The notes beneath the pieces were generated by a model. The model did not search any database and was not told the origin of the DNA. It was given only the letters and a program-made list of their open reading frames with translations. Below, piece by piece: positions 1 through 64,000 of a stretch of DNA of 64,000 bases. Numbering within the stretch: the first letter of the stretch is position 1; each line of letters opens with the position of its first letter. A program made the position numbers and the translations under genes. Source of the stretch: Ranitomeya imitator (Eukaryota); the NCBI RefSeq assembly GCF_032444005.1, contig NC_091285.1:661354001-661418000 (forward strand), read 5' to 3'.

Positions 1-1459
1 GGATTGCTTCAGAAGCTCAAAAGCTTTTTCGGCCTCTGGAGTCCAAGTCTTCGGATTGGCACCTTTACGAGTGAGAGCAGCAAGAGGCCGAACTACCGAG
101 GAGAAATGTGAAATGAACTGCCTGTAGTAGTTGGCGAACCCTAGAAAGCGCTGGATGGCTTTTGTTCCATAGGGACGTGGCCAACTGAGAATGGTTCTCA
201 GCTTCTCAGGGTCCATCTTGAGACCAGAATCCGAAATGACGTATCCGAGAAAAGGCAGTGAAGTCTGTTCGAAGAGACACTTCTCAAACTTAGCAAAAAG
301 ACGATTCTCTCTAAGGCGTTGCAAAACCAAACGGACGCTTCTTCTGTGAGATGATAGGTCAGCCGAAAAAATTAGGATGTCGTCTAGATATACTACCACA
401 CAGGAGTAAAGAAGGTCTCGGAAAATGTCATTGACGAATTCTTGGAAGACTGCGGGAGCATTGCAGAGACCAAACGGCATGACTAGGTATTCATAATGCC
501 CGTCCCGAGTGTTAAAGGCAGTCTTCCACTCGTCGCCGGCCCGGATTCGAACAAGATTATAAGCACCTCGAAGATCCAGCTTCGTAAAGATTCGTGCTCC
601 TCTTAATCGGTCGAAGAGTTCAGGAATAAGGGGCAGAGGGTACTTGTTCTTGATAGTAATGTTGTTCAAACCTCTGTAGTCAATGCAGGGTCGTAGAGAT
701 CCGTCTTTTTTCTTGACGAAGAAGAACCCCGCACCGGCAGGGGAAGAAGACTTTCGGATGAATCCCCTAGATAGATTCTCTTGGACGTACTCAGACATAG
801 CTTTAGTCTCAGCAGGAGACAGAGGGTAAATCCTCCCTCTAGGTTGAGTGGAACCGGGAAGAAGTTCGATCGGGCAATCGTAGAGTCGATGCGGAGGAAG
901 ACTCTCTGCTTCTTTCTTGTCAAAAACATCGATGTAGGACAGATATGGAGTAGATAGTCCGGGAAGAACGGAATCAGTCGGAAGCGAAACTACAGGGCGA
1001 ACAGGCAGAAGGCATTGTGTTTGACACGTAGATCCCCAACGGAGTATATCACCTGAACGCCAGTCCAGGGTGGGTTCGTGCAAACGGAGCCAAGGTAAAC
1101 CTAGAAGCAGAGTATGGGTTAGATTAGGCAAAACATAGAAAGTTATCTTCTCACGATGAAGAGCCCCGATACATAGGTCTATCTCTTCCGTAATCAAAGT
1201 GACGGCGTCTTGCAAGGGTCTCCCATCCACGGAAGCAATCTGACGAGGAGAATCCAACGAGAGAACTGGAACGCGAAGCCTCCGAACCGCCTCAAGACTG
1301 ATAAAGTTGCCCGCCACGCCCGAATCCACATACGCGGCCTCAGAAAAAACGCTTTTGATTTAGCACTAACAAAACGGACAGAAACAAGGGTTGAGAGGAA
1401 TCAGAAACACCTAGGGAGGCCTCCCTTACCTGTCCTAGGCGGAGGAGTTTTCCGGCCTC
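1..1459 (-). pseudogene. pol: Gypsy pol (protease + reverse transcriptase), in the -1 frame relative to gag, with one extra base in an A6 run at 1344-1349; truncated by the window edge
   Basis: Manual translation gives AYVDSGVAGNFI, LLLGLPWL, FFVKKKDGSLRPCIDYRGLN, KLDLRGAYNLVRIRAGDEWKTAF, MPFGLCNAPAVFQ and VYLDDILIFS. The frame is open from about 1343 to 1. Confidence 0.9.
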
Positions 1460-2481
1460 TCAGGACATGTTCGTAGTAAATGTGAGGCGCTACCGCAGTA
1501 AAAGCAGAGTCCTTGGGATCGTCTCTCCCGACGGCGTTGCTCTGCTAGCTTGACCCGATCTATTTGCATGGGCTCTGGCAAGGAAGTTGTGGTAGATGAC
1601 AAGGGACGCGGACTTCCTGACCTGCGGATGGGAGGTAGAGAACGAACAGACCTCTTTTCTCTAGTAGTCTCACGCGTTCGCTCCTGAAAGCGTAGGTCTA
1701 TGCGCGTGGACAGGGAAATGAGGTCATCTAAAGATGTTGGGGTATCCTGTCCAGCCAGCTCATCCTTTATTCGACTGGACAGGCCTCGCCAAAAGGCTCC
1801 TACCAGGGCCTCGTTGTTCCACCCTAATTCAGAGGCTAAAGTACGAAAACGTATGGCGTATTGGCCAACAGATAGAGAACCTTGCTGGAGGTTGAAAAGC
1901 GACTCAGTTGTGGAAGCTAAGCGCCCGGGCTCATCAAAAACCCTGTGAAAAGTCTCTAAGAAAGAAGCTAGTTGGGTAACTACAGGATCATCCCGTTCCC
2001 ACAGAGGATTGATCCAGGCCAAAGCCTCCCCCTCTAAATGAGATACTATAAAAGCCACTTTGGCCCGGTCGGAGGGATACTGTTGGGGAAGGAGCTCAAA
2101 GTGGAGGCGACACTGGTTCAGGAACCCCCTACAGAGCTTGGGATCCCCGCTAAACCTGGGAGGTTTGCCGAGGCGAGGAAGCGGATGGGGCGAGGGAGCC
2201 GAATCTTGCGAAGCCTGGGCGGAAGCCGTAGAGAGAGACTGCAAATTAAATAAACGGTCGTCTATGGAAGCCAAATAGGATAGCATACGCGCCTGCGTAT
2301 CGCGTTGTTGGGAGAGTTCCTGCTGCATGGCTGCAATTTGATTAGTATTAGCAGGGTCGGCGGTTTGCAAAGAGGTTAGGCGAGACTCCAAATTTTTTAA
2401 GAAGGACATGATGCGCTGCTGATTGTCGCGTATGTGCGCCAATTCCTTCTGAGCAGAAAACGCGGCACCCGCGGGGTCCAT
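1435..2481 (-). CDS. gag: Gag polyprotein (retrotransposon gag domain, C-terminal CCHC zinc knuckle), 348 aa
   Basis: PPRFSGDPKLCRGFLNQC, LQQGSLSVGQYAIRFRTLA, EPMQID and CFYCGSASHLLRTC; intact ATG-to-stop ORF. Confidence 0.95.
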   Translation of the reverse strand: MDPAGAAFSAQKELAHIRDNQQRIMSFLKNLESRLTSLQTADPANTNQIAAMQQELSQQRDTQARMLSYLASIDDRLFNLQSLSTASAQASQDSAPSPHPLPRLGKPPRFSGDPKLCRGFLNQCRLHFELLPQQYPSDRAKVAFIVSHLEGEALAWINPLWERDDPVVTQLASFLETFHRVFDEPGRLASTTESLFNLQQGSLSVGQYAIRFRTLASELGWNNEALVGAFWRGLSSRIKDELAGQDTPTSLDDLISLSTRIDLRFQERTRETTREKRSVRSLPPIRRSGSPRPLSSTTTSLPEPMQIDRVKLAEQRRRERRSQGLCFYCGSASHLLRTCPERPENSSA

Positions 2482-2494
2482 GGCCTGAGTATAC

Positions 2495-3193
2495 TGTTAG
2501 GACTACAGAGATGGGTACGAGAGTGGACCCTCTGGACCGTAGAAGTCCCCCTCGTGGGCGAGCAGACCCGGTGTTAACCAACCCCTATACAGGGGCTGTT
2601 TAGGAGCAGGCCCAGAGGTTACCTTACCACGGTAGCGGATACCAGAAGGGACGGCTCAAGTAAAGGGAAGGCTGAAGAGTAGACAAAACTGAGGACCGGA
2701 ATCAGCAGCGGAAAATCCAGAGGCAGAAGACACGGGAACGGAAGGCAGGAATCGGCAGAGGAGAACCAGGGACGGAGAGGGAACTGAAACAAAGTAACGG
2801 AAAACAAACACAGTAAATAGTAGCGCCGGAGCGCAGAGCAAGTACAGAGACACAGCGAACGGCCAGAGACTAAGCAAACACTTAAGATACTCAGGCACCT
2901 CCTAGCAGAGGAGGTGGCCTGAAATACCGTGCTCTCCATGGTGATTGTCTGCAGATGCACCACACCCGCTGCTAGGTGATCCGGAGCTGTGAGGCTGTAT
3001 CTAATGCTGAAGCCTGTGCGCCTGCGCAGGAGCGCCGGAAGTAGGGGCACAGGAACGAGCGATGCCGGAAGAAGATGGCGCCGCCCGAGAGGAGGAGAGG
3101 ACAACGCGCCGAGCGCTGAAAGAAGAGCGCGCGAGGGGGGCGGAGGCGGCACGCTGAGGACCAGGAACAGAGCGGTGAGCAGCCGCTGTAACA
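2495..3193 (-). repeat. 5' LTR of the first Gypsy element (699 bp)
   Basis: TG...CA termini; TATA-like TATTTCA at 2926-2920; lies 13 nt upstream of the gag ATG. Confidence 0.8.
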
Positions 3194-3608
3194 TTGAGTA
3201 CTACAAAGAAACAAAAACTGACCAGCACTGTGGACAGGAACAAGCTGCTTTTGATTGTGAATTGGCCATTTTCTGCGCTTAGCTTAGTACCTCAATTTTA
3301 TGAGTGTAGTCTACATGGCTATAATAACAGGAACACATGGGCTACCTGCACAGTGAACAAGTCTGTATGATCATGTTCACACACCACCAAGAAACCTGAA
3401 GACACAAAAGAGAATAGTAAAACCAAAAACACTCAGTTTGAAAAAATGTTGCAGTAATCCGCAAGTGCTAGTAAAAGATGTAAAAAACAGGGTATTTGGT
3501 TGACACGTTTTTTGCAAAAAATGTATACTAAGCTGCTCTACCAAACTTCACGGTATACCCTTATCAGAGCAGTCCTAACTAATGTATGCAATCCCTATCA
3601 ACCAAATA

Positions 3609-4917
3609 CCGTATATACTCGAGTATAAGCCGAGATTTTCAGCCCAAATTTTAGGGCTGAAAGTGCCCCCCTCGGCTTATACTCGAGTCACGGTAGCGGT
3701 GGGGTCGGCAGGTGAGGGGGTGAGGGCGCTGAGGTATACTTACCTATTCCCAGCGATCCTCGCGCTGTCCCTGCCGTCCCACGGGCTTCGGCGCTGCAGC
3801 TTCTTCCTCTCTTCAGCGGTCACGTGGGACCGCTCATTACAGAAATGAATAAGCGGCTCCACCTCCCATAGGGGCGGAGCCGCTTATTCATTTCTCTAAT
3901 CAGCGGTGCCGGTGACCGCTGATAGAGAAAGAAGCTGCAGCGCCGAAGACAGGAGGGGACAGCGCGAGGATCGCCAGGACTAGGTGAGTATGTTATATTC
4001 ACCTGTCCTCGTTCCAGCCGCCGGGCGCCGATCCATCTTCCCGGCCGGCGCCTCCATCTTCCCGGCGTCTGCGCTCTCTGACTGATCAGGCAGAGGGCGC
4101 GATGACGCATATAGTGTGCGCGGCGCCCTCTGCCTGATCAGTCAGAGCAGAGACGCCGGGAAGATGGAGGCGCCGGAACGAGACGCCGGGAGCTGCAATC
4201 AAGGGAGGTGAGTATGTGTTTTTTTTTTTTTATTGCAGCAGTAGCAGCGGCAGCACAGATTAATGTGGAGCATCTATGGGGCACAATGAACGGTGCAGAG
4301 CACCGTATAAGGCACAGCTAGGGGGCACAATGAACGGTGCAGAGCACCGTATAAGGCACAGCTAGGGGGCACAATGAACGGTGCAGAGCACCGTATAAGG
4401 CACAGCTAGGGGGCACAATGAACGGTGCAGAGCACCGTATAAGGCACAGCTAGGGGGCACAGTGAACGGTGCAGAGCACCGTATATGGCACAGCTAGGGG
4501 GCACAATGAACGGTGCAGAGCACCGTATATGGCACAGCAATGGGGCACAATGAACGGTGCAGAGCACTGTATATGGCACAGCTAGGGGGCACAATGAACG
4601 GTGCAGAGCACTGTATATGGCACAGCTAGGGGGCACAGTGAACGGTGCAGAGCACTGTATATGGCACAGCTAGGGGGCACAGTGAACGGTGCAGAGCACT
4701 ATATGGGGCACAGCTATGGGGAAATATGAATGGTGTAGAGCACTATATGGCACAGCTATGGGGAAATAATGATCTATTTTTATTTTTGAAATTCACCGGT
4801 AAATGCTGCATTTCCACCCTAGGCTTATACTCGAGTCAATAAGTTTTCCCAGTTTTTTGTGGCAAAATTAGGGGGGTCGGCTTATACTCGGGTCGGCTTA
4901 TACTCGAGTATATACGG
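3609..4917. mobile_element. Non-autonomous Tc2/pogo-like DNA transposon (MITE)
   Basis: Perfect TIR CCGTATATACTCGAGTATAAGCCGA at both ends; TA dinucleotide on both flanks; no transposase ORF. Confidence 0.85.
4278..4760. repeat. 44-bp minisatellite (~11 copies) inside the Tc2-like MITE
   Basis: Unit GGGGCACAATGAACGGTGCAGAGCACCGTATAAGGCACAGCTAG, containing an ACGGTGC-AGA-GCACCGT hairpin. Confidence 0.95.
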
Positions 4918-5085
4918 TACCCTGTTTTTTACATCTTTTACTAGCACTTGCGGATTACTGCAACATTTTTTCAAACTGAGTGTTTTTGGTTTTACTATTC
5001 TCTTTTGTGTCTTACATGGCTATAATGCAGTTTAAAATTCATATATCCTGGTGTGCACAGCGTGTGTGCCTGTTCACATTTGCTT

Positions 5086-5119
<34 letters not shown>

Positions 5120-5345
5120 AAGATAGATAGATAGATAGAGATATTACATAGATGNNNNNNNNNNNNNNNNNNNNNNNNNNNNNNNNNNNNNNNNNNNNNN
5201 NNNNNNNNNNNNNNNNNNNNNNNNNNNNNNNNNNNNNNNNNNNNNNNNNNNNNNNNNNNNNNNNNNNNNNNNNNNNNNNNNNNNNNNNNNNNNNNNNNNN
5301 NNNNNNNNNNNNNNNNNNNNACATAGATAATAGATAGATAAATAA
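5086..5345. repeat. (GATA)n microsatellite flanking an assembly gap
   Basis: GATA repeats on both sides of the N run. Confidence 0.9.
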
Positions 5346-5444
5346 TAGATAGTGTAATGCAGCGATAGCACCATATGCAGTGAAATGGCAGTGACCCAAG
5401 CAAATTCAAAACAAAACATGTCTAATGTCCAAAAACTCACACAG

Positions 5445-8400
5445 GGGGCGTGGCTTGCACGGGCTCAGGAGCAGACCTGTGTCTGGGGAGCTCCTGCTGA
5501 ATCCCGGATTATAAGCAACTAATAGCTTACTTCTTGGGGTGAAACACCACTGAACACTGTCTAAAACTACCAGGAGCAGGACAGAACTCTTTTAGAGCAA
5601 CTTCAATAATGGCAAATACAGCAAAAGGACATGCAAGCTCCAGCCTCGGCCTTGCTGCAGGCCCGTACACTCAGAAGACCAGAAAACCTCACTTAACAAA
5701 GCCCTCAGGCTACAGCCCGGACTTAGATGCAGGATGATCATCGGAGAAGCTTGCTGCAGCTCCCGCACTGAAATCTGCGAGATCTGCGGCCACTACTGTG
5801 CAGACCGGAGCTACCTCCGTGCATAGGCCTAAAGCCGCGGTCTTTCCTAAGCCGACGGAGCCGGGACGCAGAGAAAAAGCCATAACCCAGCCCACGACTC
5901 CGCCCACAGTACGCGGCAGCCCCGCTGCCGAGGACAAGAACTTGAATAGTGCCGCAGGGAAAACCATGAAGAGACCTCCGCTATGGGCGACTCCCGCCCT
6001 GAGACACACAGGACCCTCTACCCAGCTTTCCCGGGTAGGCACAGCCTCCGGGACCAAACCGGGAGCCGCTGCCCTGCATGTACCGGCGGGGCCGAGAGGT
6101 AAGAGAGACGCCGAGGCCCCTCCCATAACTCCGCCTACCTTATGCGGCGACTTCGCTCCCAGGGAACGGAGCTCTGTAGCGGCTGCAGATCCTTCACCTG
6201 CGACGCCTGCCCGGAAGTCCCCGAAGCCCCTGGCCGCTCTCACACAGACCGGAGCTGCCGCTGGGAGGGGGCCCAGAACCGCAGCTACACCCGAGCAGGC
6301 GAAGTCGGGACGCAGAGTGAGCGCCGAGACTCCGCCCACTGCTCCGCCCACAGCTCGCCGCGGCATTGCTCTGGGAGGCAAAGACACAGACTCGGCTGCT
6401 GGAGAAGCAACAGCCTCGCTCACAACATACGGCAGCACAGATATCTTTAGGAAGAGCCGGGACCTACACATAGTGTCATCCAAAGCAGGTACCGCAGCTC
6501 TTCACTCGCCGGCTGGGATGGGGTGCAGGGCTGCACAGGTGATAAACCGCGGACAGGGGAGAGAGAGACAGGACGAGACCCCGCCCTCAACCCCGCCCAC
6601 TGACAACAGTTGCACTGCTACTAACAACATTAAGAAACAAGCAACTCGTACTCTTAGATATGATGCTTCCTCATTTATACCGAAGCTCAGATCTCAGTCA
6701 AAGGAGAAACGTCAGTCCACAAGCCCTGAGATACCACAGCTCAAACCAGTGGACAGGCCACAAATAAGTCGCTCTTCACAAAAAACACAACTAAAGGTCC
6801 ACAGCAGTTCAACCGATCTGGAGGAGAAGTGCTCCACATCAATCACCTCATGTCCATTACTCGGATCAGTGGAAACATCAGTAACAGAAGGTCCTCCCAC
6901 TAAAATAAATATAGACAATTTACTAACAAGCTTCTGTGACATCCTTAATGAAAAAATGGAGGAAACCATGTCAATGATTGTTTACAGACTCTCTTACAAA
7001 CTGCCTAATACAGAGTCAGATGGCATGGAGACAGCGTCTGAGTCCTACATAAGAGACGCACTGACTTCTGTTGCAGAGAGCATTGACTCATCCTCGTCGG
7101 CATCTTCTTCAAGGTCATCCAAAAGTGATCGCTCCTCGTCTATATGCGACTCATATTCTCCCTCTGTATACTCATCCGATAGCAGCGAAGAGGACTTCTC
7201 ACCCAGGAGCTTAGATCTTCCCTACTCAGTTAGTTCGCTGACCCCTCCTATATCTGGAACTATACTGGATGATCTACAAAAAGACATTGACACTCTAAAA
7301 AGCAATATGGCTAGTCTTGAGGACCACAGACGGAGAAATAACATAAAAATAAGAGGAGTTCCTGAATCTATAAAACCCCCACATTTGAAGGATTATATTC
7401 TTAAAATGATTCACAAATTCATTCCTGAGGCCAGTGAACCGAACATTATTGAAAAAGCTTTCCGAATCAAAAGACCTGCGTTTCTCCCACAAGGCGTGCC
7501 AAGGGACATCATTGTCTCCTTTTTCCCGGCATGGATTAGAAGTAAATTATTTGATCTCCCCTCTGATAAGAACTTCCAACTCTCCTCATATAGTCAGTTA
7601 TCATTTTTTAGAGATTTATCTAGAGACACTCTGAAAAAGCATAAAGACTTTGCATCTATTACACAGGAACTTCGGAGGGCACACTTTACATATTCGTGGT
7701 CCCCCTCCTCTACCCTTACGATAAAACTCTTGTCTGGAAACGTTTATGTTGCAAATCCAGTGGAGGGCCTATCCTTTCTACAGCACCATGGCCTAAATCC
7801 TCCTGGAATCTCCAAGCAACTTGGCCGGAAATCTCTAAGAACCTACAATGGTCCTGCATGAACTGTAGTTTTGTTCTGCACACATTGACACCTACTCTCA
7901 CAACATCCTATACAGTTTATAGACGCAACTTTCCCAAAGATTAGCCTTAATATTGAGCCAGATATTTTACTGCCCACATAGTCGCAGGATCACCATTGGT
8001 GTCTCCTGATATAAGTTATTACACACCATACATTAAGCCAAAACATATAACAGGCCTTCATATATTAATTCCTACCAGTCAGTCAACATAGTTTTAAATA
8101 CATACTCAATGAATCCACATAAAATCAAACATGTGTCAGTTTAATAACCTATCGTGTTACTCTATACACTTAAATACATTAAGCTAATACTTATAACAGG
8201 CCTTCACATACTAATACCTACTAGTTAGCTACTATGGTCTTTGATGTATGTTTCTTCATCTTAGTTACTATGGTATGGTAAAACTGCACATAATACTTGT
8301 TATCTTACTGTGTTTATATTATTCTACTGTATGATTGCCTGTTTCCCCCCTTTTTGTCAGGGGGTTTGTTTTTCCCTACCTCCATACCCCTCCCTTTCCC

Positions 8401-8463
8401 CTCCTCCCTTCCCTAATTTATCCTACCGGTTAAAGTTAAAATTCAATAAAATATTTTGAAAGC
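5445..8463 (+). mobile_element. Full-length ORF1-only L1-derived retrotransposon (HAL1-like)
   Basis: TSD AAAAACTCACACAG at 5431-5444 and 8464-8477; GC-rich 5' end; a single L1 ORF1; ~590-bp 3' UTR with AATAAA at 8445-8450; no ORF2. Confidence 0.85.
5609..7861 (+). pseudogene. L1 ORF1p-like protein (~750 codons) with one in-frame TGA at 5735-5737; long low-complexity N-terminus, C-terminal coiled-coil/RRM/CTD
   Basis: ATG 5609 is in frame with the tracked ORF 5798-7861. LEDHRRRNNIKIRGVPE, IEKAFRI, PRDIIV and FFRDLS match L1 ORF1 (Transposase_22-like) motifs. Confidence 0.85.
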
Positions 8464-8939
8464 AAAAACTCACACAGTGCACAGCATGCTGTATCCTCCA
8501 GATCGCAGCCGTGAAAACAAAACGACAGTCCGAGACGCAGGGTGTCAGCCCCTTTGGCTCCTCTTGCCCCTGTGTTGCTTCACACAGGGAGTGCTCGGCA
8601 GACAACTGCTCTGTCTGCTTCCAAACGAACACAGATAAACCTCTCGCCATACTACATGGCTTTTAATCAGTCACTGCTTCACTATTTGTAATCACAGCTA
8701 CACCTGTGACTGCAATATCCCCTCATGACCTCACTACGCCTCCGTTCACATTCTGAAGAGCAGAAACAGCACCCCCTAGCTATAACAGGGGTCCCTGCCT
8801 CACATATCCCCTCCCCTGTTCAAACCTGTGGGGTTGAACAGCTGTCACCCCACATGGGCGCGAGACAGGGCATCTGCATGCTCCTGTGACATCCTCGCCC
8901 GACACTACACTAAGAAACCAAAGTAGGGACCGGAACCAT

Positions 8940-10900
8940 CAATTGGCACACTCCCCTTTGCGTTTCTCCTTCATACTTCATAATGGGACCACCCACCCCA
9001 TTCTCCTTTGCAGAAGCCAAGCCCTCTTTTCTTATTAACCGTAGATTTGGGCAAGTTTTGGGTGGTCTCGACCTTGTTTATTTTGGGTTTACTAACCCCG
9101 TAGGTCATCCTGTCACCTAAGTACCTGCCTTCGGGCCCTTGGTGCCATTTACTCCTTACCCATGCCCCGGTGACAATGTCACGCTGAAATGCCGCGGACC
9201 GCGCCGGCAACTCCGAGCATATGTCTGTATGACGTCGCACCCAAACCTGAGCCTCCCGACACTGCTGTCTAGCGAGCGCTGTATCTAATTTACCCTAGCC
9301 ACATCCTTGGCTGGTGCCAGAGGGTTCCTCGTACGCACATCCCAGTCGCCTCTATGACCATACACTCCTGACTTTTCTCATACCTGCGTTTTTAATTCTG
9401 CGTCTCTGCGTGGGACCCTGGATATGAGCCATCCCGAACTTACTAGGGAACACGTCCAGCTCGGGGTTCAATGGGGTCCCCACGACCTCTACTGCCACAA
9501 CCTCTAGGGGGAGCCTATTGGGGTTACACTCTATCCCTAAATTGGCGACCCCTGTGGCAGACATCTTACCATCTTCGGGTTCTACGTCCAAAACAATATT
9601 TTCAGTTTCTCCCTCTTGGGGGAGCTCATCGGGATTACACTCTGTCCCTAGGTTGGCGACCCCTATGGCAGGTATCTCAACATCTTTGGGTTCTGCACCT
9701 GGTACAATATTTTCCGTGAGAGGGTTGACCCTGGGACCAAACCAGGGGCAAGTCTCTCCCCAACACAGCCCCATATGGAAGGGTCTTCACCACTCCCACA
9801 TGTTTAATGTCCCCACATGGTGTGGAAAAATTAACCTCTGTGGTCGGGTACTCACGGATTTCCCCGTGGATACCCACGGATTTCCCCATGGATACCCATC
9901 ACCTCCACTTTCGGTCCTTTGGGGCTGTCACCGGCAACATGGGACCCATGAACCAAGGTCACTATGCTTCCCCAGTCCAGGAGAGCCTCTGTTTGCTACC
10001 TGTTCACAAGTGCCTGGCACAGCTGTGGTTTGCTGTTGGCGGTGCCTGGAGTGGTGGTACAGACTGGCTGGGCATACACAGAAATATGGCGACCATACCT
10101 GCAGTACATGGGTTCAGTCAACAGTGAGCAGTTGGCAGCCACATGGCCGGGCCCTTGACACCGCCAAAACCTGATTGCTGTGGCGCGATTGTACCCAGGA
10201 GCCGTTTTATTTTTCCCGGCTCCTGGGCTGGGGAAGCCTTACATGACAGCCGAAATGGAGCGGTGTCCCGTATAAAGTCCTGAGTGGCTGTATACCACTC
10301 TACCAGTCCCACTACCTAATCCCACACATACGTACTAACCCCCAGTCTGGCAAGGATCTCACCTTTCAGCTTCTCATAGTCCAGGGCATCGCCCCAACTG
10401 AGGTCTATAAAGGTTTTCTGGGCATCTCCCATCAGGAAGTTGGACACCATCTCAGCCCACTGAGTCACTGGCAAGCTCTCCCGCTCCGTGGTGCGTTCGA
10501 AGATGGTGAGAAAAGCTCCATGTCGTCCTCAGGTTCCATATTCCTCAGCGCTGAGCGGACCTTGTACCAGGCTTCCGACCGGAATATAGTTGCTGAGGGA
10601 TCTGCCTCTCGCATAGCCATGATCTGCTGCATCAACAGTTCAGTTGTCCGCTGCTGTTGCTCATTATGTAGTTCCTGGTGCAGATTACGTAGCTCCCGCT
10701 GCCATTGCTGCTGCTCCAGCTGTTGCACCTGCAACTACAGCACCTCCTGCTGTTGTGTTTGAGACACAGCCATCTTAGTATTTCCTCCATCTTGTCCGCA
10801 GGCTTGAGCTGTAGCATTACTGGCTTAATTATTGACATACAGCACGCTTTGGGTATGCTTCAGTTCACTCTGCCCGCATTCTCCACCATATGTAATGCAG
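8940..10900 (-). mobile_element. Degenerate, internally deleted Gmr1-like Gypsy retrotransposon (gag, zinc knuckle and protease remnants)
   Basis: Frameshifted translation: MEPEDDME.FLTIFER...QWAEMV...GDAQK...DYEKLKGEILARLG, WRCQGPGHVAANC, EPMYC, ALLDWGSIVTLV and VGVVKTLPYGAVLGRD; tRNA PBS upstream. The left boundary is uncertain. Confidence 0.75.
10871..10888 (-). promoter_or_regulatory. Primer binding site complementary to the 3' end of tRNA-Ala
   Basis: The plus strand reads TGCCCGCATTCTCCACCA, matching my recollection of the 18-nt 3' end of vertebrate tRNA-Ala(AGC); it lies 2 nt from a TGTAAT LTR-like end at 10891. Confidence 0.8.
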
Positions 10901-11218
10901 CAGGAGATCGCAGATGATACATTTTGTGAGGTAAAATATTGTTTAAAAACAGTCAGTGAAATATTTTACCTGACAAAAAAAATCCTCTGTGATCCCCTGC
11001 TGTAATGACAGTATTGTCTTTTGCTTCCTCCCCTGCCCAGGAGATGTGGTATGCTACAAAACACAGTGAGACACAAACAATTTACAGGTCAAAGAAGAGA
11101 TGACATGAGAGGAGAAGACAGCAGATGGCTGAGAGAGAAAGTGCACAGGGGTGAGAGAGACAGCACAGGGGGGAGACAGCTCAACGGGACAGCACATGAG
11201 GGGAGAACACAGCACAGT

Positions 11219-11874
11219 TGTCATGACAGGACTGGCGAGTAAACTGGGACCAGGGGCACCTTTCCTGGCCCTAGCACTAGGGGGCACCCTAACTCGCCCT
11301 GTTCCCTGGGATCCCTCAGATGGCAAGGATGCCGGGACCTCCACCCTTGCCCTGTCTCCTAGCTGCAGTCCTAGGAAGAGAGGCGCTACTGCATACCATA
11401 GTACACCAACCCAACAGACAGGGGAACAAAGACAAGGGTAACAAAAAGTTCCACTCACACAAAATATACTCTCACAAATAACAGAGGTATTCACCAAGGT
11501 GTGAAGGATGGGGTAAGAAAATAAGGCAGGTAAGGATGAGGAATTTCCAAGCGTACAAACCAAGCAACAGTCGCACAATAAACTCCTCCAGCTCTCCTTA
11601 TCCATTCCAGCAGCTCCTCTCTCTCCAGGTCTGTGTAGCAAGTGCTAACTCAGACAACCACCTGGCCAGAAGGCCTAGCTTTTATAGGAGAGAGGAGTGG
11701 CTAACTGTACACAGCTGAATGCAGGGATTTCCACATGGCCGATTAACCCCTGTCCTGCTGAAAGAAAACAAACGCATTTAATACACCAGAGAAGTGCTTC
11801 TTCTCAGCGGCGAAGCAGGAGCCATCAGACGCTGCGTTCTTCTGGCACTGCTCTGTCGCAGTAACTCCGTGACA
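11219..11874. mobile_element. Solo LTR-like element inserted in AG-rich simple sequence
   Basis: TGTCATGAC...CCGTGACA termini and an internal TTTTATA box; no clean TSD. Confidence 0.5.
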
Positions 11875-12003
11875 ACGGGAAGGAGAGAGTCAGCAGACAT
11901 GGGGGATAGCACATAGGGTAGACAGGTCAAAGAAGAGAGCACAGACGGAGAAGTCTGTGCTCTCCATCTAGTAGATAGATAATAGATAGACAGATACAGT
12001 TGA

Positions 12004-12211
12004 CACCAGGAGTTTACATACAGTATGTAAAAAGACACATCTGCATGCTTTCTCAATATCTGACATGAAATCAAAATAAACCTTTCCCGTTTTAGGTCAA
12101 TTATGATTACCATAATAATTAATGTTTGCCAGATGGTATATTCTGATTTCATGTCAGATATTGAGAAAACATGCATATGTGTCTTTTCATATAGTGTATG
12201 TAAACTCCTGG
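12004..12211. repeat. Short foldback (MITE-like) with ~65-bp inverted arms
   Basis: 12004-12068 is the imperfect reverse complement of 12146-12211. Confidence 0.6.
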
Positions 12212-12584
12212 TTTCAACAGTAGATAGAATAATTAAAAGGAAGGTACCACTCCAAAAAATAAGCAATAAGTAGGTAGTAGGTATACAAATGAAATAGATA
12301 GCAAAATATATATGAATGTGAACTACTTCTCATATGGGGATATACATATATACAGTATGCATTTAAACAAAAATGGAAGCAACACTCCAAAAATAATGCA
12401 AATTATAAGACTGTAATGGTCCATGTGATGACGTTTTGGTTCATAGTGTGAATCTTTCTCAAGCTGAAAAGTCACCACATTGGCTATTAACGTGCTATAA
12501 TATGCACTAATTTTGAAGTGCTGCTTCCATTTTTGTTTCTTGTATTCAATCCCCATTTGCTTTCTTTTTATACTGTATATATAA

Positions 12585-13012
12585 GGCTGGTTACACACTT
12601 GCATTGGGCAGAGCTGCGGAGGGCTGCGTGGTTCCTCTGTTAAGCCCCGCCTACTGCGCACCTCTTCCATTCAGCTCTGCCTACGTCGGCATGCATCCTG
12701 GGTATCTATCTCTAACATTGGGTATGCAGGCCATGCGAATATATGCAGATGCATCCTCTGCATGCATCCTTTTGACGCTGCGACGACTGCAACAAAATGC
12801 AACATGTTGCATTCGGCGCAGCATCAAAACAACGCATGCGGATGCATCCACATACATTTACATGGCCTGCGTACCCAATGTTAAAGATAGGTATGCAGGA
12901 TGCATGCTGACATAGGCAGAGCTGAATGGAAGAGGTGTGGCAGTGGGTGGGGCTTAATGGAGGAACTACGCAGCCCTCCACAGCTCTGCCCAACACAAAT
13001 GTGAAACCAGCC
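12585..13012. mobile_element. PIF/Harbinger-type MITE
   Basis: TIR GGCTGGTT(A/T)CACA; TAA on both flanks; long internal palindrome. Confidence 0.8.
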
Positions 13013-14674
13013 TAACTGGGCCAGCTTCTTTTTCCTTTTTGCATAAATACAGTCATGGTCAAAAGTGTTGACTCCCTTAAAATTGTTCCAGAATTGTTCC
13101 AATGAAGTATTTCTCCTAGAAAAAAAAGCAAATTGGACCAGCCATATTGTATTGTAAGATCAATCTTCATCATGTGATTAACCACAAAAATATCTTCCTT
13201 ACTAGGTGTAAGTTATTAAAAAATGGCATATAAAATCTATCTAATTTACAAGGGCTCATAAAATAGAAAATATATATTGTAGACTGGAGGGGTATAGTTT
13301 GGCCTTGGCTATTTTACACCGTTGGGTATACTTTAGCCTAGGACAGTTTATCCCCCAGGGTACACTCTGGCCTGGGCCAAACTATACCCTGGTTTAATCT
13401 GGACAGGGGTTAAATTGGCTTGTTACACCGGTACCTCTGACTTGGACACTGTACTGGAGTCTCGTGAACCGACCTCCTCATCTCAAGTCCCAAATATCCC
13501 AAATCCGGGACAGTCCTGGACTTGGGTCTACACTACGCTCTACAGTTCCAGGCATCTACTGAATGTCCCTCACTGCCACTGCCCCTCTGACATCTCCTTC
13601 TCCCAGACCCAAAATTAGTTTAAAACCCAGAAGGCCAAATAAATTCAGACTGTAGACCAGTATACAACATTTTGATTCGTAAAATAGAAGTATCTAGATC
13701 CTGCCCCCAATACCATTCCAAGAACATTCAAAACTATAAACAGACACTTTTGGTTGGTTTACATAAGCTCAACCCCATTACAGACTGGGACATGCCCACA
13801 TTTGCTCCAGTGGTTTCTGAAATTCAGGACTGTTGATGGATATGGATCAGAGGAGCCTTACTTTGATGATGACCGAAAATAACCTTACTTGCCCTACTGA
13901 GGGTCAACCAAGAGCAGGTTGCTTTAAGTTCTATTTCGTATATGTTTCTCATCTTCCTGTAACTCACATTACTGGGAAAATGGCAACCACATAGAAAATA
14001 TGTTATGTTTGAGGTTGAATTCATCCAAGCTGGTGTTGCTGACACATTGAGATATGTTATTAGACTGAACCTTTACTGATCGTGACATGAAATCTATAGT
14101 TCCGGTGAGTAAAACGCAAGGACTCGAAAACCAAAAAGTTGAGCAGAAGTTAATACGTTTGCTACATCTATTTTGAAAGGGTATTTATCTTTCACAAACA
14201 CAAATTTATTGCTCCAATGTCTCTAAAATAAATAAATGAAGCAACTCTACAATTAGTTTTCATCACAAATATTATACCTTATTGTGTACACAGATTCTAT
14301 GTGACTCAATGGTAACTGACTACAAACCAACCCAGTGTAGTCTGAACCTGCAGTCATAACCCATTACAACTGTATCATACTTCGTACTGGCTAATTGATT
14401 GTAGGGTATAGAGAAAGTAGAAGAAACTTATTCTTATTGCTGCCTCAACATTAGTAGCATTCATGGTGCCCCACAACAGTGCCTGCCAGATTGTCCCATA
14501 ATTTCCCTCTATTACCTCTAAAATTGGTAATCCCAAATCCCTCTTAGTAGTGCAGGGTACGAAACCACTTTTATTCACTTGTCTCTACTTGAGGGGTCGG
14601 GCTTTGCTCCCTTCCTCTATGGCCGCCGCCCTTTGTTGTGCTCCACATCAGGTTTGACAAGGAGCTCACTCATA

Positions 14675-15464
14675 CAGGGAGGGTCATGTGTATGGATACA
14701 CCTAAATAAAATGTGAATGGTTGGTGATATCAACTTCCTGTTTGTGGCACATTAGTATATGGGAGGGGGAAAACTTTTCAAGATGGGTGGTGACCATGGC
14801 GGCCATTTTGAAGTCGGACATTTTGGATCCAACTTTATTAGAGGGTCATGTAACCCATCAAACTTATTGAGAATTTCACAAGAAAAACAATGGTGTGCTA
14901 GGTTTTAACGGAACTTTATTCTTTCATGAGTTATTTACAAGTTTCTCTTTGTTACAGCCATTCACATGTCGTCAAAGTCAACACGTGAGGAGAGGATAGA
15001 AATTGTGTTGATGTCTGGTGAACGCGGTACCCGGGTTATTGCAGCAGATTTCAATGCAAGACACCCTACGCAAGAAGACTGACACCATTACCATGTTATT
15101 TAGGTGTATCCATATAAATGGCCCACCCAAAAACGTTTGCCTCATCACTGAACATGATGTTCTGTGTAAACTGAGGGTCCTGTTCCAATTTTTGTTTTGC
15201 CCATTCTGCAAATTCAGCGTGCCAATCTGACATCAGTCGAACATCCCTTCGGCGGATATTAGCTACTCACAAACGGCACCCTTACAATAGCATCTCAACG
15301 AGGATGACCCAGATCGGTGCGCTGAATTTGCAGAAAAATAAACCTAAAATATAAAGGAAATGTGTAACCTTTAACTTTTAGAGATCATTTCATCTTCAAC
15401 TTCCTTAGCTATTCACAATAACAGTAATTTTCACCAAGGGTGTACAAACATTAACATGCCACGG
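14675..15464 (+). mobile_element. Deleted mariner/Tc1-superfamily element with a remnant of the transposase N-terminus
   Basis: TA flanks; degenerate TIR (CAGGGAGGGTCATGTGTATGGATACACC); peptide TREERIEIVLMSGERGTRVIAADFNARHP at about 14985-15070. Confidence 0.65.
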
Positions 15465-16714
15465 TATTGCTTCTGTAGATATCAGCCATAAGCCTCTAAG
15501 GCAGTGCCGATCACACAGCCGCCACAACAGTACCTATTACTTATATGTTCGTGCCATATTGCCAGCCAAAAGTCCCCATAGCAGGATCATCCATTTGTCA
15601 TCATACGTGCCCGCCAAACTGACCACACAACTGCTAGTCATATGGCTTCTCAATCGTCTCTGAGAGCTTCTGGTTTTCCAGCTGTAATTCACCATGAGGC
15701 GAGGTTAGACATTCTCAGTAATCTTTGGGCTTTACCATATCGGCTTTGGATGATTAATAATAATCATATAGAAATGTTTCTATCCCCCATACATTACATT
15801 GATGATAGGAAAATTTTCGGGACGACTCATCTTGTGCCAACTTTATAAAAGCCATTTACAGTTGAAAGTGAAGCCGCTGTCCAGCTGCTGCCGTAAAGGT
15901 CCGGGCCGGGCGGATTCACTTGTATTGATTGTAACTGTGTAAGAATGAGGGGTGCGGGAGCAGCTGACGGCACAGCTGGGATTTCAATGCGAAGAGATAT
16001 ATATAACATATACTATCATTTGCATCAATGAGGACAGATGCTCTGGGATATGAAGAACAAGGACAAATCCTGAAGAGTTCAGCATGGGACCCCACTCCTG
16101 CTGTATACTGGTATTATTTGAACACTATATGATGGCACTGCTACTTTGGCTCTGCATAGAAAATTATTTTTGCAGTATATATCAGTGGAGGCACTGTATA
16201 GCACTTTTATTTAGGTAAGTGTATGGCATAAGTTATACGGCCAATGTATTACACTGTTTTATGGTGCCATACTTGTCTGGTGATTTGCACATTGTGTAAT
16301 AGTTCACAGTATGGAAGGAAGGGGGCGCCAAGAGAAAGCAATGCACAAGGCAGCATTCAATGTAAGGATGGTCCTGTTTTCTACCAAAGTATAATTCATA
16401 CAGAAAAAAATACATTTGCTTCTTAAATCCGGGAACTCTGCATTTCTGCAGGAGATTTGCAATTTAAACTGCAGCAGGTCAGGCCTGAGAAAAAGACCCA
16501 TGGCGGTTTGGGAACAGTACCTCAAAAAAATGCCACAATGACATTTTGAGAAAGTGTAGCTTGTTTTGTAAGCATTTTTAATGCAGATTTTTGCCACAGA
16601 AAATGTGCATTCTCAACTCCAAAATCCCTACCAAAATTACACTGGAACAAAGGGACCTGGATAATTGAGAATCTGAACTGTACTTAATTATTCCAAAATG
16701 GGATATTCAGTCCC

Positions 16715-17158
16715 CTCTGTGCTATTGACAAACCAATAGAGAACTTATGAAGACACTGGATCAAAAGTGTAAATATTAAAAACCATAAACTTTATTACAG
16801 AAGATTAAAAATACATATAGATAATATAACAAACTGGTGAGGCGTAACAGACAATAAGTACAAGGTCATAGCAGAAGCTCTAGACTAATAGGACTCCCCT
16901 ACATATACCATATATAGAGTAACTACCGTACGAAAATATACCATATGTAAGAGGCTCCTAAATAATGCTGATAATACAGCTGATCCACAGTATATATAAT
17001 CAGAAGAGACCCACAGCTAGTAGGCGTGGGCCTAAATAGTGAATCACTATGTAGGTAACAGATAACAGCTAAAGGTCATATATACCTGTAGACATGACGG
17101 AGCCCAGGGGAGAGGAGTCATACAAACTAGGCACACCTCGACGCGCGTTTCGCTGCAG
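16715..17158 (-). mobile_element. Penelope-like terminal-repeat remnant
   Basis: The minus strand has CGAAACGCGCGTCGAGG (3' half of a hammerhead motif) at 17135-17151, next to AT-rich sequence. Confidence 0.4.
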
Positions 17159-17229
17159 GAGCATTGATTGGGTGTAAGCCACAAGCATAATGTGGATAGA
17201 TGCTAAACAAATTTTAAGGGATAATCCCC

Positions 17230-18120
17230 TTGACCATACCTGTTCTCTTCAACATATTCATTAATGATCTGGTAGAAGGTTTACACAGTAAAATATCGAT
17301 ATTTGCAGATGATACAAAACTATGTAAAGCAGTTAATACAAGAGAAGATAGTATTCTGCTACAGATGGATCTGGATAAGTTGGAAACTTGGGCTGAAAGG
17401 TGGCAGATGAGGTTTAACAATGATAAATGTAAGGTTATACACATGGGAAGAAGGAATCAATATCACCATTACACACTGAATGGGAAACCATTGGGTAAAT
17501 CTGACAGGGAGAAGGACTTGGGGATCCTAGTTAATGATAAACTTACCTGGAGCAGCCAGTGCCAGGCAGCAGCTGCCAAGGCAAACAGGATCATGGGGTG
17601 CATTAAAAGAGGTCTGGATACACATGATGAGAGCATTATACTGCCTCTGTACAAATCCCTAGTTAGACCGCACATGGAGTACTGTGTCCAGTTTTGGGCA
17701 CCGGTGCTCAGGAAGGATATAATGGAACTAGAGAGAGTACAAAGGAGGGCAACAAAATTAATAAAGGGGATGGGAGAACTACAATACCCAGATAGATTAG
17801 CGAAATTAAGATTATTTAGTCTAGAAAAAAGACGACTGAGGGGCGATCTAATAACCATGTATAAGTATATAAGGGGACAATACAAATATCTCGCTGAGGA
17901 TCTGTTTATACCAAGGAAGGTGACGGGCACAAGGGGGCATTCTTTGCGTCTGGAGGAGAGAAGGTTTTTCCACCAACATAGAAGAGGATTCTTTACTGTT
18001 AGGGCAGTGAGAATCTGGAATTGCTTGCCTGAGGAGGTGGTGATGGCGAACTCAGTCGAGGGGTTCAAGAGAGGCCTGGATGTCTTCCTGGAGCAGAACA
18101 ATATTGTATCATACAATTAG
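17230..18120 (+). pseudogene. CR1 ORF2 C-terminal fragment (RT domains 5-7 and C-terminus); open frame but 5'-truncated
   Basis: 296-aa ORF LFNIFINDL...SKISIFADDTKL...LEKRRLRGDLITMYKY. Confidence 0.9.
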
Positions 18121-18221
18121 GTTCTGTAGAAGGACGTAGATCTGGGGATTTATTATGATGGAATATAGGCTGAACTGGATGGACAAATGTCTTTTTTCGG
18201 CCTTACTACTAACTATGTTAC
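17238..18221 (+). mobile_element. 5'-truncated CR1 LINE (copy 1)
   Basis: RT C-terminal motifs FADDTKL, WQMRFNNDKCKVIHMG and HMEYCVQFWAP; 3' UTR ending in CTATGTTAC repeats. Confidence 0.95.
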
Positions 18222-18529
18222 CTCCCAATTCTGAAGAAAAAAATCCGAGTAACAATGGACATCGACGGATTGTATATGGCGGCTGGTACTTATGATTTTT
18301 AATAGGAATGAAATAAAAGTAAAATTTTAAAAACTTATGAATAGTAAAAGATGGGCATTTTTTTGAATTGTAGACATGAGAGAAGGCACGTTTTGTGGTG
18401 CACACATCAGACGGCAAAAAAAAATATTACTAGCCCATGTTTTTAATTTCTTCCAGTCGTTTTTGCATTCCCACACAAAACTATTGCCTTTAATGTAGCC
18501 TCTTAAAGTTCCCACACATTAAGATGCTC

Positions 18530-19400
18530 TACAGTCCCCACACACAATATGATGTCCTAAAAGTCCCCATGGCACACAGTATGATCCCCACACATAGTAT
18601 GATACCCCGTTGGCACACAGTATGATAACCCTACAGCCCTCCACATACAGTATGATTCTCCCACAGCTCCCCACACACAGTATGATTCCCGCACACATAG
18701 TATGATGTCCCCACGGCGCACAGTATGATGCCCTCACAGCCCTCCACACATAGTATGATTCTCCCACTGCTCCCAACACACAGTATGATTCCCCCACACA
18801 TAGTATGATGTCCCCACGGCGCACAGTATGATGCCCTCACAGCCCTCCACACATAGTATGATTCTCCCACTGCTCCCCACACACAGTATGATTCCCCCAC
18901 ACATAGTATGATGTCCCCACGGCGCACAGTATGATGCCCTCACAGCTCTCCACACATAGTATGATTCTCCCACTGCTCCCCACACACAGTATGATTCTCC
19001 CACACACAGTATGAATTCTCCACATTCCCCCACACATAGTATGATTCTCCCACAGCTCCCCACACACATTGTGAATTCCCACACACATAGTATGATGTCC
19101 CCACGGCACACAGTATGATGCCCTCACAGCCCTCCACACATAGTATGATTCTCCCACTGCTCCCCACACACAGTATGATTCCCGCACACATAGTATGATG
19201 TCCCCACGGCGCACAGTATGATGCCCTCACAGCCCTCCACACATAGTATGATTCTCCCACTGCTCCCCACACACATTATGAATTCCCACACACATAGTAT
19301 GATGTCCCCACGGCACACAGTATGATGGCCTCACAGCCCTCCATACACAGTATGACTCCACCACACATATTATGAATTCCCCACATTCCCCTACATACAG
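18530..19400. repeat. Compound minisatellite (~103-bp higher-order unit built from CACACAGTATGAT subrepeats)
   Basis: Tracked repeat-derived ORFs recur at 103-bp spacing (18631, 18734, 18837, 18940). Confidence 0.9.
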
Positions 19401-19804
19401 TATAATGCCCCAGCATTGCCTCCACTAACAGTATTATATCACCCACAGCCCACCTCTTACTCTATATGATCTATTCCTGCAGGCACAATGCAGTGCTATA
19501 GTGATATGTTCAGCTGACAGCACCTCTCTCCACCATTATATCCAACTGTATGTGCATCTTAAAGATGCAGATATATTTGCAAAAGGGACAAGCACCCAAC
19601 TTCCAAGGAAAGCGGGAAAGCCACCTGGGAATATTTCCTCTTTATCTAGCATGGTAGGGAGACATGTCCTTAACTTTGCATTTGGGGATTGTCTTTGCTG
19701 CATGGGAATGTTAAGGTTGTGGTCCTCTGGCCCTCAGGTAATAGTGGCGTTGTGATGTGGAAGCCAAAATTCAGCCACCAGAGCGGGCGAGAAATGAGGG
19801 AGAC

Positions 19805-21170
19805 AGAACCACGAGATTAAGTAGAGCCAGACTACAGAACCAGAAGATGGAGTAGAGCCAGTCAGCAGAACCAGAAGATGGAGAAGAGCCAGACAACAGA
19901 ACCAGAAGATGGAGTAGAGCCAGAGAACAGAACCAGACAATGGAGTAGTAACAGACAAAAGAACCAGAAGATGGAGTAGAGCCAGACAACTCAACCAGAA
20001 GATGGAGAAGAGCCAGACAAAATAACCAGAAGATGGAGTAAAGCCAGACAATAGAACCAGAAGATGGAGTTATCATGACCCCTGATGCAGGCTTACAGCA
20101 GGGGTCTGCGCACAGATACAAAGAGAACAGGGGGGTGTGAGAGGAGAGCTGCCATGATCTTAACGACCTGAGCACAGGACCTGAAACACGTGATCCCTAA
20201 GGGGAGTGGTCAGAGGCGGAGCCAGATGCTGGGTTGCAGCAGTGACCGGCGATGCCAGAGAGCAGTCAGAATGTGCCGAAGTCAAGCCAGGAGGTCAATG
20301 AGGTGCTGAAGGGTGAGACGAAAAGGGAGGTCAGGATGTAGCCAAAGGTCGGGGAGCTGGAGATAGCGGTACAGTACAAGTGGGGCAGGCGGGTGCGGAA
20401 TAAGAGTCAACAAGCCAGAAGGTCAGAGCCAGAAGAGACAGTAATAACAGAATCACAGAGTAAAGCACAAAACGAGAAAACAGACTAGGTCATACATGAG
20501 AGACAATCAGACAAAACAGTATGCAAGCACACCAGGGGGTCAGACACACAGCCAGAATTAATGCATAATTGACAAGGAACCCCAGATTGGGGAGGGTATA
20601 TATAGCCCTCCCAAATCCAAAAAGAGGCCACACAAAATTAACCCTGAGAGGACAGGGAAAGGAACCCTGTCCATAACCATGACAGGATTAGAGCCGGAAA
20701 ACAGAACAAGGAGATGGAATAGAGCCAATTAACAGAACCAGAAGATGGAGTAGAGCCAGACCCAGACAACAGAACCAGAAGATAGAGTAGCACCAGAGAA
20801 CATAACAAGGAGATGGGGTAGAGCCAATCAACAGAACCAGAAGATGGAATACAGCCAGACAACAGAACCAGAAGATGGAATACAGCCAGACAACAGAATC
20901 AGAAGATGGAGTAGAGCCAGACCCAGACAACAGAACCAAAAGATGGAGTAGAGCCAGAGAACAGAACAAGGAGATGGGGTAGAGCCAATCAACAGAACCA
21001 GAAGATGGAGTATGGCCAGACAACAGAACCAGAAGATGGAGTAGAGCCAGACAACCGAACCCGAAGATGGAGTAGAGCCAGAACCAGAAGATGGAGTAGA
21101 GCCAGAACCAGAAGATGGACTAGAGCCAGACAACAGAACCAGAAGATGGAGTAGAGCCATACAACAATGA
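19805..21170. repeat. Purine-rich ~36-bp minisatellite (CAGAACCAGAAGATGGAGTAGAGCCAGACAA) split by a solo LTR
   Basis: The same unit occurs on both sides of 20071-20684. Confidence 0.85.
20071..20684. mobile_element. Solo LTR-like insertion (614 bp)
   Basis: T(A)TCATGA...CCATGACA termini; GGAGT/GGATT near-TSD; interrupts a minisatellite. Confidence 0.6.
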
Positions 21171-21499
21171 ATGAATGTTCTTCTATTATACATGTCATGA
21201 ATTATGCTATATGAATCATGTTTAATGTCCGCTGTATATGAGATCATTATTAATCTTCAATTATGTCATCGTGTGGGCTATGTCATAGCAATCTGTTACA
21301 CCATATGACTGCGGGAAAAGCCAGAGACTAATAAAGACATTGTCACTTTCTTGTATCTAGATGTTGGAGTGCTGGCGTTGAGGAACTGGCTGAGGTAAAG
21401 ATGAGCCATCGAACTCAGTGATTGGCCACAGCGGTGATGAGCACTGTCAATGTGATGTCACCGCTGCAGCCAAAATACAGAGACCGGAGCAGCGGCTCT

Positions 21500-21944
21500 A
21501 TACCTCTCTCTTTAACTCAAACCTATCTCTCTCAGTTATCTCTTATACCTAACTCTCTCATACCTATCTCTTTCTATCTCTCTCTCATACCTCTCCTTAT
21601 ATCTGTTTCTTATACCTTTCTCATATCTCTCTCATTAACTAATACCTATCTCTGTTATATCTATCTCATACTGTACCTAAAACTCTCTCATACTTCCGTC
21701 GCTCTCTTTCTCTTCTCTGTTATACCACTTTCTCTATCTCATTCCACTCCTTTTTTCTATCTTTCTCTTTGTCTCATTCCTATCTCTTTCTAAGTTATCT
21801 CTCTTTCTCATACTTTTCTCATACATATCTGTCTTTTCTGTCTCTATCATATCTCTCTGTATCTCATACAGCGCTTTCTTTCCCTCATACCTATCTCTCT
21901 CATATGTCTATCTTGTACCTATCTCTCTTTAACTCAAACCTATA
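21500..21944. repeat. CT-rich low-complexity tract
   Basis: Degenerate (CT)n/CTCATACCTAT repeats. Confidence 0.85.
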
Positions 21945-22880
21945 TGTGGCACCCCAGGAGTCCGGATGCCACAGTGGCAATGCCTCCCTCACAAGGGGTA
22001 ATGCCATGCCTGGAAGCAAGAAGGGATCCCCTTAAAGGGAACCTGTCACCCCCAAAATCGACGATAAGCTAAGCCCATCAGCATCAGGGGCTTATCTACA
22101 GCATTCTAGAAAGCTGTAGATAAGCCCCCGATGTATCCTGAAAAATGAGAAAAAGAGGTTAGATTATACTCACACAGGGGCGGTCCCGCTGCAGTCCGGT
22201 CCAATGGGCGTCACGGTCCGGTCCGGGGCCTTCCATCTTCTTACGATGACGTCCTCTTCTTGCCTTCACGCTGCGGCTCCGGCGCAGGCATACTTTGCCC
22301 CGTTGAGGGCAGAGCAAAATACTGCAGTGCGCAGGCGCCAGGAAAGGTCAGAGAAGCCCGGCACCTGCGCACTGCAGTACTTTGCTCTGCCCTCAATAGG
22401 GCAGACAAAGTACGCCTGCGCCGGAGCCGCAGCATGAAGACAAGAAGAGGACGTCATCCTATGAAGATAGGAGGCCCCGGACCGCGACGCCCATCGGATC
22501 GGACTGCTGTGGGACCACCCCTGGGTGAGTATAATCTAACCTCTTTTTCTCATCTTTCAGGATACATCGGGGGCTTATCTACAGCATTAAAGAATGCTGT
22601 AGATAAGCCCCTGATGCTGGTGGGCTTAGCTCATCGTCGATTTTGGGGGTGACAGGTTCCCTTTAAGAGGTAACTCTGGCATACAACATCTTTCCTGACT
22701 CCAGACCAGAAGGGGGAGCTCTACACCCGATTTCAGGGGTGCTTCCCTGATAAGTTCTGGTCTGGAGGAGGGGTTAGTCAGTCAGTCAGAGCTAGTGAAG
22801 GAAGAGGAAGCAAGTGAGGAGAAGCTGGGGATAGGAGCTGCGAATGAGCTCACCGCAGGACTGAGCGCAACAGACCAGAC
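21945..22880 (+). mobile_element. LTR-like fragment (TGTGGCACCCC start) interrupted by a T2 MITE
   Basis: TG start; sequence is continuous across the TTAA insertion site at 22032/22666; right end undefined. Confidence 0.4.
22036..22662. mobile_element. T2/Kolobok-type MITE, 627 bp, nearly fully palindromic
   Basis: TTAA at 22032-22035 and 22663-22666; TIR AGGGAACCTGTCACCCCCAAAATCGACG extending more than 100 bp. Confidence 0.92.
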
Positions 22881-23129
22881 ATCGGAGTCCGTGTTTGTGT
22901 GGGAACTGCATGCCCAGCAACTGAATCTGCAAGCAGCGTCCGAAGCGCGTCACAAAACACAGGCACATTGCTAGCGCGTGCCGAAAATGGCACGCGCTAG
23001 CGATGCGCGTTCCCATTGCTGCCAATGGGCGTGCTAACGGACACGTTGCACGGCGTTAATTTCGCCGTGCAACGCTGTCCGTTAGCGCGGTCCCATTAAC
23101 ACAATGGGAACCTAGCCTAAGTGGTTTCT

Positions 23130-24060
23130 GCTTGAAAACTCTTGGTTTTTGAACTCCGGAATAAAACTCAGTATGAACATAACCTTTCCGCACTCTGAGT
23201 ATTTTATTACTATTATTATTTAAGATGCCGGACAGCCCCTTAAGTAAAATCTTCGAAATAGGTAGGCCAAGGCTAAGTGTCCTCAAATGATCACAAATTG
23301 TGCTGAAGATGTGAGGAGCATCTAGTATCGGGAATCCATTTAGAGGATGATGAAGTGCCTTCTTCTCAGACTTCGGCAGTAAAACCTCAAATACATATTT
23401 ATTACCATCTCTTTATCCATCACTTTGTTCCTTTAATCCCGTCATTGTCCCTCCTCGTCAAGGCGCCCCTGATCCTCATATATACAGTCAGCTGCCTTGG
23501 ATCATCAGCTTCGACATTCCTCCTCTCAAAGATTATTTTACACTTGTAGCATAAAGAGCAGATAAAAGGGTCGCACCCGCCAGAGAGACAGGCTTCCCTA
23601 AATCATAATCCACCCTAAAAGTGAGGATGTCTACATGACACGAGGTCAGCGTCTTTTATTCTACTCACGTGTGGCAAGTTACATACAGTCATGGATGTTC
23701 TTCTGTCGTACCCTATAGACAAAAATGGGGAGAGCGATGTGAGAATCTTCAAAACTTTTTTTTATTTAGAATACAAAATGATCAGGAGTTTGAATTTTTT
23801 CCCCAACATCATCTGATGGGGAAGAGTCGGGAGTCCCGCATACACATTAGATAGTTGGACATCCTCGACAAAATCATTGGGTTTTGCCAACTTTCAAGTA
23901 ATGTTTATGGTAGCCGTAACCACTTTGATTCCGCTGAATGAGTTGAATGACCCAGATCAGAATTATCTCTGATCCCAGTCACTGAAGCAAGAAATTAGTT
24001 GTATTTATAGTAATGTAGGGGAAGGAAGATGATTTTTCTTGGACTTAAACATGAACAGCT
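23130..24060 (-). pseudogene. Highly degenerate L1-like ORF2 remnant
   Basis: Only weak, broken similarity to RT-region peptides; many stops. Confidence 0.25.
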
Positions 24061-24294
24061 TAAAGGTTAGAGAGTTGGAGTCCAACCTCCTTGGCTACAC
24101 TTCAGAATTGGTGGCATAGTGGTCATTTAAAAACGATGATGGCCTATCCTAAAAATAAGCCATCTATGTTTTAATTTCGGAAATCCATTTTTGAAGTTGT
24201 CATCAAATTTATGACCAGCTAGCTGTAGTGTAAAGTCTAGAGGGCTAGGACCATTATTAGTCTATGAACCCACGTACAAGGGAACAAAAGGGAC

Positions 24295-25163
24295 TATGTC
24301 CTCTTTTCCTCATCTCACCCTACCCCTCCACTAGACCTATCCATCAATGTCAATGGCTGCTCACTCTCCCCAGTCCCGCATGCTCGGTGCCTCAGGGAGA
24401 TCCTCGACTCTGTCCTCTCTTTCAAGCCACATATCCAAGCCCTTGTTTCAAAATCAAAAATATTTCCGGGATCCGCGCGTTCCTCGACAACGAGTGCACG
24501 CCCTTATCATCTCCCGCCTTGACTACTGCAGCCTCCCACTCTCTGCTGCCCGACTAATCTACCTGTCTCCCTGCTATTCCCCAGCCTCTCCCCTATGCCA
24601 TGCCCTTCACTGGCTTCCTATCATCCAGAAGCTACAGTTCAAAACCCTTACTATGACATACAAAGCCATCCACAACCAGTTTCCTCCATACATCTGCGAC
24701 ACAGTCTCCCAGTACTTACCTACACGCAACCTTCGATCCTCACAAGATCTCCTTTCTACTCCCTTCTTATCTCTTCTTCCCACAACAGCATCCAAGACTT
24801 CACTTGTGCTTCCCCATACTCTGGAACTCTCCACCCCAACACATCAGACTCTCGCCTACCATTGAAACCTTCAAAAAGAACCTGAAGACCCACCTCTTCC
24901 GACAAGCCTACAGCCTGCAGAGATCCTCAACCTACTGAACTGCCGCACAACCAGCTCTACCCTCTCCTAGTGTATCCTCACCCATCCCCTGCAGACTGTG
25001 AGCCCTCGAGGGCAGGGTCCTCCCTCCTTCTGTACCTGTTAGTGCCTTGTTTTTTACTCATGTTTATTGTATTTGTCTATATTTGCCCCCTTTTCACATG
25101 TAAAGCATCATGGAATAAATTGCACTATAAAATGTATTATAATAATAATAATAATAATAATAA
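24295..25163 (+). mobile_element. 5'-truncated L2-clade LINE fragment
   Basis: HALIISRLDYC, LHWLPIIQ..QFK.L..TYKAIHN..P.YI, RNLRSSQDL; 3' end CAGACTGTGAGCCCTCGAGGGCAGGG and an (AAT)n tail at 25138-25163. Confidence 0.85.
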
Positions 25164-26089
25164 AGTCTTAATAATGAACCTATCAGTCTGGAATTTACAT
25201 GTTAACTGTGGAACTCTGAGGACATCCACCCTGCGTGTATGCGGAGGATAGATAAGCTGCATGAAATGTTGACGCGGGAAGACATTGAGAAAAGGCCCCG
25301 CAACATCTTGTATAATGTGACAAGTAGACAGAGTTAATGCTTTTCCAATATATTCTGCTTTATACTTTAGATTTTTTTTATTAAACTGATTTTAAAACAA
25401 GTTATCGACTCTTAAAATATTTCACTTTAGCTTTGACTAAGAGATTACACTTTGAAAATGGGGGTCCTTGTTTTAAACCGCTTTGGGGTACTGATAACTT
25501 AATTTACTTTAGTGTGCTAGCACTCCCGCAGGTAAAAAAAAGGATTACATTTCTTAGTCCTCCCTGTGCAAGTCTGTTAGGCTGGTTGAACTGAGTCAAA
25601 ATATCTGTTCTGGGGGAAATATGATATAATTTGCCATTTTTCAGAATACATTGTCTAACCCTTTGATAAGTGGCATTGAACTTGGCTGGAATTTACACTT
25701 AACTCCATAGACGTTTATATAAACATCTATAGAAGTAGGGCATGTTTAGTTATATGAGGTTGGTAGCTTCAGCCTAAAAAGGAAATTTTACTTTGCTCCA
25801 CAATCCATGAAGTTCAGCATTTTTTGTTAAGTCTATGTAAATGATGCCAAGTCTGTGCCAAACCTATTATGTCATAAGGCTGAAGATTTATTTTCCAGGC
25901 ACTTTCTCAGATTACAACCAGCTTGTTCTTTGGTTCTCCACTCTCCTCCCTTCTGCTCATATCCCTGTTAATCATTTTGAGCGCTCTATCGCTGTCTAAC
26001 AAACTTTCTGCTTCCTATTCAAAGTGAGACAATGTGCAGAGGGCCTACAATATACTCAATGGTGTGCAGGCAAAGCATGTTCTGATGAT

Positions 26090-26220
26090 GGCTTTGGAGA
26101 GGAAGGACAATACCAAGATATTGATGATGTCATTGAAAAGGAAGGACAGCATCTAGATAATTGATGATGTTGTTGAAGAGAAAAGACATGCCAAAGCACT
26201 ACCTAGATATTGATGACGTC
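26090..26220. repeat. Left part of a degenerate tandem array (CCTAGATATTGATGATGTCATTGAAGAGGAAGGAC-like) that resumes at 56399
   Basis: The same unit occurs at 56399-57470; joining 26220 to 56405 restores a normal unit. Confidence 0.75.
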
Positions 26221-26251
26221 TGTTATGTTTGCTAATGACAGGTGTTATTAA
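26221..26251 (-). repeat. Terminal 27 bp (+TTAA) of a split solo LTR
   Basis: TGTTATG start preceded by GACGTC; continues in the same orientation at 55646. Confidence 0.75.
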
Positions 26252-26784
26252 CCAAGAGGCTGTTTATTGCCAACAACTCCTTCAGGTTTGCTTTTTATCT
26301 GAGACTCCATAGCCTTGAAGTGACCCGTGTTATATTACGTTGTCTTCACTGACCCCAGACGGGATCCTCTGGGAATTATTGGAAGATCAGACTCACATCA
26401 CGTTGTCTCCACCTCTTCCTCATTGTGCAAGTGAAAAACGAAGCCATCGTAGAGGTCGAACACTGTCAGGGTCTTTTCTCACCCTGTTCTGGGGGAAAGC
26501 AGACACCAGGATACCTCTGTCCTCTGTCCCGCCGTCCCGCCATACCTTTAACACTTCGGTGCACCACGCCATTAAACTATCTATTTAGGTTCCCAAAATA
26601 GTCACATATCCCAGTTATGTGAAACATCTTAAATCAGGACCCTTGTCTGGTTGCCAAACCGACTGTTTGTCATTTGCAGTCTCCTCATCTTGGAGACTGT
26701 CTATAAATTATCCGAATACACAGAGATTATCCAGGTTATTGGCTAAACGGAGTGTGACAAGAAGAAGATCACATTGTGTCCTCT

Positions 26785-26992
26785 CATACAGGAAAGATAT
26801 ATATCTTGGTACCGTGTTAGCCAGTTGATAGAAAAATATTTAGAATTGAGAGTCCTCAGTGGTTGATACCTTTTAGTGGCTAACTGAAAAGATGGTAACA
26901 AATTGCAAGCTTTCGAGACTACACATGTCTCTTCATCAGGCATAGACAAAAAGAGATTCTGAAGAATCACATAGATATTCTAAATATTTTTC
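26785..26992 (-). mobile_element. Mini Penelope/retrozyme-like insertion (208 bp) carrying a hammerhead motif
   Basis: 13-bp direct repeats CATTGTGTCCTCT (26772-26784, 26993-27005); short inverted terminal segment. Confidence 0.65.
26904..26943 (-). ncRNA. Minimal type I hammerhead ribozyme motif
   Basis: Minus strand: AUGC-CUGAUGA-A-GAGAC(AUGUGUA)GUCUC-GAAA-GCUU-GCA; palindromic helix III (AAGCUU); short 3-bp helix I. Confidence 0.7.
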
Positions 26993-27731
26993 CATTGTGT
27001 CCTCTGGTAATTCAGGACATTGGTGTTAAAAGTCATTAGGAACCCTACAACAGTTTCGGACCACCGGTGGTTCTTTCTGGTGGTGGTGGTGGTGCTGGGG
27101 GTTTAGCAACTCCACCATAATCAGTACATTCCTGGTGCCTACACGTAAACATGGAGTAAAAACTGAAATTAGGGGCGGAATTTTCCCTACAACAGGCGAG
27201 AAATGTCTCATCATTTTTAACCGCACAATTCCTCACCGATCAGAACCTAAGTGAGAAGAGCTAAAGAGACCGTCAAGCGTGCGTGGTGACAATTCATTAA
27301 AAGTCTAGGGTACTAATGGAGAAAGTTGAGTACAACGCCAGACAGAAGTGGATTGCCAGACTAATATGGACATTTTCTTCTACATATTAGATGGAAATGA
27401 GCCAACAAATGATTGCTTGTTGTCAACTTAAAATATATCTCGGTCAGTATTGGATTTTTTTTCTGCTGATGATGCATCTAATTCTAATCATTGGTGGCAA
27501 AAATCTTACATGACCGACCAGTGTTGCAAATAATAATAACTGATCTATGGGCATTCATTGGTCAAAACGATAGTTTGTTATGGTCGTTAAGGCCAAATAT
27601 CATCTGATGATTATGGCCACCATAAGTGTTGGTCTAAGTTGTAGGTTGATACCGGAAGACGGGGGCATTGCCCACTCATTGTTCATCTGTTGGCAACAAG
27701 TGAAGTAGAGGTACAACAGTGGGAGTATAGG

Positions 27732-28602
27732 TGTAAGGGGTTGTAAAGTCCACCATCTCTCACTACCCCTCAAGTTACGTCACGGTTGTATTTATTGCTG
27801 CTGTATGTATATACATTGTATATCCATGTAATGTGTATGTGTAATGTTCTTGTACTGGTATGGTGAGTGTAGTACTCAAAGTTAGCCAGAAGATGGGATA
27901 CATTATAGGTGTAGTAATAGCGCTATAAATAGTTAAATAGGATGGGTACGGTGGATAAGGCAGGAAGGACTTCCTGATAGAGTCAGTTGGGGCTAGTGCG
28001 CCAGTGCAGCTCACTTGAGCTGGCGAGCCCCGGGCAACACCGTGCCACGCAACGTTGTAGAAGAATAAGGCCCAGCCATATAGCAACAGTGCTAGTGGTG
28101 CAGTATTAGTGGGTCTGCAGTTGGTAGAAGAGGCTAAGCAGAACGGGCAGGTCGCTCATCATGTGGCAGCTTATTGCATGGGCTACCGCCCTCACAACCA
28201 GGGCGAAACGGCTGAGGGAGTCCCCAAACGGAGTAGGGCTGAACACAGAGGGATCGAAAGGTACGGTCCGTCCCGGAAGCGAGCTTAGTGACAGAGAGAG
28301 AAGGACAGGGACAGAAAAGGAGTTGCACGTTGTGAAACTTGATGTGGATGCAGGAAAGAACTCGGATGTGCTGCGTAAACAACTAAGTAAAGTTGTTGTT
28401 GTTAAAGTTGAGCTGGACTGTGTCTCCCTTTGTGTGATGCTGTCGACAAGGAGCCTTCGGCAGCCCAGGGTGGACCCTCAGGGTGTAGAGACCTAAAACA
28501 CCAGTAGGCAGAAAGAAAGGCTGTATTGTAATGTGAGGGGAGGCCAGGGTGTGATACAGGGTTTGCTCTCAGCCATGACTACCACCCTGGCTCACCCTTA
28601 CA
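27732..28602. mobile_element. Solo LTR, 871 bp
   Basis: TGTAAGGG...CCCTTACA inverted termini; perfect 4-bp TSD TAGG. Confidence 0.85.
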
Positions 28603-28779
28603 TAGGATATAGTGGTTGAAGATTTTGGAGGGTGAGGGTCAGGTGGTGATATGTTATGACCATGTCAAGTTTTCCAATAAGTCATACTTTCAGAGTTGGG
28701 CTACTACAGATTCAATGTGAATGTGAAGCAGAACAACTTTCTCCTAAAAATGCCTTGTTACTGGCCATACCCGTTTCAC

Positions 28780-28990
28780 ATCTTCTCCACACTTTATTTC
28801 CCACCACCAGAATATGACATTAAGGACAAGAAACCTGCCTTACACAACTGCTTCCAGGAGGTGTCCAAAGGCTTAGATGTCAGTATGGCAAAATTCCTAT
28901 CAATTCCAGGGGTTTGGGTGGTCTCCCAGAATTCCTGCAGCCTCTGTGCGGTTTGGGAGAGTTGGCAAGTATGCAATAGGTTGGAGAGCT
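28780..28990 (-). pseudogene. Degenerate L1 ORF2 C-terminal remnant
   Basis: QRLQEFWETTQ resembles the L1 post-zinc-finger motif; stops and indels present. Confidence 0.3.
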
Positions 28991-29062
28991 ACAAACACCA
29001 CTGAAGATCCCTTGGTATATAGTTTGGCCTGGACAGTTCTGAAAGTCAGTAAAAAGGTATAG

Positions 29063-29872
29063 TGTTATGAAAGGTAATTCAGTACCACAATAGACATAGA
29101 GGTCAGCGCACATACAGTGACCTGGCAATAACCCAAAAAACAAGAACGAGCTCTGGGACGTGGGAACTCTGTTGACCGCAATCCCTAATCCTCTCCAACC
29201 ACACTAAAGGCAGCCGTGGATTGCGCCTAACGCTTCCTATGCAACTCGGCACGGCCTGAGAAACTAGCTAGCCTGAAGATAGAAAATAAGCCTACCTTGC
29301 CTCAGAGACATACCCCAAAGGAAAAGGCAGCCCCCACATATAATGACTGTGAGTTAAGATGAAAAGACAAACGTAGAGATGAAATAGATTTAGCAAAGTG
29401 AGGCCCAACTTTCTGAACAGAGCGAGGATAGGAAAGGTAACTTTGCGGTCAACACAAAACCCTACAAAAACCACGCAAAGGGGGCAAAAAGACCCTCCGT
29501 ACCGAACTAACGGCACGGAGGTACACCCTCTGCCTCCTAGAGCTTCCAGCAAGCAGTAAAAAACAAATTGACAAGCTAGACAGAAAAAATCAGCAAACAA
29601 ATAGCAAGAGGAACTTAGCTATGCAGGGCAGCAGGCCACAGGAACGATCCAGGAGGAAACAGGTCCAATACTAGAACATTGACTGGAGGCCAGGATCAAA
29701 GCACTAGGTGGAGTTAAATAGAGCAGCACCTAACGACTTCACCACATCACCTGAGGAAGGAAACTCAGAAGCCGCAGTACCACTTTCCTCCACCAACGGA
29801 AGCTCACAGAGAGAACCAGCCGAAGTACCACTTGTGACCACAGGAGGTAGCTCTGCCACAGAATTCACAACA
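29063..29872 (-). mobile_element. Solo LTR (810 bp) of the same family as the 32821-42997 element
   Basis: Reverse-complement homology to 32821-33643; perfect 6-bp TSD GTATAG (29057-29062, 29873-29878). Confidence 0.95.
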
Positions 29873-30309
29873 GTATAGTGATTATCTTGACTTAAAGGGA
29901 TTCTCCAAGACTGTAATAAAATGGCTCCCATCGCATAATTCAAATGTTAGCTTGGCCTAGTCAGATGTCAATAAAGGCTTCAGTGTCAATAACCAACACA
30001 CCTATGACCTATTTCTCAATGAACAGAGGAGCTGTATTGTAAGCACACATACCTCTGAGGTGCCAGGAAAGGTCTGTGACAGAGAACAAATCTTCTTCTC
30101 CCTGAATCAGTACTAAATTTTTTTCTCCAGCCTCAGACCTCTCTGCACAGCGAGCCTGGCAGAAGATTTATTTCTTCTCCTGTCTCAACCCTTCTCCAGC
30201 ACCTCACCAGAATGTGTGCTGGGCTCTAGCTCCTCTGTCAGTTGAGGCATAGTTCTCATTAGCAGTGATTTTTCAGACTGTAGCCTTGCCTGACACATTA
30301 CTAGGACAG

Positions 30310-30930
30310 ACTGCTTTTTGAATTATGGGATGGGTGGCTATTTTATCACATTCTTAGAGAACCCCATTTAAATTGTGCAGAGTCGGAATAAGGTCACAGC
30401 CATTCTTCCAGTATTGTAGTATTAACAATATTGTTTTTGGACCCTGTCTGTATCCATTTATGGTCTTGCTCTCACCACTCAACAACCCTTCCTCATATAG
30501 AATCTAAATGAGTTTCACTCCCATAATTCCACCACTCGTTTGCATGTCAAAGCTCTAGACATGACATTATCGATATAATGACCTGGTTTCTGCATGTTTT
30601 CTTTTACCACATGACTGTGTAGACGCATTTCAGGCTTCTAATTATGGACATACTCGGTATCACTGTAGAGCAGCGCTGCTTCCTGTGTTGAGTGTGTACT
30701 CCTTGGGGATCTACGAGGACACCGGGTCATATTCTTCTCAGGCTTCTCTATTCTCTACCAGAACACAAACAAAACAAAAAATGTCCTTTTGTGAATAATG
30801 TTTACCCACCGAGAGATGAATTCTCTATAATTTAGACATAATGTCAAGATCTCATTAATTGCTTCTTTCACTCAGCATCGGGTGTCCTTGCGTTCCCAGA
30901 ACAGTGTCCATTTTTTCTAGAAACCGCGAA
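30310..30930 (-). pseudogene. Degenerate L1 ORF2 C-terminal remnant
   Basis: TLFWE....C*VKEAINEIL and PKTILLILQYWK resemble L1 C-terminal motifs; broken frames. Confidence 0.3.
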
Positions 30931-31309
30931 GTGACGTGGCGTAGCCTACTATGAATCATAGTCATATAGAAATTCCTAACAATCAATGGATCATAATCGT
31001 ATGAACACTTGATAATATAGCTTAGTGCCTCATGGTAAATCCCATCACTTAAAGGGGTTGTCCACTCTATATCAGCATGATGCAGGGGCAGAAACCCTGA
31101 TTCCAGCAATGTCAACTACTTGGCTGCTTACTGTAGTTTTGATAATATCACTGTTTTATCAGCAGGATATTATCATTGCAGGACTAATAAACCTGCTGTT
31201 ATGTAATTCTGAAGATGACTGGTTTCTAAGGGGGCCAACATTTCACACAGGTACAGTAATATCCCAATAATACTACTATGTAGTACTCATACTGCTATAT
31301 ACTTTCTGC

Positions 31310-31798
31310 TGTCATGATTCCTCCCTTCAGTGTGTCTTGTACGCAGTGAGCGACAGCTCAGTTGTCCACTCAAGTGCAGGGGTGAACTACGCTGTCCGTA
31401 TTTTGATAGAAAACTCAGCCGTTCAATCTGAGACTCGAAGGTGCTGAGCTTCCTTCAGGTGTTCCCTGTTCTAAGTGATGAGCCATCTACCTTGCTACGC
31501 TGTCAGTTCCAGATCTCTGCCAATTGTAGCATTTGCTCAGAGGTGCACGTTTGCCTTGTTTTCCTGTGCTCTGTTTGTTGGTCTATTGCTGCCTGACCTT
31601 GGACCTCGTTCTGACCATCCATTTGCCTAGCCCCTTTGCTTTGATCCGCTATCTTCCTGGTATTCTGCCCTCGGACAATGACTTGACTATGCTTTTGTTT
31701 TTCCCCTTTAGTCTATGACATGCTCTCTTGGTATCTGACCCCAGAACGTTTGATTACCTTGTCTTATGGCATGTCTGTGAGTAGTGACTAGCGTCACA
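31310..31798 (+). mobile_element. Solo LTR-like element related to 62275-62743
   Basis: TGTCATGA...GTCACA termini; shares reverse-complement segments with 62275-62743; no TSD. Confidence 0.5.
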
Positions 31799-32820
31799 CC
31801 CACACGACACTTAATTCAATACCTAAATTGAAAATGCTATAGAGAGTCTAAACAACTGCCATACATAGCCTAAATAGTACTCAAATACAATATCCACATG
31901 GTAATGACCCAAATAATACAGTCATACATTGGATAAATATTACCTCCATATATTATTCAAATACTACTATACTGCCATATATAATCCATATAATACTACC
32001 ATTCCATATGCAAATAAAACTGCCACACAATATATTTAGGTTGTATTTTGAAATCTGGTGACAGATGCTGCTTTAAGGTAAAAATGATTAGCTTAATGAT
32101 AAAGTTCATGATTATCCAAGGTTTATATTATGAGGATCCAGTCCATGGGTGCCCCTAAGGAGATAGCGGCTGCACCCAGGCCCTGATTCTTGTGGGGGCC
32201 CACATTGCATACATGTACAATACAATATCCAAATTCTACTACTATATAGTACTCATACTGCCATATATTTCCAATACAATACTTCATTAAGAGACTAATT
32301 AATACTGTTATACAGCATCTAAATAACTGGCTCACAATGCCTAAATAATAATCCCATACAGTATGCACATAATATAATGCATATTCCGCCCAATAAATGT
32401 CGCCATACACTATTCAAATAATGCTACTAGTAGTAGAGTCCCATAAAGTGCTGCCATTCAATGCTCATATACAACACTGCTATTCAGTGTACATATAAAT
32501 CCGTCAGATATGTACACATCTATGTTTCTCAGACCAGAAAGCACGGACTAGTCACGGGTCTTCTTACTTGACTCATAACCTTATATGAGGCCGTGGTTTC
32601 AGGTAAGGAGACCCATGACTGTTCCACGCATGAGGCTGTTGAGTTCGGATTATGAGATCCGTGGCAGGTCCGTGCATTGTGGCCTATAATCGGAAGTAGG
32701 AGTCTGACTTTAAAGAGGACCTGTCACTAGAAAAAAAAGTGGCTAGTTCTTAATCTTATTTCATTCCCACTGGTCCCCTGAGTATTTTGCTTTAAAAAAA
32801 AAAAAAAATCCGTCATACAG

Positions 32821-33643
32821 TGTTGTGAATTCTGTGGCAGAGCTCCCTCCTGTGGTCACAAGTGGTACTTCGGCTGATTCTGTCTATGAGCTTCCGTTGG
32901 TGGATGTGAGTGGTACTGCGGCTTCTGAGTTTCCTTCCTCAGGTGATGTGGTGAAGTCGTTAGGTGCTGCTCTATTTAACTCCACCTAGTGCTTTGCTCC
33001 TGGCCTCCAGTCAATGTTCTAGTATTGGTCTTGCTTCCTCCTGGATCGTTCCTGTGGCCTGTCTGCTCTGCATTAGCTAAGTTTTGCTTGTGTTATTTTT
33101 GTTTGCTATTTTTTCTGTCCAGCTTGCTTTGTTGGTTTTTCTTGCTTGCTGGAAGCTCTGGGACGCAGAGGGAGCACCTCCGTACCGTTAGTCGGTGCGG
33201 AGGGTCTTGTTGCCCCCTCTGCGTGGTTGTTTGTAGGGTTTTGTGTTTACCGCAAAGCAATCTTTCCTATCCTCGGTCTGTTCAGTAAGTGGGGCCTCAC
33301 TTTGCTAAATCTATTTCATATCTGCGTTTTTATTTTCATCTCAACTCACAGTCATTATATGTGGGGGGCTGCCTTTTCCTTTGGGGGGATCTCTCTGAGG
33401 CAAGGTAGGCTTATTTTTCTATCTTCAGGGCTAGCTAGTTTCTCACTCTGTGCTCGAGGCGCATAGGTCTGGTCAGGAGCGCTCCACGGCTACCTTTAGT
33501 GTGGTTGGATAGGATTAGGGATTGCGGTCAGCAGAGTTCCCACGTCTCAGAGCTCGTCCTATGTTTTTTGGTAATTGTCAGGTCACTTTGTGTGCTCTGA
33601 ACTTTCCATGTCCATTGTGGTTCTGAATTACCTGTTCATAACA
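32821..33643 (+). repeat. 5' LTR (823 bp)
   Basis: TGTTGTG...CATAACA; TATA-like TATTTAA at 32973-32979. Confidence 0.97.
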
Positions 33644-33645
33644 GT

Positions 33646-33655
33646 ACTGGAGGCC
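33646..33655 (+). promoter_or_regulatory. Self-priming-type PBS (ACTGGAGGCC)
   Basis: Perfect reverse complement of LTR 33002-33011, 29 nt downstream of the TATA-like box; no TGG tRNA-type PBS. Confidence 0.8.
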
Positions 33656-33780
33656 CAAAGTACTAATGCTTCTCAATAGAGGGAAAAAAGAAGTTCTGAG
33701 ACCATTTTTTTTTTCTTTGCACTGTGTTTTGCCTTTTTTTTCCCCTAGACATTTGGGTGGTTCAGGACACAGGTGTAGTG

Positions 33781-36700
33781 ATGGACATTAAAGGTCTGTC
33801 TTCATGTGTGGATCATCTCACTGCAAGAGTACAAAATATTCAAGACTTTGTGGTTCAGAATTCTATGTTAGAACCAAGAATTCCTATTCCTGATTTGTTT
33901 TCTGGAGATAGAGCTAAATTTCTGAGTTTCAAAAATAATTGTAAACTGTTTCTGGCTTTGAAACCTCGCTCCTCTGGTGACCCAGTTCAACAAGTTAGGA
34001 TTATTATTTCTTTATTACGTGGCGACCCTCAAGACTGGGCATTTTCCCTTGCACCAGGAGATCTTGCATTATGTAATATTGATGCGTTTTTTCTGGCGCT
34101 CGGATTGCTGTACGATGAACCTAATTCGGTGGATCAGGCAGAGAAAAATTTGCTGGCTCTGTGTCAGGGTCAGGATGAGATAGAGATTTATTGTCAGAAG
34201 TTTAGAAAGTGGTCTGTGCTCACTCAATGGAATGAAGGTGCGCTGGCAGCTATTTTCAGAATGGGTCTCTCTGAAGCCCTTAAGGATGTCATGGTGGGAT
34301 TTCCTATGCCTGCTGGTCTGAATGAGTCTATGTCTTTGGCCATTCAGATCGGTCGACGCTTGCGTGAGCGTAAATCTGTGCACCATTTGGCGGTATTATC
34401 CGAGCATAAACCTGAGCCTATGCAGTGCGATAGGACTTTGACCAGAGTTGAACGGCAAAAACACAGACGTCAGAATGGGCTGTGTTTCTACTGTGGTGAT
34501 TCCACTCATGCTATCTCTGATTGTCCTAAGCGCACTAAGCGGTTCGCTAGGTCTGCCACCATTGGTACGGTACAGTCAAAATTTCTTTTGTCCGTTACTT
34601 TGATCTGCTCTTTGTCATCTTATTCTGTCATGGCATATGTGGATTCAGGCGCTGCCCTGAATTTGATGGACTTGGAGTATGCTAGGCGTTGTGGGTTTTT
34701 CTTGGAGCCCTTGCAGTGTCCTATTCCATTGAGAGGAATTGATGCTACGCCTTTGGCCAAGAATAAGCCTCAGTACTGGACCCAGCTGACCATGTGCATG
34801 GCTCCTGCACATCAGGAGGATATTCGCTTTCTGGTGTTGCATAATCTGCATGATGTGGTCGTGTTGGGGTTGCCATGGCTACAAGTCCATAACCCAGTAT
34901 TAGATTGGAAATCTATGTCTGTGTCCAGCTGGGGTTGTCAGGGGGTACATGGTGATGTCCCATTTCTGTCTATTTCGTCATCCACCCCTTCTGAGGTCCC
35001 AGAGTTCTTGTCTGATTACCGGGATGTATTTGATGAGCCCAAGTCCAATGCCCTACCTCCGCATAGGGATTGTGATTGTGCTATCGATTTGATTCCTGGT
35101 AGTAAGTTTCCTAAAGGTCGACTGTTTAATTTATCTGTGCCTGAGCATGCCGCTATGCGGAGTTACGTGAAGGAGTCCTTGGAGAAGGGTCATATTCGCC
35201 CGTCATCATCGCCATTGGGAACGGGGTTCTTTTTTGTGGCCAAGAAGGATGGTTCGCTGAGACCTTGTATAGATTACCGCCTTCTAAATAAAATCACGGT
35301 CAAATTTCAGTACCCCTTGCCGCTGCTATCTGATTTGTTTGCTCGGATCAAGGGGGCTAGTTGGTTCACCAAGATAGATCTTCGTGGTGCGTATAATCTT
35401 GTGCGTATTAAGCGGGGCGATGAATGGAAAACTGCATTTAATACGCCCAAGGGCCATTTTGAGTACCTAGTTATGCCATTCGGACTTGCCAATGCTCCAT
35501 CGGTGTTTCAGTCCTTTATGCATGACATCTTCCGAGAGTACCTGGATAAATTCCTGATTGTATACTTGGATGATATTTTGGTCTTCTCGGATGATTGGGA
35601 GTCTCATATGAAGCCGGTCAGAATGGTGTTCCAGGTCCTGCGTGCTAATTCTTTGTTTGTGAAGGGATCAAAGTGTCTCTTTGGTGTTCAGAAGGTTTCA
35701 TTTTTGGGGTTCATTTTTTCCCCTTCTACTATCGAGATGGACCCTGTTAAGGTCCAGGCCATCTATGATTGGACTCAGCCGACATCTCTGAAGAGTCTGC
35801 AAAAGTTCCTGGGCTTTGCTAATTTTTATCGTCGCTTCATCTGTAATTTTTCTAGTATTGCTAAACCATTGACCGATTTGACCAAGAAGGGTGCTGATGT
35901 GGTCAATTGGACTTCTGCTGCTGTGGAAGCTTTTCAAGAGTTAAAGTGTCGTTTTTCTTCTGCCCCTGTGTTGTGTCAACCAGATGTTTCGCATCCGTTC
36001 CAGGTCGAGGTTGATGCTTCTGAAATTGGAGCGGGGGCTGTTTTGCCGCAAAGAGGTTCTGATTGCTCGGTGATGAAGCCATGCGCCTTCTTTTCCAGGA
36101 AATTTTCGCCTGCTGAGCAAAATTATGATGTTGGCGATCGAGAGTTGCTGGCCATGAAGTGGGCATTCGAGGAGTGGCGTCATTGGCTTGAAGGAGCTAA
36201 GCATTGCGTGGTGGTCTTGACTGATCACAAGAACTTGACTTATCTCGAGTCTGCCAAACGGTTGAATCCTAGACAGGCTCGTTGGTCGCTGTTTTTCTCC
36301 CGTTTTGACTTTGTGGTTTCGTACCTTCCGGGCTCTAAAAATGTGAAGGCGGATGCCCTGTCTAGGAGTTTTGTGCCCGACTCTCCGGGTTTGTCTGAGC
36401 CGGCGGGTATTCTCAAAGAGGGAGTAATTTTGTCTGACATCTCCCCTGATTTGCGGCGGGTGCTGCAAAAATTTCAGGCTAATAAACCTGATCGTTGCCC
36501 AGCAGAGAAACTGTTTGTCCCTGATAGGTGGACGAATAAAGTTATCTCTGAGGTTCATTGTTCGGTGTTGGCTGGTCATCCTGGAATCTTTGGTACCAGA
36601 GATTTAGTGGCTAGATCCTTTTGGTGGCCGTCTCTGTCGCGGGATGTGCGTTCTTTTGTGCAGTCCTGTGGGATTTGTGCTCGGGCTAAGCCCTGCTGTT

Positions 36701-37154
36701 CTCGTGCCAGTGGGTTGCTTTTGCCCTTGCCGGTCCCGAAGAGGCCTTGGACACATATCTCTATGGATTTTATTTCGGATCTCCCCGTCTCTCAAAAAAT
36801 GTCGGTCATTTGGGTGGTTTGTGATCGCTTCTCTAAGATGATCCATTTGGTACCCTTGTCTAAATTACCTTCCTCCTCTGATTTGGTGCCATTGTTCTTC
36901 CAGCATGTGGTTCGTTTACATGGCATTCCAGAGAACATCGTTTCTGACAGAGGTTCCCAGTTTGTTTCGAGGTTTTGGCGAGCCTTTTGTGCTAGGATGG
37001 GCATTGATTTGTCTTTTTCCTCGGCTTTCCATCCTCAGACAAATGGCCAGACCGAACGAACCAATCAGACCTTGGAAACATATCTGAGATGCTTTGTTTC
37101 TGCTGATCAGGATGATTGGGTGTCCTTCTTGCCTTTGGCTGAGTTCGCCCTTAA
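33781..37154 (+). CDS. pol: Gag-Pol polyprotein, 5' part (gag, CCHC, protease, RT, RNase H, most of integrase)
   Basis: CFYCGDSTHAISDC, YVDSGA, YLDDIL, TDHKNL, H..GHPG..C..C and integrase core; first ATG at 33781; frame open to the TTAA insertion point. Confidence 0.95.
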
Positions 37155-37719
37155 CCCCTTTACCCCCAAGGGTGGTTTGCACGTCAATGACCAGGCCAAT
37201 TTTTACAATTCTGACCACTGTCCCTTTATGAGGTTATAACTCCGAAACGCTTCAACGGATCCTGGTGATTCTGACATTGTTTTCTCGTGACATATTGTAC
37301 TTCATGATAGTGGTAAAATTTCTTTGATAGTACCTGCGTTTATTTGTGAAAAAAATGGAAATTTGGCGAAAATTGTGAAAATTTCGCAATTTTCAAACTT
37401 TGAATTTTTATGCAATTAAATCACAGAGATATGTCACACAAAATACTTAATAAGTAACATTTCCCACATGTCTCCTTTACATCAGCATAATTTTGGAACC
37501 AATTTTTTTTTTGTTAGGGAGTTATAAGGGTTAAAAGTTGACCAGCAATTTCTCATTTTTACAACACCATTTTTTTTTAGGGACCACGTCTCATTTGAAG
37601 TCATTTTGAGGGGTCTATATGATAGAAAATGCCCAAGTGTGACACCATTCTAAAAACTGCACCCCTCAAGGTGCACAAAACCACATTCAAGAAGTTTATT
37701 AACCCTTCAGGTGTTTAAT

Positions 37720-39600
37720 AGGAATTTTTGGAATGTTTAAATAAAAATGAACATTTAACTTTTTTACACAAAAAATATACTTCAGCTCCAATTTGTTTTA
37801 TTTTACCAAGGGTAACAGGAGAAAATGGACCCCAAAAGTTGTTGTCCAATTTGTGCTGAGTACGCTGATACCCCATATGTGGCAGTAAACCACTGTTTGG
37901 GCGCATGGGAGAGCTCGGAAGGGAAGGAGCGCCGTTTGACTTTTCAATGCAAAATTGACAGGAATTGAGATGGGACGCCATGTTGCGTTTGGAGAGCCAC
38001 TGATGTGCCTAAACATTGAAACCCCCCACAAGTGACACCATTTTGGAAAGTAGACCCCCTAAGGAACTTATCTAGAGGTGTGGTGAGCACTTTGACCCAC
38101 CAAGTGCTTCACAGAAGTTTATAATGCAGAACCGTAAAAATAAAAAATCATATTTTTTCACAAAAATTATATTTTTGCCCCCAATTTTTTATTTTTCCAA
38201 GGGTAAGAGAAGAAATTGGACCTCAAAAGTTGTTATCCAATTTGTCCTGAGTACGCTGATACCCCATATGTGGCAGTAAACCACTGTTTGGGCGCATGGG
38301 AGAGCTCGGAAGGGAAGAAGCGCCGTTTGACTTTTCAATGCAAAATTGACAGGAATTGAGATGGGACGCCATGTTGTGTTTGGAGAGCCACTGATGTGCC
38401 TAAACATTGAAACCCCCCACAAGTGACACCATTTTGGAAAGTAGACCCCCTAAGGAACTTATCTGGATGTGTGGTGAGCACTTTGACCCACCAAGGGCTT
38501 CACTGAAGTTTATAATGCAGAGCCATAAAAATAAAACAAAATTTTTTTCCCACAAAAATTATTTTTTATCCCCCAGTTTTGTATTTTCCCTAGGGTAACA
38601 GGAGAAATTGGACCCCAAAAGTTGTTGTCCAATTTGTCCTGAGTACGCTGATACCCCATATGTGGGGGGGAACCACCGTTTGGGCGCATGGGAGGGCTCG
38701 GAAGGGAAGGAGCGCCATTTGGAATGCAGACTTAGATGGAATGGTCTGCAGGCGTCACATTGCGTTTGCAGAGCCCCTAATGTACCTAAACAGTAGAAAC
38801 CCCCCACAAGTGACACCATTTTGGAAAGTAGACCCCCTAAGGAACTCATCTTGATGTGTTGTGAGAGCTTTGAACCCCCAAGTATTTCACTACAATTTAT
38901 AACGCAGAGCCGTGCAAATAAAAAATATTTTTTTTTCCACAAAAATTATATTTTAGCCCCCAGTTTTGTATTTTTCCAAGGTTAGCAGGAGAAATTGGAC
39001 CCTAAATGTTGTTGTCCAATTTGTCCTGAGTACGCTGATACCCGATATGTGGGGGGGAACCACCGTTTGGGCGCATGGGAGGGCTCGGAAGGGAAGGAGC
39101 ATCATTTGGAATGCAGACTTAGATGGATTGGTCTGCAGGCGTCACATTGCGTTTGCAGAGCCCCTAATGTACCTAAACAGTAGAAACCCCCCACAAGTGA
39201 CCCCATATTGGAAACTAGACCCCTCAATGAACTTATCTAGATGTGTTGTGAGAACTTTGAACCCCCAAGTGTTTCACTACAGTTTATAACGCAGAGCCGT
39301 GAAAATAAAAAATCTTTTTGTTTTCCCACAAAAATTATTTTTTAGCCCCCAGTTTTGTATTTTCCCAAGGGTAACAGGAGAAATTGGTCCACAAAAGTTG
39401 TTGTCCAATTTGTCCTGAGTACGCTGATACCCCATATGTGAGGGTAAACCCCTGTTTGGGCACACAGGAGAGCTCGGAAGGGAAGGAGCACTGTTTTACT
39501 TTTTCAACGCAGAATTGGCTGGAATTGAGATCGGACGCCATGTCGTGTTTGGAGAGCCCCTGATGTGCCGAAACAGTGGAAACCCCCCAATTATAACTGA
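37720..39600. repeat. ~390-bp tandem repeat, 5 diverged copies, inside the piggyBac-like element
   Basis: GAGTACGCTGATACC recurs at 37858, 38249, 38641, 39028 and 39417. Confidence 0.92.
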
Positions 39601-40014
39601 AACCCTAATCTAAACACACCCCTAACCCTAATTCCAACGGTAACCCTAACCACACCTCTAACCCAGACACACCCCTAACCCTAATCCCAACCCTATTCCC
39701 AACTGTAAATGTAATCTAAACCCTAACCCTAACTTTAGCCCCAACCCTAACTNNNNNNNNNNNNNNNNNNNNNNNNNNNNNNNNNNNNNNNNNNNNNNNN
39801 NNNNNNNNNNNNNNNNNNNNNNNNNNNNNNNNNNNNNNNNNNNNNNNNNNNNNNNNNNNNNNNNNNNNNNNNNNNNNNNNNNNNNNNNNNNNNNNNNNNN
39901 NNNNNNNNNNNNNNNNAGCCCTAACCCTAACCCTAGCCCTAACCCTAGCCCTAGCCCTAACCCTAACCCTAGCCCTAACCCTAGCCCTAACCCTAGCCCT
40001 AACCCTAGCCCTAA
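39601..40014. repeat. Interstitial telomere-like array (CCCTAA/CCCTAG variants) spanning an assembly gap
   Basis: (CCCTAA)/(CCCTAG)n on both sides of the Ns at 39753-39917. Confidence 0.9.
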
Positions 40015-41489
40015 TGGGAAAATGGAAATAAATACATTTTTTTTTATTTTTCCCTAACTAAGGGGGTGATGAAGGGGGGTTTGATTTACTTTTATAGCGA
40101 GTTTTTTAGCGGATTTTTATGATTGGCAGCCGTCACACACTGAAAGACCCTTTTTATTGCAAAAAATATTTTTTGCAATACCACATTTTGAGAGCTATAA
40201 TTTTTCCATATTTTGGTCCACAGAGTCATGTGAGGTCTTGTTTTTTGCGGGACGAGTTGACGTTTTTATTGAAAACATTTTCGGGCACGTGACATTTTTT
40301 GATCGCTTTTTATTCCGATTTTTGTGAGGAAGAATGACCAAAAACCAGCTATTCATGAATTTCTATTGGGGGGGGCGTTTATACCGTTCCGCGTTTGGTA
40401 AAATTGATAAATTAGTTTTATTCTTCGGGTCAGTACGATTACAGCGACACCTCATTTATATCATTTTTTTATGTTTTGGCGCTTTTATACGATAAAAACT
40501 ATTTTACAGAAAAAATAATTATTTTTTGCATCGCTTTATTCTCAGGACTATAACTTTTTTATTTTTTTGCTGATGATGCTGTATGGCGGCTCGTTTTTTG
40601 CGGGACAATATGACGCTTTCAGCGGTACCATGGTTATTTATATCTGTCCTTTTGATCGCGTGTTATTCCACTTTTTGTTCGGCAGTATGATAATAAAGCG
40701 TTGTTTTTTGCCTCGTTTTTTTTTTTTTTCTTACGGTGTTTACTGAAGGGGTTAACTAGTGGGACAGTTTTATAGGTCGGGTCGTTACGGACGCGGCGAT
40801 ACTAAATATGTGTACTTTTATTGGGTTTTTTTTTTATTTAGATGAAGAAATGTATTTATGGGAATAATATTTTTTTTTTTTTTCATTATTTTGGAATATT
40901 TTTTTTAATTTTTTTTACACATTTGGAAAAAATTTTTTTTAACTTTTTTACTTTGTCCCAGGGGGGGACATCACAGATCAGTGATCTGACAGTTTGCACA
41001 GCACTCTGTCAGATCACTGATCTGACATGCAGCGCTGCAGCCTTCACAGTGCCTGCTCTAAGCAGGCTCTGTGAAGCCACCTCCCTCCCTGCAGGAACCG
41101 GATCCGCGGCCATCTTGGATCCGGGGCTGGAGGGAGCAGGGAGGGAGGTGAGACCCTCGCAGCAACGCGATCACATCGCGTTGCTCCGGGGGTCTCAGGG
41201 AAGCCCGCAGGGAGCCCCCTCCCTGCGCGGTGCTTCCCTGCACCGCCGGCACATCGCGATCATCTTTGATCGCGGTGTGCCAGGGGTTAATGTGCCGGGG
41301 GCGGTCCGTGACCGCTCCTGGCACATAGTGCCGGATGTCAGCTGCGATAAGCAGCTGACACCCGGCCGCGATCGGCCGCGCTCCCCCCATGAGCGCGGCC
41401 GATCGGCTATGACGTACTATCCCGTCCAGGGTCAGATAAGCCCAGGGCACCTCGACGGGATAGTACGTCTAAGGTCACAGAGGGGTTAA

Positions 41490-42183
41490 TAATCGGGCCA
41501 GCTCGGCTACCTTGGTTTCGCCGTTTTTCTGCAACTCTGGGTTCCATCCTCGTTTCTCTTCAGGGCAGGTTGAGTCTTCGGACTGTCCTGGTGTGGATAC
41601 TGTGGTGGACAGGTTACAGCAGATTTGGACTCATGTAGTGGACAATTTGACCTTGTCCCAGGAGAAGGCTCAACGTTTCGCTAATCGCAGACGCTGTGTG
41701 GGTCCCCGACTTCGTGTTGGGGATTTGGTTTGGTTGTCATCTCGTCATATTCCTATGAAGGTTTCCTCTCCTAAGTTTAAGCCTCGTTTCATTGGTCCGT
41801 ATAGGATTTCTGAGGTTCTTAATCCTGTGTCTTTTCGTTTGACCCTTCCAGATTCTTTTTCCATCCATAACGTATTCCATAGGTCATTGTTGCGGAGATA
41901 CGTGGCACCTATGGTTCCATCTGTTGATCCTCCTGCCCCGGTTTTGGTGGAGGGGGAGTTGGAGTATATTGTGGAGAAGATTTTGGATTCTCGTGTTTCG
42001 AGACGGAAACTCCAGTATCTGGTTAAGTGGAAGGGTTATGGTCAGGAAGATAATTCCTGGGTCTTTGCCTCTGATGTCCATGCTGCCGATCTTGTTCGTG
42101 CCTTTCATATGGCTCATCCTGGTCGGCCTGGGGGCTCTGGTGAGGGTTCGGTGACCCCTCCTCAAGGGGGGGTACTGTTGTGA
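41490..42183 (+). CDS. pol: Gag-Pol polyprotein, 3' part (integrase end + chromodomain)
   Basis: Continues ...EFAL|NNRASSATLVSPFF in frame; FKPRFIGPY; EYIVEKILDSRVSRRKLQYLVKWKGYGQEDNSWV chromodomain. Confidence 0.95.
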
Positions 42184-42997
42184 ATTCTGTGGCAGAGCTC
42201 CCTCCTGTGGTCACAAGTGGTACTTCGGCTGATTCTGTCTATGAGCTTCCGTTGGTGGATGTGAGTGGTACTGCGGCTTCTGAGTTTCCTTCCTCAGGTG
42301 ATGTGGTGAAGTCGTTAGGTGCTGCTCTATTTAACTCCACCTAGTGCTTTGCTCCTGGCCTCCAGTCAATGTTCTAGTATTGGTCTTGCTTCCTCCTGGA
42401 TCGTTCCTGTGGCCTGTCTGCTCTGCATTAGCTAAGTTTTGCTTGTGTTATTTTTGTTTGCTATTTTTTCTGTCCAGCTTGCTTTGTTGGTTTTTCTTGC
42501 TTGCTGGAAGCTCTGGGACGCAGAGGGAGCACCTCCGTACCGTTAGTCGGTGCGGAGGGTCTTGTTGCCCCCTCTGCGTGGTTGTTTGTAGGGTTTTGTG
42601 TTTACCGCAAAGCAATCTTTCCTATCCTCGGTCTGTTCAGTAAGTGGGGCCTCACTTTGCTAAATCTATTTCATATCTGCGTTTTTATTTTCATCTCAAC
42701 TCACAGTCATTATATGTGGGGGGCTGCCTTTTCCTTTGGGGGGATCTCTCTGAGGCAAGGTAGGCTTATTTTTCTATCTTCAGGGCGAGCTAGTTTCTCA
42801 GGCTGTGCTCGAGGCGCATAGGTCTGGTCAGGAGCGCTCCACGGCTACCTCTAGTGTGGTTGGATAGGATTAGGGATTGCAGTCAGCAGAGTTCCCATGT
42901 CTCAGAGCTCGTCCTATGTTTTTTGGTAATTGTCAGGTCACTTTGTGTGCTCTGAACTTCAATGTCCATTGTGGTTCTGAATTACCTGTTCATAACA
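42176..42997 (+). repeat. 3' LTR (822 bp)
   Basis: Follows the AAGGGGGGG polypurine tract; direct repeat of 32821-33643. Confidence 0.97.
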
Positions 42998-44210
42998 ATA
43001 CGGTTCCAGAGATATGGTCCTTTTTACTTAGTGTTAGTTTTTTTGGTCTTTACCAAAGGGGAGTATCTCATAGGATTTTATGGGGGCGTGTCTTTAGAAT
43101 TCTTTGTCCACTTGGTAAAGAGCATAAAAATTAGCGTTACATAAAAAAAAAAAGGTTAATATCTCTGAAACCATATGACAGGTTTTAAAAAACAAAAAAA
43201 GCTAAATACTCAGGGAAACAGAGGGAAAATATAAGAATAAATGGCCTGGATCTTGACCTGGTGATTGGATTTCTTTAACCCCTTTCCGACGTTGGGCGTA
43301 ATAATACACCCAATGTCGGAATCCCTCCCTTTGATGTAGGCTCCGGTGCTGAGCCTACATCTTTTCTGACACATGTCAGCTGTTTTGAATGTGCCTCTAA
43401 CAGCTGCGGGTGGAATCGCGATCCACCCGCAGCTGTTAACCTGTTAAATGCATTTAACTCGCGCTTACCGGAAGCGCGTTGGAAATCTCGCCCGTCGGTG
43501 ACCCTGTCACGTGATCGCGAGTCTCCAATGGGTCGGCATGACAACCAGAGGTCTGAAGCAGACCTTTATGGTTGTCATTGCTGGATTGCTATGAGCGCCG
43601 CCCAGTGGTCGGCGCTCATAGCAGGTGAGTGTTTCTGCTACACACAGGCGATCTGATCATCACCTGTATGTAGCAGACCTGATCGGACAACTGCAGCTTC
43701 TAGTCTCCCATGGAGACTATTGAAGCATGCAAAAAATTAAAAAAAAAGTTTTTAAAAATATAAATATAAAAAAAAATAAAATCTAAAAGTTCAAATCACC
43801 CCGCTTTCGCCCCATTCAAAATAAAAAAATAAAAAAATCAAACCTACACATATTTGGTATCGCCGTGTTCAGAATCACCAGATCTATAATCTATAATATA
43901 ATGCTGGGAGCGTCACTCTGTCCGAAGCCTTTATAGACTGCGCAGGCGCAAGCGCCGGCGCAGTCTGACCCCCACAGAGTAACGCTCCCAGGAGATCGCG
44001 GTATGCGTAAGCACTGTAAGACGGCATACCGCGATCTCCACCGGAGAGTCAGGGACCGCCAGGAGGGTAAGTATATTCACCTTTCCCCGTTCCAGCGCTG
44101 CGTGCGGCTCCGTCTCCCGGCTCCTCTGCTGTGACAGTTCAGAGGGCGCGACGACGCGCTTAATGCGCGCCGGCGCCGCCCTCTGACCAGTCACAGGCAG
44201 AGGAGCCGGA

Positions 44211-45500
44211 GTGTGTCTTCAAGAAAATGGTGCCGGAAAGCGCGGACTGCGCAGGCGCCGATTCCGGCAGCAGGAATCGGCGCCTGCGCAGTCCGCGCTT
44301 TCCGGCGCCATTTTCTTGAAGACACACTCTGGCTCCACTTGAATACATGAGAACCAAAAGGAGTTTGTTTAAAAGAGTACAAAAACAATCTTTATTGAAT
44401 AACAATATTGACAATACAGACAAAAAACATAAATGCAACTACACACTATAGACGAATGTGAATGAAGGCACCAAAAACATAAGGCTAGTGCTGCGAAAAA
44501 ATACATCTGATGTCCCTGCTATGAGGATAAATGCTGGTGAGGAAATCCCTGTCTCTATCATTGGTAAAACCAAACCCTTCCTCCAACTATATCGTGAGTC
44601 CCTTGGGGTCAATTAAGCATTGCCCAGGCAAACTGCAGGTGTGTCTTCAAGAAAATGGCGCCGGAAAGCACAGACTGCGCAGGCGCCGATTCCTGCTGCC
44701 GGAATCGGCGCCTGCGCAGTCCACACTTTCCGGCGCCATTTTCTTGAAGACACTCCGGCTCCACTGCAGGTGTGTCTTCAAGAAAATGGCGCCGGAAAGC
44801 GCGGACTGCGCAGGCGCCGATTCCGGCAGCAGGAGGACGAAGAAAATGGGCGGAAAGGAATGGCGTAAGTAACAAATTGCTGTGGCATGAAGCTGTGACA
44901 CTTCATGCCACAGGAATTTGTTATTTACGCCACCTGATTCCTTTCCACCGCCATTTTCTTGATCCTGCTGCCGGAATCGGCGCCTGCGCAGTCCGCGCTT
45001 TCCGGCACCATTTTCTTGAAGACACACTGCCGGCGCCATTTTCTTGAAGACACACTGCAGGTGTGTCTTCAAGAAAATGGCGCCGGAAAGCGCGGACTGC
45101 GCAGCCGCCGATTCCGGCAGCAGGAGGACGAAGAAAATGGGCGGAAAGGAATGGCGTAAGTAACAAATTGCTGTGGCATGAAGCTGTGACACTTCATGCC
45201 ACAGCAATTTGTTATTTACGCCACCTGATTCCTTTCCACCGGCATTTTCTTGGTCCTGCTGCCGGAATCGGCGCCTGCGCAGTCTGCGCTTTCCGGCGCC
45301 ATTTTCTTGAAGACACACTGCAGGTGTGTCTTCAAGAAAATGGCGCCGGAAAGCGCGGACTGCGCAGGCGCCGATTCCGCCAGCAGGAGGACCAAGAAAA
45401 TGGCGGCGGAAAGGAATCAGGTGGTGCAAGTAACAAATTGCTGTGGCATGAGGCTGTGGCACTTCATGCCACAGTTATTTGTTACTTACGCCACCTGATA
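44211..45500. repeat. Array of long GC-rich palindromic (foldback) modules inside the Helitron
   Basis: 44211-44327 has 55-bp arms and a 7-nt loop; the arm recurs in both orientations up to about 45390. Confidence 0.9.
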
Positions 45501-45584
45501 CGGGGCATATACTATGGAGCATCTTATGGAGCAGCGTATGGGGCATAAGGATTGGAGCAGTAAATTAAAGAACGATGCCGCAGA

Positions 45585-46020
45585 ATGGGAGCAGCACATG
45601 ACAGAACGGGGGTGCAGGATGGGAGCAGCACATGACAGAACGGGGGCGCAGGATGGGAGCAGCACATGACAGGATGGGAGCAGCAAATGACAGAACGGGG
45701 GCGCAGGATGGGAGCAGCACATGACAGAACGGGGGCGCAGGATGGGAGCAGCACATGACAGGATGGGAGCAGCAAATGACAGAATGGAGGCGCAGGATGG
45801 GAGCAGCACATGACAGAACGGGGGCGCAGGATGGGAGCAGCACATGACAGAACGGGGGCGCAGGATAGGAGCAGCACATGACAGGATGGGGATGCAGGAT
45901 GGAGCAGCACATGACAGAATGGGGGCGCAGGATGGAGCAGCACATGACAGGATGGGGACGCAGGATGGAGCAGCACATGACAGGATGGGGACGCAGGATG
46001 GAGCAGCACATACCAGGATG
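45585..46020. repeat. Minisatellite (GGATGGGAGCAGCACATGACAGAACGGGGGCGCA-like) inside the Helitron
   Basis: Direct tandem copies. Confidence 0.9.
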
Positions 46021-46718
46021 GAGACCATATACCAATATAAATGCTCGCCACCCGGGCGTAGAACGGGTTCAATAGCTAGTCTATCAATATAAAAAAAGAA
46101 ATAACATGATTGCTAAACAGCGTAAGGAGGAAAAATTCAAAACGTCAGAATTGCAGTTTTTTGGTCGCCGCTACATTGCAATAAAATGCAATAACGGGCG
46201 ATAAAAAAAATCATGTCTGCACCAAAATGGTATCAATAAAAACGTCAGCTCAACGCACAAAAATAAGCCCTCTCCCAACCCCAGATCACAGAAAATGGAG
46301 ACCCTACACATCTCTGAAAATGGCGGCATTTTTTTTTTTTTTTTACCAAAGTTTGGATTTTTTTTCACCACTTAGATAAAAAAGAATCTAGACATGTTTG
46401 GTGTCTATGAACTCATAATGACCTGGAGAATCATAATGACAGCTCAGTTTTAGCATTTAGTGAACATGGTAAACAAAAAAAAAAAAAAAAAACAACTGTG
46501 GAATCGCACTTTTTTTGCAATTTCACCACACTTGGAAGTTTTTTCCTGTTTTCCAAGTACACGATATGTTAAAACCAACGGTGATGTTCAAAAGTACAAC
46601 ATGTCCCGCAAAAAACAAGCCCTCACATGGCCAAAATGACCGAAAAATAAAAAGGGAAGAAGGGGAGCAAAAAACGAAAACGCAAAAACGAAAATACCTC
46701 TGGTCATGAAGTGATTAA

Positions 46719-48179
46719 AGAAGTCATCCACCTGTTCTCTTCAACATATTCATTAGTGATCTGGTAGAAGGTTTACACAGTAAAATATCGATATTTGCAG
46801 ATGATACAAAACTATGTAAAGCAGATAATACAAGAGAAGATAGTATTCTGCTACAGATGGATCTGGATAGGTTGGAAACTTGGGCTGAAAGGTGGCAGAT
46901 GAGGTTTAACAATGATAAATGTAAGGTTATACACATGGGAAAAAGGAATCAATGTCACCATTACACACTGAACGGGAAACCACTGGGTAAATCTGACAGG
47001 GAGAAGGACTTCGGGATCCTAGTTAATGATAAACTTACCTGGAGCAGCCAGTGCCAGGCAGCAGCTGCCAAGGCAAACAGGATCATGGGGTGCATTAAAA
47101 GAGGTCTGGATACACATGATGAGAGCATTATACTGCCTCTGTACAAATCCCTAGTTAGACCGCACGTGGAGTACTGTGTCCAGTTTTGGGCACCGCTGCT
47201 CAGGAAGGATATAATGGAACTAGAGAGAGTACAAAGGAGGGCAACAAAATTAATAAAGGGGATGGGAGAACTACAATACCTAGATAGATTAGCGAAATTA
47301 GGATTATTTAGTCTAGAAAAAAGACGACTGAGGGGCGATCTAATAACCATGTATAAGTATATAAGGGGACAATACAAATATCTCGCTGAGGATTTGTTTA
47401 TACCAAGGAAGGTGACGGGCACAAGGGGGCATTCTTTGCGTCTGGAGGAGAAAAGGTTTTTCCACCAACATAGAAGAGGATTCTTTACTGTTAGGGCAGT
47501 GAGAATCTGGAATTGCTTGCCTGAGGAGGTGGTGATGGCGAACTCAGTCGAGGGGTTCAAGAGAGGCCTGGATGTCTTCCTGGAGCAGAACAATATTGTA
47601 TCATACAATTATTAGGTTCTGTAGAAGGACGTAAATCTGGGGATTTATTATGATGGAATATAGGCTGAACTGGATGGACAAATGTCTTTTTTTCGGCCTT
47701 ACTAACTATGTTATGTTACTATGTTATGTTACTTGGACAACTTCTTGTCACACCCCTTGCTTGGTTGGCCCCAATAAAATAATAAAGCCTATACTCATCT
47801 CCTATGCCGGTGCCATTCCCGCGGTGTCGGCAGTCGCTCTTCTCGTAGCCCTCGTGTGGTACGTTGTGACACATGACACAGGCGCCCAATCAACGCTGGC
47901 GTCACTCTCCCCGTCTTCAGACAAATTGAACAGGAAGAGGAAGTCCTGGATCAGCGGCAGCCCGGACTTCCTCTTCATGATCGATTTGTCCGAAGGTGAT
48001 GCCAGAGTTGATTGGTTGCCGGCGTCATGTGTCACAACACACCACATGAGAGCCCCGGGGAGAGTGAGTGGCGACACTGCGGGAATGGCTCCAGCGCCGG
48101 AGGGGAGTATAGGCTTTATTATTTTTTGGGGGCCAACATTTTGATCAATAAGGGGTTGTCATAGTAGTGGACAGCCCCT
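46719..48179. mobile_element. T2-type MITE whose left TIR is interrupted by CR1 copy 2
   Basis: AGAAGTCATCCAC|CR1|TACTTGGACAAC matches the reverse complement of the right end (AGGGGCTGTCCACTACTATGACAAC); TTAA at 46715 and 48180; palindromic body 47740-48179. Confidence 0.7.
46730..47732 (+). mobile_element. 5'-truncated CR1 LINE (copy 2), roughly 98% identical to copy 1 by visual count
   Basis: Same RT C-terminal frame (tracked ORF 46857-47615) and same 3' tail. Confidence 0.95.
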
Positions 48180-48399
48180 TTAAGGTAAAAATGTTTGGGT
48201 TAAGGGTAAAGTCCCTAGTGGTCTATACCGGCAAAGGTTTACATGCTGGAGATATAGGCAATGAAGACCCCTGAGGAAAGGACCCTTAAACAACGGTCCT
48301 ATATGTTGGGACAACTACGGTAACTGTTTTGCCTATTAGAGTAATACAGAATAGAAACAAATGTCTTTGTGTAAGAGGAAATATTTGTCTTCCGAGACA

Positions 48400-49150
48400 A
48401 AGAAGGAAGTGGTGTCTGGTCTTATTTTAACCAGATCTCGATAAAAAAAATTTTGGGGAATATCTTCACTTCGTGGTCGGGATCTTCAGATATCAGACCA
48501 TGGAGAACATTTATCTTTATACTAGGGAAAAAAAATAATGATATTCTAGCCGAGACTTGCTCCTTGCCCCACGTCTTACCACAGACTAATGACTTTTTTT
48601 TATTGCCTGGCCTTCAACCCAACCTGGTTTTGATCCAGACTATTCGGAATACTTATCTAATAGGAGTTCTACTCAGAACATTCACGTTGATTCATCATTT
48701 GGCCACAATGATCGTATTTCCTGGTAGATTTTCAAACCGTCCTCCAACAGAGGATCTGTCTGCTGTAACAATCTCTCCGGGATCTTCTCTGGGTCATTGT
48801 TCTTCAGCACTTTCTCCATGTAGATGTCCTGTGGTGAGATCCATGTACACGGGACACACTCTGCATCCGACACATGTTATTATCACAGCCCGTACAAGCG
48901 TCTGGTTGTCTTTCCACTATATACACCAGGAACTGGGCTTCCATTATACTGAGCCACAGACCTTACAGACCCCTGTGGAGCCGGTTCGGGTCTCTCAGTT
49001 CTGTATTTCCATAGAGGAACATTATGTTTGGCCGGCGTGCAATAGGATGGGTGGTAGATGTTGAATTTGGTCGCAGAATAACAGTATGGATATTGTTAGA
49101 AGTGATGGGGAGATGCGAGGAGGTTGGGGAACAGTTCAGATAACTACAAC
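48400..49150 (-). pseudogene. Degenerate L1-like ORF2 (RT N-terminal region) remnant
   Basis: PIT..I..VI, PQDIY...K..DPEK, LL...LKIY and PGWVEGQA occur in L1 order but with stops and indels. Confidence 0.35.
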
Positions 49151-49752
49151 ACACGTGAAGTAAGGGTTATATGTCCGCCTGTCTTCTTAGGTTCTACCAG
49201 TATATTAGGTTTTTATCTCTTTACCAATACAGTCACAGAAACCCGTACGATGTCATCCCAGGCGAACCCCCAAAATCTAATCAACTGTTCAATTAGGCAA
49301 TTATAATATGCGTCATTCTTGTAGGTCGTTTGTTATGGCTGTGTAATCCTTTGTGTTGTATGGAAGTGTGACAGAGCACCCATAGTACCTCCATATGCCC
49401 TTAACTCCATAAGAAAGCTGTGCCATGTTCCATCCTGCTACTCAACTTTCCTGGATCCAGCGTCATCTGTCTCTTTTCCTTGGCACTTAAGTTTTATATA
49501 GCAACCCTGCGTGCACCTCTGACGTTATAGTCCACTGCCTGAGTAATCAGGTAGTTGGCTTCCATGCAACTACTGAAGGACAGCCTTTCTGCTTCCTAAA
49601 GACTCTCTGACAAACCAAGCTCTGCTATATTGCTGGGTATCTCTGCTATACTAAGGGCAATCTTTGCCTTGCAGTTTGGGACTAACATATCTACTACATC
49701 ACTGAAACAGCTCTCCCGTGCAACTGACAGTTCTGCATTGGACTCTCAGGCA

Positions 49753-50335
49753 AACTCAGCTCTGCTATATTATTGAGTCAACTCTATCATACTGTTGCGG
49801 GTTCTACATTTGAATCTGTAACAAACTCAGCACTGCTAGATTGTTTAGTCAACTCTATCATACTGTTACGAGTGCTACATTTGACTCTGTGACAAACTCA
49901 GCACTGCTATATTGTTTAGCCAACTCTATCATACTGTTACGAGTTCTACATTTGACTCTGTGACAAACTCAGCACTGCTATATTGTTGAGTCAACTCTAT
50001 CATACTGTTTCAAATTCTACATTTGACTCTGTGACAAACTCAGCACTGCTATATTGTTGAGTCAACTCTATCATACTGTTACGAGTTCTACATTTGACTC
50101 TGTGACAAACTCAGCTCTGCTATATTGTTGAGTCAACTCTATCATACTGTTACGAGTGCTACATTTGACTCTGTGACAAACTCAGCACTGCTATATTGTT
50201 GAGTCAACTCTATCATACTGTTACGAGTTCTACATTTGACTCTGTGACAAACTCAGCTCTGCTATATTGTTGAGTCAACTCTATCATACTGTTACGAGTG
50301 CTACATTTGACTCTGTGACAAACTCAGCACTGCTG
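49753..50335. repeat. 71-bp minisatellite, ~8 highly similar copies
   Basis: Unit ACTCAGCACTGCTATATTGTTGAGTCAACTCTATCATACTGTTACGAGTTCTACATTTGACTCTGTGACAA. Confidence 0.95.
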
Positions 50336-51395
50336 CATTGCCTGCTAGGTCGCCAGACCAGCTCTGCTTTTGAACCTCCTATACAACTCAGCTCTGCTTC
50401 ACTGGTTCCTCATCACTGAAACTTTTTGCTTCCTTGTGGGCTTCAGCTTTGTTTCATAAGATCCCTAGATTCTCATTTTCTCCTAACAAAGCACCTTCCA
50501 TTGTTTCACTGGAGACCGAACACATCATATCCATCATTCTTCTAGGAATAGAAATAAAACCCGTAATATCGTGTCACAAGAAGAGAAGTCTTCACATGTC
50601 TCTAATATATGATATGAGGACTCCTTGTGGCATTATATGACGGGTTTTTTCTATAACTAGAAGAATAATGGATTTGATCTGTTTGGTCTCCAGTCACGGA
50701 AATCATGGGAATCACAGGGGGTCTTCAAATAGACTTTTGCTATCCAAATAATACCGCCATATAGTAACCAATTCTCAGACATGCTATCATTAAGTGCCTA
50801 AAGAAAATGTCCACCTAGTGTCTGAATATTTTGCTTTTAGATAAAAATAATTAGGTTAGAAGGTGAAGTTCCTGGTGGTCTTGGTTGGTGACACTTTACA
50901 TGCTGAGAATACAGCCCATTGTGACCCATAACAAAACCGGGGTGGACAATGGCCCTTTTTGCCACCTCCCAACCGCCTCCGAGTCTCTCCATTTGTATTT
51001 ATGCACATCATAATGTGTTTGTGCTCAGTTGAGCGCTGACCAACGTCTCGTATAATAAGTGAAGGATGAAAGACCCACAATCCTGAAATAACAGGTCATA
51101 GTTCGGTATAATATTCACTACAGTACGGTTTTATGTTGTGTTTAATCCCAATCTTGTTTTGTTAACGTCTCCTGTCTCCAGTATCACATGTGGTTCTGTT
51201 TATGCATCAAAGTTATGATATTGGCTTGGCATCCGAGCGCCTGACGCTGGAGCGAGCCGTCCGGCTTTTTTCTAATTGGACTCCAGCATTCTTTCTCACA
51301 AAACGCTCAAGTCTAGTGTAAACCGGATGGCGGTATAGCAGATGTCTATACAAACTGTATGTGAGTCTAGTGAAGGACAACAGAAGTCAATATTA

Positions 51396-53044
51396 CAGTT
51401 AAGTCCATATATATTTGGACAGAGACAAGATTTTTTTAATTTTGGTTATAGACATTACCACAATGAATTTTAAACAAAACAATTCAGATGCAGTTGAAGT
51501 TCAGACTTTCAGCTTTCATTTGAGGTTATCCACATTAAAATTGGATGAAGGGTTTAGGAGTTTCAGCTCCTTAACATGTGCCACCCTGTTTTTAAAAGGA
51601 CCAAAAGTAATTGGACAGATTCAATAATTTTAAATAAAATGTTCATTTATAGTACTTGGTTGAAAACCCTTTGTTGGCAATGACTGCCTGAAGTCTTGAA
51701 CTCATGGACATCACCAGACGCTGTGTTTCCTCCTTTTTGATGCTCTGCCAGGCCTTCACTGCGGTGGTTTTCAGTTGCTGTTTGTTTGTGGCCTTTCTGT
51801 CTGAAGTTTAGTCTTTAACAAGTGAAATGCTGCTCAATTGGGTTGAGATCAGGTGACTGACTTGGCCAATGAAGAATATTCCACTTCTTTGCTTTAATAA
51901 ACTCCTGGGTTGCTTCGGCTTTATGTTTTGGGTCTTTGTCCATCAGTAGTATGAAACGGCGACCAATCCGTTTGGCTGCATTTGGCTGGATTTGAGCACA
52001 CAGTATGGCGGCTCTGAATACCTCAGAATTCATTCGGCTGCTTCTGTCCTGTGTCACATCATCAATAAACACTAGTGACCCAGTGCCACTGCCAGCCATG
52101 CATGCCCAAGCCATCACACTGCCTCCGCCGTGTTTTACAGATGATGTGGTATGCTTTGGATCATGAGCTGTACCACGCCTTCGCCATACTTTTCTCTTTC
52201 CATCATTCTGGTAGAGGTTGATCTTGGTTTCATCTGTCCAAAGAATGTTCTTCCAGAACTGTGCTGGCTTTTTTAGATGTTTTTTAGCAAAGTCCAGTCT
52301 AGCCTTTTTATTCTTGATGCTTATGAGTGGCTTGCACCGTGCAGTGAACCCTCTGTAGTTACTTTCATGCAGTCTTCTCTTTATGGTAGATTTGGATATT
52401 GATACGCCGACCTCCTGGAGAGTGTTGGTCACTTGGTCGGCTGATGTGAAGGGGTTTCTCTTCACCATAGAGATTATTCTGCGATCATCCACCACTGTTG
52501 TCTTCTGTGGGCGCCCAGGTCTTTTTGCATTGATGAGTTCACCAGTGCTTTCTTTCTTTCTCAGGATGTACCAAACTGTAGATTTAGCCTCTCCTAATAT
52601 TGTAGCAATTTCTCGGATGGGTTTTTTCTGTTTTTGCAGCTTAAGGATGGCTTGTTTCACCTGTATGGAGAGCTCCTTTGACCGCATGTTTACTTCACAG
52701 CAAAACCTTCCAAATGCAAGCACCACACCTCAAATCTACTCCAGGCCTTTTATCTGCTTAATTGAGAATGACATAACGAAGGGATTGCCCACACCTGTCC
52801 ATGAAATAGCCTTGGGGTCAATTGTCCAATTACTTTTGGTCCCTTTAAAAACAGGGTGGCACATGTTAAGGAGCTGAAACTCCTAAACCCTTCATCCAAT
52901 TTTAATGTGGCTACCCTCAAATGAAAGCTGAAAGTCTGAACTTCAACTGCATCTGAATTGTTTTGTTTAAAATTCATTGTGGTAACGTATATAACCAAAA
53001 TTAGAAAAATGTTGTCTCTGTCCAAATATATATGAACCTAACTG
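51396..53044 (-). mobile_element. Tc1-family DNA transposon, 1649 bp, long (~220 bp) TIRs
   Basis: TA flanks; TIR CAGTTA(A/G)GT(C/T)CATATATATTTGGACAGAGAC; transposase ORF. Confidence 0.96.
51643..52687 (-). pseudogene. Tc1 DD34E transposase with a 1-nt frameshift just after the catalytic Glu
   Basis: MRSKELS..., GRPQKTT, WTDETK, MDKDPKH and SPDLNPIE (34 residues between D and E); C-terminus resumes in another frame ([19 protein letters not shown]...). Confidence 0.92.
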
Positions 53045-53129
53045 TATATGGGCAAGTTTATGGAGTGACCAACAGGGAATCACCTAGGGGACTTCAGGAG
53101 TAAAATAAAACCACCTGCTATTATTGAGC

Positions 53130-55110
53130 GGGGTAGTATGGTAGTATTATTTTTGCAATGAATAGTAGTATGATGTGGGAAGTGTAGGGCAGTATTATGT
53201 GAGCTCTCTAAGACAGTACTATTTGGTTATTGCCACTAAGGGCTTGTTTTCACATGCGAGAAACACGTCCGTGTCTCGCATGTGGAAACGAAGTTCTGGC
53301 GCCGGCACTCCGGAGTGGAGCGTGCGGCTGCATGTGTTGCTATGCGGCCGCCCTCTCTGCTCCGGAGTGCCGGCGCCAGAACTTCGTTTCCACATGCGAG
53401 ACACGGACGTGTTACTCGCATGTGGAAACAAGCCCTTACCTGGACACTGTATTGTAGTATTATGTGAGTTGTATATGGAAGCATTATCTTGGTACAATAT
53501 GGCTAAATCATTTAGGGTTTGTAAGGGAGCATTATCTGGATGGTACATGTTGTTTGGAAACTATGTGGTGATATTATGCGGGCTGTATATGACTGTATTA
53601 TCTTGATACTATGTGGCAGTATTTTGGGGGCTCTATAAGACATTATTTGGGCATCAAGTGGTGGTATCATGAATGCAGTATATGGCAGTATTATCTTGGT
53701 ACTATGTGGCAGTATTTTTGGGGTGCTATAATTGAGTATTATTTTGATATCACATATTATTACCATGGGGTGGTAGCATATGTGCGGTATATGGCAGTAT
53801 TATCTTGACACTATATGTCCATATTTTTGTTTTGTAATGGGGTATTATTTGGATACTGCAAATTATTCTGACAGTATATTGGTAGTATAATGTGGGCATT
53901 GTATGGCATTATCATCTTGGTACTGTATATTGGTGTTATGTGTGCTCTGTAAGGTAGTATTATTTGGCCACTCCACAATATTTGGCACTATTAAATGGCA
54001 TTATTTGGATATTATAACAGAATATTATTTGAATAGGGCACAATATTTGGGCACTCTCTGGTGGCATTATGCAGACTGTTTATGGCAGTATTATCTTGGT
54101 ACTATATGACCTTATTATGTGGGCTTATAAGGAAGTATCTAAGCAATGCCCATTATTTGGGCTCTATGTGGTAGTATTATGCATCCATATATGGCAGTAT
54201 TATCTTGGTAATATATGGCTAAATCATTTAGGGTCTGTAAGGGAGCATGATTTGGATAGTAATGGTATTTGGAAACTATGCGGTGATATTATGCAGACTG
54301 TATATGACAGTATTATCTTAATACTATGTGGCAGTATTTTGTGAGCTCTATAAGACATTATTTGGGAATCAACTGGTGGTATCATGTATGTACTATATGG
54401 CAGTATAATCTTGGTACTATGTGGCAGTATTTTTTGGGCTCTGTAAGGGAGTATTATTTGGATATTGCACATTATTTGGACATCATGGGGTGGTAGCGTA
54501 TGTGCGGTATATGACAGTATTATCTTGATACTATATGTCCATATTATTTTTGTTTTATAATGGGGTATTATTTGGATACTGCAAATCTTGTGGACCTTGT
54601 ATGGCATTATTATCTTGGTACTGTATATTGGTGTTATGTGTGCTCTGTAAGGTAGTATTATTTGGCCACTCCACAATATTTGACACTATATAATGGTCTT
54701 ATGTGGGTATTATAACAGAATGTTATTTGAATAGTGTACAATATTTGGGCACTATCTGGTGGTATTATGCAGACTGTTTATGTCAGTATTTTCTTGGTAC
54801 TATATGGCCGTATTATGTGGGCTTATAAGGGAATATTATTTAGGCAATGCACATTATTTGTCCACTATGTGGTAGCATTATGCATCCATATGTGGTAATA
54901 TTATGCATCCATATATGGCAGTATTATCTTGGTACTATATGGCGGTATGCTGCTCATTAACTGGGCACTATTTAGTGGCATTATATGGCTCAATATGGCA
55001 GTATTGTCTTGGTACTATGTGATGAGATTATTTGGGCTTTATAACGACATGTTATTTGGATGCAGCTCTTTATTTGAGCACTGTATGATAATAATATTTT
55101 GAGACTATAT
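53130..55110. repeat. Degenerate AT-rich satellite (TATATGGCAGTATTATCTTGGTAC motif) with a ~710-bp higher-order duplication
   Basis: ATATGGCTAAATCATTTAGGG recurs at about 53499 and 54212; related reverse-complement sequence at about 31850-32450 and 58460-58660. Confidence 0.75.
53240..53435. mobile_element. Palindromic Harbinger-like MITE (~196 bp)
   Basis: TIR GGGCTTGTTT(T/C)CACATGCGAG; TAA/TTA flanks; whole element folds back. Confidence 0.75.
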
Positions 55111-55645
55111 GGCAGTGTGGAAGTAGCAAGGTTCATAGGAGCAGGGATTTTACTGGAAATTCTCACAGCTTTTCTCCATTCTGGCTCAATTACAGCAGGG
55201 GATAACAGATTCCTCTGTATCTTTAAAAAAAAATCCACAATGGAAAATGCTTTTTTTTTTTTAAAAACCACAAGAATAAGAACCAAAAGTGTAAAATATG
55301 TGTGTATGCCTTGTAAACGTGGTCGCTCGCACATTTCATGGACCATGGAGGAGGACACAGCTGTGTTTATTTCCAAGGTCGTCTCGAGCATTCAGCACTG
55401 AAGACGAGCCGCCTGCACTGGATGTATGAAGTCAGCAGTGTGCGCACAGCAAGAGCTGAACTCAAAGGTTTCTCTTCGGGGGCTCCCAGATGTGTGCCGC
55501 AGCAAATTCTTGTGTGGTCACAATATCACTTAGAAATTACTCCTTTTATACTACCTAGGGCAGTGATAGAGAACCTTATAGAGACCGAGCGCCCAAACTG
55601 CAACCCAAGACCCATTTATTTATCGCAAAGTGCCAACACGGTTGT

Positions 55646-56398
55646 TTAAGGCAATCCAGAAACACAGTGTGCTTAGCGATCAGAGCGCACACAGTGATCT
55701 GACAAATACCCAAAAATACAAGAACGAGCTCTGAGACGTGGAAACTCTGTAGACTGCACACCTGATCCTATCCTAAACACAACTAAAAGCGGCTGTGGAT
55801 TGCGCCTAACAACTACCTAGGCAACTCGGCACAGCCTAAGAAACTAGCTAGCCTGAAGATAGAAAAATAGGCCTGACTTGCCCCAGAGAAATTCCCCAAA
55901 GGAAAAGGCAGCCCCCCACATATAATGACTGTGAGTAAGATGAAAAGACAAAACGTAGGGATGAAATAGATTCAGCAAAGTGGGGCCCGATATTCTAGGA
56001 CAGAGAGAGGACAGTAAAGCGAACTTTGCAGTCTACAAAAAACCCTAAAGCAAAACCACGCAAAGGGGGCAAAAAAAACCCACCGTGCCGAACTAACGGC
56101 ACGGCGGTACACCCTTTGCGTCTCAGAGCTTCCAGCAAAACAAAAGACAAGCTGGACAGAAAAAAAGCAACAAAAAAGCAAAAGGCACTTAGCTATACAG
56201 AGCAGCAGGTCACAGGAACAATCAGGAGAAGCTCAGATCCAACACTGAAACATTGACAAGGAGCAAGGATAGCAGCATCAGGCGGAGTTAAGTAATGAAG
56301 CAGTTAACGAGCTCACCAGAACACCTGAGGGAGGAAGCTCAGAAGCTGCAGTACCACTTGTGACCACAGGAGTGAATTCAGCCACAGAATTCACAACA
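55646..56398 (-). mobile_element. Main part of the split solo LTR (same superfamily as 29063-29872)
   Basis: Ends GAATTCACAACA followed by GACGTC (56399-56404); lacks its own TG terminus, which lies at 26221. Confidence 0.9.
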
Positions 56399-57470
56399 GA
56401 CGTCATTGAAGTTGAAGGACCTGACGAGGCAGAACTTAGATATTGATGAAATAATTGAAGATGAAGGACTTGGTGAGACAGTACCTAGATATTGATTATG
56501 TCATTTAAGAGGAAGAACTTGTAAGGCAGTACCTAGACATTGATGATGTCATGGAAAAAGAAGGACCTGATGATGTTGTTGATGAAGAGAAAGGACTTGG
56601 CAGGGCAGTATCTAGATCTTGATTAAGTAATTGAAGACAAATTACCTGGTGGGGCTGTGCCTAGAAATTGATGAGGTCCTGACAGGACAATATCTAGATA
56701 TTGAAGAAGAAAGATTTGGGAGGACAGCACCTAGCTAAATTGATGATGCCTTTAAACAGGAAGGGCCAATGAGAGCAGTAACTAGATATTAATTCTTTCG
56801 TTGAAGAGGAAAGACATGGCAGGACAGTACCAAGGTATTCATGACGTCATTTAAAAGGAAGGACTTGTGAGGGAAGTACCTAGACATTGATGATGTCCTG
56901 GCAGGGCAATATCTAGATATTGAAGAAGAAGGATTTGGGATGATAGCACCTAGCTATAGATAATGTCATAGAAGAGGAAGGACCAGGGAGGGCAGTACTT
57001 AAATAATGATGATGTCATGAAAGAGGAGAACCTGGCAGGGCAGTACCTAGATAGTGGAGAGGAAAGATCTGGTGGGGCAGCACCTAGATAGTGGAGAGGA
57101 AAGATCTGGTGGGGCAGCACCTAGATAGTGGAGAGGAAAGATCTGGTGGGGCAGCACCTAGATAGTGGAGAGGAAAGATCTGGTGGGGCAGCACCTAGAT
57201 AGTGGAGAGGAAAGATCTGGTGGGGCAGCACCTAGATAGTGGAGAGGAAAGATCTGGTGGGGCAGCACCTAGATAGTGGAGAGGAAAGATCTGGTGGGGC
57301 AGCACCTAGATAGTGGAGAGGAAAGATCTGGTGGGGCAGCACCTAGATAGTGGAGAGGAAAGATCTGGTGGGGCAGCACCTAGATAGTGAAGATAAAAGA
57401 TCTAGTGGGGCAGTACCTATATATTGATGATATCATTGAAGAGGAAGGACAGAATCTTGATATTGATGAT
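56399..57470. repeat. Degenerate tandem array containing a homogeneous 37-bp sub-array (about 57047-57400, ~9 copies)
   Basis: Unit CTGGTGGGGCAGCACCTAGATAGTGGAGAGGAAAGAT. Confidence 0.92.
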
Positions 57471-58959
57471 GTCATAGAATTTACACTTTTACTTGCACCC
57501 GAATTTTTCATTCTAATTATCAGGGGGGCAGTTTCAAAGTAATGGCTTGATAAATGGATTATTTTCCTATACACAGACTGAAGTTGTTAGTTAAGTACAT
57601 TCATTTTTGCTACTTTCACAGCTTTTGACATTCAGGTGGCCAGGGCTGTGTCTCACAATAAGTGATGTCACTGCACCTATTTGATGACATCATTAATCCT
57701 TGCCCAAGGGTCCAGAATTGTCAATCAGCCTCTGCACTCCTGATTATGTCATTACGTCTGTCATTATCTGCTGTGGATTTGTTCTTCCTGTTGTTCTGTG
57801 CGCTGAGCCCTTTGAAGTGACAGCACAGAGCCAAGCAGGTCTGAGAAAACATTGTGAGCTTTATTCACAGGCCAAATGATAACCTGTCGGTGTGCTGGAG
57901 GATTATAGTCCTAGTCCAGATGCCCCCACACAGGGCCCTGCCAGATAAGATAACATCTTGGACCGCCATCACTGCAGCTTTCTCTCACATCCTTATATCT
58001 GTTTTGTAAAGTAATATATGATCCATGACACACTTGATATGTGATGATGGCAAGTCCCAGTGGTGAAAACCCACCATAATGCACCACAACCGATACACCC
58101 CCAGCATTAGGTGACAGGGAATATGGCAGCCATTACAGATTGTATAAGTCTAGACACAAAGCTTTTCCAAGTTCCTGAATAATTTTCTGGGCCCTGGATG
58201 ATAAGGCAGCTATAATGGCAAAAAAACAAGATTTGAAAAATAGAAAAGGAAGAATAGCTAAATGTTCCTACCTTCCTGTGAAGTGAAACATCATTATATA
58301 TAATAAATGTTCTCGTTTGCCTAAATGAGACCCTTCATTATCATCATTTATCTCATGAATCTATAGTAATATCGGCTATGTAAAAACGAGTTCCAGTAGG
58401 CAAGCAAAGCACGACCAGTCATTTGTCTTTTTTTTCCCACTCCCATTATTTCAGCCCACATAATACTGCCATACTAGGCTAAGATAATATTGTTATACTT
58501 GTTCAAGTTAATACTATTATATATACTACCGCTCTATGGTCCACTTGAAAGCCCACACACAATACGACATTTCTATTCCAAATAATACTATCACATACCA
58601 CTAGATAATACTACCGTATACATTGCCACTAAATCTAAATAATACTGCCATACACTGCTCTATAACACTCGGGGATTTTAGTTGGTTCATGACAGCTCTC
58701 ATCTCATTCCATATGCAATAAATCTGAAATCAAGGAGAGAGCGCACATAGGGCGATAAAAGTGATGATTTGGATGACAATACACGGTAGGTGCACTCACC
58801 TTTAGAGGTTGTGAAAAGTCACAACCCCTTGCACAATATAAGAAGAAACAGTGGTCGCTGCAGACTCCCGTGGATAGCAATGTGACAAAGAAGGAAGGAG
58901 AAGACCGGGTTTCTCAATGTATCCGCGCTGACCACGCACGATGGAAGTTTTCTTGAACG

Positions 58960-59012
58960 CTTTATTGTGCCGACGTGTTTCGTGGCAATCTGCCACTTCC
59001 TCAGGGCCAAAG
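58960..59012 (-). ncRNA. Minimal type I hammerhead ribozyme motif (helix III palindrome broken: ACACGU)
   Basis: Minus strand: CUUUGGCC-CUGAGGA-A-GUGGCA(GAU)UGCCAC-GAAA-CACGUC-GGCACAAUAAAG. Confidence 0.7.
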
Positions 59013-59254
59013 ATTTGACAGTGTCTGTTTACAGCGGTGGTTTTATACAGAATCTTCAGGCATCAGAATGTCATACACCAGTTACAATGACTTTATTTCA
59101 GAGTTTAGAATTTGAAATAAAGTCATTGTAACTGGTGTATGACATTCTAACACTGGAGGGGGCGTTCCCACAGGAAGTGATGTCGGTTTGTTTGTAATTG
59201 TGATGCCATGAAGATTCTGTATAAAACCACCGCTGTAAACAGACACTGTAAAAT

Positions 59255-59307
59255 CTTTGGCCCTGAGGAAGTGGCAGATTGCCACGAAACGCGTCGGCAC
59301 CATAAAG
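59255..59307 (+). ncRNA. Minimal type I hammerhead ribozyme motif; predicted cleavage 3' of GUC at 59295
   Basis: CUGAGGA 59263-59269, extra A, helix II GUGGCA/UGCCAC, GAAA 59286-59289, palindromic helix III ACGCGU, bulged helix I CUUUGGCC / GGC-AC-CA-U-AAAG. Confidence 0.82.
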
Positions 59308-59584
59308 CTTTCAAGAAAACTTCCATCGTGTGTGGTCAGCGCGGATACATTGAGAAACCCGGTCTTCTCCTTCCTTCTTTGTCACATCTATATGCAATAA
59401 CACAGAGCTCTTCACATATCTAAAGGCCTCCATACACAAAAGACTTCAGATGGCCGAGCCTAAAGTCTAATATGTATGAGGGCATTGCGACTCATCCCTG
59501 ACAGATAATTTAAATGGCGAGAAAGATTTGGGATATTGGATTTCTGACTGATGATCCTTTTGCTCTCTGGGATATAAGAAGCTG

Positions 59585-60420
59585 CTACAGGAGACTTTAG
59601 GACGCAGAGGAATCTGGAGATCACAGAGGAGTCAGGAAGACATAGAAGACTCTGGAGGTCGCAAAGGAGTCTGGAGGACGCAGAGGAGTCAGGAAGATGC
59701 AGAGGAGTCTGGAGGTCGCAGAGGAGTCTGGAAGACATATAAGATTGGAGGTCGCAGAGGAGTCTGGAGGTCGCAGAGGAGTCTGGAGGACACAGAGGAG
59801 TCAGGAAGACATAGAAGACACTGGAGGTCGCAAAGGAGTCTGGAGGACGCCAAGGAGTCTGGAGGACACAGAGGAGTCAGGAAGATGCAGAGGAGTCTTG
59901 AGGTCGCAGAGGAGTCTGGAAGACATAGAAGACTCGAGGTCGCAGAGGAGTCTGGAGGACGCAGAGGAGTCTGGAGGATGCAGAGGAGTCTGGAGGCCGC
60001 AGAGGAGTCAGGAAGATGCAGAGGAGTCTGGAGGTCGCAGAGGAGTCAGGAAGACACAGAGAAGTCTAGAGGTCGCAAAGGTATCTGGAAAGCAGGGGAG
60101 ACTCTGGAGGACACAGAGGAGTCTGGAGGTCGCAGAGGAGTCTGGAAGTCAGAGGAGCCTGGAGGTTGCAGAAGGGCCTGGAGGTCGCAGAAGAGTCTGG
60201 AGGCTGCAGAAGAGTGTTGAGAGCCAGAGATGTCTGTAGGACAGAGAGAAATGACACAGATGAGTCTGGAGGACACGAAGAAGTCTAAAGGATGAAGGGG
60301 AGTCTGGAGGACACAGAAAAATCTTAAAGGCCCAGAGGACTCTGAAATACGAAGAGGAATCTGGAAGACGCAGAGGAGTGTTGAGAGTAAAACGAGTCTG
60401 GAGGACACAGAGTAGTCTAG
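59585..60420. repeat. AG-rich degenerate minisatellite (GCAGAGGAGTCTGGAGGTC)
   Basis: Short tandem units; the source of several repetitive ORFs. Confidence 0.9.
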
Positions 60421-60560
60421 AGAATCAAATATATAATCTTGTTTTAGACAGGGTAACAAAAGTGCGTACATAAACCCTTTAAAAAGGTATAATTTATTAA
60501 TAATTGCTAAAAGACATCTAACTCCCTACAGTGCAAGAGAACTAAACATAAAGAAACATA

Positions 60561-60880
60561 TCTATATATATAATTGTCTAAGGGGTACTTCCGTCTTTCT
60601 GTCTGCAACTTCCGTAACGGAAATCCAGCATCGCTGATTGGTCTCACCAGATGCCTGTCATGGCTGCCGCGACCAATCAGCGACGGGCACAGTCCGATTA
60701 GTCCCTCCCTACTCCCCTGCAGTCAGTGCTCGGCGCCCGCATACTCCCCTCCAGTCACCGCTCACACAGGGTTAATGCCAGCGGTAACAGACCGCGTTAT
60801 GCCGTGGATAACGCACGCCGTTACCGCTGCTATTAACCCCGTGTGTCCCCAACATTTTACTATTGATGTTGCCTATGCAG
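60561..60880 (+). mobile_element. 5' fragment of a non-autonomous Helitron-like element
   Basis: A|TCTATATATATAATTGTCTAAGGG start, similar in style to 43883; 3' CTAG end absent. Confidence 0.45.
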
Positions 60881-60889
60881 CGTTGCCTA

Positions 60890-61642
60890 TCGATGCCTCA
60901 TAGGTCCTCAACTGGCAGCTTCATTAAATAGTACAAGCAAAATGCCAGTGTCCACATCTATAGTGAAGAGGCGACTCCGGGATGCTGGCCTTCAGGGCAG
61001 AGTGTCAAAGAAAAAGCCATATCTGAGGCTGGCTAATAAAAGGAAAAGATTAATATGGGCAAAAGAACACAGACATTGGACAGAGGAAGATTGGAAAAAA
61101 GTGTTATGGACAGACAAATCCAAGTTTGAGGTGTTTGGATCACACAGAATAACATTTGTGAGATGCAGAACTGAAAAGATGCTGGAAGAGTGCCTGACGC
61201 CATCTGTCAAGCATGGTGGAGGTAATGTGATGGTCTGAGGTTGCATTAGTGCTGGTAAAGTGGGAGATTTGTACAAGGTAAAAGGGATTTTGAATAAGGA
61301 AGGACCGTATGATACGCAAAAAGTGTCCATCAAACCAAACCAACTTGTGGTAGGGGCTTCTGGAAGCATGGGGTAAAATTTCTCCAGATTACCTCAGCAA
61401 ATTACCTGCTAGAATGCCAAAGGTCTGCAATGCTGGAATTGCTGCAAAGGGAGAATTCTGTGACAAAAGCAAAGTTTGAAGGAGAAAATTATTATTTCAA
61501 ATAAAAATCTTTATTTCAAACATTGTCAATGTCTGGACTAGATTTTCAATTTATTTGTCAACTAATTTGATTAATAAAAGTATGAGTTTTCATGGAAAAC
61601 ACAAAATTGTCTGGGTGACCCTAAACTTTTGAACGGTAGTGT
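60890..61642 (+). mobile_element. Internally deleted Tc1-family fragment
   Basis: VKRRLRDAGLQGRVSKKKPYL, WKKVLWTDKSKFEVFG and PSVKHGGGNVMV; right TIR CCTAAACTTTTGAACGGTAGTG followed by TA. Confidence 0.85.
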
Positions 61643-62274
61643 ATAAAGATGATATTGATAATTTACATGCATATATATAATGGATAAACTAAAGAGCCAG
61701 ATCAGTACCAGATTAGAGAGATATACATGTATAGACAGTATTAAAACATATATGCACACATAGATTAGTCTGCAGAACCAGATCAATACTGGATTAGAAT
61801 ATTGTATGTGCATATATAATATAATTTTGTACATATGTATGGAATAAAAAAGGCCAAATCAATATTAGATCAGAGACTATTAAATGTATAGAGCAGTATG
61901 AAAGATAACATTAATAGAAACAATAGCTGGTCTGCAGAACCAGATAAATTCCAGTTTATATTGTTGCACATATATTATATATTGACCCCAGGTGATACCA
62001 GATGGCTTATGTATCCCTGAGATGCCTTAAAATCACTCTGCCTGACAGCGGAGGTTGGCACACTAACTTGCAAGGTCTTTCGCAACCCCGCTCCATGGCA
62101 GCTCTCCCTAGATATCCCTATATGTCACCATTGTAATGCACATTTATAGGACATCCTATACTTGACATAGTCCAACTATCTAGTAGAGAAGACAAAGGGA
62201 GAGCAATGTATGAGATAAACAGCAATTATACTTTTCAATGTGATATTCATGTATACTACGTACTATGACTACAC

Positions 62275-62743
62275 TGTGTCACTTCTCACGGACAAGCTGT
62301 TAGTTGGAATAGTCAAGGAGTCCGATCTCAAAAGCCAGGTTACATCTTAAACAGAGGGAAGAAACAAAGGCATAGACAGGTAATGGTCTGAGATCAAAAT
62401 ACCAGGAGGATAGCGGATCATGCAAAGGGGTTAAATAGGCGGATGGTCGGAACGAGGTCCAAGGTCAGGCAACAAAAGATCAACAAAGAGAACACAAGGC
62501 ACACAGAGACATTCCACACAAAAAATGAATGTACGTATGGCCGAGGTCTGGGACTAACAGCCCAGTTAAGTAACCAGGCAATCACCTGGGACAATGAACA
62601 CCTGGAGACAGCCAGCACCTCCCAGTCTCAGATTGGACGAGCTGTCAATCAAAAAACCAACAGTTCAGCATGCCCCTGCGCCAGATTGGATGTCTGAGCT
62701 GTCAGTAACTGCATCCCAGACACTGAGCGGTGGAATCATGACA
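62275..62743 (-). mobile_element. Solo LTR-like element related to 31310-31798
   Basis: TGTG...CATGACA termini; reverse-complement similarity to 31310-31798. Confidence 0.5.
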
Positions 62744-64000
62744 ATAGCTTAAACTGCTGCCCACAATAATACATCTTTTGGGTTTGGTTCCAGAGGAGAC
62801 CAGATCACAAGAAAAGAAGAGAACTGTATCTAATTAATGTAAATGTGTGCAGAGAAGAAATGCTGTCCCAAAACCCACTAGGAGGCACTACGATGCAATG
62901 AAGATGGTGAGAAAAGTCATTGCACGGAGAGTGTGAGTGGAAGTCGGGACAAAGCCCTAGACTGCCAGGACAGCGGGACCACCCACTCAAATCAGGACAG
63001 TCCCGGGGAATCCAGAACAGTCGGGAACTTTGGTATTAGCAGACAGTATCACTATATGTAGGATTAGATACACTGGTATCACAGGATAGTATCACTATGT
63101 GTAGCATTAGATACACTGGTATCAGAAGTTAGCATTAGATACCACTATGTGTAGCATTAGATACACTTGTATCAGCAGACAGTATCACCAATGATTGTCA
63201 TAGCTACATTATATCAGCAGTCGGTATCACACATTATAGGGTTAGATACATTTGTTCAGCACATATCATCACACAGGACTGGCTGTGCCTGGGGTTATCT
63301 TTCATGTGTGATTATATGATGAATGATGATCACACACCTCTATATACCTCTATGCACTCTATTTTTTGAGCATCACCCTGGATATGTCCCTTGGTTGTAC
63401 ATGCGATCCGTGCACCCATCTATGGGACATTTGTGTTTGGGTTTAGGAAGACAACCCGGCCCTACTATTAACAATGGCAGGATGTGAGCGCACTGTGTCT
63501 GACCACCACATTTCCCTATAGATAACCAGACGGTACTGAAGACTAATGACACTGACGTCATGGATATAATGAGTCTCATAGCCACGTGCAGAGCGATCCA
63601 GTGACAGGAACAGGGGCACTTTCACTACAGAATGCAGATATGTTTATTGGGATAACTGGCGCGATTTCGGTTAATCGAGGTTGTGGAAATCGGATGTGAC
63701 CATAGCTCAACTGAACCCCAAAAGTGATCTCCTGTAGAGAGCTTAAAGGTTGCTTAAACATTTGCAACCAATTATTTCATCACTTCAGTTGATTTACCTT
63801 AAAATATAAACTTTGAAAATCGTCTTGCTCTTCCGTTTTGTGTGTACAGCTCCTATGCAGGCCTATATGTCTCTCTATCAACACAATATGGGTACAAAAA
63901 GAGTAGTTTTATCCTAGTGTCATAGAAAGGTGTCACATATTTGGTTAGGGTTTGTTTGCATTCCATGGTCATAGACACATATAGGTTTGTATAGGAGCTG

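Follow-up and report, generated by a model that had tools for sequence, protein, structure and literature searches.

Split LTR in a satellite array

The window analysed here, 64,000 nt of the frog Ranitomeya imitator, contains a degenerate satellite that is interrupted by two pieces of a long terminal repeat (LTR) and by a block of ordinary DNA between these pieces (Table 1). The satellite monomer reads ...GATATTGATGA(C/T)GTCATTGAA... and occupies about 26075-26220 and 56399-57426. The string GACGTC is read from the sequence at 26215-26220 and again at 56399-56404, with the span 26221-56398 between the two copies. A first-pass annotation of the locus had described them as an intact TSD about 30 kb apart, and its coordinates and strings were confirmed. 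Deletion of 26221-56404 rejoins the monomer phase of the satellite exactly, which implies that the 6-bp duplication is real and bears out the earlier claim that a single tandem array is restored when the LTR is removed.

Table 1. Features of the interrupted satellite and of the inserted block (positions in the window)
Feature	Position	Strand	Evidence
Host ~45-bp degenerate satellite, left part, ending in the left TSD copy	26075..26220	.	monomer phase
LTR A tip, 31 nt, 3'/U5-side end in true orientation	26221..26251	-	starts TGTTATG (+ strand), ends in TTAA 26248-26251
Inserted ordinary DNA, 29.4 kb, with many nested TEs	26252..55645	.	contig depths, match to the related frog
~190-bp extremely high-copy repeat within the left arm	26786..26973	.	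summed word depth 1e5-1e6, 4/4 frogs
Solo LTR B, family of LTR A, own 6-bp TSD GTATAG	29063..29875	-	sequence comparison
Full-length Ty3/Gypsy chromovirus	32821..43001	+	LTRs, ORFs, PPT, TSD
Non-coding piggyBac-type element in the Gypsy integrase	37155..41485	+	TTAA TSD (37151-54, 41486-89), TIR CCCCTTT.../...AGAGGGG
LINE reverse transcriptase fragment, young	46719..47713	+	97.8% identical to 17238-18220
Tc1/mariner, 224-bp TIRs, 304-aa transposase ORF piece	51394..53046	-	repeats and Pfam
Degenerate ~24/48/114-bp satellite	53430..55116	+	inverted copy in the left arm at 31909-32429
LTR A body	55646..56398	-	starts with the right TTAA (55646-55649), ends CACAACA
Right TSD copy GACGTC, then resumed host satellite	56399..57426	.	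sequence

The shell between the TSD copies has the TG...CA termini of a solo LTR (TGTTATG at 26221, CACAACA at 56398). One Ty3/Gypsy-family LTR on the minus strand, here called LTR A, contributes both the left 31 nt and the right 749 nt, and these add up to the 780-bp LTR that the first-pass annotation had rebuilt by removing the block. The body (55646-56398) shows 78-82% identity to LTRs B, C and D of the window and lacks the first ~8 nt of these siblings; TGTTATG stands instead at 26221, beside the TSD. Homology at the same level was found to the LTRs of the element at 32821-43001, which carries its domains in the Gypsy order gag-PR-RT-RH-INT. The gag-pol strand and the PPT of this full copy give TGTTGTG...CATAACA as the true orientation of the family, and LTR A with its tip is therefore placed on the minus strand. 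The earlier reading of a split LTR stands, whereas its orientation has to be reversed, the tip being the 3' end. Metagenome scans with the LTR tip and with the invariant LTR core gave no matches, and no significant LTR homology was detected past the 31-nt tip.

It is very improbable that LTR A is the complete 5' LTR of a minus-strand element, with the block as its internal region and a 3' LTR deleted to 31 nt. Truncation via illegitimate recombination is common, and a gapped alignment is possible between TGTT at 55643-55646 and the start of the LTR. However, tblastn and blastn with the internal region of the resident element found no gag, pol or internal homology on the minus strand of 26252-55645, there is no convincing PBS beside LTR A, and no TGG-type PBS lies next to 55645. 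The would-be internal region is single-copy host DNA that occurs in a related frog in another context. Moreover, no significant resemblance exists between the tip and 55560-55649, which implies that LTR A lacks a tip of its own upstream of 55646; a suspected resemblance of the tip to 55610-55649 proved insignificant as well.

Content of the inserted block

The left arm of the block (26252-29050) is single-copy except for interspersed repeats. Further inwards lie the elements of Table 1, together with hairpin MITEs. A Pfam scan of 30 ORF pieces of the block found only Gypsy, Tc1 and LINE domains, the block arms gave no Pfam matches, and a word search with the ORF at 26319-26585 found no protein. 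The block had been thought to hold old decayed L1 sequence; this claim was not confirmed: the sole reverse transcriptase fragment (46719-47713) is young by its identity to 17238-18220.

The layers proposed for the centre of the block, a piggyBac-like element in a Gypsy element in a MITE, were all recovered. The Gypsy element has LTRs at 32821-33647 and 42176-43001 (98.9% identical), gag-PR-RT-RH-INT at 33700-37154, an SH3 and a chromodomain at 41490-42180, a PPT ahead of the 3' LTR and the TSD ATACAG/ATACGG. Its ORFs match RVT_1, RT_RNaseH, Integrase_H2C2, rve, SH3_Tf2-1 and Chromo, and it is nested in a MITE whose TIRs lie at 32750-32793 and 43198-43240. The piggyBac-type element, one of two TTAA-flanked insertions of this type inside the block, contains, besides a 387-bp array (37756-39589), the telomere-like tract in which the N gap of the assembly falls (39753-39916). 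It interrupts the Gypsy pol ORF, whose phase carries across according to codon-phase arithmetic only. Order and continuity across the N gap are supported.

Contigs from two frog species

For the comparison between species we used Logan contigs from public runs, an indirect kind of evidence, with the species given in code: organism A is the species of the window, and organism B is a related frog that has diverged by about 4% (3-5%). Record 9 of organism B (2925 nt) matches 25302-26217 with ~4% divergence and continues with 789 nt unlike the window from 26218 onward. Organism B thus has the left flank, and the LTR tip is absent after 26217. Record 10 of organism B (696 nt, depth 19.6) contains 26248-26784 with 15 mismatches behind 144 nt unlike 26104-26247, so that the homology of this arm contig starts exactly at TTAA (26248). 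The bin 26182-26307 in X3, with a depth of 13.3, is wholly explained by these two records.

In organism A, record 2 is a single contig that extends over 26222-26815 and differs from the assembly at 3 sites. It spans tip and arm, which implies that the junction is present in the reads of another haplotype or individual. This bears on the explanation that the assembly produced the arrangement artificially, by a misjoin or by an error in scaffolding the gap. There is indeed an N gap inside the span, and the join from satellite to tip (26106-26221) is uncovered among the contigs listed. Against this stand the read-based contig across the tip/arm junction and the consistency of the nesting at three levels, namely satellite phase with TSD, Gypsy LTR pair with TSD, and TTAA element with ORF phase around the gap. 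Furthermore, a shared string of 31 nt cannot mislead a long-read assembler, and we consider an artefact most unlikely.

The left 500 bp of the block are single-copy in both species, with word depths of 10.9 and 19.6 as compared with 14-20 in the flanks. In organism A the arm has a depth of 10.9-15 and the flank of 16-20, and the arm is found in one contig, which argues against a second copy. Judged from contigs only, a donor copy persisting in this genome, as expected from segmental duplication or MMBIR, is not seen either: there is one contig, and neither 26308-26685 nor 27064-27690 has twice the depth. The outermost layer of the block (26252-26785 and 27064-27690) is single-copy in both species and shows an orthologue-like divergence in organism B. 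Since the arm is single-copy, organism B has it elsewhere and the left flank of organism B is tip-less, old single-copy DNA does lie inside a younger LTR, as the first-pass annotation had claimed. It had also suggested to look into sister species; organism B lacks the tip after 26217 and has the arm in a different context with homology from 26248.

These data also bear on the possibility that serial TE insertions built up the 29.4 kb in the solo LTR and that organism B was rearranged on its own. The block is rich in nested TEs (a solo LTR, the MITE, Gypsy and TTAA element inside one another, a Tc1, a LINE piece and hairpin MITEs), as such a history would predict. Yet its outermost layer is single-copy in both species, whereas a TE young enough for a lineage-specific LTR would be expected to be multi-copy. 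Organism B has this layer adjoining neither tip nor satellite, and two breaks specific to organism B would have to coincide with both edges of the tip. We therefore regard serial nesting as improbable.

A giant non-autonomous family of TTAA transposons, piggyBac- or Kolobok-like with unrecognised ends, would account for TTAA at both sides, and large piggyBac-derived elements occur in fish. With the left 500 bp single-copy in two species and with ends devoid of TIRs and of a transposase gene, such a family is hardly tenable. The giant cargo element or multi-copy mobile unit envisaged earlier is not supported, given the single-copy left 500 bp and ends that lack TIRs and any likeness to the resident piggyBac TIR. 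What lies at this locus appears to be a one-off relocation, neither a multi-copy giant element nor a stack of nested TEs.

Within the window alone the position of the break cannot be fixed, because TGTTT is a possible alternative to TTAA. A break at TGTTT (26226-30/55643-47, with a 5-nt TSD) was rejected, since the homology of organism B starts at 26248 and the contig of organism A breaks at 26222; a break at a 10-11-nt imperfect repeat was rejected on the same two observations. The cross-species contigs and the k-mer graph thus place the break at TTAA. The contig of organism A begins exactly at 26222, the first 31-mer leaving the tip, which suggests that the tip including TTAA is multi-copy. 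The bin holding the tip has high depth in X1 and X7, and one contig of X7 has a different flank before 26218. This bin does not represent a small RNA gene, since neither the tRNA scan nor the Rfam scan gave a match in the region of the left junction. Judged from the contig break, an intact LTR would carry a single TTAA at this place.

TTAA borders and proposed relocation of the block

The tetranucleotide TTAA borders the 29.4-kb block on both sides (26248-26251 and 55646-55649), as had been stated before. Two random breakpoints would share a direct repeat of 4 nt with p~0.0045, and the frequency of TTAA is 0.0038. The block ends read TTAA-CCA... and ...TGT-TTAA, not CCC...GGG, with the termini CCAAGAGG... 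and ...CGGTTGT. In agreement with the earlier view that TIRs, poly(A) and Helitron ends are absent, no TIRs of at least 9 nt and no terminal poly(A) were found at the block ends, and inspected by eye neither terminus fits a Helitron (5' TC, 3' CTRR with subterminal hairpin, A/T insertion). Comparison with the resident piggyBac TIR revealed no likeness, and with respect to Kolobok TTAA is present and TIRs are absent. No ORF for a TTAA transposase lies at the block ends, nor was a DDE_Tnp_1_7-type match obtained among the scanned ORF pieces.

We propose the following course of events. An LTR element of the Ty3/Gypsy family, from a subfamily that is abundant in this frog, would have entered the ~45-bp satellite on the minus strand with the 6-bp TSD GACGTC after the split from organism B, and would then have been reduced to a solo LTR. 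This solo LTR may have been cut open at a TTAA that lies 27-31 nt away from the tip, and ordinary single-copy DNA may have been inserted there, flanked by TTAA at either end. The pasted piece would have measured ~19-29 kb, depending on whether the young nested Gypsy element was already inside. The DNA probably left its old site, as one copy is now present in this species and organism B keeps the arm elsewhere behind TTAA. The split LTR, its TSD, the TTAA at either border, the single-copy status and the other context in organism B are observed, whereas it is inferred that the whole block moved in one event, that it was lost from the donor site and that a transposase took part. The locus is a single case, and the species comparison covers the left end of the block.

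The cuts might have been made by piggyBac-type chemistry, which leaves 4-nt TTAA overhangs; this genome is rich in young piggyBac copies. As TIRs are missing from the block, two routes were considered. A transposase may have acted on very poor cryptic ends or, more simply, a fragment with TTAA overhangs, released for example through excisions on either side, may have been ligated into the gap left by piggyBac excision out of the LTR. We assign a probability of roughly 0.5 to the relocation of this TIR-less DNA by piggyBac-type TTAA cleavage. The wider statement, that in a vertebrate germline with a hyperactive piggyBac TTAA cutting moved tens of kb of TIR-less host DNA from TTAA to TTAA, e.g. 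by ligation of a TTAA-overhang fragment into an excision gap, is put forward tentatively.

Piggybac-type cleavage is favoured over a relocation independent of any transposase, in which a double-strand break in the LTR captured an excised fragment or a re-integrating extrachromosomal circle and TTAA was mere microhomology. Such a break might have had a 4-nt stagger (e.g. from topoisomerase II) and have been closed by end joining or through the 4-nt microhomology. The absence of TIRs from the block ends fits this explanation, TTAA is short and AT-rich, the same product would result from a circle that both forms and re-inserts through a single 4-nt homology, and the single-copy status is that of an excised fragment. 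On the other hand, TTAA would have to occur three times independently (at the target, on the donor side in organism B and at the right junction), with a chance of ~0.004 each; a duplication of 4 target bases is not a product of ordinary end joining; and TTAA-cutting transposons are abundant in this genome. Relocation by repair is thus rather unlikely, although it deserves more weight than the other alternatives.

If TTAA chemistry is responsible, the locus would illustrate, from a natural germline, how a cut-and-paste transposase moves a large piece of ordinary DNA that lacks transposon ends. Domesticated piggyBac enzymes do something similar in ciliates, and the like is suspected in tumours; we are not aware that such a case has been documented as a contributor to structural variation during the evolution of vertebrates. 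This would constitute a transposase-driven path to insertional translocation that leaves no transposon sequence and is invisible to ordinary TE annotation. Many scarless relocations may then lie hidden in giant frog genomes that harbour young piggyBac families, and they could be found as TTAA-to-TTAA insertions of single-copy DNA. If a repair event took place instead, the locus is an ordinary, though neatly dated, insertional translocation.

The block can be compared with several known systems. With a solo LTR carrying nested TEs it shares the outer shell of TG...CA and 6-bp TSD and the many TEs inside, whereas the DNA in contact with the LTR is a single-copy layer older than the LTR insertion, which is impossible by nesting. 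Insertional translocations through end joining or MMBIR are likewise one-off events that involve large non-mobile segments and short junction microhomology; however, they would not be expected to show one tetranucleotide at the target, at the donor and in both junctions, and MMBIR is duplicative while one copy of the block was found (from contigs only). Alternative transposition of maize Ac/Ds, with reversed or hybrid ends, creates composite insertions (PMC3744419, PMC9910405, bioRxiv 10.1101/2020.08.10.245175). Using ends of different copies, it also moves large ordinary host DNA in one-off events, but its products keep transposon termini and 8-bp hAT TSDs, whereas the block junctions have no transposon end. 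PiggyBac is specific for TTAA and excises seamlessly (PMC7351741). The block differs from such elements in lacking CCC...GGG TIRs, subterminal repeats and a transposase gene, in not being a repeated family and in its cargo of ~19-29 kb of ordinary host DNA. As in their cut-and-paste transposition, it was inserted at TTAA with TTAA on both sides and one copy left, and resident piggyBac-type elements lie within the same block.

The split LTR and its satellite host

The right-hand piece of LTR A, the split solo LTR of the window (55646-56398), was used as a BLAST query and located three further copies of the same family, here called LTRs B, C and D (see the table). It aligns to these copies only from their ninth base on, and the start that it lacks, TGTTATG, is found at 26221, immediately after the target site duplication (TSD). 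A full-length Ty3/Gypsy chromovirus on the plus strand has C and D as its LTRs. Since gag-pol order follows this strand and a polypurine tract precedes LTR D, the true orientation of the family is TGTTGTG...CATAACA; both LTR A and LTR B, as well as the 31-nt tip at 26221-26251, therefore lie on the minus strand, the tip being the 3' end of the LTR.

Three homology tests rejected the alternative of a complete LTR A whose partner LTR, in a truncated full-length element, survives as the tip. Throughout 26252-55645 the minus strand showed no gag/pol or other internal homology, the LTR likeness of 26221-26620 does not extend past about 30 nt, and the tip resembles 55610-55649 no better than random windows. 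Such a truncated element is thus highly improbable, and the split LTR described in the first-pass annotation, whose strings and coordinates were all correct when the sequence was re-checked, stands. From the window sequence alone, any position in 26228-26252 would do for the break, as TGTTT and TTAA each occur again on the right side.

The host sequence is a degenerate satellite of ~45 bp (monomer ...GATATTGATGA(C/T)GTCATTGAA...) reaching from near 26075 to 57426. The array terminates in GATGACGTC to the left of 26221 and is taken up again by GACGTCATTGAAG to the right of 56398. As had been proposed, removal of the LTR restores one tandem array: deletion of 26221-56404 brings one monomer back in phase, which makes GACGTC a genuine target duplication of 6 bp. 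The outer shell of the locus is that of an ordinary solo LTR.

Contigs from public runs at the left junction

Contigs from four public runs, which show presence better than absence, were placed on 25300-29050, i.e. on the left junction between the tip and the left arm (26252-29050) of the ~29.4-kb block that separates the two pieces of LTR A. Those of the window's own species (run X1) show a few differences from the assembly. One of them spans 26222-26815 and hence crosses the junction; it starts exactly with the first 31-mer no longer wholly within the tip, the pattern that would be expected if the 31-mer 26221-26251, TTAA included, is present in many other LTR copies. The summed word depth is 1427 in the bin 26182-26307, against 10-16 around it. 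Over the arm (26308-26685 and 27064-27690) the depth is 10.9-15 on a single contig, with 16-20 in the flanks, and the arm is single-copy in this species.

In a related frog (frog B, run X3), flank and arm alike diverge from the window by 3-5%. A contig of 2925 nt matches 25302-26217 and continues with 789 nt unlike 26218 onward, while a separate single-copy contig of 696 nt matches 26248-26784 and is preceded by 144 nt unlike 26104-26247. The depth in the bin 26182-26307 (13.3) is exactly that of these two contigs summed; therefore no frog B sequence covers the tip. Frog B thus has no LTR at this satellite site; its copy of the arm lies in a different place, or at any rate in another context, and the homology begins at TTAA.

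In run X7 a contig links the tip to another upstream flank. This run (organism C, only 107 Mb) also yielded contigs that match single-copy stretches of the arm, 26470-26683 and 28156-28263, without any difference. Its depth of 932 at the LTR-tip bin is very high relative to the repeat at 26786-26973, but X7 is perhaps not random shotgun DNA and its depths are not to be taken as copy numbers. Metagenome scans for the LTR tip and the invariant LTR core gave no match, nor did a word search with an ORF near the left junction.

Proposed relocation of the block and its possible chemistry

The frog B contigs, in which the arm is present and the LTR absent, bear out the earlier proposal of old DNA within a younger LTR: the DNA of the block predates the split between the two frogs, and the LTR insertion is later than that split, or at least absent from frog B. 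The suggestion of a multi-copy large mobile unit was not borne out, since the layer of the block that touches the LTR is single-copy in the run contigs. The block is not a repeated giant element, and a giant transposon family is the least probable of the readings considered; nor can serial nesting of transposable elements account for such a layer, and such nesting combined with changes specific to frog B is unlikely. As only one copy was seen in the window's species, cut-and-paste fits the event better than duplication. The LTRs of the Gypsy element differ by 1.1%, against a divergence of ~4% between the frogs, and this element therefore entered after the split; depending on the order of events, the moving block would have measured either 19 or 29 kb.

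TTAA is seen on the donor side (frog B) as well as at the right junction, and at the target we infer it from the contig break; for a 4-nt repeat at random breakpoints we computed p~0.0045. The ends of the block show no TIRs, do not resemble the TIR of the resident piggyBac and carry no transposase gene, and, in agreement with the first-pass annotation, there are no poly(A) or Helitron ends; the block therefore does not qualify as a canonical piggyBac or Kolobok element. Even so, piggyBac-type cleavage is indicated by the threefold TTAA, by the outcome as a single copy and by the setting, and we put the probability that piggyBac-type TTAA chemistry moved the block at about 0.5. A transposase might have acted on very poor cryptic ends of the block, or excision of a piggyBac from the LTR might have left a gap into which a fragment with TTAA overhangs was ligated. 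The latter route is proposed as chemically simpler and would account for the lack of any remaining transposon end. The main rival, which we regard as possible but doubtful, is transposase-independent repair, by way of either 4-nt microhomology, with capture of a fragment or circle, or a break with a 4-nt stagger.

The event resembles the transposase-induced relocations of maize Ac/Ds alternative transposition; however, Ac/Ds products retain transposon ends at their breakpoints, unlike this locus (PMC3744419, PMC9910405, bioRxiv 10.1101/2020.08.10.245175). With piggyBac transposition the block shares TTAA specificity (PMC7351741), but it is without every other defining piggyBac feature. The event is best filed as a TE-associated insertional translocation, known from a single case.

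Elements nested inside the block

TIRs, domains and TTAA borders confirmed the nesting MITE > Gypsy > piggyBac-like that had been described within the block, which contains at least two TTAA elements. The piggyBac-type element has TIRs CCCCTTT... and ...AGAGGGG, a 387-bp array and a telomere-like tract.

LTR copies and nested elements in the window
Feature	Position	Strand	Remarks
LTR B	29063-29875	-	solo LTR, own 6-bp TSD GTATAG
LTR C	32821-33647	+	98.9% identical to D
LTR D	42176-43001	+	98.9% identical to C
gag, protease, RT, RNase H, integrase	33700-37154	+	domains of the Gypsy
integrase SH3 domain and chromodomain	41490-42180	+	the Gypsy
MITE containing the Gypsy	TIRs 32750-32793 and 43198-43240		
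non-coding piggyBac-type element interrupting the Gypsy	37155-41485		TTAA on both sides

A run of N (39753-39916) falls in this telomere-like tract, and no reading frame passes through it. Three nested criteria support the letter order on both sides of the gap: both ends of the piggyBac-type element with its TTAA duplication; the codon phase of the Gypsy ORF, which carries on past the element (2 nt before, third codon position after) by arithmetic only, without a joined sequence; and the near-identical LTR pair of the Gypsy with a 5/6 TSD and, further out, the satellite's GACGTC duplication. The sequence order across the gap is thus supported, and we consider an assembly artefact very improbable.

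What had been taken for old, decayed L1 belongs to a young family, as a LINE fragment with a reverse-transcriptase piece occurs in two 987-bp copies, outside (17238-18220) and inside the block (46730-47713), that are 97.8% identical. The ~190-bp repeat at 26786-26973 is a short element (SINE or MITE), extremely abundant and common to several species, with summed word depths of ~9e5 in X1, 1.2e6 in X3 and 6e5 in the further run X8; in four frog runs, loose ends cluster sharply at 26786/26831 and 26947/26973. Both arms of the block carry one degenerate satellite in inverted orientation (31909-32429, minus; 53430-55116, plus; units of ~24/48/114 bp, core GGCAGTATTATCTTGGTACTATATG), which is almost absent from the rest of the window and could reflect an old inversion or a palindromic arrangement within the moved DNA. 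A near-perfect 202-bp hairpin MITE (53237-53438, 89% self-complementary) is inserted in degenerate satellite. A possible further TTAA-flanked element at 43275-48203 (TTAACCCC at 43275, GGGTTAA at 48197), whose ends are not clearly inverted repeats, contains a 291-bp palindromic/tandem repeat (44691-45499), a 34-bp array (45548-46021) and the LINE fragment. Moreover, a second Gypsy-type pol at 7-2229 (minus strand) runs off the window start; over 743 aa its identity with that of the full-length copy (32821-43001) is 42.5%.
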